Shown piece by piece: positions 1 to 64,000 of a stretch of 64,000 bases of DNA. Source of the DNA: Eledone cirrhosa (taxonomy: Eukaryota); contig OZ024746.1 of the NCBI GenBank assembly GCA_964016885.1, positions 86,366,001-86,430,000 on the forward strand, written 5' to 3'. Position 1 is the first letter of the stretch. Every line of letters starts with the position of its first letter. The notes beneath the pieces are model-generated. The model did no database searches, was not told the DNA's origin, and saw nothing but the letters and a program-made list of their open reading frames with translations. The translations under genes and the position numbers were made by a program.

Positions 1-74
1 GGTCACAGAAGAATGGGAGGGGAGGATGGAGGGTGGTGGGCTCTAGGCCTAGTCTTTGGGAAGTAAATTAATGA

Positions 75-653
75 ATAACAACGATAAACAAAACAGCAGC
101 AGCAGTAGCAGCAGTAGCAGCAGTAGCAGCTCCTATTATCACAACCACCACCACTACTACAACCACTACCATCAACACAACAACAACAGCACCACCACCA
201 CCACCACAACAACAACAACAACGATAACACCACCACCACAACAACGATAACACCACCACCACCACCACCACCACCACAACAACAACAACGATAACAACCA
301 CTACCTCCACAACCTCCAACAAAAACAGCAGTAGCAATAGTGGCAAAGATAACCCTCATCACCACCACCATTACCCCCACCACCACCATCATCATCACTA
401 CTGGCACCAACACCACCACCAACATTATCAATATCATCATCATCATCATCACCACAATAACATCAACAACAACAAAAACAGCAGAAGCAACAGCAACAAA
501 AACATCAACAACAACAACAACCACTAGAGCAATACTAATAACAAACTCTACCACCACCATGTCAACAACAACAGCAACAACAGCACCAATAGTAGCAGCA
601 GGAGCAACAGCAGCCACCACCACCACCATTACCACCACCACCACTAACACCAT

Positions 654-684
<31 letters not shown>

Positions 685-1015
685 ACTAACACCATCAACG
701 CAACCACCGCCGCCACCACCACCACCACCATTACCACCACTAACACCATCAACGCAACCACCACCGCCGCCGCCACCACTAACACCATCAACGCCACCAC
801 CGCCGCCACCACCACCACCACCACTATCAACGCAACCACCGCCGCCACCACCACCATTACCACCACTAACACCATCAACGCAACCACCGCCGCCGCCACC
901 ACCACTAACACTATCAACGCAACCACCGCCGCCGCCGCCACCACCACCACCACCACCACTAACACTATCAGCGCAACCACCGCCGCCGCCGCCACCACCA
1001 TCACCACAGCAACAA
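75..1015. repeat. Compound trinucleotide microsatellite (CAG/ACC/AAC/GCC) with higher-order ACTAACACCATCAACGCAACCACCGCC units
   Basis: Read directly; explains the Thr/Val/Gly-rich ORFs on both strands. Confidence 0.9.
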
Positions 1016-1958
1016 TGGTTTCTCGTATAGGCACAAGGCCAACAATTTTGGGAGAGGGGGAAAGTCAATTAAATCCACCCACAGTGTATTACTGGTACTT
1101 TTATTTTATCGACCCCGTAAGAATGTAAGTCAAATTAACCTCGGCGGGATTTGAACTCAGATCATAAAGGGCCATAACTCTATGCTGCAAAGCATGGCGT
1201 CCGACTCTCAACCGATACTGCCAATCCACCGCCCTTAACAATAACAATAATTGTTTCTACTTTGGGGACAAGGCCAGCAATTACCCAGTACATTACTGGT
1301 ACTTTATTTTATCGACCCCGTAAGGATGAAAGGCAAAGTCAACCTCGGCGGGATTTGAACTCAGACCGTAAAGGGACGTAACTATGCTGGAAAGCATGGC
1401 GTCCGACTCTCTACCGATACTGCCAATCCACCGCCCTCATCTATAATAATGACCACAATAACAACCACAACAATATTAACAGTATTGAATTATTGGCAGT
1501 ATCGGTAGAGCCTCGGACATGCTTAACGGTATAGAGTTACGGCCCTTTACGTTCTAAGTTCAAATCTCGCCGAAGTTAACTTTGCCTTTCATCCTTACGA
1601 GGTCAATAAAATAAAGAACCAGTAATGCACTGGTTCGATTTAATCGACTTCCCCCCCCCCCCCCCCAAAAAAAAAAAAAAATTGCTGGCCTTGTGCCTAT
1701 ATAAGAAACCATAATTATTGATGTCGCTTTTGTTGTTAAGGGCGGTGGACTGGCAATATCAGTAGAGCGTCGGGCAATGCTTTGTAACATAGAGTTACAA
1801 CCCTTTGTGTTCTGAGTTCAAATCCCGCCGAAGTTGGCTTTGCCTTTCATCCTTACGAGGTCAATAAAATACAGAACCAGTAATGCACTGGTTCGATTTG
1901 ATCGAGTTTTCCCTTCCCTTCAAATTACTGGCCTTGTGCCAAAGGTAGAAACAATTAT
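1016..1958. mobile_element. Cluster of four tRNA-derived SINE copies (family A): two minus (1016-1236, 1249-1437), two plus (1492-1716, 1740-1958)
   Basis: GGCGGTGGATTGGCAGTATCGGTAGAG (A-box-like), GAGTTCAAATCCC (B-box), core GCCTTTCATCCTTACGGGGTCGATAAAATAAAGTACCAG, tail GGCCTTGTGCCTAAAGTAGAAACAATTA. Confidence 0.9.
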
Positions 1959-3261
1959 TGGTAGTATGTCAGAAGCAGAGCAGATGCCTGTTAATGTGAG
2001 CTCTAGTTAAAAGAATCAGCTGCTAGAAACGTTCACACATGACCTATATATTAAGAATCACGTGAAAAGGTCTGGTGAGTTTGGGGAGGTTCGGGTAGAC
2101 AAGCAATGTTTTCGTCAAGGTTCCTGTGTTAATATGGTATCACTTGAACTATATAAAGATGATACATATAAGATAGATCCTTGAAAACCGATCGTAAATA
2201 TCCTGTGTAGCAAAGAGTTGTCTAGTATATCAACTACCTTGAATTTATACATTATTGTCAATTGTGTCTAACTGTTCATTCCGTGAATTGTTGTGTTGTT
2301 ATGTTTTCTTTCCTTCTGATTTCAAAGGTGAAAAGTGACTGAGAATTTGATGAATTTCATAATTGCAAATAATATAATTTTATGAAATGCTATTTCCGCA
2401 AAGGTAATTTAACTAAATATGAAGAAAAGACATCTTTCACCAACCCCAAAGTGGTGGAAGATCTCTCCGTCGGACGGGGAGGGTTGATAAGACCGAATAT
2501 ATTAGATGCACTATGTTGGAAAAGGCAAGTGCCCATGGCTGGAATGTAACCATTACGGATCTGTTTGATCGAAGCAAATAAAAAAAGAAGGAAAACAAAC
2601 AGCAATAAATTGCAAAAGCATCGTAATACCACGATTTATGATAACAAAATTGAACTCTGGATGAAACTATTTTTGCTGTGGTTCTGGCAAAATATTTTGA
2701 TGACAGGCAAATTCGTGAAGCGTTCCATATTTATGAAGGGCGGTGCCCCAGCATGGCCTCATCCGGATGGCTGGAACATGTAAAAGAGTAAAAGAGTAAA
2801 AGAGTAAATGAGCATTCTACTGGAAAATGTCAAGGGTATTTCTACACAACATAGATATGATTTCAAAGTCATTGACAAAGACGAAATACCACCATGATCT
2901 CATATAGAGTGTCCAGATAAAAAAGATGATTTTAAAATCATTAAATGATAAGTTATAAAGATTAAATTAATTTTGTGTATTTAGTAAATATTTGAACGTT
3001 TCATGTAAATATATTGAATATAAATCAATATATGACTAACTAAGCACATGTTTTATCTGGGTCAGCCTGTATATTTCAAGAAAACATCCGGAATTGTCAT
3101 TAGTAGTAGGTATATCTCTAAATAACCTAATAAAATATAAAAATTCGAAGATTTCTGGTGTCCTTGGTCCTAGAACCATCTTCCTACTCCCTACCATCGG
3201 CACGGAGTTGGCTATCCGTGTAAGGTGCGAGCCTAGTGAGCTGGAATGGCTCTTCCAGCGC

Positions 3262-3475
3262 GTCTCTCTCACCACCCTCTGGGGAAACGCCTTCTCCATT
3301 TCCCCATTCGGTTCGCCGGGGCCACGGTGCGGTCAGCGCCTGGGGCCCCATTTGCTCATAATAGTGAAAGATGGGGAGAGCAGGAGAAACGGATGCAGTG
3401 ACACTGCCTGGGCCCCCATTTGCTCATAATAGTGAAAGATAGGGAAAGCGGGAGAGATGGATGCAGTGGCAGTGC
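3262..3475 (+). repeat. Unclassified interspersed repeat with an internal tandem duplication; other copies at 22297-22440 (+) and ~58990-59050 (-)
   Basis: Shared GGGCCCCATTTGCTCATAATAGTGAAAGATGGGGAGAGCAGGAGA motif. Confidence 0.7.
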
Positions 3476-3817
3476 ATAAACTACAAACTGACATTTCTTT
3501 AAGTCAAATTGACATTTAAATACTTTCCAGATAAGAAAATCGTATTACAAATGTTCAGACTTTATGCTTGTAAACATACAGCCTGGCGACTACTTTAGAA
3601 AAAAAAATATCGAGGTTTTGAGTTCAATTTCGCTACCCTATTGATTTCAATTTGTTACTCTACTGAAAGCATCGATGATGCTTTCACACGCACGCATACA
3701 CACACAAATAAAAACTCATTCAAGCGCGAATATTCCATACATACATAATATAAAGAGATAGCTAGCTAGCTTGGTAGATAGATAGAGATATTTATTACAT
3801 TAATTATGGTGTAATTT

Positions 3818-3884
3818 AGGTAGAATTGTTTCTCTGGGCGTCTGTTTCGGATTTTCATTGAGACAGCCCCCAGTTCTTCAGCCT
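3818..3884 (-). ncRNA. Type I hammerhead ribozyme motif (degenerate)
   Basis: Minus strand: agg CTGAAGA a-ctggg..ctgtctc/gaaacag..cccag-a GAAA caattc TA cct; 3-bp stem I, A.A mismatch at the base of stem II. Confidence 0.6.
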
Positions 3885-4671
3885 TTAATAACTCCATTTT
3901 GTAATGTCTGTTTCATTTCCTTCGTTTGTGAAAGAGTTCCGAAAGAGAAAAAGGAAAAACGCTCTAGCAACTTGGGATATTCTGTACCGAACTACATTAA
4001 GCTATATACACATAACAAATTAGATTTAATACTTAATGTAGATATGATTATTGTTTGTTTAATCACAAGACTTATTGTGAAGAGAATGAAGTGTAAACAC
4101 ATTTTCTAATATTACACATAAGAGAATGCGTTTAGACATTTCAGAAAATATTCTCTCTTTATCAAAATCGCTGCCTACTGGGGCATCTTTATAGTAATAG
4201 TTATATATGATAAGAAGGGTGTAGAACATAATTCAAGTAGCTAGGCTAATTACGAGGTGTACAAGAAAAAAAATGATGTATTTCTGAGTGGATGGTGTTG
4301 AAACAAATAATCGACTCATACTGATGAAATGTCGCTCGCTTTTGGTCTTCCTTTTATAGCTCCTGACTATTTCACCAATTTTGTAGATGCGTAGCACATC
4401 TACAACATACATCTAGATCAGACATTAGATATGAGGGTGATCTAAACTATAAGAAAAACAAAAATCTTCCGATGCCCTATTTAACGGTCTTTAACCAAAG
4501 AATAAGATTACATAACAACTGAACTTGGGAAGAATGCATTCACAATAAATTCTTATGCGTTGGGGGTGTAAAGAATTGCTTCTTTTGAGATTTTAAAAAC
4601 ATGTCTTTAATTTTGAAATGTGAACGTCCCAACACAAACATTACTGTAATAATAGTCATCTTTATAAATAA

Positions 4672-4715
4672 CTAGCAGTGGTACCCGGCGTTGCACGGGA
4701 TAAGGTATTGTGAAA
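4672..4715 (-). mobile_element. Helitron 3' terminus (5' end not located)
   Basis: Minus strand ends with the subterminal hairpin CCCGTGCAACGCCGGG followed by CTGCTAG|T; same end type as 29950-29977. Confidence 0.7.
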
Positions 4716-5174
4716 TATATAACCGCCTTAGCTAAGCTTAGTATTACCACGATAAATTCCACCGCGAAGTTGAGGAATTTTCCGATTTAAAGAATTCAAA
4801 ATAAAGATACCAATCAAATCTGTCAATTGGGATGAATCGGATGCACCCATTGTAATGTCAAAGAAAATATTTCGTAAACATATATATTTTGATGCTAGAT
4901 TTTTTTCTTCTTATTGTCTTCTTTGTTTTCTGCGCTCATTTGTAAACAAACTATTTACATATATTACGCACACATATTACATTAAATAAAAACAAACTTA
5001 AACACTAAATAGTTCCTCTAAATTCATAACTCATCCACTCTTCTACTTCTTTTCACAGTATATCCTTAATAACATTAATATTTTTATTTTAATAATACAT
5101 ATTAACAATTTCTTTTCCTCGCACATATTATTAAACCTTCAATATACAAACCTTAATTTAATATTATTCTTAAC

Positions 5175-5205
<31 letters not shown>

Positions 5206-5520
5206 CTTTTTCTCTTCAACTTTTAATTTCAAATTCTTTTAAATTATCTATTATCTTCCAACGGCTTTTTAACTTCTCTCTGTGAGACAATATATATTTT
5301 TCTCAGTTGTAAAGGCTATCTCTCTCTCCCTATCACCCATCTCTCCTCCTCTCATCCTTCCTTCTTATACCCCCACCATTCTCTACTCTCATCTCCTCCT
5401 CTTTCCCCCCCCCCCTCACTTTTTCCCAATATCACACATCAATCTTAAATTATTTTTCATATGTTGATTTAAAACTTCACTATTCACAAGTGTTTTTTAA
5501 CCTTCATATCATGTATCCCT

Positions 5521-5589
5521 ATTTTATCTGATGAAAACGCAGATATCATCTCATGATGATATTTGTTTTTGAAATGCGCATAATAAAAT
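5521..5589 (+). ncRNA. Type I hammerhead ribozyme motif, intact core
   Basis: attttat CTGATGA aaacgcagatatcatc-tcat-gatgatatttgttttt GAAA tgcgca TA ataaaat; 7-bp stem I, long stem II, palindromic stem III ATGCGCAT; short tail then (TA)n. Confidence 0.85.
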
Positions 5590-5624
5590 ACTTGGAACTC
5601 TTAACCATCTTTTGATCTTATATT

Positions 5625-5850
5625 ATATATATATATATACTTGTCTGTCTATCTATCTCCCTACCTACCTACCTGTCTATCTATCTCCCTACCTACCTAC
5701 CTGTCTATCTATCTCCCTACCTACCTACCTGTCTATCTATCTGTCTGTCTATCTATCTGTCAGTCAGTCAGTCAGTCTGTATGTCTGTCTAGCTGTCTAT
5801 CTATCTGTCTATCTATCTATTTGTCTTTCTCTCTATTTGTCTATCTATCT
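5625..5850. repeat. (TA)n followed by a tetranucleotide microsatellite (CTAT/CCTA/CTGT)
   Basis: Direct reading. Confidence 0.9.
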
Positions 5851-7387
5851 AAACCAATGTTTTATGGAAAGTTTTAAAATGTCTACGTCGGATTCAAATC
5901 CGTCATAATCCTTAATATTCCGCCTATTATAATTATAGTCTAGCAGCGTTGAATTAAAGCGATTAACGTGCTATTTGTGAAATTGTTTTATTTCGCAATG
6001 ACCATTGACAAAATGTCAAGGTCAGTCGATACAATGATCTGGCTTAAGTGTATGACTAATATTTCTTTTTCAAATGGCCGATTTTATGACGATACATACA
6101 GAAGAAGAAAAAATAAAGAAGCGGACAAAAATTCCCCACCGACAAAACACCCGAGCTCAAATCCCCACTGGATAAATCCCTACAAAATATCCACTCTTAC
6201 CGGAAAGCAACAACATAAAACAGTAAATGATATAAAATCTGTTTGTAATTTTTAATGGCCTAACATTATGAAATGTTGCAGTTGGTAGTTGGTTTTGTTT
6301 AGCTCCATGTCAAACTTGATCAAGTCTTTTTCAGGCGTAGATTTAGAACTACCTTATCCAATATGTCCTTTTTTTCAAAACTATTCAGCATGATTAAAGA
6401 GAAACTAAAGTCGCATTTCTAGTAGTTACGTATCAATATAGAGAATTCTTCGATAAATTGGTAGGCTGGTTATAGATTTGTTGGTGGTACTGGGCCATAT
6501 AACCTACAGAACCCACTGGAGTTTCAAATAACCTACAAGTCACCCTTCTGACTTGTAGGTTATGTACAATGAATTATTGAAGTGCTTAATGTAGTGAGAA
6601 AAAAATAATGTATAATCAACTGAAATTCGTAATTCTTATCAAAAGGGTTAAGAGAGAGAACTCAGAAAATTAAATTTTCAATTAGACAGTTCACCAGATA
6701 CGTATTTAAACTCCATTACTCAACAGGCATTCTTTTCAACTAGATGGAGTAGGCTTTTACGAGGTTAATGTTTTTGTTTGTTGGTTGATTTCATGTTTTG
6801 TTTCTTTTTTTGTTGTGTGTGTGTGTGTGGGGGGGGGGGGGGCTATTTTTAACGATGGACAATGAAACGCCGGAAAAAATACGATACTTGGATACATTCG
6901 TTGAAATAAGACAGGATGACTTCGGGTGGAATGTACCTCTTCTTTTTCGGCAGCTGAAGATACACACGTGTATAGATACGTGCGAATATATATATTTGTC
7001 TTTTTCTTCCTCATCTTCGACCACCTCTCTCTCTCTCTCTCTCTCGCATATATATATATATATGCATGCATAGACATACACACACACACACATATATAAG
7101 AGGGAGAGAGAGAGAGAGAGGGGGTGAAGATGAAGAGGAGAAAGACAAACATTGAAATCTCGTTCCTTTTTTTATTTTTTCTTACAATTCTATTTTTTCT
7201 TTCAAGTATTATTATTGGGCCTTTTCTGTATTACTCAACACCCCTCCCCCTCTTCCCCTCCATCAAACCACCACAGGAACAACGCACACATCATCAACAC
7301 GATCACCATTACTTTCATTATCATCCGGCAGTTTCTGTATTTGACATTTCCTAGGTGATGTGGCCTTTAAATGAAATAGTAACCAAC

Positions 7388-10300
7388 ACAAGAACATCAC
7401 GATGTTTCACATGATATATACTACACCAGTTAGTTGAACCTCCAGCTCAAGAACAGCATGATGTTACACATGAAAAATACTGCACCAGTTGAACCTCCAG
7501 CTCAAGAATATCATAATGTTACACATGAAACACTACAACAGTTGAACCTCCAGCTCAAGAACATAACGATGTTACACATGAAACACACTACACCAGTGAA
7601 CGACCAGCTCAAAAACATCTCGATGTTACACATGAAACACACTACACCAGTTGAACCAGCAGCTCAGGAACAGCATGATGTTACACATGAAATATACTAC
7701 ACCAGTTGAACCTCCAGCTCAAGAATATCATGATGTTACACATGAAACATACTACACCAGTTGAACCACCAGCTCAAGTATATCATGATGTTACACATGA
7801 AACATACTACACCAGTTGAACCACCAGATCAAGAATATCTCGATGTTACACATGAAACACACTACACCAGTTGAACCTCCAGCTCAAGAACATCTCGATG
7901 TTACACATGAAACACACTACACCAGTTTGAACCACTAGCTCAAGAATATGATGATGTTACACATCAAACATACTACACCAGTTGAACCACCAGCTCAAGA
8001 AAATCACGATGTTACACATGAAACATACTACACCAGTTGAACCACCAGCTCAAGAATATCATGATATTACACATGAAACATACTGCACCAGTTGAACCTC
8101 CAGCTCCAGAACATCATGATGTTACACATGAAATATACTACACCAGTTGAACCTCCAGCTCAAGAATATCATGATGTTACACATGAAACATACTACACCA
8201 GTTGCACCACCAGCTCAGGAACATCACGATGTTACACATGAAACACACTACAACAGTTGAACCTCCAGCTCAAGAACATCACGATGTTACACATGAAACA
8301 CACTACACCAGTTGAACCACCAGCTCAAGAACATCACGATGTTACACATGAAACATACTACACCAGTTGAACCTCCAGCTCAAGAATATCATGATATTAC
8401 ACATGAAACATACTGCACCAGTTGAACCTCCAGCTCAAGAACATCATGATGTTACACATGAAACATACTACACCATTTGAACCACCAGCTCAAGAATATC
8501 ATGATGTTACACATGAAACATACTACAACAGTTGCACCACCAGCTCAAGAACATCACGATGTTACACATGAAACAGACTACAACAGTTGAACCTCCAGCT
8601 CAAAGAACATCACGATGTTACACATGAAACACACTACACCAGTTGAACCACCAGCTCAAGAACATCACGATGTTACACATGAAACACACTACACCAGTTG
8701 AACCACCAGCTCAAGAACATTATAATGTTACACATGAAACACACTACACCAGTTGAACCACCAGCTCAAGAATATCTCGATGTTACACATGAAACACAGT
8801 ACACCAGTTGAACCGCCAGCTCAAGAACATTACGATGTTACAAATGAAACACACTACAGCAGTTGAACCACCAGCTCAATAATGTCACGATGTTACATAT
8901 GAAACACACTACACCAGTTGAAGCACCAACTCAAGAACATTACGATGTTACACATGAAACACACTACACCAGTTGAACCACCAGGTCAAGAACAGCATGA
9001 TGTTACACATGAAACATACTACACCAGTTGAACCACCAGCTCAGGAACAGCATGATGTTACACATGAAACATACTACACCAGTTGAACCACCAGCTCAAG
9101 AACATCACAATGTTACACATGAAACACACTACACCAGTTGAACCACCAGCTCAAGAATATATCGATGTTACACATTAAACACACTACACCAGTTGAACCA
9201 GCAGCTCAAGAACATCTCGATGTTACACATGAAACATACTACACCAGTTGAACCACCAGATCAAGAACATTACGATGTTACACATGAAACATACTGCACC
9301 AGTTGAACCACCAGCTCAAGAAAATCACGATGTTACACATGAAACACACAACACCAGTTGAAGCACCAGCTCAAGAACATTATAATGTTACACATGAAAC
9401 ACACTACACCAGTTGAACCACCAGCTCAAGAACATTATAATGTTACACATGAAACACAGTACACCAGTTGAACCGCCAGCTCAAGAACATTACGATGTTA
9501 CAAATGAAACACACTACAGCAGTTGAACCACCAGCTCAAGAACATTACGATGTTACACATGAAACAAACTACACCAGTTGAACCACCACCTGAAGAACAT
9601 CACGATGTTACACATGAAACATACTACTCCAGTTGAACCACCAGCTCAAGAATATCATGATGTTACACATGAAACACACTACACCAGTTGAAACTCCAGC
9701 TCAAGAACATCACGATGTTACACATGAAACATACTACACCAGTTGAACCTCCAGCTCAAGAACATTACGATGTTACACGTGAAACATACTACACCAGTTG
9801 AACCTCCAGCTCAAGAACATCATCATGTTACACATGAAACATACTACACCAGTTGATCCACCAGCTCAAGAACATCTCGATGTTACACATGAAATAAACT
9901 GCACCAGTTGAACCACCAGCTCAAGAACCTCCTTATGTTACAAATGAAACACACTACACCAGTTGAACCTCCAGCTCAAGAACGTTACGATGTTACCCAT
10001 GAAACACACTACACGAGTTGAACCACCAGCCCAACGTCATCACGATGTTACACATGAAACACTACACCAGTTGAACCACCAGCTCAAGAATATCTCGATG
10101 TTACACATGAAAGACGGTACACCAGTTGAACCACCAGCTCAAGAATATCATGATGTTACACATGAAACATACTACACCAGTTGAACCACCAGCTCAAGAA
10201 CATCTCGATGTTACACATGAAACACACTACACCAGTTGAACCACCAGCTCAAGAACATCATGATGTTACACATGAAACATACTGCACCAGTTGAACCACC

Positions 10301-13300
10301 AGCTCAAGAACATCACGATGTTACTCATGAAACACACTACACCAGTTGAACCACCAGCTCAAGGTCATCACAATGTTATACAAGAAACACACTACACCAG
10401 TTGAACTACCAGCTGAAGAATATCATTATGTTACACATGAAACACACTACACCAGTTGAACCACCAGCTCAAGAACATCACGATGTTACACATGAAACAC
10501 ACTACACCAGTTGAACCTCCAGCTCAAGAACATCTCGATGTTACACATGAAACACACTACACCAGTTGAACTACCAGCTCACGAATATCATGATGTTACA
10601 CATGAAAGATACTACACCAGTTGACCCTCCAGCTCAAGAACATCATGATGTTACACATGAAATAAACTGCACCAGTTGAACCACCAGCTCAAGAACCTCC
10701 TGATGTTACAAATGAAACACACTACACCAGTTGAACCTCCAGCTCAAGAACGTTACGATGTTACCCATGAAACACACTACACGAGTTGAACCACCAGCTC
10801 AACGTCATCACGATGTTAGACATGAAACACTACACCAGTTGAACCACCAGCTCAAGAACATTATAATGTTACACATGAAACACACAACACCAGTTGAACC
10901 ACCAGCTCAAGAATATCTCGATGTTACACATGAAACATACTACACCAGTTGAACCACCAGCTCAAGAATATTATGATGTTACACATGAAACATACTACAC
11001 CAGTTGAACCTCCAGCTCAAGAATATCATGATGTTACACATGAAACAAACTACACCAGTTGAACCACCACCTGAAGCACATCACGATGTTACACATGAAA
11101 CATACTACTCAAGTTGAACCATCAGCTCAAGAATATCATGATGTTACACATGAAACACACTACACCAGTTGAAATTCCAGCTCAAGAACATCACGATGTT
11201 ACACATGAAAAATACTACACCAGTTGAACCTCCAGCTCAAGAACATCATGATGTTACACATGAAACACACTACACCAGTTGAACCTACTGCTCAAAGTCA
11301 TCACAATGTTATACATGAAACACACTACACCAGTTGAACCTCCAGCTCAAGAATATCATGATGTTACACAGAAAGATACTACATCAGTTGAACCACCAGT
11401 TCAAGAACATTACGATGTTACACATGAAACATACTACACCAGTTGAACCTCCAGCTGAAGAACATCTCGATGTTACACATGAATCACACTACACCAGTTG
11501 AACTACCAGCTCAAGAATATCATGATGTTACACATGAAAGATACTACACCAGTTGAACGTCCAGCTCAAGAACATCATGATGTTACACATGAAATAAACT
11601 GCACCAATTGAACCACCAGCTCAAGAACCTCCTGATGTTACAAATGAAACACACTACACCAGTTGAACCTCCAGCTCAACAACATTACGATGTTACCCAT
11701 GAAACACAGTACACGAGTTGAACCACCAGCTCGAGGTCATCACGATGTTACACATGAAACACACTACACAAGTTGAACCACCAGCTAAAGAATATCATGA
11801 TGTTACACATGAAACATACTACTCCAGTTGAACCACCAGCTCAATAATGTCACAATGTTACATATGAAATACGCTACACCAGTTGAACCACCAACTCAAG
11901 AATATTACGATGTTATACATGAAACAAACTACACCAGTTGAACCACCAGCTCAAGAACATTACGATGTTACACATGAAACACACTACATCAGTTGAACCA
12001 CCAGCTCAAGAACAGCATGATGTTACATATGAAACATACTACACCAGTTGAACCACCAGCTCAAGAAGAGCATGATGTTACACATGAAACACACTACACC
12101 AGTTGAACCATCAGCTAAAGAACATCATGATGTTACACATGGAATAAACTACACCAGTTGAACCGCCAGCTCAAGAACATCCTGATGTTACAAATGAAAC
12201 ACACTACACCAGTTGAACCAGCAGCTCAAGAACATTACGATGTTACATATGAAACATACTACACCAGTTGAACCACCAGCTCAAGGTCATCACGATGTTA
12301 CACATGAAACACACTACACCAGTTGAACCACCAGCTCAAGAACATTACGATGTTACACATGAAACACACTACACCAGTTGAATCACCAGCTCAAGAACAT
12401 TACGATGTTACACATGAAACACACTATACCAGTTGAACCACCAGCTCAAGAATATGATGATGTTACACATGAAACACACTACACCAGTTGAACCACCAGG
12501 TCAAGTACAGCATGATGTTACACATGAAACATACTACACCAGTTGAACCACCAGCTCAAGAAAATCATGATGTTACATATGAAACATACTACACCAGTTG
12601 AACCACCAGCTCAAGAATATCATGATGTTACACATGAAATATACTACACCAGTTGAACCACCAGCTCAAGAATATCATGATGTTACACATGAAACGTACT
12701 ACACCAATTGAACCACCAGCTCAAGAACATTACGATGTTACACATGAAACACACTACACCAGTTGAACCACCAGCTCAAGAATATCATGATGTTACACAT
12801 GAAACATACTACACCAGTTGAACCACCAACTCAAGAATATCATGATGTTACATATGAAACACACCACACCAGTTGAACCACCAGCTCAAGAATATCATCA
12901 TGTTACACATGAAACATACTACACCATTTGAACCACCAGCTCAAGAACATTACGATGTTACACATGAAACACACTACACCAGTTGAACCACCAGCTCAAG
13001 AATATCATGATGTTACACATGAAACATACTATACCAGTTGAACCTCCAGCTCAAGAACATTACGATGTTACACATGAAACACACTACACCAGTTGAACCA
13101 CCTGCTCAAGAATATCATGATGTTACACATGAAACATACTACACCAGTTGAACCACCAGCTCAAGAATATCATGATGTTACACATGAAACACACCACACA
13201 AGTTGAACCACCAGCTCAAGAATATCATCATGTTACACATGAAACATACTACACCAGTTGAACCACCAGCTCAAGAACATTACGATGTTACACATTAAAC

Positions 13301-16300
13301 ACACTACACCAGTTGAACCACCAGCTCAAGAATATCATGATGTTACACATGAAACATACTATACCAGTTGAACCTCCAGCTCAAGAACATTACGATGTTA
13401 CACATGAAACACACTACACCAGTTGAACCACCAGCTCAATAATGTCACGATGTTACACATGAAACGCACTACACCAGTTGAACCACAAGCTCAAGAATAT
13501 CACGATGTTACACATGAAACACACTACACCAGTTAAACTACCAGCTCAATAATATCTCGATGTTCCACATGAAACATACTACACCAGTTGAACCACCAGC
13601 TCAAGAACATTACGATGTTACACATGAAACACACTACACCAGTTGAACCACCAGCTCAAGAAGAGCATGATGTTACACATGAAACACACTACACCAGTTG
13701 AACCACCAGCTCAAGAACATTACGATGTTACACATAAAACACACTATACCAGTTGAACCACCAGCTCAAGAATATGATGATGTTACACATGAAACATGCT
13801 GCACCAGTTGAACCACCAGCTCAAGTACATTACGATGTTACACATGAACACACTACACCAGTTGAACCACCAGCTCAAGAATATGATGATGTTACACATG
13901 AAACACACTACACCAGTTGAACCACCAACTCAAGAATATCATGATGTTACATATGAAACACACTACACCAGTTGACCACCAGGTCAAGTACAGCATGATG
14001 TTACACATGAAACATACTACACCAGTTGAACCACCAGCTCAAGAAAATCATGATGTTACATATGAAACATGCTACACCAGTTGAACAACCAGCTCGAGAA
14101 TATCATGATGTTACACATGAAATATACTACACCAGTTGAAGCACCAGCTCAAGAATATCATGATGTTACACATGAAACGTACTACACCAGTTGAACAACC
14201 AGCTCGAGAATATCATGATGTTACACATGAAATATACTACACCAATTGAACCACCAGCTCAAGAACATTACGATGTTACACATGAAACACACTACACCAG
14301 TTGAACAACCAGCTCGAGAATATCATGATGTTACACATGAAATATACTACACCAGTTGAACCACCAGCTCAAGAATATTATGATGTTACACATGAAATAT
14401 ACTACACCAGTTGAACCACCAGCTCAAGAATATCATGATGTTACACATGAAACATACTACACCAGTTGAACCTCCAGCTCAAGAATATTATGATGTTACA
14501 CATGAAACATACTACACCAGTTGAACCACCAACTCAAGAATATCATGATGTTACACATGAAACATACTACACCAGTTGAACCTCCAGCTCAAGAATATTA
14601 TGATGTTACACATGAAACATACTACACCAGTTGAACCACCAACTCATGAACATCATGATGTTACACATTAAACACACTACACCAGTTGAACCACCATCTC
14701 AATAATGTCACGATGTTACATATGAAACACACTACACCAGTTGAACCACCAACTCAAGAACATTACGATGTTACACATGAAACACACTACACCAGTTGAA
14801 CCACCAGCTCAAGAATATTATGATGTTACACATGAAATATACTACACCAGTTGAACCACCAGCTCAAGAATATCATGATGTTACACATGAAACGTACTAC
14901 ACCAGTTGAACAACCAGCTCGAGAATATCATGATGTTACACATGAAATATACTACACCAGTTGAACCACCAGCTCAAGAATATCATGATGTTACATATGA
15001 AACATGCTACACCAGTTGAACAACCAGCTCGAGAATATCATGATGTTACACATGAAATATACTACACCAGTTGAACCACCAGCTCAAGAATATCATGATG
15101 TTACACATGAAACGTACTACACCAATTGAACCACCAGCTCAAGAATATCATGATGTTACACATGAAACGTACTACACCAATTGAACCACCAGCTCAAGAA
15201 CATTACGATGTTACACATGAAACACACTACACCAGTTGAACCACCAGCTCAAGAATATTATGATGTTACACATGAAACATACTACACCAGTTGAACCACC
15301 AACTCAAGAATATCATGATGTTACACATGAAACACACCACACCAGTTGAACCACCAGCTCAAGAATATCATCATGTTACACATGAAACATACTACACCAT
15401 TTGAACCACCAGCTCACGAACATTACGATGTTACACATGAAACACACTACACCAGTTGAACCACCAGCTCAAGAATATCATGATGTTACACATGAAACAT
15501 ACTACACCAGTTGAACCTCCAGCTCAAGAATATCATGATGTTACACATGAAACATACTATACCAGTTGAACCTCCAGCTCAAGAACATTACGATGTTACA
15601 CATGAAACACACTACTCCAGTTGAACCACCTGCTCAAGAATATCATGATGTTACACATGAAACATACTACACCAGTTGAACCACCAGCTCAAGAATATCA
15701 TGATGTTACACATGAAACACACCACACCAGTTGAACCACCAGCTCAAGAATATCATCATGTTACACATGAAACATACTACACCAGTTGAACCACCAGCTC
15801 AAGAACATTACGATGTTACACATGAAACACACTACACCAGTTGAACCACCAGCTCAATAATGTCACGATGTTACACATGAAACGCACTACACCAGTTGAA
15901 CCACAAGCTCAAGAATATCACGATGTTACACATGAAACACACTACACCAGTTAAACTACCAGCTCAACAATATCTCGATGTTACACATGAAACATACTAC
16001 ACCAGTTGAACCACCAGCTCATGAACATCATGATGTTACACATTAAACACACTACACCAGTTGAACCACCATCTCAATAATGTCACGATGTTACATATGA
16101 AACACACTACACCAGTTGAACCACCAACTCAAGAACATTACGATGTTACACATGAAACACACTACACCAGTTGAACCACCAGCTCAAGAACAGCATGATG
16201 TTACACATGAAACATACTACACCAGTTGAACCACCAGCTCAAGAAGAGCATGATGTTACACATGAAACACACTACACCAGTTGATCCACCAGCTCAATAA

Positions 16301-16510
16301 TGTCACGATGTTACACATGAAACGCTCTACACCAGTTGAACCACCAGCTCAACAACATCACGATGTTACACATGAAACGCACTAGACCAGTTGAACCTCC
16401 AGCTCAAGAACAGCATGATGTTACACATGAAACGCACTACACCAGTTGAACCACCAGCTCAACAACATTACGATGCTACACATGAAACGCACTACACCAG
16501 TTAGTTGAAC
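7388..16510 (+). repeat. Tandem satellite, 55-bp unit, about 165 copies
   Basis: Unit AGTTGAACCACCAGCTCAAGAACATCACGATGTTACACATGAAACACACTACACC; period 55 checked at 8641/8696; copy number estimated from array length. Confidence 0.97.
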
Positions 16511-16889
16511 AACTAAATGAACCAATGGCAAATGAAATCAACTGCAAATGTATGCCACATTCAATAATATTTAGCTAGCAGTGCAGTTGGGTCCTGTTAA
16601 AGGTTTAGAGAGAATTCATATGGATCATCTGCCGTGAGTTAATGTAAACCTGGTTCACGATTTCCCAGACCTGTGTGCCTTTCACGTCATTTCCAAGCCA
16701 ACTCAGCGTGACACAATATTGGACAAGTCGTTTGCATTACAGGTATATCGGGGACGGTGGAACTGGATCATGGAGCCCCTAATAATTATATATTTCTCCC
16801 CACACTAACAAAACATTAATCAACAGTCGATCGACTTTCGTCAAATCGGACCGAGGAAACAATGTTTCCATTGGTCTTTCAAATTGCTA

Positions 16890-17042
16890 ATACTCTCTAT
16901 CGATCGCAACTCCAAGTAGAAGAAGCAATGTGAAATAGAGTGTCTTGCCCAAGGACATAACGCATCGCCCGGTCCAGGAATCGAACTCACAACCTCACGA
17001 TTGAGAGCCCAATTCTCTAACCATATAGCCACGAGCCTTCAC
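16890..17042 (-). mobile_element. tRNA-derived SINE family B (5' part); other copies ~23150-23450 (+, related), ~50405-50590 (-), 60464-60721 (-)
   Basis: Minus strand: GTGAAGGCTCGTGGCT..TGGTTAGAG..GAGTTCGATTCC..GTGTCCTTGGGCAAGACAC. Confidence 0.8.
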
Positions 17043-17057
17043 TGCACACATCTATTT

Positions 17058-17283
17058 GAAATTAGAAATAGAAGCTTTCGCCGTATATTTTTGACTAAAG
17101 AAATATTACCCTTATAGTGGGGTTTAGAACCCTCTAAGAAATGGAAAAAGATTAGTTCCATTTTTTAGAGGGTTTTAAACCCCACTATCAGGATAAAATT
17201 TCTTTAGTAAAAAAAAAATACGGCGATAGCTTCTTTTTCTAATTTCAAACTAGTTCGCTGTTTCAAAACATACTTACTTGCCT
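17058..17283 (+). mobile_element. Foldback insertion (inverted arm + direct arm + ~34 nt tail) with a 12-bp target site duplication
   Basis: Imperfect ~90-bp inverted arms (about 17055-17146 / 17156-17249); ACACATCTATTT at 17046-17057 and 17284-17295. Confidence 0.7.
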
Positions 17284-18029
17284 ACACATCTATTTCTATA
17301 TGCGCTACAATTTATGTACATGTTATCTTTATCGCATATCGAAGTTTTTTTTTATATCTTGGTTGACATTTGATAATAACAGCTAAACTAATCACTACAA
17401 CTAAATTGACCAAATTGGCCAGAATTCAGAAATTCTTCCACTGCCCCTGTATATATTCCATCCAAAGTGGTTCCACGAAGTTTCCGCCAACCTAGTTTCA
17501 TTTAAAGAGCTTGGCTCAACCAGTGGCTATGATAAAGTCACCTTCCTAAAATGTCACGTGGGGGGATTGAATCCATGACCCCATGAGTGCCAAATGATCT
17601 CGTTTGATATTGACGAAAAATAGAGGAGGGAGTAATATTCACTCCGTTGTCAAGCGGTGAATATAGCTGAGCCGTTAAAGCGTCGGAGAGAATGAATGCC
17701 TCGTGATGATTGTTCCGGCTCTCTGCACTTTGAGCTCAAGACCCGCAAGTTCGTGTTTAATTTTCAAACCTTCGAAATCGATAAATAAAATTAATCAAAT
17801 GGTAGAACCCTTTACCCTCTCTCTTTCTCTCTCTGTCTCTCTCTGTGTCTGTCTCTCTCTCTCTCTCTATCTCTTACTCTCTTTCACTCTCTTTATCACT
17901 CTCTCTCTCTCTCTGAATAGGCTATATTAAAAGAGACAAGATAACCAATCCTTTCATCAACACTGTGAACTCACCCAGAACGAAAGAATTCCCACCGTGC
18001 ACTGAATGGTCTATTTATTCTATCAGTTT

Positions 18030-18356
18030 ACAGCAACAGCAGCAGTAGTAGTAGTAGCAACAGCAGTAGTAGTAGTAATAGCAGCAGTAGTAGTAATATT
18101 AGTAGTAGCAGCAGCAGTAGTAGTAGTAGAAGCAGCAGTAGTAGTAGCAGTAGTAGTAATAGCAGCATCAGTAGTAGTAGAAGTAGTAGTAGCAACAGCA
18201 GCAGTAGTAGTAGTAGTAGTGCTGGTGCTGCTCGTGGTAGTATTGGTGGTGGTGGTAGTAGTATTGGTGGTGGTAGTAGTAGTAGTGTTGATGGTGGTGA
18301 TAGTAGTAGTAGTAGTAGTAGTAGCAACAGCAGCTGCGATTGTTGTTGTTGTTGCT
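18030..18356. repeat. (GTA/GCA/GTG)n microsatellite
   Basis: Direct reading. Confidence 0.92.
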
Positions 18357-18420
18357 AATGTTTATTCATAGGTCAGCCTCTGACAGATTTTGAACGTAAA
18401 AGGGCAAAACTTAATATAAT

Positions 18421-18748
18421 TCTCTACCCTAATTCCAGCGAGGGTGAAGCGGGTTATTTTAAGAATGTCGCTATATCTATTCAGCACTATTAAATGATGT
18501 CAAAACTGTTATTGACAACTGCGTTTTCGCAGGGAAATTTAGATGCAGTTTCATCAAGAAGACCTTCTACTGTCTCTACCCTAATTCCAACGGAGGTGAT
18601 GCAGGTTATTTTAAGGACGTGGCAATATCTATGCATTACTCTTAACTGATGTCAAATGGTTATTAAAATTGACTAGAACAAACTGCCATTGACTCCTGTG
18701 GTGTCGCAGGAAAATTTAAATGCAGTTTATTAATAAAGCCTTCTGCTG
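18421..18748. repeat. Diverged tandem duplication, ~152-bp period
   Basis: TCTCTACCCTAATTCCA at 18421 and 18573, followed by matching TCGCAGG-AAATTTA-ATGCAGTTT segments. Confidence 0.75.
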
Positions 18749-19525
18749 AGGTTGTTATGGCAACTTCAACTCATGAACTATATCAGTCCTCATACCATGC
18801 GTTGCAGGAAATTTGCAGCATAGTGCTACTACTAACCGCCATATTAAGACTGTTGTTTTCTGAACAATATAATTTTCTGTTGGTTTTAACTTTATAGCAC
18901 TTCGGACTAAAACTGATGATATTGCAGACTACCACTTCTCATAAACATTTCAGACCTATTATTATGTAATATGGTTTCACATAGATATAAATGTGTAAAA
19001 TTTAAAGAGCCATCAAGAATACATATCTGGAAATTTTGCTCATCGCGCTAACATATATGACATCAATCCACAAGATTTTGATGCAGAAACCAAGAGACAA
19101 TTACTGACTAACTGAGAGATAGATTATTTTAATTGAAGAAGACTTTCAGGAGCTGTTTCTTTCACATACAGACTTATAGCGTTTAAGTTCTATCTGAACT
19201 CATCTATACAAGACACATTTGAAGGGACAGCGGTGATGGTTTAATTTATTGTGTTTTGACTTAAAGTTTCCAAACTTTGGAAAAGTAATTCAATGTCTGA
19301 CAAGGTTGGATATATAGTTGGCTTTGAAATCGGTCACGAAGCAGGAAGCTGATGTATAAATTCCTAAACACAAAACATTTTTTATTCGTAGTGTCGCGAC
19401 TCTTGATGTGGAGGCTGTCATTGCCTCGCTAAATGCTATTATCTAGAAAGGGTGTTTATCTACCTGTCTAAACACAACTATCTAGAATGGATGTTCACCT
19501 ATCCCTAAATGTCATTATATAGAAT

Positions 19526-20238
19526 GGGCGGTGGATTGGCAATATCGGTAGAGGGTCGGACGCCATGCTTTGCAGCAAAGAGTTACAGCCCTTTATGGTC
19601 TTAGTTAAAATCCCGCCGAGGTAACCTTGCCTTTCATCCTTAAGGGGTCGATAAAATAAAGCACCAGTAATGCATTCGGGTAATTGCTGGCCTTGTGCCA
19701 AAAGTAGAAACAATTATTAAGAATGAATGTTTGCTTCGCACCTTAAACGCTATTGTTTAAATGGATGCTTAAATGCAGGCTATCAAGAATCTACCATGCC
19801 ATCATAATTCTTTTTAGCGTTGGCACGACCAGAAATTTAGGTGAAGGAAAACGTCAATTATATCAATCTCAGAGTTCACCTGCTACTTTATTTTGTTGAT
19901 CCTGGAAGGATGAAAGGTAAAATTACACTCGGCGGGATTTGAACCCAGAACATAAAGAGACGTTATTGGCTGCTGCAAAGCATTCGGTCCGGTGCTCTAA
20001 CCATTCTGCCAACCCCCCACCTTTATCATACCATCATCATAATTTGTAGTATACGCACAAGAGGGAAAAGTCGATTTAATCAACCCCAATGCGTGACTGG
20101 TACTTTATTTTATCGATCCCGTGAGGATGAAAGGCAAAGTTAACCTCGGCGGGATTTGAACTCAGACCGCAAAGGGCCATAACTCTATGCTGAAAAGCAT
20201 GGTGTCTGACGCTATGCCAATACTGCCAATCCACCGCC
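19526..20238. mobile_element. Three SINE A copies (19526-19718 +, ~19820-20022 -, ~20050-20238 -)
   Basis: Same box, core and tail motifs as 1016-1958. Confidence 0.85.
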
Positions 20239-20690
20239 ATTATCATACCATCATAATGCAAACAAAACAGGAAGTATTTCATGAATCACACCAACTTTGG
20301 AAGCAATAGACGTGTCTGTCTTGATATAATAAAATATTTGGTAGTTCTAATAATGACTATGGATATCTCAAGTCAGGTATACTAGATATAGCAGCCAAAT
20401 GCTCCTCAACCCAAACACCACTGTCTTAAACAATGAACGACCTTTTGTTTTAGATAGGTTTTCAAAGATGGAGGTGACATGGCTGGAATGATTTAGATCA
20501 TAGGATTACTCAATGAAGGTAGGATGGGATTAAGCAACAACTGTGGAAATATGGAAGGTAAAGTTAACCACGGAGGAAGAATTTCAATCGAGGGAATGAA
20601 ACCACAAGCAAGACATCAACATCGTAAGACTAATGAGTTCAGACAAGGTTACAAATTTACGTAGAAAGGGGAATCAAATTGCATTATATT

Positions 20691-20974
20691 CATGTCTTTC
20701 TGGTAGTTATTTGTAACGTCAATGAAAATATGGTAGCTCATAGGAAATATAATTCTTGCTCTATGAAACTTATCAATTACATCATGTTTTTCTGGCAGTT
20801 ATTTGTGATATCAATGAAAATATGGTAGCTCATAGGAAATATAATTCTTGCTCTATAAAACTTACCAATTAGATCATGTCTTTCTGGCAGTTATTTGTGA
20901 TATCAATGAAAATATGGTAGCTCATAGGAAACATAATTTTAGCTCTATGAAACTTACCAATTACATCATGTCTT
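20691..20974. repeat. 92-bp tandem repeat, 3 copies
   Basis: Unit starts CATGT at 20691, 20783, 20875 and 20967. Confidence 0.9.
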
Positions 20975-21140
20975 AAAGAATCACTATATTGTAGTTGAAA
21001 TTGGAAGAAACTGGTTTCAGCAATATAAACAAAAGAAACATTCGCTAATTATAGATTGCTTCCACTCTTTACAGTAGGGAGTTATATCTATATACTTGGT
21101 GTATTCTTATTGCTACTATGCTGGGTCATCAACGGAAGTC

Positions 21141-21319
21141 ACAGACATGCCAACCACTAAAAAACCCAAACGGGGAACCCAAAACGGGGAGAAATGAGAC
21201 AAAACGGGGAGATAGAACATAATGAAAGCTATACCCATTTTCACAAGAAAACACATCTCTCACCCACCCCAAAGTGGGTGGGAGATCTCCCCGTCCGACG
21301 GGGAGAGTTGAGAGGTCTG
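21141..21319 (+). mobile_element. hAT-like MITE (CAGACCTGYCAAC TIR family)
   Basis: Homologous to 48366-48558, 55649-55823 and 59788-59983. Confidence 0.75.
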
Positions 21320-21945
21320 GAAGTAACGTATCTTAGTCTTGAACACATTGCAGCACTAGTTACGAAATATAAGCCAATGACCCTTCTGCTGCTCATATAA
21401 TTACACACCGTCGGGAATCAACCTGTAAGTGACTGAGTATACCCAACGTCACGTGTACTCTTAACGTTAATTCCTAGTGTAACATAATTGTTTCTACTTT
21501 GGGCACAAGGCCAGCAATTATCCCAGTGTATTACTGGTACTTTATTTTATCGACCCCGTAAGGATGAACGGCAAAGCTAACCTCGGCGGGATTTAAACTG
21601 AGAGTGCAGTGAAACGGAATAAATACCGAGTCATTTAATCTGATGTTCTAACACCTTTGCAAATACATGGTAAGTCATAAGTAACTGGGAAGTTCAACTT
21701 TTATATTCCAAATATTTACTAAAATTCTGGTCATATAGTACAAAATTATAAATACATCAAACAATTCCCTTTGTAACAATTCCCAATAAGTAGTTTAGAA
21801 AATATAATTAAAATAAACGTTCGAAAAGCTGACCCAGTTCCTCACACACAAATGAGGGATGTTCAAAAAGTTATGTGAACTTTGCAATAAAAATGCATTG
21901 ACTGCTCGATTAACTTATGATTCCCACTGTATTTGCCGCCTAGAC

Positions 21946-22264
21946 CAGAGGTATGCAACATATTCCATTGGTGGGCCACTTTTGAACATTGGAACAACTA
22001 TTAGGGTCAGTCACTGTCAAAAATATGTAATCTAATGAAAACCACAACTTCTTTCCATAACATGGAACTAGGAAATTATAATACACACAATCCTATCAGT
22101 GAAGTCCTTTAGCATAGGTCAATTAACATAAAATTGTATTACGGTTACGAAAAGAATTCTAAATAAGCCTAAAAGGTAAACATTAAAAACGGTCATCGCG
22201 GGCCACTCTGACTGGTCTGGCAGGCCAGATTGTGGCCCGCGGGCCACCTGTTGCATGCCCCTGC
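21946..22264 (+). mobile_element. hAT (Charlie-like) MITE; partial copy at ~47253-47370
   Basis: Termini CAGAGGTATGCAACA ... TGTTGCATGCCCCTG with subterminal GGCCCGCGGGCC. Confidence 0.7.
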
Positions 22265-24093
22265 TCCAGTAAAGTAGCACATCTTGTGACACAGCACGTC
22301 TCCCTCCCTCACCATCTTTCGGGGAAAAGCCTTCTCCATTCTGTCCGCCGATGCCACGGAGCAGCCAGCGTGTGGGCCCCCATTTATTTATAATAGTGAG
22401 AGATGGGGAGAGCAGGAGACAAGGAGGCAATGACAGTGGGGGTTTAGTTCTTTTCTGTTCGGATCTTGTGTATGAATATGAGTATATGTTTCACGACGCT
22501 CAAAGCTATAATGCTTTTTATCATAGACCTACTCAATTTTACATATTTTCACAACCACCATACGGCGCAGGAAATTATTTTGCCAATCTTTCCGAGTGGT
22601 GAGAAGCAAAGTCAACCTCGAACATATTTGACCATCAGAACATTAAGCTTATGCAACTAAATACAACAAATAGACCACCGCCTCTCCCGTTCGACCGTCT
22701 TATATAATGGTTAAACTAGATAAACAAGAGATAAAAATAATTTCAAGTTTGATAAATAGAAGATTTCAGTTCCAATACAATTGTTTACGTTTACAGCTCG
22801 CAAAATATTATAGGTCATCTTATCTCAAATCAAGTGTACTTTAATCAAATAACAGGCACACACACAAGTACACGTGCACACACATACACATATATGCAGA
22901 CATATACTTACGCCCACACACACATACATACAGCCATACATACATATATAATTATAAGCATTCGCATTTATTTTGACTATCCATACACCCACCTATATAA
23001 AACACTATACATACATACAATACATACACACGTTATTAATGGTGTAAGAGGTATTAATCTACAATAAAATAAAATGAAGGTTGGAATTTTAAGTGCAATA
23101 AAGAAATGTAGCAATCATCAGATCTTTATATATTATAACGTGGTCGCAGGATTGGTTGAGTGGTTAAGAAGCTCACTTCGTAATCATGAGATGTCGGGTT
23201 CGATCCTAGGGCGAGTGTTTTGGCATAGTAAATCATCGCGTTGACCCAAACTATATGAAAATCCGCATGTAGAATATGAACTTATCTAAATGCAATCCCA
23301 CCTTGGGCAGAAATATAGGGATCAGCAGAAGTCGTTATTGAAATCTCATCGCATTTTGTGTCACGCTAATTCGGTTTGGGTATTATGATAAGTGTACACG
23401 ACGTGTTTGTGGAATAATCAACCACTAATTCAGGAGTTAGCAGTTTAATTAAACGAACATCTGAATACTCATTGTCGAAATTGACGGAGGATTTATCGTA
23501 TATTATAGTTGTTAACAGTTAAGTTTTGTCGGGGATTGTGAAGTTTTAGCGATGTAGGATCTACTCCACTATCCGGTTTAGATTCCTCGCTGAAGATAAA
23601 TTAACGTCGAATACAAAAATAAATAAAAAAATTTTTTTAAAGATGGCAGAGGAATAATGTCACAGAAAGGCAGTCCCTCCTCCATCTACAAAAAAGTCAC
23701 TATTTATGTACCATAAAAAAAGATAATTTATTTAAAACTGCAAATTTATATCTATAAATATATAAGGAAAAATAAAAAAAAACAAAAAAACACTGAGAAC
23801 ACTAAAAATCTGGTTCAAACTATTTTTCTTCCAGAAAAGCATGCTGGTCGCCTGGCTTTGGTGCTTAGTGAGGCTTCTTAATATTCCGGGTGGGCATTTT
23901 AATTCGCAAAAAACATTATTTCAGTAGGGTTTTTATTAATTTTATTTTCTAAATCTGAGGGAGCATTATTGAAAAGTAGAGGGCAGTACTATCCAGTGTA
24001 AAGAAATATCGATATAATCCTCTGATCTGCTAGAAATAACAGCCACAAACCCCTCAAATCGCACTTCCCCTACTTAAATAAATGCTTATTAGA

Positions 24094-24266
24094 TAATTGT
24101 TTCTACTTTTGACACAAGGCCAGCAATTACCCAGTACATTACTGGTACTTTATTTTATCGACCCCCGTAAGGATGAAAGGCAAAGTTAACCTTGGCGGGA
24201 TTTGAACTCAGACCATAAAGGGCCGTAACTCTTTGCTGCAAAGCATGGCGTCCAACTCTCTACAAT
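24094..24266 (-). mobile_element. SINE A copy
   Basis: Family motifs. Confidence 0.88.
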
Positions 24267-24375
24267 ACATTTATATATATATATATATATGTATGTATGT
24301 GAAAGGTAAACAGAAATAACAACACAATCGGTACAATATATGGAAGGGATAACGCTTGATATAGCAGGAAGAGGG

Positions 24376-24411
24376 TCTTAACGTTTCGGACGCTAGTCCT
24401 TCATCAGAAGA
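24376..24411 (-). ncRNA. Minimal type I hammerhead motif inside a microsatellite-flanked insert (24300-24640)
   Basis: Minus strand: tctt CTGATGA a ggac-tagc-gtcc GAA ACGT T aaga; palindromic stem III ACGT. Confidence 0.8.
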
Positions 24412-24639
24412 AAGAATGAGGAATAATATAGACTGAGGGGACGGGTGGGTTAGAATTGGAAAAAATGTCTTTAGATAAAAATAACAGGTCCATTCATGTT
24501 GACATCTCTTGCAAAACTGTTGATGCTGGCGTTTTGTGTATGATTTATTTTTTAGAAAAGTGGATGATGGAGCGCGTCTACCTGAAATGGAAAAAAAAAA
24601 CGATTTATAAAAAGAGCTATACTTGTGCACGTGCGTAAG

Positions 24640-24756
<117 letters not shown>

Positions 24757-25386
24757 ACGAAGCTAAGAAGAAATGTGTGTGTGTAGACAGGATGGACACG
24801 GCTGGAATATTTATCATCACATGTTTTTTGTTTTTTTCGATTAGGGTTGATTTGAGCTAAACAACAACAAGAAGGTTAAATCTCAGAAGAAAAAAAAAGA
24901 TTCCCACTTGGAACCATTCTCCTTCACCGAGGAAACTGTCAGGAAACTCGTACATAACTTATCCCAAAATAAATATCGTTCATGATTGTGTAAGAAAATG
25001 TAAAGAGTAAGTAGTGAACAAAAGTTACGAAAGCGGGGAACCAAACGTAGGGCTTTATGATTTCTAGTTTCATCAATTACTAAAACTTTAACAATATTAG
25101 ATTTTAATGTTATGACATACTACGGAATAAACCAATGATTTTCAACCATTACCGTATGTAGAATATGAACTTATTTAGATGCAATCTCTATTTGCGTAGA
25201 CAAATAGGAATCAGGAGGAGAGGTTTCAGTCGTTATTGAAATTTCATCAGCAACTGCGTAAATGTGTGCAAATTCCACAAATGCTAATGTCTTTTCTTTA
25301 TGTGTATTTATCTACGGTCCGAAAACGAATAAACAATATGACTCCAGTTTCGACACTAGACATGGTATTATAAAGCCATTGGTTGC

Positions 25387-25458
<72 letters not shown>

Positions 25459-25706
25459 AGTAATAATAATAATATTTATACTTATATATGGTTTATATAT
25501 AATTATAAATATTTAGGGTAGTACTAAGCACTAGCCAATTACCGGTAAGAGAAAAGGCTCAATGTAAATTATCAAATGTATTATCCTTATACCGTGTTTT
25601 CTGTAGCATAACATCTTTTTGTAACTCCTGATTTTCTATATGATGTCAATGACACTGTCAATAGTTCTGAAGACTAGGATTTTAATTACCTGTTTAAACA
25701 TCTCTA

Positions 25707-25753
25707 TGCTCCGATGATTCCAGACATTCGTCTGGAAGAAACAATTGTCAGAA
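25707..25753 (+). ncRNA. Hammerhead motif with a U4C core change
   Basis: ct CCGATGA ttccagac-attc-gtctggaa GAAA caattg TC ag; perfect 8-bp stem II, palindromic ACAATTGT; ~45 nt tail then (TA)n. Confidence 0.7.
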
Positions 25754-25815
25754 ATTAAATGTATTAAACTATGATTTGATTGTTTTATATTTTGTATATA
25801 TATATACACACACAG

Positions 25816-25885
<70 letters not shown>

Positions 25886-25887
<2 letters not shown>

Positions 25888-26415
25888 CAAAGGAAATGTG
25901 GTAAGGAACCAGATGGACCATAACGCACCAGAGTACTCAATACTTAGGGTAGTAGAATGGGAAATAGGAAAAAGTATGACTCCGACGGCAGAGCTCAAGC
26001 CGTTTCCACGGCTATTTCTGACTAAATTAGAATTTTTAGCCTGGTGAATAAATACCCGAACTTGTCAAGGGGTACTTCCTTATATGGGAAGATTGTAGTT
26101 GTCAAGCGGATTGGTTAAAATTTGTTGTAAACACAAACAAGTCTATCATATCACTTTCAACGCTTGACCGCTCCACTCACTCCCCTATTGTTCTACAGGC
26201 AAGTTCAGCCACCCTACCTCCCACCAAATGCCATGATAGACTTATTTGTGTTTACAACAAATTCTAACCAATCCTCTTGACAACTACAATCTTCCCATAT
26301 AAGGAAGTACCCCCTTGACAAGTTCGGCTATTTATTCACCAGGCTAAAAATTCTAATTTAGTCCAGAAATAGCCGTGGAAAGGGCTTGAGCTCTGCCATC
26401 GGGGTCATACTTTTT

Positions 26416-26420
<5 letters not shown>
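25886..26420 (-). mobile_element. (TA)n-embedded foldback element, family F1 (tail 25886-25963; arms 25964-26149 / 26233-26420)
   Basis: ~186-bp inverted arms with about 9 differences; (TA)n on both sides; contains a TTGACAA..GAAA hammerhead variant. Confidence 0.8.
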
Positions 26421-26449
<29 letters not shown>

Positions 26450-26728
26450 AAGATCGGAATTAAGAGTGTTCCGCAGTTCACAGTAATAATAATAATAATA
26501 TTAGCTCAAAGAAGAATAGAGAATTTTCTTCTGAGCTCAAATGCAAATATACTACACAAAGAGAAGTGTGTTACACAGTGAGATGTGTGTAAAGAATTAT
26601 TACAAGTGATTTTTACCGTTACTGTATAGAGAACAATATCTACAGGTTTAGCAATTAAATAGAAAAAAACTAAGTCAGAATCAAATCTCTGGATTAGAGT
26701 TTTAAATTACCAACCTTATAACTATAAG

Positions 26729-26805
26729 TTTGCTGATACGAATCTCGCTTCGTTTCACCACCGACATGTGCAGTATAACAGCCCACAGGATCCTCAGTCA
26801 GCAAA
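26729..26805 (-). ncRNA. Type I hammerhead motif with a stable stem III, in a (TA)n-flanked insert (26448-26863)
   Basis: Minus strand: tttgctga CTGAGGA [degenerate stem II] GAAA cgaa-gcgaga-ttcg TA tcagcaaa. Confidence 0.7.
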
Positions 26806-26859
26806 TGTGGATACTGTTCACGACACATCTAACCTCATGGATAGATAGAAAGCTAAAAT

Positions 26860-26916
<57 letters not shown>

Positions 26917-26921
<5 letters not shown>

Positions 26922-27118
26922 AACGAGTAGGACCCCGACGGCTGAGCTCAAGCCGTTTCGACGGCTAATTCTGGACTATGTAGTCCAGAATTAGCCGTCG
27001 AAACGGCTTGAGCTCAGCCGTCGGGGTCCTACTCGTTCCTATTACCCACTCTACTACCCTAAGTATTGAGTACTTTGGTGCGTTATGGTCCACCTGGTTC
27101 CTTACCACATTTCCTTCG

Positions 27119-27120
<2 letters not shown>
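26917..27120 (+). mobile_element. (TA)n-embedded foldback element, second F1 copy (62-bp perfect arms 26917-26978 / 26981-27042, plus tail)
   Basis: Tail 27043-27120 is the reverse complement of 25886-25963 with few changes. Confidence 0.85.
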
Positions 27121-27177
<57 letters not shown>

Positions 27178-28309
27178 ATTTCACTACAATTACCAAACCA
27201 TAATTGGGAACTCGCGTTTCACCTAAAAAGGATTTCCAAGTCATATATACATTCGGCTTCCACACAATTTCTGTTGACCATATTTTTCACTTACGACGTA
27301 TTGGTCAACGCGATGCTTTGGATGATTCATCAAAGGTTCCGAATGGTTGGATAGAAAAAACACTTCTGAAGCACACAGCCATGTTTTGTCATGTTTTAAT
27401 ATATTTGGCTTTACTACTTATAGCTAACAATATTTGAAAGAAATCCTGTTGCTATGTAACTAGCAATGTGCATGCCGTTTTATAGCATTTCCTTTTCCGC
27501 TTAATGGCTATCATTTTTCATATAACACATAATTCTATTCTATTTCGTTTTCGAAATCGATTTTGATTTGTATATATGCGGTAATACGCCTAGAATGTAT
27601 CCAAGTAATTTTGTTTTCAAAAAGCAGAAATTTCTAAAAACTAAAAGAATCTGTTTCCTTCCAGTAATTATTGACAAAGTAATTGAACATCCTAACTTTA
27701 GCAGTTTCCAGAATACGAGAGAGGACAGGGAAGCAATCGATCAAAAGTACTGAATAAAAAGAGAAGCTACAAAATGTCTTGGTAGTTGGGTATGATAGAT
27801 GGGAGGAATTATAGGAGCAATATATATATATATATTTTAACGTGAAAAAAAAAATGAGCTGCGGAAATAATATATTATAAATTTATCACTGCACTGCAGC
27901 GTCTGATACACAAACAATTTATAATTATTTTGGTGTTAGATTTTATCTATCGTCAATTTTTTTCACCCTTACTTGGCCTTTTGGGTATCTTTAGTGCTAT
28001 ATAGCACACTCTATTGCAAGTATTCGAGTTAGCTCTTTGGTTTAAGGAAAACTTCCTCTGTTCCTCTTACTATATATATATTTGTCTCTAAGCCATACAA
28101 ACAAATCAAAAACCACATAGGAATAGAATCAGCGATTTCTCTTAAAGTGACTGTGATGATATACCAGTGAAATTGCTTTTTCAAGAAATCGAAAACGCAT
28201 AGCGGACTCGATTTGCAGGAAATTTAACTCTATTATATTTTCTTCGCCCGAAACAGATTTAAAAGCCAAATTTAACTACAACAGTATTTATGAATTAGGA
28301 ATTGTTTGT

Positions 28310-28530
28310 CAATGAATCTGTAGCTTGGAGATTTCTGGCGTTCTTGGTGTTCGGACCACTTCTCTACTTATCGTTATCAGGGCGGAGTTGGCCACCCGTA
28401 TGCGTGAGCTCCATGACTAGTAATGGCTCTTCCAACACGTCTCCAAAGCCGCTCTCCGAGACAACCGCTTTCACCATTCTGTCCACTGGGATAACGAGGG
28501 TGCCAGCTCTTGGGTCCTGCACGTTAAGGA
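28310..28530 (-). pseudogene. Possible BEL/Pao LTR-retrotransposon integrase core remnant
   Basis: Frameshifted minus-strand translation PRA...(W)DRMVKAV...VLEE.L...EL...VANS.L resembles the remembered BEL motif PRAPW.GG.WERMVK.VK...EEL...E...NSRPL. Confidence 0.35.
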
Positions 28531-28643
28531 ATGCTCCTCCACATTGTGCGAGCCCGTATCATTGGGGTGGTGATGTTTGAGCACACTTTTCAGGATTTAA
28601 TGTGTAAGGAGCTTTTCATGTTTTGGTTGTCATATGGTTGTAT

Positions 28644-28804
28644 ACAGTGCCGGGTTTACCATTGTGCTTAAGCACAGGGCCCCGTTGGTCATGAGGTGGG
28701 GGGGGGGGATCTTTCTGCCAAATTTTTTTTTACGATGAATTTTTCAAATGTTGGGGCCTCATAACTTAACTAGCACAGAACCTCATTTGTCCTAAATCCG
28801 GCAC
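28644..28804 (+). mobile_element. Small MITE (CAGTGCCGG TIR, hAT-like)
   Basis: CAGTGCCGGGTTTA ... TAAATCCGGCAC. Confidence 0.6.
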
Positions 28805-28963
28805 AATATGTTGCTGCAATGGTATGACATCTCCCATACGTAAGTCGATATAAAATCAATTAGTATCAAAGGCATTTCAGAAATAATCGCTGTTAACCAG
28901 TACAAACATCAACACAAAAATACACGCATTCTAATGTATACCAAAACGAACATCTGTTTATTC

Positions 28964-29472
28964 CAGAGGTTCTCATACTTTCCCGGCTCACCCCACCTCT
29001 CATGGCCACGAAATACCCTTAGCGCCCGCACCCCTATTTCCAGAGAGACCTGTCTACACGCAATAACATATCTATATATCTAAAACAGAGAATGTCTGTG
29101 TGTGTCTGTCTGACTCCCTAAAACTCGAGAACCACCCAACCGATCTTTTTCAAACTTTACACATGTAATACTTATGGTCATGTGAGTGTTTTGAGCAAAA
29201 TATATTTCAAATTTTCAATGCCCTAGGGACCGCATTAGGCGCCGGTAACGTCGCGCCCTTATAATATCTGTCTGTATGTCTGCTGTCTGCATTACGAAAT
29301 TATGACACTGTCTGTGTGTGTGTATATATAGTGTATATATATATATATATATATATAGTATGTAACGTTTTTCGAAATAATTTACTTCTGCGTTCACAGA
29401 TTGATTTTTTTAGTTTCAGAAGATCCCGTTAAGGGTGAACGCAGCGATTCTTCACTTAAACCTTAACTGTTA

Positions 29473-29549
<77 letters not shown>

Positions 29550-30209
29550 GTGTACAGATATTTTTGCATACACAATAACAAAATATAAACAAACGTATTT
29601 ATTTCACGAGGCTCAATAAGGATACATATATTTCAAATATATAAGAACCCTAGAGCAAATATTGTTCTCATTGCTGATGAGGCAGAAGGGAATATACACG
29701 ATTGGCTGAAGAAGGACGAGACTGTGTTAGTAGTACGACCAACGGCTGCTATCACATCAACAGCAGCAAACACAACAACAAAAAAGAGAAGGAACGAAAT
29801 TACATGCTTTTGAAAAATCTTAATGGAAAATTATTTGCCTATTCACCCAAGGCAACTTCACTTTTTATTAGGACTTCTGCATCAATTGGTGAACATACGA
29901 CGAAACTATTTCAGAAAGGAGGGATAAACATGCCAATCATGTTTAGAATCGCGAGCAACGCCGGGCCATTCTGCTAGTAATAAATAAAATCGTTAATTGA
30001 TGTATAATAAATAATATATACTATGTATAAATAAATATTATACATTTTTTCATTTTACTATATTTATATAATATGTATCATTTGATATTTAAGATACTTT
30101 TATGTCATCTCTACCGCCACACACTGCCCCCTTAGCCTCCAGTGCGTCCCTGGACCTTCTCAATGCCCCCCCCCCCCCGGGATGGTAACGTCCACTTTGA
30201 GAACCTCTG
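28964..30209 (+). mobile_element. hAT MITE interrupted by a Helitron
   Basis: TIRs CAGAGGTTCTCA / TGAGAACCTCTG; degenerate 8-bp TSD GTTTATTC / GTTTGGTC. Confidence 0.75.
29071..29977 (+). mobile_element. Non-autonomous Helitron
   Basis: A|TCTATATATCTAAAA start; CGCGAGCAACGCCGGG hairpin then CTGCTAG|T end; inserted between A and T with no TSD. Confidence 0.8.
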
Positions 30210-31289
30210 GTTTGGTCCATTACCAAGTGGGGGTAATTAGTTTGAAAATATGGAAAGTACTACATATTTTTAACGTAGATACAAGACCATAAATTCATAA
30301 GAAATAAATCAGAACCTTATATTATAGATTATATGGAATATACTCCACCCCCGCCCCCACATGCACTGATGAGGTTTTGTCTAGGGCTCAACAGGTTTTA
30401 ACATTCCACTGACAGGTAAAAACAGTAAAAGACATTTTTTTAAAGCAAAAATCAAACTGAAGAACAAAACCAATGGCAACGACGATTATTAAAATAAACT
30501 CAACAAAATAACAACAAAAATAACACTAATGTCAATATGAGCAACCTTCTATGTGGTAGTTTGACTTACTAAAAATAATAGATAAATTTTCCTCAAATGT
30601 CACCTTAATTCAATAAGCAAGGTGGCATTGGATAACCTAGTTCCTGATACATTGTGCTATGAAAAAAAACAGGTGAGATGGTCATTGCTAGAACGTCTTT
30701 TATCATAGATCTACTCAATCAAGTCTGATCAGTGACTATACAGCAACATAAAATGATACAATAGCAAATATAATCAGGTTGCAGGTGATATATAAATAAC
30801 CACTATCAAGAGCACTTTAGATTTAATCACCGATATCCAGCACGAATACTAACACAACACTAAAAAACCAACACAAATATTTTGATCGACTTCCATACGA
30901 GTAACCTCATTAACAATACCACTATCACCTTCACTCATGATCGCTAACACCACTATCAGAAGCACATACTCATCAATCATTGCTTTGTGAATCGGTAAAA
31001 AGATGTGGTGGTGTCTGCAGCGGCGCTGTTGGTGGTGGTAGTGGCGATGGTGTTGGTGCTCCTTCTACTGTTGCTACTATTACTGTTGCTAGTTGTTCAG
31101 CTTCAGGTCAACTCTCAGAGAGCAGAGCTATGATCAAAGATACTGTCTTTAGGTGTATGTGTGATTACAATCTCCAATGTGTCCTTTTCATTCCTAGGAC
31201 TGTAGTGTGTGATTTGAGTGATATTTGGCCGTGTGTTTCTAGTCTCCACATTGAGACACTTCCTTTAGCCGAACATGCAACATTTAATC

Positions 31290-31576
31290 ATATGTGGTTT
31301 TAAGAGTTTCATCTTATGCAGCATTGCAATCTGGACATGTTAAAACAACAACATATTTTATACATGTTTTGTTAAGGTGGTGCATGCAGATATTAGCTGA
31401 TCCACTGTTTCAGTATTTCTGTTATTCAACTGGCATTTTGGGTCATTATGTTTTCCCAATGGGTTTGCCTGGTAATTTTTTGTGGCAAGACATAGGTCTT
31501 GTGCAACCAGTATGAAACCTTCTATTTCGGCTTTCAGTCCTAAAATGCACAGCCACTGACAAAATATGTTACACAT
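31290..31576 (-). pseudogene. R4/Dong-clade (R2 superfamily) non-LTR retrotransposon fragment, post-RT region with decayed CCHC knuckle
   Basis: WL..LGLKAEIEGFILVAQDLCLATKNYQ...DPKC.....ETVDQLISAC matches the family motif GLK.ETEGFI.AAQDQ.L.TRNY...CRLC...ET..H..SGC. Confidence 0.8.
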
Positions 31577-32091
31577 ATCTCGTTGTTGTTTAGCCCTATA
31601 TCAGCTATGATGGAGCAGGCCTATGATCGTACCAGCTATAACAATCAGTCCTTTTCTGTTCTGTTTTGTTTTCAAGTAAAATGTTTTCGTCTATTTTTAA
31701 TATTTAAGGATGTGATTTAAAAGAGATTTCGGTGTTATTTATACGGATCAGAGTGAAGGACGAAGGAGGTGTTAACATACACCCCAGCCGTCCTATGCTC
31801 TTGGAGTAACAGGTTGATAAGCACTTTTAAGTGCCCAAACTAAGATCAATCCTGTTAATGAAAACCAGGTTTAACGAGGTTCGTAACGAACATCATAAAA
31901 CCAGTGGTAATGAAGAAATACGTACCATCATCATCATCATCATCTAGACCCAACAATAGATTTCCACATGCGTCAGATCTTTGCATTGCCTAGATTCCAA
32001 ACATCAATACCAGAGTCACTGGCCATGATATCTACATAGGCGGAGAGCGCGCAATCTCTTTAGCCTTTGACAGATGTTGGTTTCCAAAGTA

Positions 32092-32259
32092 CTGTATTTC
32101 CCGGCGCCGAAGGCGCTTCGTCTTCGAGGACGCACCCTAATTTTGATAACCAAAACTTTGAAAAAAAATAATAAAGAACCTTCGGCCTCCAAGACGCATG
32201 GTAGATGTTTTAGACTTATTTTAGGAAAAAAGTAGCGTCTTCGACGCCGGGAAATACGG
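32092..32259. mobile_element. Tc1/mariner-superfamily MITE
   Basis: TA|CTGTATTTCCCGGCGCCGAAGGCGC ... GCGTCTTCGACGCCGGGAAATACGG|TA. Confidence 0.88.
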
Positions 32260-32711
32260 TACCAAAGAAGACTTAGCTTCATTTGAGGCGTGATAGCAAT
32301 AACCTGAAAATCTGATCCCCTTCTTTCACATAACATAAGAAATACGAATGTGACGTATAGAGGTAGCATACACCTGTTTGATCTGCAATACAACCTACAG
32401 GCCAGCAGCTGGACTTAAAAAGCCACCTTAGGGCCCACAGTATTGCGACACTACACTTCTAATAGGAAAAAGTAGTGGAGTGCAAGTAGTAGACATACTC
32501 CACAGAGAGTCGACAGGCGATGGATTGGCAGAACTATTGGAGTGTCAGACAAAATACTTTGGTGTATTTTGTTGCGTCTAATTACCTTCTGAGTTAGAAT
32601 CCTGCCGGGGTTAACTTTGCCTTTCATCCTTCCGAGGTTGATAAAATAAAGTACTTGTTAATCGGCTCTACCCTTGCACAAATAATTTTTAGCATTTTGC
32701 TTCAATTAGAA

Positions 32712-32799
<88 letters not shown>

Positions 32800-32889
32800 G
32801 GAGGTGAGTTTTATTGTAGTACAATAAAGCAATGCAGATATCGGATAAGATACATGGAACTCATTTAACCATCTTTTGATCTTATATAT

Positions 32890-32927
<38 letters not shown>

Positions 32928-33026
32928 AAGTAATTCCATCGGAAAAGTCCAGGAAAAAAGAGTGCTCTATGTAAGCAACAGAGCTTAATTATTATTATTA
33001 TGTAATAAACAACATAAGGCAATTAT

Positions 33027-33084
33027 TCCATTTACCAGTGGTTTCTTAAAAGCAAAAGGTTTTGCTTTCAATCCTCAGAATGAA
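33027..33084 (-). ncRNA. Type I hammerhead motif (direct arm of F2)
   Basis: Exact reverse complement of 33133-33190. Confidence 0.85.
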
Positions 33085-33132
33085 AAATCCTGGTTTGTTT
33101 ATTGTCCATATTCAATAAACAAACCAGGATTT

Positions 33133-33190
33133 TTCATTCTGAGGATTGAAAGCAAAACCTTTTGCTTTTAAGAAACCACTGGTAAATGGA
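33133..33190 (+). ncRNA. Type I hammerhead motif (inverted arm of F2)
   Basis: ttcatt CTGAGGA ttgaaagcaaaa-cc-ttttgcttttaa GAAA ccactgg TA aatgga. Confidence 0.85.
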
Positions 33191-33220
33191 ATAATTGCCT
33201 TATGTTGTTTATTACATAAT

Positions 33221-33268
<48 letters not shown>

Positions 33269-33278
33269 TATATATATA

Positions 33279-33351
<73 letters not shown>

Positions 33352-33661
33352 GAGGGAGGGAGCTTCGCGTGATTGGGTGGCTGTTGCGATGGGTGTCACT
33401 GGTCATTGACCGGGGGAATGCTTTTGACGTCTTATCCGTGGGGCGCAGCACTCTTGCCTCCTTGCCCTAGGCCCAAGGCCCAATCACCCTCCCCCTCACC
33501 TCCTCTCTTCTGTGACACCAGAGCTTTTGCCATCTCCTCCCTTTCCCGTTCTTTTTCTTCTTTCTTTCTTTTTTTCTTCTATATTTCCCTTTAGATATTA
33601 TATATAGCTTTCAAATATATATATAGTATATTGTAAAAGATCTACAAACTATAAATAAATA

Positions 33662-33707
<46 letters not shown>

Positions 33708-33881
33708 ATATATATATATATGCTTGTTTCTGTATATGTGTGTATTCGTGTGTTTGTGTATGTGTGTTTCTATATGTATGTGTTTGTCTATGATTATGTG
33801 TGTTTATGTATGTATGTGTGTTTACAGGTGTGTGTCTGTATGAATGTGTATGTTTCAGTGAGAGTTTGTTTGTGTGCGTAT

Positions 33882-33883
<2 letters not shown>

Positions 33884-33963
<80 letters not shown>

Positions 33964-34169
33964 ATGTGTGAAAATATACTTTATCTCTACTTATATTTAA
34001 TAATCATCTTACGTTGCTTATATTTTCCTTATCTCATCTTACACTCTCTTAAGGTTTATTTTGGAAATCTATCGTGTAGTCGTTACTACTACTAGTAGTA
34101 GTAGTGCTACTAATTCTACTACTACAACAACAACAACTATTACTACTACTGCTAGTACTAATGCTGCCG

Positions 34170-34242
<73 letters not shown>

Positions 34243-34243
34243 A
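33884..34243. repeat. (TG)n and (ACT)n microsatellites
   Basis: Direct reading. Confidence 0.9.
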
Positions 34244-35109
34244 AGTAAGAGTGTAGTAAAATATAGAATAATGGAAAGATTTGTTCTTTAACCCTTAGTT
34301 GAGTTCTTTCTAACCGAGCAGACTTATGAACTAAAACATTCTGGCCATTTTGTCGAACTTAGAGATTTTATATTACATTCTGAGTTTGAAATGCCACCGA
34401 GGTTAACTTTGCCTTTCATCCTTACGGGGGTCGATAAAATAAAGTACCAGTGATACACTGGGTCGATTGAATTGACTTTCCCTTTCGCTAAAACTGGTGG
34501 ACTTGTGCCTATGTCAGAAAATATATTTCAGCATTGGCTGCTATTTCTAGCAGGCTGATCGATCACTTACAGGACACTTCATTTATTGTCTCTTGCATCT
34601 GACCCCAATCCTAATAGTTCAATCAATTCAAGTGTAAGTAGGACGTGTGCTGAGAATTGATCAGGTGTTTTCTATTTCATACTAACATGTTTGAAACAGT
34701 TGGTTATTTACAAATAAATCAGCAATACAGCTGATCCACCACTCTGGACTGCTACTTTAATTATTGACTTCTAAAAGCATAGAAAGCAAAGTTCACTTCA
34801 ATGAGATTTGAACTCAGAGAGCTGGAACAAATAGACAGCGGATCTATTTTGAAATGTTCAGTCTCACACGAAAGATCATCTTGATATTGGATATTGACTG
34901 GGTCACATCTACCCAATTCCATAGTAAACTCATTAGATTGGTTGATACTTCAGTTCACCACTCTTTTATATATATATAATCACTTTGATAATTACAGGGA
35001 AAATATTCCACTGGTACTATTTTGAGAAACAGCACCAGCTTTACATAGTTGCTCATTCGTTTGTTTTTGTTTTGTGTTTGGGGGGCGGGGGTCATATATT
35101 TAGAAGAAT

Positions 35110-35605
35110 ATTTGAACATTCGGTAATCAGAAGAAGGGAGGTAGGTGTAAAAGCCAAACTTGCTATCTTCAATTCGGTATTAGTGCCAACCCTTACTTAT
35201 GGGTATCAATCTTGAGTAATGACTGAAAGAATATGATCGTCATTTCAAATGTCCAAAATGGGATTCCTCCGACGGGACTTTGGAGTAACGTTACTCGATA
35301 GCTTGGAGATCAGAGAGACACCCCGGGTAAAGTTGCTATTTCTCCGAATTGACAGATCACAGCTCCGATACTATTGGCATGAGGAAAGCATCGCTGGACA
35401 GATTTTACGGGAAAAACCAACCGGCAGGGGACCCAGGGGTAAAACCTGAGCAAGATGGTTGGATAACATCTATAAGCATGATTGGACTCCTTTAGGGATC
35501 CAGCCGGGTCAGTTGGAAACGGTTGCTTCTGACAAGACCTACTGGAAGGAGTGTTTGAGGACTCTTGCCCATGACCCTCTCAGGAATAACTGGGCGAAGA
35601 AGAAA
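35110..35605 (+). pseudogene. RTE-clade LINE 3' fragment (frameshifted); same family as 49570-50385
   Basis: VGVKAKLAIFNSVLVPTLTYG; MGFLRR.FGVTLLD; RIDRSQLRYY; KPTGRGPRG; W.D.I; ends GAAGAAGAA. Confidence 0.85.
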
Positions 35606-35932
35606 TGTATCTTAAACCAGAAACTTAAGAACATAGATACCTAGTTCATGCTAGAATCTCGACTTCTCCTGAGCTATGGGGACATTCCTGCGCCAGAATA
35701 GACAACGTATTTATATCACCCGATCTTCATGAGATATTACTCATCATAAATGTACAGAGTATAATTACTGCTCATAAATCAGAGCGTATGTGTTACAGAG
35801 TACATCATAGCTTACACTAAGTAAACCACGAGAGAGAAAAAGAAACTAAGTTGTCAAATTAGGAGTCAGACTTTAATATTTATACAAAATTCTAGTTTAA
35901 AAAATGTGCCTATATAATAATTGTTTCTAATA

Positions 35933-36514
35933 ATAATTGTAACACAAGTCCAGGAATTTTAGGGGGGCGAAAAGTAGATTAAATAGACCCCAGTACTTGA
36001 CTGGTGCTGTATTTTATGAACCCAAGAAGGATTAACGGCAAAGTTCACCTCCGCGGGATTTAAACTTTGGAAGTAAAAAGTCGGAACAAAAGCTAACAGT
36101 TTGTCGGACGCCTTAACAGTACCAATTCACTGGTCTTATATATTTATATATAATAATTGTTTCTACTTTTGGCATAAGGCCAGCAATTATCCCAGTGCAT
36201 TACTGGTGCTTTATTTTATCGGCGCCGAAAGGATGAAAGGCAAATTTAACCTCGGCAGGATTTGAACTCAGATTGGAAAGGGCCGTAACTCTATGCATCA
36301 AAGCATGGCGTCCGACCCTCTACTGATACTAATATATAATTGTTTCTACTTTTGGCACAAGGCCAGCAAATTACCCAGTACATTACTGGTACTTTATTTT
36401 ATCGACCCCGTAAGGATGAAAGGCAAAGTTGACCTCGGCGGGATTTGAACTCAGAATGGAAAGGGCCGTAACTCTATGCGTCAACGCATGACGTCCGACC
36501 CTCTACCGATACTG
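35933..36514 (-). mobile_element. Three head-to-tail SINE A copies
   Basis: Family motifs at 35933-36135, 36153-36330 and 36338-36514. Confidence 0.85.
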
Positions 36515-36577
36515 CATGCCATTACAGAGCTATACAAGAAAACATAAAATATCGCCTGCGGTCCTAGTGACGCTTAA

Positions 36578-36810
36578 CCCTTTCATGGCTACATTTCTGA
36601 TGAGATACACCCTATCTTAATTAATTACTACAGAAATTCGTGCGATTTACTAAAATTATTAATTATTTCATTACTACAATAGTAACTTAATGTAAGGTTC
36701 TTGTATAAAATTATGTTGGAAGAGTTTAATTTAAATTGGAAACCTTTAAAATGAGTGGTTTTGTTTCATAGAAACAGAGCCGGTTTTGGGGCAGGTTGGT
36801 AACAAAAGGG
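36578..36810. mobile_element. piggyBac-type MITE
   Basis: TTAA|CCCTTT ... AAAGGG|TTAA. Confidence 0.8.
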
Positions 36811-37230
36811 TTAACCTGCTTGAAATAGTAACCAAATCCTCATCAAATAACCCTCTACTAGCTTAAAAGAGTACGAGTAACATTGCATATGATCATATAT
36901 ATATACGTTAAATGAACAACAAAACAATTCTTGCGGTGGCATTTCTGTTGATAAAAGGTCTGCTTTATCAGGGTTGACCTGGGTCTAAATAATAAAAACA
37001 ACTTAGTTAATCTTACGGTTACTATGCACATACATGACACCATTTGTCTAAAGTGTGGCAATTTATTGTTGTTGTTGTTGTCGTTATTGCTGTCGTCGTT
37101 GTCGTTACTGTAGTTGTTGATAATATCAGCCCAGTTTAGCAGTGATCGAGCAGCCCTATAATCAAAGACCCTTCAATTTTATTCAAACATCGTGAATCAT
37201 GAAGAACATTATTCAGTGCTCTCTTTGTTA

Positions 37231-37261
<31 letters not shown>

Positions 37262-37920
37262 CCTCCAGATATGCCTTGATTGAGAAGATCTATGATCAAT
37301 GGCATTCCATTCATGTCATGACCTATCAATCGATTTATATATAGAGAGGTTTCACTGACCGGTGTGTATTTTCCTTTTTAAGGGTGCGATTTTGAGGGAA
37401 TTTGACTGCTATTTCTAGTAGGGTGAGTGACCGTATAGAGGCTCCGAAAGACAATGAGATGTAGTTTTTAGGGATGTTTGGCTGCTTTTTAGTAGGTCGA
37501 GTAGTTTACCCGTGAAGTAGTAAGTTCTAGTTGTTGTTGGTAATTAGATCCACGAAGGGGGCAGAATTAGTAAAACCTCGGATCAAATGTTATTGTCGTA
37601 TTTGTTCTGGTTTTACATTCTGAGTTTAAATTACGCCGGAGTCAACTTCGCTTTTCATTCTTCCGGATCAATAAAGCAAAGTACCAGTCACGTACTGAGG
37701 GTGATTTAATCAACTTTTTGTCCTTCCCCCAGAATATGCTGGCTTTGTGTCTAAATTAGAAATCGATATTTAGTACCTTTACATGAAGTTGGTGGTGGAT
37801 GATGATGGTAATGGGGACACTTGTGGGCATAGACTATGTGGGTGGATGTGTAGGCGGGGGAGTGGCGGAGAGGAGAAGGAGAAGAAGAAGAAACCGAGAG
37901 ATTTCCTATATATGCTTCTC

Positions 37921-38529
37921 CCATCTCATCTCATCTGTCCCGTAGTCTGGTGGACCTTTGGGACGTAGTCTGGTGGACCTCTCTGCCTTCCTCATGGCGC
38001 ACCCAGCTTCAGGGAGATTTTGTCCTCCTCATCTCTTTCTATGCCTCTCTTGCCCCCTCCTCGTACTGTTTCCTGTAGGACAGATTTGGCAAGCCCTGAA
38101 GTTCTTGTCATGTGCCCGTACCATCTCAATTTGTGTTCCTCATGGCTGCACCCAGCTTCAGGGAGATTTTGTCCTCCTCATCTCTTTCTATGCCTCTCTT
38201 GCCCCCTCCTCGTACTGTTCCCTGTAGGACAGATTTGGCAAGCCTTGAAGTTCTTGTCATGTGTCCGTACCATCTCAATTTGCGTTCCTCATGGCTGCAC
38301 CCAGCTTCAGGGAGATTTTGTCCTCCTCATCTCTTTCTATGCCTCTCTTGCCCCCTCCTCGTACTGTTTCCTGTAGGACAGATTTGGCAAGCCCTGAAGT
38401 TCTTGTCATGTGTACGTACCATCTCAATTTGCGTTTTTATACAATGGTCAGTAGGTCTTCGTTGGGTTCGATAGCTTGCCAAATTTTGTTTCGCACCTCC
38501 ACATCAGAGATGCGGTCTCTGTAGGTAAT
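37921..38529 (-). pseudogene. RTE (BovB-like) LINE 3' end with an internal 149-bp triplication
   Basis: Minus-strand translation ITYRDRISDVEVRNKI..AIEPNEDLLTIV*KRKLRWY.HMTRTSGLAKSVLQETVRGG; ends RSTRLRDR* with a (TGAGA)n tail. Confidence 0.88.
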
Positions 38530-38758
38530 TCTATATATGTTTAAAAAGCTTTAAAGAAGACATATCATTGTCCTTCTGTTCACAAAGTAAACAATTTTAA
38601 TATGCAGAAGAATTTTCTTATGTATTACGACTTGAGAATTGGGGTAAATGTTCTTCTTTACAAGACGTGCTTGTGCAACACAAACATACGCAACACATAC
38701 ACAAACAAATATGCTTATATTTACATCGTATATGTGTATGTGTGTGCGTATATATATA

Positions 38759-38789
<31 letters not shown>

Positions 38790-38835
38790 TAAAGTTAAAT
38801 AAAAGTCAAATGATTAAAATTTAGCTTCGTTTATT

Positions 38836-38890
38836 ACTGCTATATATATTTCAGTGACAGCCATCTTTGGCTGTGACCTCTTCAGGCAGT
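38836..38890 (-). ncRNA. Type I hammerhead motif (inverted arm of F3)
   Basis: Reverse complement of 39117-39171. Confidence 0.85.
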
Positions 38891-39116
38891 TTGAATTAGT
38901 ATGGTATAGACAAGTACATATGTTGTTTAGGTGTATGATATTGTCAATACTCTGATATGCCCAGTTCCTTGTTGGGTTGTTAATTCACTGGGGAACTGGA
39001 GTCATATCCAGTTCCCCAGTGAATTAACAACCCAACAAGGAACTGGGCATATCAGAGTATTGACAATATCATACACCTAAACAACATATGTACTTGTCTA
39101 TACCATACTAATTCAA

Positions 39117-39171
39117 ACTGCCTGAAGAGGTCACAGCCAAAGATGGCTGTCACTGAAATATATATAGCAGT
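39117..39171 (+). ncRNA. Type I hammerhead motif (direct arm of F3)
   Basis: actgc CTGAAGA ggtcacagcca-aaga-tggctgtcact GAAA tatata TA gcagt. Confidence 0.87.
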
Positions 39172-39317
39172 AATAAACGAAGCTAAATTTTAATCATTTG
39201 ACTTTTATTTAACTTTATTTTACACTACTCCGGAGTAACCAAACCAACCTGCGCACTTCGTCGAGTGCTCCAGCCTGCATACTGAGGTGTTGGTATACAA
39301 CCAACATAAACTCAAAA

Positions 39318-39364
<47 letters not shown>

Positions 39365-39370
<6 letters not shown>

Positions 39371-39789
39371 GTTAAAAATGTACATCTACATATGCATACT
39401 GAAATACTAGTGTGTATATGAATACACACACGTATACATATGCAGATGTAACAAGTCTTTCACTTGATGAGTTGTAACAACAACGAAACTAGTTCAATAT
39501 TCCTTGTCTAGCTTTCTGGAGAATAGAGGGAAGGTGTTTCCTCGAAAACCAGTATGACTCTAAAAACCGGTTTGTCTGTGTGTTTACATACAGAATAGCT
39601 GGATACTCACAGTAAAGCAACCAGTGAAAGACTTGTTACATCTGCATATGTATACGTGTGTGTATTCATATACACACTAGTATTTCAGTATGCATATGTA
39701 GATGTACATTTTTAACTTAATTGTTTAAGCGTCAGTCATACAAAAGTGAGTTACAAACGAAACGAAATTTAATTTCGTTTCGTTATTTG

Positions 39790-39794
<5 letters not shown>
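39365..39794 (+). mobile_element. (TA)n-embedded foldback element, family F4 (100-bp arms 39365-39464 / 39623-39722, plus tail)
   Basis: Arms read directly; the spacer opens with a 5'-clipped hammerhead TGATGA gttg-taacaa-caac GAAA ctag TT. Confidence 0.82.
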
Positions 39795-40470
<676 letters not shown>

Positions 40471-40645
40471 CGCCTATTGTAATTATTATATTTGACCCAC
40501 ATCTCCACAAACAGAAACACCATCAACACCATTAGTGTAAAATATAAAAATAAACACTTCAAAGCGTCGACCTATTTAACGACATAGTCAATGTCGTTTA
40601 TCTAATAATAGTACATCTGATAGTACTAGTTTTAATGACGATCCC

Positions 40646-40737
40646 ATTGTTGTTGTAGTAGTAGTAGTAGTAGTAGTAGTAGTAACAGTTGTAGTAGTAG
40701 TAGTAGTAGTAGTAGTAGCAACAGTAACAGTAGCAAC

Positions 40738-40810
<73 letters not shown>

Positions 40811-40883
40811 ATGGTGGTGGTGGTGGTGGTAGTAGTAATAACAGCAGTAGTAGTAATAGTAGTAGTAATAGTAGTAGTAGTAA

Positions 40884-40915
<32 letters not shown>

Positions 40916-40953
40916 ATGGTGGTGGTGGTGGTGGTGGTAGTAGTAATAACAGC

Positions 40954-40984
<31 letters not shown>

Positions 40985-41054
40985 ATGGTGGTGGTGGTGG
41001 TAGTAGTAATAACAGCAGTAGTAGTAATAGTAGTAGTAATAGTAGTAGTAGTAA

Positions 41055-41086
<32 letters not shown>

Positions 41087-41149
41087 ATGGTGGTGGTGGT
41101 GGTGGTGGTGGTGGAGGTAGTAGTAATAACAGCACCAGTAGTAGTAATA

Positions 41150-41185
<36 letters not shown>

Positions 41186-41330
41186 GTAGTAGTCGTGATG
41201 GTGGTGGTGGTGGTGGTAGTAGTAATAACGGCAGTAGTAGTAATAGTAGTAGTAATAGTAGTAGTAGTAGTAGTAGTAATAGTAGTAGTAGTAGTAGTAG
41301 TAGTGGACTTGGTTTTAATAGTAGTAGTAG
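40646..41330. repeat. (GTA)n/(GGT)n array with higher-order units
   Basis: Direct reading. Confidence 0.93.
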
Positions 41331-41540
41331 ATTAGCATCAAGTTAGCCTTCGTTGGGCAAAACTGTTATCAAAAGCGTTCCTACCGTGGTCATCCCGTCT
41401 TTTATTCCGACCCTCTATTATTTTTGACTATTGTCTACTACATAACATCTCTCAACATCTTGAAGACCTCATTTGAAGATGTTTTGGCTGCTATTTCTGG
41501 GTCGACAAAACCTCCTAGCGTTTACCATTCGGTTTGTTAT

Positions 41541-41942
41541 CGTTGTTGTTGATGATGATGATGGTGGTTACGGTGGTGGTGGTGGTGGTGGTAATGGCGG
41601 TGATGTTGGTGGTGGAGGTGGTGGTGGCGCTGATGGTGGTGATGGTAATGGTGGTGATAGTGGTGATGGTGGTGATGGTGATGGTTGGTGGTGGTGGTTG
41701 GTGGTGCTGGTGGTGGTAGTAGTGGTAGTAGTGGTGGGGGGGGGGTGATGGTGGTTGGCGTTGGTATTGGTGGTGGTGGTGGTAGTGGTAATAGTAGTGG
41801 TGGTGGTGGTTGTGTTGGTGGTAGTGGTGATAGTAGTGGTGTTGGTGGTTGTGTTGGTGGTGGTGGTGGTGGTGGTGATGGTGGTGATGTTGTTGGTGCT
41901 GGGAGGGTGGTGTTGATGTTAATGGTGGTGGTAGCGGCGGTG
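41541..41942. repeat. Degenerate (GGT)n array
   Basis: Direct reading. Confidence 0.9.
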
Positions 41943-42829
41943 GAATTTCATCAGAACGTACACCACATAACATTTAATCCGACGTTTTCACGATTCCGCC
42001 AACCCACCGATTGTGGTAAGACGCGAGATTTGAACATATAATGCCAAGAGCCAGAATAGATACTGCAATTCACCGTCAATTCACCACTTCTCTACTACTA
42101 CTTTCTTTATCCTCTCTGAAAGGAAGAAGGTCAAAGTTGACCCCGGTAGGATTTGAATCTGGACCACCGAGGGTTGAAACAAATACTATAAACTATTTCT
42201 GTCAATGTCCTAACGACCCTTTAAACACAGGGATGTAATTAAAGACAACAAGCAATTTTGCCAAGTATTGCCCTCACATGCCATTATATATTGATTTCTA
42301 ACACAGTCTCATATTCCCAAATTTCGGAGTAGAAAACAATAGATTAGTTCAACTCCAGTTTATTATTAACACTTTCTTTGTCAACTCTTGAAGGCCCGCG
42401 ACTTTCTAGTTAGAACAATGAGCATACGATATCGTAAAGACGTGAATTCAATTCGAAGATCGAGCAGCACGTTGAATTCTTGAGCAAGATACTATTTTAT
42501 TTCACGTTGTTCCAGTTCATTCAGCTGTAAAAGATTAGTTGTGACAGCCTATGAATTGGCCTACCCCTTTCTCTTGGTGGCGTAGAGAAGGAAGATTGAC
42601 ATGCATGGACGACTGTTGGTCTCCTATAAAATAGCTTACCCGAGCTCGTGTCGAGTAGGAGAGGAACCTTCTAGAAGCAAACCAATGGCCAGTCATGACT
42701 CAAGGGGCATTACGTTTTTATCGATCCCCAAATTATGAAAAGTAAAGTCGACTCCGGCACGATTCTCATATATTGATTTCTTTTACATACGTACGTATGT
42801 ATGTTGTAACTCCTGATACAATTGTATTG

Positions 42830-43105
42830 ACATTTTGAGCATTTTAAACCTGGTGGAACCCATCCCTCTCCAGGGCTGAGTATAGCAGATTTCTTCCAGA
42901 GAAAGATAGAAAGTGATAGAGAGGAAACGAAAAATATATAGAGGAAGAATCAACCCAGTACTAGACTGGTACTTTTGTTATCGACCACAAAATGATGAAA
43001 GGCAAAGTGGACCTCGGCGGGATTTGAACTCTGGGAGCAGACAGCCGGAATGAATACCATAAAGTATTCTATCCGACGTTCGAATAACTCTGCCAATTCG
43101 CCGCC
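42830..43105 (-). mobile_element. SINE A variant with an alternative long 3' tail; also ~61410-61730 (-) and ~58155-58460 (+)
   Basis: SINE core joined to the shared AAACCTGGTGG..CCATCCCTCTC..GGCTGA..TTTCTTCCAGAGAA segment. Confidence 0.7.
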
Positions 43106-43349
43106 TTTTTTTTACATGCGTAGAATGCTTCAAATTTACATCAAGCACAGTATTTGACAGATAATTTATTTCATCGACAATGGAAAAATGAAAGCCAAAG
43201 TTAAGTTCAGCTGGAATTGTAATAAGAACATAAATTGTAACTTAAACCCTCAAGGTATGTTGTCCAAACTTCTCCCCATTCTATCATCGTTCTTCTCGTC
43301 TCAAATTTTTTTTTTTTCATTTATTTCTATTATCATTTTTTTACCGCCA

Positions 43350-45388
43350 GGGCGGTGGATTGGCAGTATCAGTAGAGCGTTGGACACCATGCTTTGCAGC
43401 ATAGAGTTACGGCCCTTTACGTTCTGAGTTCAAATCCTGCCGAGGTTAGCTTTTCCTTTCATCCTTACGGGGGTCGATAAAATAAAGCACTAGTAATGCA
43501 CTGGGGTCGATTTAATCAACTTTCCTCCTACCCCAAATTGCTGGCCTTGTCCCTAAAGTAGAAACAATTATTTTTTTGTCGTTTGAAGTTATTTTATGTA
43601 TGGATGGTTGATTGATTTAAAAGTTCCCTTTACAGTCAGAAGGACCTTGATTTAATCCACTACGTGGTACGTAGGGCATATGCCCTCCATTTCATAAACG
43701 GAAACAGTTGGATGGACTGTACCTTTAATTAAATTTATATCTACCGTTTATTTCACGATGTCAAATGTTTTGTCGTTCTGTTTGCGGTCTGGTTATGAAA
43801 GTTTGACACAAGAAATAAATTATTAATGTAAAGTATGAAAAGAGAATTTAAAAATTTGTGTTGTATGTCTGTCTGTGTGTGTATGTGTATATATATATAT
43901 GTGTGTGTGTGTGTACGTGTGCGGGGGTGAGTGTTTTTAATGGTTAAAAGGAGTTTTCCGCGATATAAATAATAGTTTCTTATATAGGTACAAGGCCAAC
44001 AATTTTGAGGGGAGGGGAAAGTCGATTAAATCAACCCCAGTGTGTGATTGGTACTTTATTTTATCGACCTCGTAAGGATAAAAGGCAAAGTTAACCTTGG
44101 TGGGATTTGAACTCAGATCATAAAGGAACGTAACTCTACGCTGCAAAGTATGGCGTCGAACCCTCTACCGATACTGCCAATCTATCGCGATATAATTAAT
44201 GCAATATATCTTTTGGCATTTAAATTCGTCTCCTTTGCGTCATAATTAAAATCCTGCTTGATAACATTTCGGGTGTCAAATTAACAAATCTCTAAGTTAG
44301 AAATCAATATATTTATAGTGATAATTAGTTCGGTAACTCACTGTTAGTTTCACTGAATTGGAACAACTATTTCAACGTCTCCATTGTTATATTTCGAAGC
44401 AACACTTTCTCCATTTTATCCGTTGGGACCACAAAACAGCTTGTGTCTGGGTTTCTGCACGCCAAAGAATATCCTCCCACACTGTCTGGGCTCCTATCCT
44501 TGGAGTAACGATGATCGAACATTCTTTCTGGCATTTGTTGTTGTATTTAGAATCACTATTGTTATTTTTTAGGGTAGCAATATCGGCAGAGCGTCAGGCG
44601 TCATGCTTTGCAGCATAGAGTTACGGCCCTTTATGTTTTGAGTTCAAATCCCGCGGAGGTTAGCTTTGCTTTTCATTCTTAAGGGGTCGATAAAATTAAG
44701 CACCAGTAATGCACTGGGGTAGATTTAATCGACTTTCCCTCCTCTTCAAATTGATGGCCTTGTGCCTAAAGTAGAAACAATTATTTAGGGGTCGATAAAA
44801 TAAAGTACCTGTCAAGTATTGAGCTCGATTTCATAGATTTTCTCCTCCCATAAATTACTGACCTTGTGCCTAAATAAATAAATCATTATTTACTTACGCA
44901 GGAAGTGCGGTGTCTTGGCAGTATCAGTAGAGAGTCAGACACCATGCTTTGGAGCATAGAGTTACAGCCCTTTACGGTCTGAGTTCAAATCCCGCCGAGG
45001 TGAACTTTGCCTTTCATCTTGACGGGGTCGTTAAAATAAAGCACCAGTAATGCACTGGGGTCGATTTAATCGACTTTCCCTCCTCTTCAAATTGATGGCC
45101 TTGTGCCTAAAGTAGAAACAATTATTTAGGGGTCGATAAAATAAATTACCAGTCAAGTATTGAGATCGATTTTATCGAACCCGCCCCCCTCAAATTGCTG
45201 ACCTTGTACCTAAATTAGAAATCATTATTTACTTTGCAGCATAGAGTTGTGGCCCTTTACATTCGTTCTGGGTTCAAAACCCGCCGAAGTTAACTTTGCC
45301 TTTCATCCTTACGGAGTCAATAAAATAAAGTACCAGTAATGCACTGGGGAAATTGCTGGCCTTGTGCCTAAAATAGGAATCATTATTT
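43350..45388. mobile_element. SINE A cluster (43350-43571 +; 43972-44185 - with CGCGATATAA TSD; tandem copies 44570-45388 +)
   Basis: Family motifs and TSD read directly. Confidence 0.85.
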
Positions 45389-45550
45389 GCCTACGTAGAA
45401 ATTATCTCATGTATAATTCAATAAGCTGTCACAGAGAAACTCTTTATATTTATAAATCATGCCGACCTAATAGTCATTAACTCCTCATTCAGTTCTATAA
45501 CTAATTAATAATTCACTAATTAATAACGCGTAATACCACGCGACATTGAA

Positions 45551-45915
45551 AAACACTATCAACACTACCAACAATAGCAGGAACACCAGAACCACCACCA
45601 ACAACAACAACAACAACACTAACACCACCACCACCAACAACAACACTATCACCACTACCAACAATAGCAGGAATACCAGAACCACCACCAACAACAACAA
45701 CAACAACACTAACACCACCAGCAACAACAACACCAACAACACTAACACCACCAGCAACAACAACACCACCAACACCAACACCAACACCACCAACAACAAC
45801 ACTAACACCACCACCAACAACACCACCAACAACACCACCAACAACACTAACACCACCACCAACAACACCACCAGCAACACCACCACCAACACCACCAACA
45901 CCACCACCATCACCA
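45551..45915. repeat. (AAC/ACC)n array
   Basis: Direct reading. Confidence 0.9.
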
Positions 45916-46547
45916 CGCGACTTCGACATCTTGTGGGATTAAAGCTGCCCTTTTGGTTTATGCTGAGATGCATCTATAATGCACCGTTCTGCGCTCCACT
46001 GCCTCAATAGCTTCTACCGGGACAGTTAAGTTGGCCCAGGTTTGCTCTTGCTTGATGAGCTTCCGTTACCAGCGGGTGTTATATAACATAACATAGTTTC
46101 TACTTTTGGCACAAGGCCAGCAATAATCCCAGTGTATTACTGGTACTTTATTTTATCGACCCCGTAAGGATGAAAGACAAAGTTAACCTCGGCGGGATTT
46201 GAACTCAGATCATAAAGGGACGTAACTCTATGACGTAACTCCTACTAATAATAATTGTTTCTATTTTAGGCACAAGGCGAGCAGTTTGAAGGGGAGGGGG
46301 AAATCGATTAAATCGATCCCAGTGCATTACTGGTGCTTTATTATAAAGTCCATCCTAGAGCGATAACCTCAATTGGATTTTTGTTTTTAGCTAAAGACGA
46401 AGCAGAAAGGATTGGATCATATCTGAAGTCAAATCATGAAAGTAATCGACGTGGTTTGATCTTATTGATCTCATCCTCAACAACAACAAGCGTTTTAAGG
46501 TTATTTTCCCTGCTAAAGCAGAAATGAGCTTTATGGGAATCAAGAAA

Positions 46548-46601
<54 letters not shown>

Positions 46602-47491
46602 ACACAAAACAACCTTCACAGAAAATATCTCAGTTTATATTTGTTCAATACCATAAAAAGAATTAATTTATTTTAAAAGAGTGTGAGCCTATATATATAA
46701 TATATATGTGTGTGTGTATGCGTGAATGTGTGTGTGCGTGTGTATATATATATATATATGAAAACACTTAAATTCCTGTGTAATCATTTTTCCTAAACCC
46801 AATTGGTAACTTGTGATTTAATTTCCGTTTTTCGCTTTGTGGACCACATGACAAGCTTTCTGACCATAGGGTTCTTTTTGAGACAATGTTTCACTGCCGG
46901 ATGCCCTTCCAGGGATCAACTCTTTAACTTGCCTTTTTTGAAAAAACAGGAATATAATCTACCTGTTCTAAACCGGATGGATACAAGGAGTTATTTGATC
47001 TTATTAACAAAACATATTCAACTGAAATAGCTTTCGTAGTGATCTATATAGAAATAGAAATGATGTAATGATGTTGATTATGAATCAATAATAGGAGTGA
47101 AGGGAAATACCCCAGGAAAATATTTCTGCGTACTAAATACAGATACACTAGGTTGACACGTCTGTAATGCAGTAGATGGAAAAACTTCGATTATCTGACA
47201 TCATCCATATAATTCTGAGACAAAACCACTAGATGTATTAAACAGTTATAACCAGGGGTGGGCAACATATTCCATTGGCGGGCCACTTTTGAACATTTTG
47301 AACATTAGGGCCATTAATATTTAATAAGCACTATTCCAAAGATTCACCACAACGTCTTTCCAAAACTTGGAACTAATGATGTCGCAACTCATTTCTACAG
47401 CTGAGTGAATTGGGTCAATGTAAAATAAAGTATCTTGCTCAAGGACACAACGCATCACCCGGTTGCAATACGTATGTTATCAAGAAAAATA

Positions 47492-47681
47492 ATTGTTTCT
47501 ATATTTGGCACAAGGCCAGCAATTATCCCAGCGCATTACTGGTACTTTATTTTATCGATCCCGTAAGGATGAAAGGCAAAGTTAACCTCGGCAGAATTTG
47601 AACTCAGACCGTAAAGGAACGTAACTCTGTGCTGCAAAGCATGGCGTCTGACCCTCTACTGATACTGCCAATCCACCGCCC
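47492..47681 (-). mobile_element. Full-length SINE A with TSD
   Basis: TTATCAAGAAAAATAAT on both sides (47477 and 47682). Confidence 0.92.
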
Positions 47682-48365
47682 TTATCAAGAAAAATAATAT
47701 TATAATTTCTGATAATTAAGTAAGGGAGGATTTTGTTAAAAAAATAAATCCAAAAATGTACAATTGACATATAAGTTAAATACACGAATCATTAAAATAA
47801 CATCGAACTGTCTATTTCGATATACTGAAGACATTTTTAACCTCTTCATATATGCGCTTTTAGGGGTGATATACCTCCCTCTCACATCTTTTTCTATGCA
47901 TCTGCCATAGAGAGCTATTTAAGTGACAATCCGCAGTGAGTTTTATAACAAATAAATGTAAAAGGGTTTCAAAATGATTATAGTATAATCACTTAGTTTT
48001 AGCAAGAAGCAAGCAATAGAAAATACAACATATGAAACAATGTAGCTGCTGTGGTAACAACGAGAATAGCCATGACTACTTTTCAACATAAAACATAAAA
48101 GTTGTTTTGTTGATGCAAGGGTATCAACGTAGTTCGATAGATTTGGACGACTCAGAAATAGCGCATCTACGGTTTTTCAGTAACAGGTATGCAGCTGACC
48201 TGCTAACCTCTAAAAATCCAAACGGAGAGTACTATGATAAAAAGTACCCCCAAATGGGGAGAAAAGACTAATTTTATATTACTCCAACACTTAACAGTAG
48301 GGAGTTATATCTATGTACCTGGTGTATTATTATTGCTAGTGCACTTTGTCATCAACGGATGGAAC

Positions 48366-48558
48366 AGACCTGCCAACCTCTAAAATCCCAAACAGAGAGT
48401 ACCATGAAAAAAGTACCCCAAAACGGGGTAAAATAAGGCAAAATGGGGAGATTTTACATAATGAAAGCTATTCCCATTTTCACAAGAGACGACATCTCTC
48501 ACCCACTTTGGAGTGGGTCGGAGATCTCCTCGTCGGACGGGAAGAGTTGACAGGTCTG
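48366..48558 (+). mobile_element. hAT-like MITE (CAGACCTGYCAAC family)
   Basis: CAGACCTGCCAAC ... GTTGACAGGTCTG. Confidence 0.82.
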
Positions 48559-48959
48559 ATGCAGTTTTTCAATAATACTCTCTGCATAGAAAATATAGTG
48601 CAAAAGCTTTTTGATAAGATTCTGAGGTAGGGAAGCTACTTGTAAAGTTACATCTTCTAACCATTTCTTTGATAGAGTTGCACAACATTTCCAACACTAC
48701 ATCAATCATATGGCTCCAAAATTACTGACTTGAGTAAAGTTTTCCAAATTCACTCTCTTTTCATATTAGCAACAATAGAAATCATTAATTATAACTACAT
48801 TCAATAATGTAAACATATCACACCACATAATAGAAAACGAATTATATACAATACATCGACAATTTTCATAATATACATACATGACATAATTCAGAAAGTA
48901 AACGGATGCATAATCATCCTTAGAAGCTCACAATGACAACAGTTAGGAATATAAAAAAT

Positions 48960-49175
48960 AATGGTTTCTTATATAGGCACAAGGCCAGCAATTTGGGGGG
49001 GGGGGGGAGAAAGTCGATTAAATCGACCCCAGTGCGTGACTGGTACTTTATTTTATCGACCCCGTAAGGATGAAAGGCAAAGTTAATCTCGGCGGGATTT
49101 GAACTCTGACCATAAAGGGCCGTAACTCTATACTGCAAAGCATGGCGTCCGACCCTCTACCGATACTGCCAATCC
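48960..49175 (-). mobile_element. SINE A copy (long form)
   Basis: Family motifs. Confidence 0.9.
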
Positions 49176-49191
49176 AAATAATAATATGTTA

Positions 49192-49564
49192 CAGTGATAC
49201 CTCGCAGTACGAGTTTAATTCGTTCCATGACCGAGTTCGTTTTACGATTTACTCGTTTTACAAATCAATTTCCTCATTGAAATTAATTAAAATATAGATA
49301 ATCCGTTCTAGCCCCCAAAAGTCCCCCAAAATCGTTTTTTATGGGTTTTAAAACAGAAAAGGTGCAGTTACAAGGAAAATGACAATCATAAAAACATAAT
49401 AAAAGAGAATGCAAAAGAAATATGTAACTTGGTTTTATTAATTGCATGAAACTCTCTCGTACTGCAGATTTCCACTCGTACCACAAGTCAAAAATGAGCA
49501 CGAACCTCGGCTCGTACAGCAAATTACTTGTACAATGGGGCACTCGTACTGTGAGGTTCTACTG
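49192..49564. mobile_element. Tigger/pogo-like (Tc1-mariner) MITE
   Basis: TA|CAGTGATACCTCGCAGTACGAGT ... ACTCGTACTGTGAGGTTCTACTG|TA. Confidence 0.85.
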
Positions 49565-49569
49565 TATTT

Positions 49570-50385
49570 GTATTTTTGTGAACAAGATTGACATGCGCAG
49601 TCGGGTTGGAAGTGGTACTACGACCGTCAAGTGTAGAATCAGTCGGCTAGAATTTACAGACGACATGGTATTACTTAACACGACAGAAGGTGATATCCGA
49701 CTTGCACTTGATAGGTTTGATGTCGTGTGCTGCATAGCTGGAATGAAAATCAGTGCTGCGGAACCTGTAACAATCGTCAGCGCAAGGAAACTTGCGCAGA
49801 GCACTCTACATGTGAATGGAGTTCCACTGAAGTAGGTGGAGAAGTTCAAGTATCTCGGGGCCGTGTTCACAAGTGATGGAAGGCAAGAGGTTGAATTAAA
49901 TGCAAGAATTGCAGGAGTTGATGCAGTAATGCGTCAGCTTCAGCATTTGGTATTCAGAAAAAGCGGGGTTGGTGTAAAAACCAAAGTCGCTATCTTCAAT
50001 TCGGTATTCGTGACCACCCTCATCTATGGTCATGAATTTTGGGTAATGACCGAATGAATACGATTGCGAAAACAAGCGGCCGAAATGGGGTTCCTCTGAA
50101 GGGTCATTTAAGTAATTTTACTCGATAGAGTGCGCAGCTCGGAGATCAAAGAGGCGCTCCAGGCAGAGCCGCTACTTCTCCGAATTGAAAGATCACAGCT
50201 CTTATATTATGTGCATGTGGTTAGAATGGCTCAAGAAAGAATTCCTGGAGAGGTTTTACTAGTAAAACCAGCCAGCTGGAGACCCAGGGGTAGATCCTGA
50301 GCAAGATGACTAGATAACATCTATGACCTTGGCTGGTCACGCTTGGGGATCCAACCGGATCAGGTGGAAACTGTGACAGGACTCG
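49570..50385 (+). pseudogene. RTE-clade LINE reverse transcriptase C-terminal fragment
   Basis: LEFTDDMVLL (FADD motif), GMKIS, EKFKYLGAVFTSDG, VTTLIYGHEFWVMTE; in-frame stops. Confidence 0.92.
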
Positions 50386-50769
50386 GTGATTATATATATA
50401 TAATCGGACCAAGGGAAAAATGTTTCCATTAGTCTTTCCATTGCTGATACTATCTACCGGTCGCAACTCCTGGCAGAAGGAGCAACGTGAAACAAAATGT
50501 GTCTTATTCAAGGACACAACGGATCACCCGTTCCGAGAATTGAACTCGCAACCTCAGGATTGCGAGTCCAACTCTCTAGCCACTACGCCACACATCTTCA
50601 GAATAGTAACAAAAGAGTAAAATTACATTGGATGTTGCTATATAGAATATTAGAACAATTCTTGGCAGAGAATCGTCCTTAAATCCAGAACACAGAATTG
50701 CTATTCTAGGCAGATAATAGAGCAATATAATATTGATGAATATGGAAAGAGAAACCAAATGAGGAGAAA

Positions 50770-51290
50770 AGTAGTGGAGGAGTAGGTTTTTCTGGCCAGA
50801 CAGAGGTCACTAAACAGCTGGAGCAACCACAAGGCATTTGTGATCGAATTATGCATTTGGGGGGTCCTGTGTCAGTTTCAGAACCGTCATTTCAGTGTAT
50901 GCCCCTGCCCTGGATAGTAGCCAAGAATTAATCATTGTCTTTTACCAAGATTTATGAGGATGTATAACATCGATTCCACATTTGGACAAGATCTTACAGC
51001 TTAGAGATTTCAATGCACGTATGTGAAAGGGCCACAATATCTAGAGTACTTTAGGTCATCATGACATGGTTTTCTTATTTTGCAACTATGCACTGAGTTT
51101 GAGTGGTCGTGTGCAATATTATCTTCCAGCAGAATGATATCCACAAAGCAATATGGAAACATCCGAGATCTATACAAAGTAACAAGGACATGTCTTGGAT
51201 TATATCATGATCAGAAAGAGAGACCTCCAGGATATTTGTTCCGTGAGAGTAATTCCTGGTGCAGAATGTGGTCAGACTAGTATTATTAGG
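50770..51290 (+). pseudogene. Decayed LINE apurinic endonuclease (APE) domain, RTE-like
   Basis: Ordered motifs across frames: GGVGF, DRIM, VISVYAP, FYQDL, DFNAR, WKHPRS, LDYI, GAEC. Confidence 0.8.
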
Positions 51291-51796
51291 CGTATAAATT
51301 ATAGTAATTCTTATAGTTGTTGTTATAAATAGAATCCTTTTAAATATACACATCGTGTTCTCATTGTTTATCTTAAATTGTAGATAACATCTTTCTCGTA
51401 AAATTTTCCATTGCTTATCTTATCATTGTTTCCCTCTATCATACTTTACAAAAGAGTAATCAAATAGGATTGTTTATTATTCCACAAATTTAACAACATC
51501 ATGTATTTTTATACATAGCCATCGATCCCATACTCCTGCAGAACCTCCTAGAGCAGGGCCCATGGAACGCTGTCATATCACTTTTCGTGGTCTACAAAGC
51601 AAGAAAACACCTGTTGGCAGTACTTCCACTATTTCTCAAGAAACCCTGCGCAGTGTAGTCTACATGAGAATGGAATTCCATATAGCAGACCTGGAAGGAA
51701 GTAATAACATCTAAAGGGTAACTCCACACAGCTCCTGAAACCCTGAACTGGAGCCGTGTCACTGGACGCTCGTATATATATATATATATATATATA

Positions 51797-52020
51797 TAAG
51801 AGTGGAAGTTAGTAAAATCGAAGTTACGGCGGTCGGCCAGCATCCACGAAAAAAACAATATTCGGAGCTTTGCACGAAGCAATCAATAAGAAGATATCGA
51901 TAAATCGATAAGTTACAGAGTAATACACATACGTTAAATGACGTGACAAATTGAAAACTGTGGTTAAGGGGACAAGCCACAGAAGCCACGACAAGAACGA
52001 AAATACAATCAGGATGTATA
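51797..52020 (-). mobile_element. (TA)n-abutting element 3' fragment, family F5; second copy ~54070-54438 (+)
   Basis: Shared TTCAATTTGTCA..TTTAACGTATG..TATTACTCT and terminal CTTCGATTTTACTAA.CTTC.ACT followed by (TA)n. Confidence 0.65.
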
Positions 52021-52044
52021 TAAGAGAGAGAGGGAGAGAGAGAG

Positions 52045-52084
<40 letters not shown>

Positions 52085-52232
52085 GGGGGGGAGGGGAGAG
52101 AGAAAGAGAAAGAGAGAGGAAGAGAGAAAGGGGAAGAGAGAGAAAGAGAGAGAAAGAGAGCGAGAGAGAGAGAGTCTGTGGTGTGGAGACCACAAATCAT
52201 GTGAGTGCTCGATATATGGGGAGATATAGAGT

Positions 52233-52281
<49 letters not shown>

Positions 52282-52286
<5 letters not shown>

Positions 52287-52402
52287 AATAAACAAGACAA
52301 TATAATTATGGAATAATTATATTGTGTTGTTTGTTAAATAGCTCTGTAGTATACATAGATAGAGCACTCTTCTTTCCTTTACCTTTTCTATGGAAATACT
52401 TA

Positions 52403-52403
<1 letters not shown>
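52282..52403 (+). mobile_element. Short F2 copy: ~24-bp inverted arm + direct arm + tail, between (TA)n and (CA)n
   Basis: TGGAATAATT..GTTGTTT..GCTCTGT..ATAGAGCACTCTT..TGGAAATACTT matches the reverse complement of 32925-33030. Confidence 0.75.
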
Positions 52404-52501
<98 letters not shown>

Positions 52502-52558
52502 AACTGTTTCAAGACCAATATGTTGGTCATGAAACATACTAGTGTGTCTCTGTGAGTA

Positions 52559-52630
<72 letters not shown>

Positions 52631-52739
52631 CAATGACCCCCCGCAGACAACTGATGAACGAAAATTTTCTCCCGTTCATGCTTTCCTCTTATTTGTAAGT
52701 ACACCTTATCCACCAACTACACAGCCCCTGTTTCTTCTT

Positions 52740-52807
<68 letters not shown>

Positions 52808-52941
52808 TAGAAGTTGTATTTAATTTGTTGGAAGTCCGACAAACATAAATGTTTATAACTGATTTAGAGCACTCAACAAGTTACTGGAGTAAATATTCAA
52901 TGATATTAAATAAATGGAAACTATATTTATAAAACCATATT

Positions 52942-53005
52942 TATTTTATTATATATATTTCTAGGGTACCAAGACAACATTGGTGTGCTTTCATCAGATA
53001 AAATA
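52942..53005 (-). ncRNA. Type I hammerhead motif (direct arm of F6)
   Basis: Minus strand: tattttat CTGATGA aagcacaccaa..ttggtacccta GAAA tatata TA ataaaata; base of stem II eroded. Confidence 0.75.
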
Positions 53006-53121
53006 CAAAGTTTGTTTTATAAATAGAGACATACCCATGAAAATCATACCTTAACGGTTGGAAATTCACTGGATAGTCACTGATTTTCATGGGTACATCT
53101 CTATTTATAAAACAAACTTTG

Positions 53122-53185
53122 TATTTTATCTGATGAAAGCGTACCAATGTGTCTTGGTTGCCCTTGAAATATATATAATAAAATA
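53122..53185 (+). ncRNA. Type I hammerhead motif (inverted arm of F6)
   Basis: tattttat CTGATGA aagcgtaccaa-tgtgtc-ttggttgccctt GAAA tatata TA ataaaata. Confidence 0.82.
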
Positions 53186-53538
53186 AATATGGTTTTATAA
53201 ATATAGTTTCCATTTATTTAATATCATTGTATATATATATATATATATTTTAAAAAAATTTCGCTCTACATGGCTGAATACAATAAAGGTAATCTGAGTT
53301 TTTCGAATTTTAATAATAACATTCGATTCGTTTTGCATAATTGCAAACGAATCGAATGATATTATGAATATTCGAAAAACTCAGATTAAAACGAATCGAA
53401 TGTTATTATTAATATTCGAAAAACTCAGACTACCTTTATTGTATTCAGTCATGTAGAGCGGGCATTTTTTTATTTTTATTATTTGAATGTGGCAAAGCCG
53501 GCCATTTATCGCTCGTATACAGGAAACTGACTGGCCAG

Positions 53539-53820
53539 TCTGCTGATATGTAAGTCTGGCTGATCAGTGGATCTGCTGATATGTAAGTCTGGCTGATCAG
53601 TGGATCTGCTGATATGTAAGTCTGGCTGATCAGTGGATCTGCTGATATGTAAGTCTGGCTGATCAGTGGATCTGCTGATATGTAAGTCTGGCTGATCAGT
53701 GGATCTGCTGATATGTAAGTCTGGCTGATCAGTGGATCTGCTGATATGTAAGTCTGGCTGATCAGTGGATCTGCTAATATGCAGATCTGACTGATGAGCC
53801 AGTCTGCTAATATGCAAATC
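53539..53820. repeat. 33-bp minisatellite: 7 perfect copies plus ~1.5 diverged
   Basis: TCTGCTGATATGTAAGTCTGGCTGATCAGTGGA. Confidence 0.95.
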
Positions 53821-53894
53821 AAACCGATCAGTCACTGTATACTTTAGAAAATAGTATATATTTTCACTAGCTTTGACAGTTTGGCAGGTGAACA

Positions 53895-53948
53895 GTGAGC
53901 TGTACTGATGAAGGGTGATACCCAGAAACATTAATGCCTGCAGTTCAC
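53895..53948 (+). ncRNA. Type I hammerhead motif, probably inactivated (U16.1C)
   Basis: gtgagctgta CTGATGA a gggt-gat-accc a GAAA cattaatg CC tgcagttcac; 10-bp stem I, palindromic stem III. Confidence 0.78.
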
Positions 53949-54163
53949 AAGAGCAAGAATGAAGGGTTCATTCTACTAACATGGCTATAAAATTGAGGCT
54001 TGTTTGCATAATTGCAAACGAATCGAATGTTATTATTAATATTCGAAAAACTCAGATTATATTTATATATAGTTCTTTCGTTGCTTTGCTAGTGTATGGT
54101 TGGGTTTGGCCTACCGCAATGTTCAATTTGTCAAGCTATTTAAACGTATGCTATTACTCTAAG

Positions 54164-54351
54164 GCAGCGGTTCCCAAAGTGGGTTCCGCGGAACCCGAGG
54201 GTTCCGCAAACAAATGTCTGGGGTTCCGTGAAAAAATGGTAGAGGGGTATATTTAAAATATGACCATATAACATGTATTAGACTTTGAGGTTCCCCCAAA
54301 AGTTTCTAAGCCAAAAAGGGTTCCGCGTTTGAAAAAGTTTGGGAAACCATT
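54164..54351. mobile_element. hAT (Charlie-like) MITE inserted in the F5 copy
   Basis: CAGCGGTTCCCAAA ... TTTGGGAAACCATT; internal GGGTTCCG repeats. Confidence 0.75.
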
Positions 54352-54435
54352 ATTGAGTGCTTTACTACTCATTCCTTATTGTAGGTCGACTTTGCTTGGC
54401 CACAGCCAAAGCTTCGATTTTACTAAGCTTCTACT

Positions 54436-54511
<76 letters not shown>

Positions 54512-54555
54512 TTAAAAACAAAAAACAAAAACAATAACGAAGAGTGCAGTACAAA

Positions 54556-54590
<35 letters not shown>

Positions 54591-54767
54591 ACCAATCTAG
54601 GGCTTCGTGACCAACATCACCGCCCCCATGACCGCAACAGGACCTACAATAGCTATTACCACCACACTAAACTATCAAATCCAACCATGTCAACTTTAAC
54701 CTCCTTGACCTACATTAACACTGCGTATTACTGTTATATCTTCCATCACTGCTACCATAACTGTGTC

Positions 54768-55095
54768 GCTACTACCCCCCCCCCCCAACTACTACTTCTG
54801 CTGCTACTACTACTGCTGCTACTACCACCACAACCACCACTACTATTACTACTATACTATTACTACTACTACAGCTGCTGCTACTATTACCTCCACTACC
54901 ACCACCAACACAACTACTACTACTGGTGCTACTACTACTATTACCACCACCACCACCATCACCACCACTACTGCTGCTACCACTACCACTGCTACCACCA
55001 CCACTACTACTGCTACCACCGCCACTACCACCACCACTTCTGCTACCACCACCGCTACTACTACTTCTGCTATCACCACCACTGTTGCAGCTGCA
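54768..55095. repeat. (ACT/ACC/GCT)n array
   Basis: Direct reading. Confidence 0.9.
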
Positions 55096-55648
55096 TAAGT
55101 GTATGTAATGTTTCAAGGCTATGCAATAAAAACAAATACGATGGATTTCATCTGGTTTCTTAACGCCAAACAATGGACTACTTGTTAGAAATATACTGTT
55201 TTAGTAATTTCTTCATTTCGCTTTAGTTTAATCCTTTCATTTACAACCAATGTTCTCTCTCTCTCTCTATCTCTCTCTCTCCACCTATCTCTCTCTCTCA
55301 CACACACACACAAATACATTTTACCTACCACCACGCACACACATACCAAATTCATGTATTGTTTTTTGTTACTATACATAATTGTTTCTACTTTTGCCAC
55401 AAGACCAGCAATTACCCAGTGTATTACTGGTACTTTATTTTATTGACCCTGTAAGGATGAAAGGCAAAGTTAACCTCGGCGGGATTTGAACTCAGACCAT
55501 AGAGGGCGATAACTCTTTGCTGCAAAGCATGGCATCAGACCCTCTACCGATACTGCCAATTCACCACCATTTGCTACTATACATAATGCGCAAGGGCCCC
55601 AAAGGAAATTTCAGTCAGAGGCCCCATGCAAGCTTAATCTGCCCTGCA

Positions 55649-55823
55649 CAGACCTGTCAACCTCTTAAAACACAAACGGGGAATACCATGAAAGAAAGTG
55701 CCTCAAAATGGGGAGATTTTACATAATGAAATCTATACTCATTTTCATAAGAGAAGACATCTCTCACCCACCCCAAAGTGGGTGGGAGATCTCCACGCCG
55801 GGCGGGGAGATTTGACAGGTCTA
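55649..55823 (+). mobile_element. hAT MITE with a perfect 8-bp TSD
   Basis: GCCCTGCA|CAGACCTGTCAA ... TTGACAGGTCTA|GCCCTGCA. Confidence 0.9.
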
Positions 55824-56152
55824 GCCCTGCATATAAACAGTTATATGGCTGTTAGTAATTTAAAACACATACATTAAAAAATTTATAATAAAATTATTGT
55901 ACACCGAAGCTCAAGGCCCCACGCCTAATCTATTCTCGGGTTGTCGAGTACACACAACAATCCATTTGCTCACTATACAGAGAGAGAGGGGGAGGGGCGA
56001 GAGCGATGGGGAAGAGCGAGAGAGAAGGGGGTGGTGGTGGTGACGGTGGGACTTCGGAGGACACATTTCACCTGTCAAGAGTGTATATTGATGTACAAAT
56101 CATTGTAGTTACCATTGTTGTTCTTGTTATTACTATATATATACATTATATC

Positions 56153-56490
56153 ACGGTGGATTGGCAGTATCGGTAGAGAGTCGGACGCCATGCTTTGAAG
56201 CATAAAGTTACGTCTCTTTATGATCTGAGTTCAAATCCCGCCGAGGTTAACTTTGCCTTTCATCCTTACGGGGTCGATAAAATAAAGTACCAGTAATGTA
56301 CTGGGTAATTGCTGGCCTTGTGCCTAAAAATAGAAACAATTATTCTCCAGCATAGTTACGTCCCTTTACGATCTGAGTTCAAATCTCGCCGAGGTTGATT
56401 TTGCCTTTCATCCTTACGGGGTCGATAAAATAAAGTACCAGTAATGCACTGGGTATTTGCTGGCCTTGTGCCTAAAGTAGAAACAATTAT
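56153..56490 (+). mobile_element. Tandem SINE A pair
   Basis: Family motifs. Confidence 0.9.
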
Positions 56491-56604
56491 ATATATATAA
56501 AGTACAATCCATTAATGGAATAGTAGAAATATGTAAAACATTCCAAAAAACTCTGCATCTAATAGAGAAGCAATAGGTATGAAAATATAATAAAGATCAT
56601 AATT

Positions 56605-56644
<40 letters not shown>

Positions 56645-56780
56645 GTAGTTAAGCAAATCAAGACCACAAACTCACATAGAAGATATTAGTCAAAGAGTAT
56701 CAACCTTAAGTGCAGTTTAATATAAAAAAGAGAGGTTAAGAATGTCAGTTTACAATTGTTTCATATATATATAAATATGT

Positions 56781-56872
56781 AAAAGGTAAACAGAAATAGC
56801 AACACAATCGGTACAGTATATGGAAGGGATATATTAGGTTAACGCTTGATATAGCAGGAAGACGGTCTTAAC
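56781..56872 (-). mobile_element. Second, 5'-truncated copy of the 24300-24640 hammerhead element
   Basis: AAAGGTAAACAGAAATA.CAACACAATCGGTACA.TATATGGAAGGGAT..AACGCTTGATATAGCAGGAAGA.GGTCTTAAC matches 24302-24382. Confidence 0.85.
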
Positions 56873-57103
56873 AGATATTTGAACCTCGCATCTCATAAGT
56901 CTGGTCCTGCCGATGAAAGCTTTCGACATTAGATAGAATATGGTACTGTTACATAATACAGTAAAACCAAAAATGGAATTGACTGCCCACAAATACGAGG
57001 TGGAGCGGTTGTTCCACTGTATTCCCCTCGTCATTCTCCGGGTCAATGTCTTCATCATATTCACCGGGACCACGAGGCGAACTGACCCTCGTAAATACAG
57101 ATT

Positions 57104-57142
<39 letters not shown>

Positions 57143-59473
57143 CTTTTGTTACTTTGCTGCCATCTGTTACAGTATATCTAGGTTTTAGATTGGTGATTTT
57201 CCCACAATATAAATAAGGTTCTACTTTGTGTACCCGTTTATTTATTAAGTCTTTAGCATGCGGTGTACTTGCACATTTACATTTCAGCGTGGTGACTATC
57301 TCAACTACAAACAGAACCGGATTTAATGGGGGGGGGGGGGGGAGACAAAGGGGGCGATGGCCCCGGGCACCCTGCACCCCACCAGAGACGGTCGTAGTAA
57401 TTTATTTGTGCCCTCAGCTGGGCTTTTTAGTTTTAGGAGGGATAGTATTTTTTTTATTTAATACCTGTATGTATAACTTTTCAATTCCAATTATTTGCGC
57501 CGAGCTAACTTTGATATGTAAAACTGGGGAGTTTACAGGTCTGCAACTTTGCCATTCATCCGAGGTCGATAAAATAAAGTACCACTTAAGTTCGAGGTCA
57601 AAATAATCGAATTTTCCTTATTCACAAATTCCTGGCTTTGTGTCTAAAGTAGAAATCTAAACTATAATAAAGTAAGGAGTGCGGGACTGCGTACGGTTTA
57701 TAATTTTGTATCCCATTAGTAAAATAAGTTGGATTACTTTGAATAAATAATGAATGAATATTACATAATTTATCTACTAAATTTCGTGGCTGTTCATTAA
57801 ATATATTTTGTTTATTTAAAGATTCACTTCGTTAAAATTTCTGAAATGTCAACACTGGTTTATTTAAGCCATCGCTTAAATAAACATACTAATTTTCTGT
57901 CACTAATTTTCTCCTAATGTAGTTTATATATAATATCATCTTTTTTTTAATGTATCATGGATTACGTTACTGATTACATAAGAGAATGTAACACAGTCTT
58001 CGTTCAATTTCTGCGTATATCGTCAATTACCATTTTATTTGATGTATCATATCTACATGTGTATATATATACCTGCGTATAATATCAATAAACACACTAC
58101 ACAAGCTAGCAGAAAACCACCCGATTAATGGAATTAATTGGTGTTACATAACTGATGGGCAACGAATTAGCAGAGTCGTTAGAACCTCGGATAGAATGCT
58201 TTATGGTATTAGTTCCGTCTCTCTACTCTCGGAGTTCAAATCCCACTGAAGTCAACTTTGCCTTTCATCATTTCGAAGTCTATAAAAAGAAGTACCAGTC
58301 TAGTACTGGGGTCGATTCTTCCTCTATATATCTTTCTTATTTCCTCTCTCCCACTTTCAATCTTTCTCTGGAATAAATCTGCTGTACTCAGGCTTGGAGA
58401 GGGATGGGCTCTGCAAGGATTAAAATGCCTAAGAGACGCCGTATGTCAATACGGCGCCCCTACGACTGTATCAGGAGTTACGGGACCATAACACATAACT
58501 GATACAAAACAATTTAGATTTGAATCCTTTAGCGATACTTACTTCGTATATCGCTAGAGGGGTCAGGTCATTCACAATATAAATAGTTTTTGTTTCAGAA
58601 AATCTCGGTTGTAAAATAAGCACGTACTACCAAATTGATAGAGAGGTCAGGTCATTGTGCAACGTAAACTGCATGCTAATATACCACTTATGAATGATTC
58701 TTTCACAAGATAAATCATTTTAATTTCATCAGACGATCTCAGATTAAATTACTTGAAAATTAAGCACAACCACAACCACAACATATATAAATATAAAAAT
58801 CCATACTAAAAGTCACAAGAGAAATTAACATTTTATTTAAATATTAAAGCATGTTAATTTAATACTGTGAGAACTTAAAAGATCAACTGTTGAAACTTCT
58901 CATCATAATTCTACGTAAAAATGAACTCTATAGATAATGACCACAACCACAAGGATATGGTCCGAACATGGAAGAGCCGGATTCCCACTGTCATCGCCCC
59001 CATCTCTCTGTATGGTGAGCAAATGGGGTCCCACATGCTGGCCTCTCCAAGCCCCGGCGGACATGGTCTACCCGAGACCAGCGCCCTGTGAGAACTTATG
59101 TCAATAAATATAAACCCCAAAACAAACTCACAAACATACATTGAAACAATATTTTTCCTGTTAAAGTCGTTGTTTTATTTTTACTTGTCTGAAATGTAAT
59201 TTTTTTTTATTCTGTAATTTTTTACTTGTGGTTTTATTTCTGTTCATTTAATACAGAAATGTATCCTACAGTAGGTTTAAAACTTTGATTAATTGAAATT
59301 CGTCATAAAATTAATAGATAAAATCTCCTTGAAAGAGTGTTTACAATCTTAAGATAGATGAATAAATGAAACAAGCAATGGGGATAACTTGAGAAAAATA
59401 ACTTCAGAGTAGCGAACGAGAGAGAGAGAGAGAGAGAGAGTTTAGTAAGTGAGTGTGAGAGAGAGAGAGAGAG

Positions 59474-59550
<77 letters not shown>

Positions 59551-59662
59551 CATACATGATGGAGAATAAAATATTTTGTTTTAAACATTTTCTAACCCAG
59601 AAAAAAGAGAAAAAATAAAGGAAAAAAAATATTTTTCTTCCTAATAATTGTTTTTTTCTCCC

Positions 59663-59710
<48 letters not shown>

Positions 59711-59787
59711 CGACAACTCGAGAATAGATTACTCTCGCGTGGAATCCCTTAGGAGGTTGTACCTCTTCAAAATTCCATTTAAAATAT

Positions 59788-59983
59788 CAGACCTGTCAAC
59801 TCTCACCGTCCATCGGGGAGATCTCCCACCCACTTTGGAGTGCGTGAGATATGTCTTCTCTAGTGAAAATGGGTATAGCTTTCATTATGTAAAATCTCCC
59901 CATTTTGCATCATTTTATCCCCGTTTTGGGGCACTTTCTTTCATGGTACTCCCCGTTTGGGTTTTTAGAGGTCGGCAGGTCTA
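59788..59983 (-). mobile_element. hAT MITE (CAGACCTGYCAAC family)
   Basis: Reverse complement of 48366-48558. Confidence 0.82.
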
Positions 59984-60174
59984 GTGTTCAGACCTGGTGA
60001 GGGATGGAGTCCGCCAGGTTCAAATCTACTGCTGCATCTCTACGACTCCTTCATGAGTTAAGGACCCATAGATGACATGGTTGGGTATTGCTTAACTATC
60101 TATAGCAATCAGGCTAATTCTAATTTTAGCAGTCAGTCCATGATTTATTAATTATACTCATAATTGTCTTTTCT

Positions 60175-60385
60175 GGTTTTTTCATTCGGGATAGAAACCA
60201 GAATGTTGGCGTTAGACATCCATTGCTCTGGACGTTCCTTTGTCTCAAGAAGTACTACTGACAGAGAAGAGGGTGTCCTCCTCGCAAATAAGTGGAAACA
60301 ACTCGAATTGAGGGTTCGACTAAGGCAGTATACGCCGGGGAGAAGAGACCTGACCGACCCAGAAGGCCATCGCACGCAGTGCATG
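60175..60385 (+). pseudogene. Probable MULE (Mutator-like) transposase C-terminal remnant
   Basis: Frameshifted GFHS..NQNVGVRHPLLWTFL.LK ... PPRK.KWKQLELRV..QY..GRRDL...KAIA resembles remembered MULE C-terminal motifs. Confidence 0.5.
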
Positions 60386-60463
60386 CGATTTTCAGGAATA
60401 GTGTATCGGGCTTTCTGAAAGTGGAGCCTTTTGACTATTGGGTCCTCTGATTACTGCCTCCAT

Positions 60464-60721
60464 AACGACGACGAGTGAAATTAACGTGCAAGTGGCTGAG
60501 CATTCCACAGACACGCGTCCACTTAATGTAGTTCTCAGGGAGATTCAATGTGACAAAGCTGGCCATTCGAATTACAGGTACAACTCATTTTTACGAACTG
60601 AATGTACTGGAACAACGTGAAATAAAGTGTCTTGCTCAAGGACACAACGCGCCGCCGGGAACTGAACTCACGACCTTACGATTGTGGACCGAATACCCTA
60701 ATCACAAAGCCATGCGCCTTC
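60464..60721 (-). mobile_element. SINE B with an 11-bp TSD
   Basis: ACTGCCTCCAT at 60453-60463 and 60722-60732; tRNA-like head on the minus strand. Confidence 0.85.
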
Positions 60722-60729
60722 ACTGCCTC

Positions 60730-61125
60730 CATCATCATCATCATCATCATATCTTGTCGCGCCAGTGCCGTATCCATTGAAGTGCAGCGTCGTTTGCTTC
60801 CATCAGGTCTTGGTCGGAGCACGTGGGTCCCAGTGAGCACCCACGGAGGATGTGGGCTATGGTCTGGGAGGTATCGCTGCAGGTGCACTCAGCGCAGGTG
60901 GCCAATCCCCACTTGTGGAGGTTGTCTCCAGTTTCGCCCGTTTTGGCTCTGGCCCTGTTTAGGGTTACCCAGTCCTTTCTGCTAAGAGATGTTCCATTGG
61001 GGAGGCTTTCATTTGGGCTTGGTAAGGCCGCGTTGGGTGGGCGGCGGTCACTCTCCCTCCACTTTTCCAACCTGTAAGCCGCCGATTGTGCATGCTCCAG
61101 GCTATCCACGATATCTATCCATGAT
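60730..61125 (-). pseudogene. Vingi/Ingi-like LINE 3' end with a (TGA)n tail
   Basis: WVTLNRARAKTG..GDNLHKWG...C.C....QTIAHILRGC (CCHC-type), ends WRDKI* and runs straight into (TGA)n. Confidence 0.8.
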
Positions 61126-61747
61126 AGACACACACAAACTGCCACTTACTGGACACTGCACATGTATTATATAAAGTACTATAAATATAATTTTTTAAAT
61201 CGGAACAAAACACTTGCACATATCTAAAACGTGCAGTCATGCAATGAAAGCATATAATATTAGCAATAGGAATAATTCTCTAATCTCCTCAGTCATTCGA
61301 TCTGGAGTCACGCAACATGTTTTATATAGCAGCAGAAACTATTTTAACAATCCTTTCACCGTTCTTGAAAGTCATCGTCTGTATGCATGCCTGGCTCCTA
61401 ACTTCTGAGAGAGCCGTTGGGGCTCTGTATTGACATACAACATTTCTTGGACATTTTCAAACCTGGTGGTGCCCATCCCTCTCTAGGTGTGGCTGAATAC
61501 AACATATTTCTTCCAGAGAAGGGTAGAGAGAGAGTGAGAGAATGGAAGTGAGAAAGAAATTTAGAGGAAGAACCGATCACAGTACTTCACTGGTACTTTT
61601 TTTTATCGACCTCGAAAGGATGAACGACAAAGTTGACCTCGGTGGGATTTGAACTCAGAGAGTAGAGAGCCGGAACGAATACCGCAAAGCATTCTATCCG
61701 ACATTCTAACGACTCTCCCAATTCACTGCCTGAAGTCAGTGTCTATA

Positions 61748-62980
61748 TAATTGTTTCTACTTTTGGCACAAGGCCAGCAATTATCCGAGTGCATTACTGG
61801 TACTTTATTTTACCGACCCCGTAAGGATGAAAGGCAAAGTTAACTTCGTCGGGATTTGAACTCAGACGCAAAGAGCCATAACTCTATGCTTGGCATAACG
61901 ACAATTTTGTGCCTCTCCTCGACAGTTCTTTCCTCAAAGCTTTCTTAATATTTAACAAAAGCTTTTCCAAGATCTGTTTTTCATGATGTAGATTACGATT
62001 ATGTTGACGAAATTTGAAAATAAATATTAATTTAACATTTTATAATAACTTAATTACTGTATATATTTCTGTTCGTTAAAGGTAAGCATACACTCGGAAT
62101 GTTCTTCATCATGCCGTCCATTTCCCTGTTTCAATAATTTTAATCTGGATAGTGTCCTTCTGAGCTCAAATCCCGCCGAGGTTAACTTTGCCTTTCATCC
62201 TTATGGGGTCGATAAAATAAAGTACCAGTCACGCACTGGAGTCGATTTAATCGACTTTCCCCTCCCCCCAAATTACTGGCCTTGTGCCTATATAAGAAAC
62301 CATTAATCTGGATAGTGTCCTAGATTTTCTACAGAAACAAAATGTTATTTCTCCAGCATTTAATCTACCCCAAAAGCCCTAAAAAATTTCATTAAAATAT
62401 TTGAATTTAGAATGTCGAATGAAATGCATAGCATCATTTCCTTAAGGCCACCCTCTACTTTCTGAGCTCAAATCCCGCCGAGGTCAACGTTGCCTTTCAT
62501 CCTTCCGGGGTCCATAAAATAAAGTACCAGTAACGTACTGGGGTCAGTATAATCGACTTTCCTTTTCCCCTCCAAATTGTTAGCCTTGTGCCTCAATTAG
62601 AAACCATTATCGGTAGAGGGTCGGACGCCATGCTTTGACGCATAGAATTACGACCCTTTCCATTCTGAGTTCAAATCCCGCCGAGGTCAACTTTGCCTTT
62701 CATCCTTACGGGGTCGATAAAATAAAGTACCAGTAATCTACTGGGTAATTGCAGGCCTTATGCCAAAAGTAGAAACAATTACTAAGAAAGTTATTAGGGC
62801 TGTGGCTTGTCAGTATCGGTAGAGCGTCGGACACACTGCTTCGAAATCCCGCCGAGGTTGGTTTTGCTTTTCATCCTTACGGCGTCTATAAAATAAAGTA
62901 CCAGTCACTTACTGGGATTGATTTAATCGACTCCCCCTACCCCCACAAATGCTGGTCTTGTGCCTAAATCAGAAATTATT
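61748..62980. mobile_element. SINE A cluster, five copies; 62158-62304 has an 18-bp TSD TAATCTGGATAGTGTCCT
   Basis: Family motifs and TSD read directly. Confidence 0.87.
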
Positions 62981-63081
62981 AAGGATATTATTTCTGCAGC
63001 ATATTGAATCCACCTCAAAAGCCGTAAAAATTAAAAAAAGGCGGGGGGGGGGGTATTAAACTGTAGTGTGCTGTTACATCT

Positions 63082-63294
63082 TTAGCTCTTTAGCATTCAC
63101 ATTACTCTGTACTTACTATTGTATTTTCACAGAAAAAGCTTTACCTCACATCATTATCTAATATATGAGATTTTGATATTTATTTTGAGAACAATACCTT
63201 AACATTAGTATGAGCAGCCAGTTATGGACTGTTTGAACAGAAAGAGGTGAGAGAATTCTGGCCGGATATGGCCGGTTTAAATGCTAAAAGGTTA
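63082..63294. mobile_element. Degenerate piggyBac-type MITE
   Basis: TTAGCTCTTTAGCATT ... AATGCTAAAAGGTTA. Confidence 0.6.
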
Positions 63295-63622
63295 CACAAC
63301 ATGCTACTCAACAATATGGTAGGGCACACACCAACAAGAGCCTCCATGTGGTAGCTCTATCAATTAAAAACCTCTCAAATCACACCTTACTATCTTAAAA
63401 TACAGAAAGGACGCATTGGTTAATGTAATTTTAGTTAAAGAAAAAAACGAGGTGGTCATATCTAGGACGCCTCTGAGTATACGTCTGTTCGAACAGGGCA
63501 GATGTTGCGCAATAACATGGAATAGCTACAACACCATTTCATTTGAAACGTCAGATGAAAAGCTTGTTTATTATCGGCTTTTGTATCATAGACCCACTGC
63601 AAGCATACTACTCAGCAACTAT

Positions 63623-63800
63623 TGGATTGGCAGTATCGGTAGAGAGTCGGACGTCATGCTTTGCAGCAAAGAGTTACGGCCCTTTATGATCTGAGTTCAA
63701 ATCCTGTCGAGGTTAACTTTGCCTTTCATCCTTACGAGGTCGATAAAATAAAGTACCAGTAATACACTGGGATAATTGCTGGCCTTGTGCCAAAAGTAGA
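63623..63800 (+). mobile_element. SINE A with AACTAT TSD inside a local tandem duplication
   Basis: AACTAT at 63617-63622 and 63801-63806; empty site in the sister unit at 63857-63925. Confidence 0.88.
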
Positions 63801-64000
63801 AACTATGTTATGTTATATAACACCCGCTGGTAAATATCTGGAACCTTATGCTACCGTCGGCTTTTATACGATAGACCCACTGCAAGCATGCTACTCAGCA
63901 ACTATGCTATGTTATATAACACCCGTTAAACACCACCATGACTACCATTAACACCGCATTGGCATACCATTGTATTCAACCAGCTAAACATAATAACCGC

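What the first reader, a model, noticed from the sequence alone, without database searches (positions are those of the whole stretch)
17058..54059. Nine foldback insertions share one rule: 5' inverted arm + direct arm + unpaired 3' tail
Seen at 17058, 25886, 26917, 32925, 38785, 39365, 52282, 52805 and 53262 (the last has a longer, more complex 3' part). These are not symmetric MITEs: one side always has 35-100 nt extra. Wherever a hammerhead gives the orientation, the extra tail is at the 3' end. Arm lengths vary (24-216 bp), as expected for variable 5' truncation. Established: Penelope insertions often have inverted pseudo-LTRs and a 3' tail. Inference: either cDNA folds back and copies itself, or two RNAs are reverse-transcribed from opposite strands of a self-complementary (TA)n target. 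This differs from L1 twin priming because the arms duplicate the same sequence.
Basis: partly seen in the sequence, partly recalled or inferred. Interest (0 to 1): 0.8.

Follow-up and report, generated by a model that had tools for sequence, protein, structure and literature searches.

The report
Twin-primed Penelope retrotransposon insertions
These nine hairpins are broken copies of Penelope-type jumping genes and their short passengers, each made of two head-to-head halves that almost always end at two different fixed points, likely because the element copies its RNA twice, once into each cut DNA strand, which would explain a long-known but unexplained shape.

Summary
All nine structures are real. 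They are 5'-truncated insertions of Penelope-like elements (PLEs). E2/E3 and E4 trace to Hydra-clade RT plus GIY-YIG genes. E6 and E9 are tandem hammerhead retrozymes, and E1 is a tRNA-headed unit. An inverted copy plus a tail is a known PLE trait, so the shape is not new. New here is the count. Each insertion is two head-to-head copies with both 3' ends outward, and almost always one ends at site 1 (no tail) and the other at site 2 (tail): 50 of 52 in family A, 9 of 9 (E4), 10 of 10 (E6), 8 of 9 (E9). The tailless arm is often the longer one, and some pairs share no sequence. This rules out fold-back of the tailed cDNA as the general route. The best reading is twin target-primed reverse transcription: both nicked strands prime, at two fixed RNA starts, probably on one RNA, and the two cDNAs are end-joined. 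A covarying RCTC...GAGY stem lies between the two starts in 17 of 35 families. Known architecture; useful, testable evidence on how it forms.

The parts
17046..17057 (.). E1 left copy of 12-bp target-site duplication (right copy 17284-17295)
17058..17146 (-). E1 tailless arm (ends at site 1); family is a ~260-nt tandem unit with a tRNA-like head
17158..17283 (+). E1 tailed copy; tail 17247-17283
25887..26150 (-). E2 tailed copy of Hydra family A (5' end about -184); tail 25887-25966
26151..26417 (+). E2 tailless copy including the 83-nt spacer (5' end about -271 to -278): the longer arm
26920..26978 (-). E3 tailless arm, short subfamily of family A
26981..27119 (+). E3 tailed copy; tail 27040-27119 with ACTC...GAGT stem
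32926..33104 (-). E4 tailed copy of a young 4289-bp Hydra PLE; hammerhead 33078-33033; tail 32926-32992 with GCTC...GAGC stem
33105..33224 (+). E4 tailless copy (8 nt longer than the tailed arm); hammerhead 33139-33184
38785..39000 (-). E5 tailless arm; hammerhead 38885-38841
39007..39319 (+). E5 tailed copy; hammerhead 39122-39166; tail from 39223
39365..39464 (-). E6 tailless arm of a 466-nt tandem retrozyme
39465..39793 (+). E6 tailed copy, cut inside the hammerhead core; tail from 39723
52286..52309 (-). E7 tailless arm (relative of the E4 family, about 69% alike)
52313..52403 (+). E7 tailed copy; tail 52337-52403 with GCTC...GAGC stem; abuts (AC)n
52806..53048 (-). E8 tailed copy; tail 52806-52899 with ACTC...GAGT stem
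53076..53237 (+). E8 tailless arm; hammerhead 53130-53177
53251..53348 (-). E9 short tailed copy; tail 53251-53292
53332..54059 (+). E9 long tailless copy, more than one unit of a ~440-nt tandem retrozyme; 33-bp array 53539-53795; hammerhead core at 53905

Best explanation
Each structure is one insertion of a Penelope-like element (Hydra clade) or a passenger RNA, made of two 5'-truncated copies joined head to head, one ending at site 1 and one at site 2, and likely formed by twin target-primed reverse transcription. Inferred steps: (1) the GIY-YIG endonuclease nicks both strands of an AT-rich or (TA)n target about 10-13 bp apart; (2) one nick primes reverse transcription at site 1 of the RNA and the other at site 2, so the tail is simply the RNA between the two starts; (3) both cDNAs probably come from the same RNA, held at a conserved stem between the starts, the site-2 enzyme displacing the first cDNA when it reads past site 1; (4) each cDNA stops on its own, and the two are joined bluntly, by 1-5 nt of microhomology, or through a short insert, then filled in. 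Shown: anatomy, family identity, two fixed ends, one-of-each pairing, either arm longer, non-overlapping pairs, target duplications. Inferred: nicking, priming, one RNA, displacement, a dimer, any role of the stem.
For: Pairing: family A 84 of 86 complete insertions are one tailed plus one tailless. Without the 33 from loci fetched with the whole E3 as query it is 51 of 53, and 50 of 52 after dropping one duplicated locus (p 6e-13 against a free choice of ends). E4 family 9 of 9, E6 family 10 of 10 (read by eye), E9 family 8 of 9 (read by eye); these sets include the window's own copy. Either arm can be longer: tailless longer 27, tailed longer 12 in family A; 5 and 12 of 22 across families in the spacer test. 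Pairs sharing 20 nt or less: 6 rows, 5 events in family A, 3 in the E5 family, and partners of only about 11-20 nt beside apparent solos. One source: same variant in both arms 28 against 7.1 expected; arms ending within 15 nt of each other 9 of 53 against 2.7 by permutation. Junctions differ between copies even where arm length is fixed. Target duplications of 10-13 bp in four E1-family copies at non-TA sites. The sequence just 3' of site 1 matches the (TA)n flank by 3 nt or more in 21 of 30 families, against a null of about 10%. In vitro, a Poseidon-clade PLE cuts and extends both strands and starts at two sites that bound the tail (Frangieh 2024, PMC11167929).
Against: All evidence is from inserted copies; no enzyme was tested. 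Solo copies exist: 10 of 15 apparent family-A solos show no partner, and about half of the 30 E1-family loci show no inverted arm. Same-type pairs occur: 2 of 86; 3 tail/tail and 1 tailless/tailless among 35 resolved, two of them tandem read-through; 12 of 81 segments are symmetric. Short true snap-backs are seen at some junctions (L074, L091, L126, L257, L309). Shared variants could also come from one source locus or from arm-to-arm conversion. The equal-end excess is carried by the E4 set (6 of 9), two rows of which were found as palindromes; family A alone shows none (2 of 34, p 0.17). Frangieh 2024 saw no difference in start site between strands and no homology to the target, which does not predict one-of-each pairing.
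Confidence: 0.7

Rival explanations
1. Twin priming on both strands, but from two separate RNA molecules, with an asymmetric enzyme complex fixing one start per strand.
For: Either arm can be longer and arms overlap by up to kilobases without needing displacement. Most long pairs end at unrelated points (32 of 34).
Against: Both arms share variants four times more often than expected, and near-equal ends are in excess. Needs an extra rule to give one-of-each ends.
Confidence: 0.25
2. The first cDNA folds back and copies itself, or an antisense RNA primes on itself and the endonuclease trims one end to leave the tail (Arkhipova 2013; Craig 2021).
For: Gives arms from one source, near-equal arms, and the short snap-backs seen at some junctions. 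Proposed in print (PMC3846280; PMC8557442).
Against: A folded-back tailed cDNA cannot yield a copy longer than itself, yet the tailless arm is longer in 27 of 39, including E2, E4 and E9. A tailless cDNA has no template for the tail. Non-overlapping pairs have nothing copied twice. The antisense version needs trimming at exactly site 1 on either arm.
Confidence: 0.1
3. The whole hairpin plus tail is a fixed MITE- or SINE-like unit copied from earlier palindromic copies.
For: At least 40 copies match E3 over its full 201 nt at 96-100% (the 40 best of 1068 candidates, so biased to that shape).
Against: The junction letters differ among the 30 fetched copies. Long families break at different points in every copy. 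One-arm variants are not significantly shared by arm: 63 against 47, and 10 against 4.
Confidence: 0.05
4. Long-read fold-back or assembly artefacts.
For: E3-E6 arms are 100% identical. No listed short-read piece bridged the E5 or E6 junction itself.
Against: E1, E2, E7, E8 and E9 arms differ by 5-12%. Ends fall at family-fixed sites, with target duplications. Joints crossing the palindrome centre at other points appear in short-read contigs (X1) and in raw reads of two other samples (X22, X23).
Confidence: 0.02

Closest known systems
Hydra clade of Penelope-like elements (Craig et al. 2021, PMC8557442)
   Same: C-terminal GIY-YIG, RW[K/R], DKT, CxCX5C linker, CxxC and CxH, type I hammerhead near the 3' end, (TA)n target, inverted truncated copy, tail at one end.
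   Different: Tails here are 37-98 nt (26-174 in the wider sample) against the 30-40 nt quoted for PLEs. The full E4 unit is 4289 bp against under 3 kb. In the passages read, the tail is ascribed to endonuclease resolution, and no one-of-each rule or tail stem is stated.
PAc Poseidon element in vitro (Frangieh et al. 2024, PMC11167929)
   Same: Both strands cut and extended; two start sites bound the tail; AT-rich target; dimer predicted.
   Different: Different clade. No strand difference in start site, no homology to target, and no account of the inverted copy or its junction in the main text read.
L1 twin priming (Ostertag and Kazazian 2001; recalled, paper not held)
   Same: Both nicks prime, cDNAs are joined head to head; the non-overlapping pairs here have this layout.
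   Different: In L1 the second primer anneals at variable internal places and the halves do not overlap. Here both starts are fixed and the halves usually overlap.
Non-LTR retrozymes (Cervera and de la Pena 2020, PMC7229834; Li et al. 2026, bioRxiv 10.64898/2026.07.22.740005)
   Same: E6 (466 nt) and E9 (~440 nt) are tandem units with a type I hammerhead and no ORF.
   Different: Here they show PLE insertion marks directly (two fixed ends, inverted partner, (TA)n), which the parts read infer only from distribution and pLTR likeness.
MITEs in (TA)n
   Same: Short, high copy, inverted repeats, TA flanks.
   Different: Asymmetric, variable centre, continue into RT genes, carry ribozymes; not terminal inverted repeats.

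Membership tests
PLE, Hydra clade | Single ORF, RT followed by C-terminal GIY-YIG | tested here: met
   Family A (L101, L184, L189, L190) and E4 family (L321) by motif reading. Pfam gave no hit on six of these proteins; atlas neighbours carry RVT_1 in 12-17% of members.
PLE, Hydra clade | RWK motif, DKT instead of DKG | tested here: met
   RWR and DKT in family A; RWK and DKT in the E4 family (read from the translation).
PLE, Hydra clade | CxCX5C linker, no CCHH, CxxC and CxH around the nuclease E/N | tested here: met
   L190 and L056, L321; absence of CCHH read by eye.
PLE, Hydra clade | Placement in the RT tree with named Hydra elements | not tested
   Published sequences were only read beside mine.
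PLE, Hydra clade | Type I hammerhead near the 3' end | tested here: inconclusive
   Met for E4, E5, E8 (33 motifs in 464 kb, 0 in the reversed control). Not found in family A, E1 or E7.
PLE, Hydra clade | Partial tandem (pLTR), inverted copy, optional tail, (TA)n target | tested here: met
   L321 tandem with tail equal to the start of the next unit.
PLE, Hydra clade | Link to an autonomous ORF for E1, E5, E7, E8, E9 | tested here: inconclusive
   E8: ORF hits 0.3-1.4 kb upstream in three copies. E7 resembles E4. None for E1 or E5 or in 20 E9 loci. The shared tail stem links E5, E7 and E8.
Non-LTR retrozyme | Tandem non-coding unit with a type I hammerhead in each unit | tested here: met
   E6: 464-467-nt period. 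E9: about 440 nt. Hammerheads read by eye.
Non-LTR retrozyme | Self-cleavage and circular RNA | not testable with these tools
   No RNA holder listed.
L1-type twin priming | Halves do not overlap; second primer internal and variable | tested here: not met
   Most halves overlap and both starts are fixed. It works like twin priming but is not the L1 case.
MITE | Symmetric terminal inverted repeats, fixed interior | tested here: not met

The most novel reading that the evidence does not exclude
Twin priming is the normal integration route of Hydra PLEs: one complex grips a conserved RCTC...GAGY stem, starts one reverse transcriptase on each side of it from opposite nicked strands, and copies the same RNA twice, so tail, inverted copy and target duplication all come from one reaction that also moves retrozymes and a tRNA-headed passenger.
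Probability: 0.4. Interest if true: 0.75.

Novelty: new member of a known kind. Interest (0 to 1): 0.5.

Why it matters
How PLEs, the sister group of telomerase, make their inverted copies and tails is an open question; Craig 2021 names it as such. The one-of-each rule, the longer tailless arms and the tail stem give specific predictions that an existing in vitro system (Frangieh 2024) can test. A retroelement that primes both strands by design would differ from LINEs, where this is an accident. The structures are also common: 69 in the 864 kb sampled, which extrapolates to roughly 200,000 in the genome (rough, the sample is mostly one region). They can be mis-annotated as MITEs, SINEs or microRNA hairpins.

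Tried and rejected
Rfam: only sub-threshold microRNA-type hits on the hairpins, no hammerhead. Pfam on six PLE proteins: no hit; on 25 aligned members, RVT_1 and GIY-YIG in one member each. PDB profile search: nothing. Four genome searches came back empty, probably because the words are too common (E5 three times, E3 tail once), so E5 rests on bystander copies. One search took the downstream side for many of its 20 stretches; the upstream side was fetched later for 20 loci. No RNA holder listed. Reads did not bridge the E5 or E6 junction of this locus. Complex prediction for a dimer was not available, so the dimer is untested. My first guess of Neptune clade was dropped for Hydra. 'No blunt joins' (0 of 45) is not kept: the reference was about 5% diverged, and the young E4 family shows 3 blunt, 4 microhomology and 4 insert joins of 11. 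A general bias towards a longer tailless arm is not kept: the multi-family test leaned the other way. Clustering of tailed 5' ends at site 1, expected if the second enzyme were blocked there, was not evident by inspection and was not tested formally. Earlier-findings look-ups returned nothing.
Full report
Observation. The nine structures (E1-E9, left to right) are at the stated places, with arms of 24-216 bp and tails of 37-98 nt. They are common here. In 864 kb (464 kb around the window and eight 50-kb stretches elsewhere, two of which held no suitable segment), 81 of 574 (TA)n-bounded segments have inverted ends, 69 asymmetric and 12 symmetric. A reversed-sequence control gave 2 against 92 of 628. 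E1 lies outside (TA)n with a 12-bp duplication, E7 ends on (AC)n, and the tail of E9 is on the left.

What the families are. E2 and E3 belong to one family (A). [quoted passage not shown] E4 is the 3' end of a young 4289-bp Hydra element, found as a partial tandem in which the tail is the start of the next unit. E6 and E9 come from tandem hammerhead units of 466 and about 440 nt, that is retrozymes; one E6 copy is joined to Hydra RT sequence. E1 comes from a ~260-nt tandem unit whose head ARAGORN calls tRNA-Ser(GGA) in 3 of the 7 loci given to it. E5, E7 and E8 are tied in by hammerheads, the tail stem and the same end pattern; no autonomous partner was found for E5. The genome is about 3.0 Gb; the repeats look like those of an octopus, which is recalled and was not tested.

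Reframing the rule. Hammerheads read outward in 17 of 18 cases inside palindromes, so each insertion is two copies joined at their truncated 5' ends, with both 3' ends outward. In each family the 3' ends fall at two places: site 1 (no tail) and site 2 (tail). The informative question is how the ends pair. Family A: 84 of 86 complete insertions have one of each; 51 of 53 without the 33 from loci fetched with the whole of E3; 50 of 52 after dropping one duplicated locus. E4 family: 9 of 9 among the 25 sequences examined. E6 family: 10 of 10 among 25 loci. E9 family: 8 of 9 among 20 loci. The remaining loci were solo, cut by the locus end, interrupted or repeats of the same insertion. Bystander copies of six families gave 31 mixed, 4 same-type and 10 unresolved, with the window's own copies and a few double counts included. 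The genome searches return only the 40 best-scoring candidates, so these samples favour close relatives of the query.

Testing fold-back. A cDNA that folds back can only copy what it already holds, so the tailless arm could never be the longer one. It is longer in 27 of 39 unequal family-A insertions, in E2, E4 and E9 themselves, in 5 of 9 unequal E6-family pairs, and in 5 of 17 resolved spacers across families. Some pairs share almost nothing: a tail-only piece faces a long tailless arm, and partners of 11-20 nt sit beside apparent solos (5 of 15 by eye). These need two separate starts. Short snap-backs do occur at a few junctions, so fold-back is a side reaction.

One RNA or two. The two arms of an insertion carry the same minority variant 28 times against 7.1 expected, and are closer to each other than the mean of other copies in 70 of 74 cases. 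Arms end within 15 nt of each other in 9 of 53 against 2.7 by permutation, one pair at about 2.5 kb; this rests on the E4 set. One source locus or later conversion would give similar signs, so this step stays inferred. Copying of a ready-made hairpin is unlikely, because junctions differ even where arm lengths are fixed and one-arm variants are not inherited by arm.

Ends and junctions. Target duplications of 10-13 bp occur in four E1-family copies at non-TA sites, as expected from staggered nicks. The sequence just 3' of site 1 matches the (TA)n flank by 3 nt or more in 21 of 30 families, which suggests pairing of primer and RNA. Joins are blunt, microhomology-based or bridged by short inserts: 3, 4 and 4 of 11 in the young family.

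A conserved stem in the tail. In 17 of 35 tail families, RCTC lies within 26 nt of site 1 and GAGY follows, against 0.96 expected by shuffling and 2 on the antisense strand. The outer pair covaries: A-T 9, G-C 6, A-C 2, G-T 0. The motif was picked after looking at the data, and families are related, so the p of 0.002 is soft. The same motif is visible at the 3' ends of two published Hydra sequences, from a coral and a sea cucumber by their order in the file (Craig supplement). Simple folding supports the stem in E4 and E7 but not in E2, E3, E5 or E8. Its role as the protein's binding site is a guess.

Artefact check. Diverged arms, fixed ends and target duplications argue against read fold-back. 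Joints across the palindrome centre at other positions appear in short-read contigs of X1, which may be the assembly's own sample, and in raw reads of two other samples, X22 and X23 (8 and 16 reads for one joint). This supports the family, not this locus; no listed piece bridged the E5 or E6 junction.

Comparison with print. The architecture is known. Arkhipova 2013 (first fifth of the text, passages and Discussion read) describes inverted pLTRs with an optional tail and proposes self-priming on an antisense template. Craig 2021 (passages, section 11, supplement searches) ascribes the tail to endonuclease resolution. Frangieh 2024 (main text to the start of Methods) shows both strands extended and two starts bounding the tail. 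Li 2026 (three of five parts), Cervera 2020 (passages), Goubert 2022 (passages) and PMC13282606 (passages) add context. L1 twin priming is recalled; the paper was not held. Eight searches listed no paper whose title or abstract start states one-of-each pairing, twin priming for PLEs, the tail stem or a tRNA-headed PLE passenger. The library lacks most subscription papers, among them Arkhipova 2006 and Evgen'ev and Arkhipova 2005, which I did not see.

Verdict. Real, and a known PLE shape in new families, so not a new kind of element. The value lies in turning an open mechanistic question into counts and direct tests. Interest 0.5.

Noticed in passing
L056:6400-10000 and L057:1-2500 (about 140 kb left of the window): A ~6-kb head-to-head palindrome, 98-99.5% between arms, each arm holding an open 816-837-codon Hydra ORF, joined at the ORF start.
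   Followed up: partly
E1 family, L158, L170, L171, L178: Tandem ~260-nt unit with a tRNA-like head (called Ser-GGA) that shows PLE insertion marks; 27 of 55 copies break at the 3' end of the tRNA-like part. A possible SINE-like passenger of PLEs.
   Followed up: partly
L259:902-1300: Hydra RT sequence joined directly to the 466-nt retrozyme unit: template switch or deleted autonomous partner.
   Followed up: partly
L321: Young full-length 4289-bp Hydra element in partial tandem, with one frameshift; many 100% identical 3' ends on C1.
   Followed up: partly
window 5528-5582 (+), 24407-24380 (-), 26797-26737 (-): Further type I hammerhead motifs outside the nine elements, probably solo or older PLE ends.
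   Followed up: no
window 7382-16502: 9-kb tandem array of a 55-bp unit, about 166 copies.
   Followed up: no
window 36148-36513, 43350-47700, 55350-56520, 61570-63810: Many copies of a common SINE-like repeat in both orientations, some in tandem.
   Followed up: no
window 39756-39784: A perfect 14-bp hairpin inside the E6 tail, just before site 2.
   Followed up: no
window 6992-7152 and 52469-52571: Degenerate palindromes built largely of simple repeats.
   Followed up: no
L201-L240: Density is uneven: two of eight 50-kb stretches had no (TA)n-bounded segment, others held 1-9 structures.
   Followed up: no

Follow-up and report, generated by a model that had tools for sequence, protein, structure and literature searches.

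A hallmark of Penelope-like elements (PLEs) is a mirror-image, 5′-truncated copy with a one-sided tail (PMC3846280, PMC8557442). Arkhipova et al. (2013) described a 31-bp tail that is optional on one inverted pseudo-LTR (pLTR), and a pLTR plus tail that reaches into the ORF in Adineta Pen2a (PMC3846280). Tails of 30-40 bp at one end, together with (TA)n targets, were described by Craig et al. (2021) (PMC8557442). The same paper gives the Hydra clade as marked by DKT, CxCX5C, CxxC and CxH motifs, a C-terminal GIY-YIG domain and (TA)n insertion, and reports its families with canonical hammerheads and lengths below 3 kb (PMC8557442). One family from Octopus bimaculoides, Hydra-1_Obim (2,507 bp, inserted in (TA)n), is listed in its supplement as ‘no pLTR’.

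The one-sided PLE tail is thus a known feature, for which a likely cause has been described since 2024 (PMC11167929). In vitro, the purified element PAc (Poseidon, from Anolis carolinensis) cuts both strands of AT-rich DNA and extends each of them (Frangieh et al. 2024, PMC11167929). Its reverse transcription begins at two adjacent internal RNA sites, whatever the RNA 3′ end, and the tail found in the genome is the stretch between the two start sites (PMC11167929).

We analysed a 64,000-nt window of the Eledone cirrhosa genome (contig OZ024746.1) that holds two copies of a repeat, F1, each flanked by (TA)n tracts. F1 is the 3′ end of a PLE: longer genomic copies extend upstream into an ORF, in a graded series of 5′ truncations that leads up to units with a reverse-transcriptase ORF. 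The copies are stumps of an autonomous retroelement, and we rejected the idea of a SINE-like family that has a 3′ end of its own. We consider it likely that F1 copies, which are 5′-truncated PLE 3′ ends inserted head to head in (TA)n, owe their sharp ends to two start sites of reverse transcription.

Copy 1 spans window positions 25887-26420 and, on the minus strand, reads tail-less arm, tail-bearing arm, tail and (TA)n in that order. The tail (25887-25963, minus strand, 77-78 nt) is present on one arm only, contains a predicted bulged hairpin, SL-A (about 25935-25958, minus strand), and closes in CCTTTGT/TATATA at what we call site B, where it adjoins the (TA)n microsatellite target at 25827-25886. 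The tail-bearing arm (25964-26149, minus strand) is 5′-truncated and holds the final ~186-190 nt of the PLE 3′UTR, a pLTR. The tail-less arm (26147-26420, plus strand) runs in the opposite orientation, holds the final ~274-277 nt of the same 3′UTR and closes in TTTTTCCTAT directly before (AT)n, at what we call site A; the adjoining (TA)n lies at 26418-26447. Copy 1 had been taken for a 186-nt stem with a loop, a structure ruled out by many genomic relatives that are colinear with its positions 1-274. The supposed loop thus belongs to the tail-less arm, and copy 1 is two 5′-truncated copies of ~277 and ~190 nt placed head to head.

Copy 2 (26917-27120) is the more compact of the two and again has (TA)n at either side. 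Its tail-less arm (26917-26978, minus strand, 62 nt) has its outer end at site A, against a (TA)n tract at 26864-26919, and is separated by a 2-nt centre (26979-26980) from a 62-nt tail-bearing arm (26981-27042, plus strand) that is 100% complementary to it. The 78-nt tail (27043-27120, plus strand) is unpaired, carries a predicted SL-A hairpin (27048-27071, plus strand) that starts 5 nt past site A, and closes in CCTTCGT/TATATA at site B, next to (TA)n at 27120-27173.

The earlier note had seen that the inverted arm stops at TTCCTAT beside (TA)n in both copies, with the opposite arm longer by 77-78 nt, and this we reproduced. The arm lengths it gave, ~186 and 62 nt, hold for copy 2 and not for copy 1, whose arms are ~277 and ~190 nt. 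Its view that the copies are independent proved sound: they are 87-90% alike, fall in different subfamilies and have relatives on other contigs. For copy 2, with 40 of 1,068 candidates scored, at least 40 relatives on other contigs matched over all 204 nt at 96-99% identity; the best relatives of copy 1 are 92-93% identical. A first look gave about 6,300 candidates for F1 alone. Copies 1 and 2 are not one local duplication.

To see where F1 arms end genome-wide, we gathered arms with probes independent of the arm ends and scored the 58 distinct ones in which the stretch 100-200 nt upstream of site A is present. Twenty-six ended at site A and one ended 6 nt short of it; 22 ended at site B, with 3 more ending there after an internal deletion in the tail. 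The remainder read through into the next, tandem unit (3 arms), carried a deletion into the ORF (1 arm, L037) or were truncated by the edge of the locus (2 arms), and 0 of the 58 ended at any other point. This is the histogram of inverted-arm endpoints that the earlier note had suggested as a check on its claim of a fixed boundary, and F1 ends fell at site A or site B with no scatter. The pattern is real and well beyond what chance would give.

Site A ends in TTCCTAT and site B in CCTTTGTTAT, the close of the 78-nt tail, and the flanks at nearly all ends are (TA)n. Within (TA)n, the exact position of either boundary is ambiguous by its final 3 nt (TAT), and target-site duplications are unreadable. 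Outside the 58-arm sample, internal ends were seen on five short inner arms (L028, L029, L112, L118 and L125) of two-armed insertions, so a minor second route without site specificity exists. In LINE-1 twin priming, which produces 5′ inversions, both cut strands prime on the element RNA and leave an inverted segment with a variable junction; the internal annealing position of the second primer varies, and there is no overlap between the two segments. F1 insertions share with it the inverted segment joined at a variable point and, in the reading favoured below, would share the priming on both cut strands, but the two arms of F1 are copies of one 3′ region, and each outer end falls at one of two set sites. 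A closer likeness to twin priming is seen in the five inner arms that end internally.

The two sites are about equally common among the 58 arms, yet their combination within an insertion is far from random. Where both ends of a two-armed insertion are visible, 17 of 18 structure types pair one site A with one site B: copy 1, L002-L005, L009, L010, L015, L020, L021, L031, L032, L042, L114, L121, a tandem array on contig C1 and the copy-2 family. The exception, L007, is B-B, and none of the 18 is A-A. By our own arithmetic, random pairing at about equal A and B frequencies would give about half A-B, and 17 or more of 18 with a probability of ~7e-5. The seven stumps of the copy-1 type (copy 1, L002-L005, L009 and L121) have seven different junctions, so they are separate events with common outer ends; in all, sixteen insertions with their own junctions still follow the A-B rule.

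Arm lengths have a pattern of their own. Ten arm 5′ ends (8 on tail-less and 2 on tail-bearing arms) fall 254-305 nt upstream of site A, which corresponds to the length of a pLTR (302 nt in locus L033). This clustering would fit run-off at the RNA 5′ end if copying had begun at the first pLTR-tail junction of the transcript. Separately, where both ends are in view, the tail-less arm is the longer one in 14 insertions and the shorter in 2 (L010 and L114), with the five copy-1-type stumps L001-L005 counted singly; the 14 become 10 structure types if these are taken as one. Including insertions with one end outside the locus, the count is ~18 versus 10 and is shaped by the 1.5-kb flanks, and we make no claim that the tail-less arm is always longer.

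Longer copies place the tail within the element. In L033, whose full unit is 3,096 bp long (L033:4035-7130), the order is a 302-nt pLTR that is the end of the 3′UTR, a 78-80-nt tail, TTAGCTCC, a leader of ~90 nt and then the ATG and ORF; the 3′UTR is ~900 nt long and closes in TTCCTAT. The pLTR-tail junction is the same in L045, on another contig, and contig C1 holds a tandem array of 3,531-bp units that opens with an inverted, tail-bearing arm of ~200 nt and closes tail-less at site A. The layout of L033, L045 and the C1 array thus identifies the tail as the sequence that follows the 3′UTR end in a tandem unit. Site A is 170 nt and site B 90 nt ahead of the ATG, both within the untranslated leader. 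The C1 array and three tandem or pLTR-bearing copies run past both sites into the 5′UTR and ORF of the next unit.

The layout agrees with the complex insertions of endonuclease-bearing PLEs, in that we find a head-to-head, inverted, 5′-truncated neighbour copy with a tail at one end only, partial tandems that form pLTRs, variable junctions and AT-rich or (TA)n targets. The earlier note had taken the boundary as a signature of the integration pathway, which this match to a known one-sided tail bears out. Three features differ from these known insertions: the tail is 77-80 nt in F1 and about 65 nt in F2a, a unit of a second family described below, against the published 30-40 nt; tail and ends lie in the leader, without reaching into the ORF; and a canonical hammerhead was not detected.

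The encoded protein is 694-784 aa long. In a sister family, 83% identical in protein, intact frames of ~784 aa are numerous; this family gave 32,458 first-look candidates. We modelled a 694-aa, ATG-started ORF from one natural copy, aligned with 47 database relatives, and obtained an AlphaFold2 model with a mean pLDDT of 89. The top Foldseek match of the model was the telomerase catalytic subunit (TERT; 3du5_A, E 2.7e-9), followed by DRT, retron and LINE-1 reverse transcriptases. In a VIA-align search of 48,161 chains, three TERTs led with Z-scores of 18.0, 17.5 and 16.1 (rmsd 2.7-4.7 over 260-338 aligned residues), ahead of DGR, DRT2, R2 and LINE-1 reverse transcriptases. The predicted reverse-transcriptase fold is thus telomerase-like, as PLEs require; these fold searches spanned residues about 36-459, upstream of the putative C-terminal nuclease.

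Motifs in the ORF (YRDD, DKT as SDKTGN, CxCX5C as CNCPDRSIC, VIY..YIG, CNLC and CKH) point to the Hydra clade, and its blocks match, by eye, the Hydra alignment in the supplement to PMC8557442. Shared with that clade are a single ORF, DKT in place of DKG, the CxCX5C linker, CxxC and CxH motifs near the putative nuclease core around a conserved E and N, the preference for insertion in (TA)n and a mollusc host. The C-terminal 150 aa contain VIY-x12-YIG followed by R and H and by E/N motifs, which matched the Hydra EN blocks by eye, and we read from these motifs a putative fused GIY-YIG nuclease. Clusters neighbouring the protein in the Atlas carry GIY-YIG together with RVT_1, with PF01541 in 26-50% of members. 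Searches of the ORF and its pieces against Pfam gave 0 matches, as did a sequence-profile search of the PDB with the ORF, and PHROGs gave 0 relevant matches for the ORF. The clade assignment is accordingly one made from motifs and by-eye comparison.

Two published marks of the Hydra clade, the short (<3 kb) unit and its canonical hammerhead, were not seen: compared by eye, units here are 3.1-3.5 kb and have no CUGANGA core. The corresponding DNA motif, CTGANGA, is absent from both strands of the F1 unit and of the unit of the very abundant F1b family, a result that concerns the canonical form of the hammerhead only. Rfam detected no hammerhead at E<=10 in window positions 25700-27300 or at E<=1 in L033:3600-7301, where a full unit drew no match of any kind; the whole window had 0 matches at the gathering score, and F1 copies gave only sub-threshold matches to generic hairpins. 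A hammerhead ribozyme in the pLTR is characteristic of canonical PLE clades, and Naiads are without one. A further difference lies in the pLTR and tail, which are evident here, from the Hydra-1_Obim listing.

Next to each site lies a small predicted hairpin. Sites A and B are each 3-5 nt upstream of an 8-bp stem with a 2-nt 3′ bulge: SL-A past site A (ACUC-UACU...AGUA-UU-GAGU) and SL-B past site B (GCUC-CUAY...GUAG-UA-GAGC), both present in F1 and F1b. These hairpins were chosen post hoc, once seen, and are weak: their folding energies, -3.6 to -6.5 kcal/mol, were equalled by 12-50 of 500 shuffled sequences. They are consistent with a signal that positions the enzyme.

A second, only distantly related PLE family, F2, repeats the one-sided-tail layout. 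The F2a hairpin-plus-tail unit, the 3′UTR end of this family, lies at 32926-33225 on the minus strand and consists of a tail-less arm (33113-33225), a centre (33105-33112), a tail-bearing arm (32992-33104) and a tail (32926-32991). The F2b unit, with coordinates read by eye, lies at 52283-52403 on the plus strand and is followed by (CA)n; it comprises a tail-less arm (~52283-52309), a GG centre (52310-52311), a second arm (52312-52339) and a tail from 52340 to about 52403. F2a copies are flanked by (TA)n, and the left boundary of F2a, (TTA)n-TGTAATAAAC, is common to the window copy and the 29 relatives retrieved as loci out of 40 scored. F2b stops at the homologous TTTATTACA, which upholds the claim that both F2 copies stop at a shared boundary, with F2a and F2b only about 68% alike.

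The F2a arm is the 3′UTR end of an element with a 750-aa frame in L172, which has 39% identity to the F1b ORF over 685 aa. In that 2.4-kb copy the 3′UTR stops tail-less after CCTTATGTTGCTTTATTACC, at the F2 boundary, and in L158 a decayed piece of reverse transcriptase lies between F2b-like arms. In both F2a and F2b the tail starts 1-3 nt before a GCUC...GAGC hairpin. Homology of the F2 tail to the F1 leader after site B was weak, its score being equalled by 48 of 300 shuffles for F2a and 4 of 300 for F2b, and we take it as a lead and not as evidence.

We favour an explanation in which the element RNA has two internal start sites of reverse transcription ~78 nt apart, one used for each cut strand of the target, since the pattern here is what the PAc mechanism predicts. 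By analogy with PAc, the element protein, possibly a dimer, would nick both strands of AT-rich DNA, and each 3′-OH would then prime cDNA at site A or site B. The two similar bulged hairpins, 3-5 nt downstream of the sites, may position the enzyme, and a template jump would join the two antisense cDNAs head to head. Short stumps would arise where copying begins at a pLTR-tail junction near the RNA 5′ end and runs off ~280-305 nt upstream.

The likeness to PAc extends to two fixed ends that bound the tail, to an AT-rich target, to the use of both target strands, which fits the two-armed insertions seen here, and to short, pLTR-only products from templates that span the pLTR-ORF junction. The details differ. 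PAc starts lie 111-118 nt inside the ORF at an AC-rich stem-loop and have no homology to the cut DNA, whereas both sites here precede the ORF, lie 3-5 nt upstream of bulged hairpins and have a TAT in common with the (TA)n target. Neither PAc site has a strand preference, whereas here, judged from the genome sequence alone, each insertion has one A and one B. Taken alone, the lack of a strand difference in PAc would predict random A/B pairing, unlike the A-B rule, and this counts against the analogy.

Among the rival explanations, an unlikely one is inheritance. Copies already ended at A or B would be transcribed together with their (TA)n flanks, and priming and 5′ joining anywhere in (UA)n/(TA)n would preserve the ends with no site-specific start. 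The amplified hairpin units invite this reading: the copy-2 unit (204 bp) and the F2a unit (300 bp; 40 of 1,723 candidates scored) each have at least 40 full-length copies of 90-99% identity, all in (TA)n, and three copies have a common variant in one arm only. Because whole hairpins recur in such near-identical form, the copy-2 and F2a boundaries may be inherited and not made anew. In the copy-2 family 1 variant is mirrored in both arms and 45 are confined to one arm, and in F2a the figures are 9 and 64; the units could be either copied whole or re-formed identically each time. Inheritance, however, cannot originate the boundaries; the sixteen insertions with their own junctions hold to the A-B rule, and tandem masters have non-TA sequence past both sites. 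Its part is probably confined to the hairpin families that have been amplified.

We find it improbable that the element makes two RNAs with 3′ ends at A and B, reverse transcription starting at whichever end is present with the help of UAU-(TA)n pairing. TAT does stand beside (TA)n at both boundaries (CCTAT/T at site A and GTTAT/T at site B), and long single-armed copies occur with either type of end. Against this, tandem and pLTR-bearing copies pass both sites, so that longer templates exist; the main PAc product was unchanged when the RNA 3′ end was moved (PMC11167929); and independent ends would not yield A-B in 17 of 18 types. The earlier note had offered a second RNA 3′ end as one cause of the boundary, which is not needed given the tandem and pLTR copies and the array of 3,531-bp units that read past both sites. 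Its other proposal, an internal TAT microhomology, survives in part: TAT at both sites could aid priming on (TA)n, but TAT also occurs elsewhere in the arms and cannot fix the site alone.

Very improbable, in our judgement, is trimming, in which a symmetric two-tailed product would be recognized at the tail by the endonuclease and cut back in one arm to site A. A B-B insertion, L007, does exist; a Drosophila virilis nuclease needed the tail for recognition, according to work cited in PMC11167929, and Craig et al. proposed an ‘EN-mediated resolution’ (PMC8557442). Yet single-armed tail-less copies are present (L109, L113 and L133), the multi-unit array that closes at site A needs a site-A end without a symmetric precursor, and trimming leaves the two cDNA starts of PAc in vitro unexplained. 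An origin as a fold-back DNA element or MITE, or by local duplication of a single copy, we dismiss as next to impossible. The hairpin shape of the units and their TA-rich targets would suit it, but the units have no terminal inverted repeats, the 78-nt tail being one-sided, truncation at the 5′ end is graded up to units with a reverse-transcriptase ORF, and copies 1 and 2 belong to different subfamilies with relatives on other contigs.

With two start sites as the preferred explanation, the interpretation in the earlier note is partly supported: its fixed, mechanistic boundary was right in substance and is not new, and the note had not recognised the known family behind it. Specific to this genome are the 78-nt tail, the A-B pairing in 17 of 18 types, the arms of pLTR length and the amplified hairpin units; both sites lie in the leader, and the TAT at each could pair with the (TA)n target. 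The near-obligatory A-B pairing is a useful but unproven further insight. More tentatively, and with the balance of probability against it, the pairing may be the record of a concerted reaction, in which a protein dimer would sit on the twin hairpins of one RNA and start a cDNA from either cut strand of the DNA, 78 nt apart. To our knowledge, published in vitro work on PLEs ends at first-strand initiation. If the concerted reading is true, the arm junction would record the positions of the two polymerases at the moment one jumped to the cDNA of the other. These insertions would then offer an in vivo read-out of a mechanism with two strands and two starts, which was beyond the resolution of the in vitro experiments with PAc.

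For annotation, the abundant (TA)n hairpin repeats of this genome should be entered as PLE stumps and not as new SINEs, MITEs or microRNA-like hairpins. The genome holds thousands of young, sharp-ended copies, and the A-B rule, the 78-nt tail and the hairpins adjacent to the proposed start sites could guide mutational tests of how the enzyme is positioned.

Copy 2 in the window (26917-27120), a member of the F1 family of Penelope-like retroelements (PLEs), forms a 204-bp hairpin-plus-tail unit that is a young multicopy family in its own right, with relatives at loci L077-L105. All 40 candidates scored, out of 1,068, matched the unit over its full length at 96-99% identity, and the arms of copy 2 itself are 100% complementary. 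An additional, decayed PLE fragment lies at window 4719-4862 on the minus strand, where 48 amino acids share 46% identity with residues 289-336, within the reverse-transcriptase region, of the PLE ORF (tblastn E 1.6e-8).

In the F2a hairpin-plus-tail units, which derive from a second PLE family (window 32926-33225, minus strand; loci L047-L075), the tail end ...ACTTCA is followed by variable added bases before the (TA)n flank begins: TTT, CA, TTCACACA and TTCATACA. These additions look like untemplated addition or stuttering during initiation. At the 5' end of a single-armed, tail-bearing copy (L028:716-815), the junction is complex, containing an inverted internal fragment of 80 nt and a palindrome of 17 nt, and its make-up fits template switching or snap-back at that end. 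A tandem junction near L037:2778 (G000:C4:114523633-114527208) has suffered a deletion that removed both tail and leader, fusing the 3'UTR, ~12 nt short of site A (the tail-less arm end at ...TTCCTAT), straight to the ORF of the following unit around its fourth codon.

Across the whole window, (TA)8 or longer occurs as 32 tracts totalling 1,324 bases; several of these tracts enclose short unique inserts, such as 33348-33666 and 52627-52741. At two other genomic loci, only a short (TA)5-7 separates the opposed site-A ends of two distinct copies (L021:1778-1787 and L119:1413-1424). Copies 1 and 2, both of the F1 family, also oppose their site-A ends, with 496 bp between them (window 26420-26917). 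Such facing ends may have arisen because copies inserted repeatedly into a microsatellite flanking an older copy.
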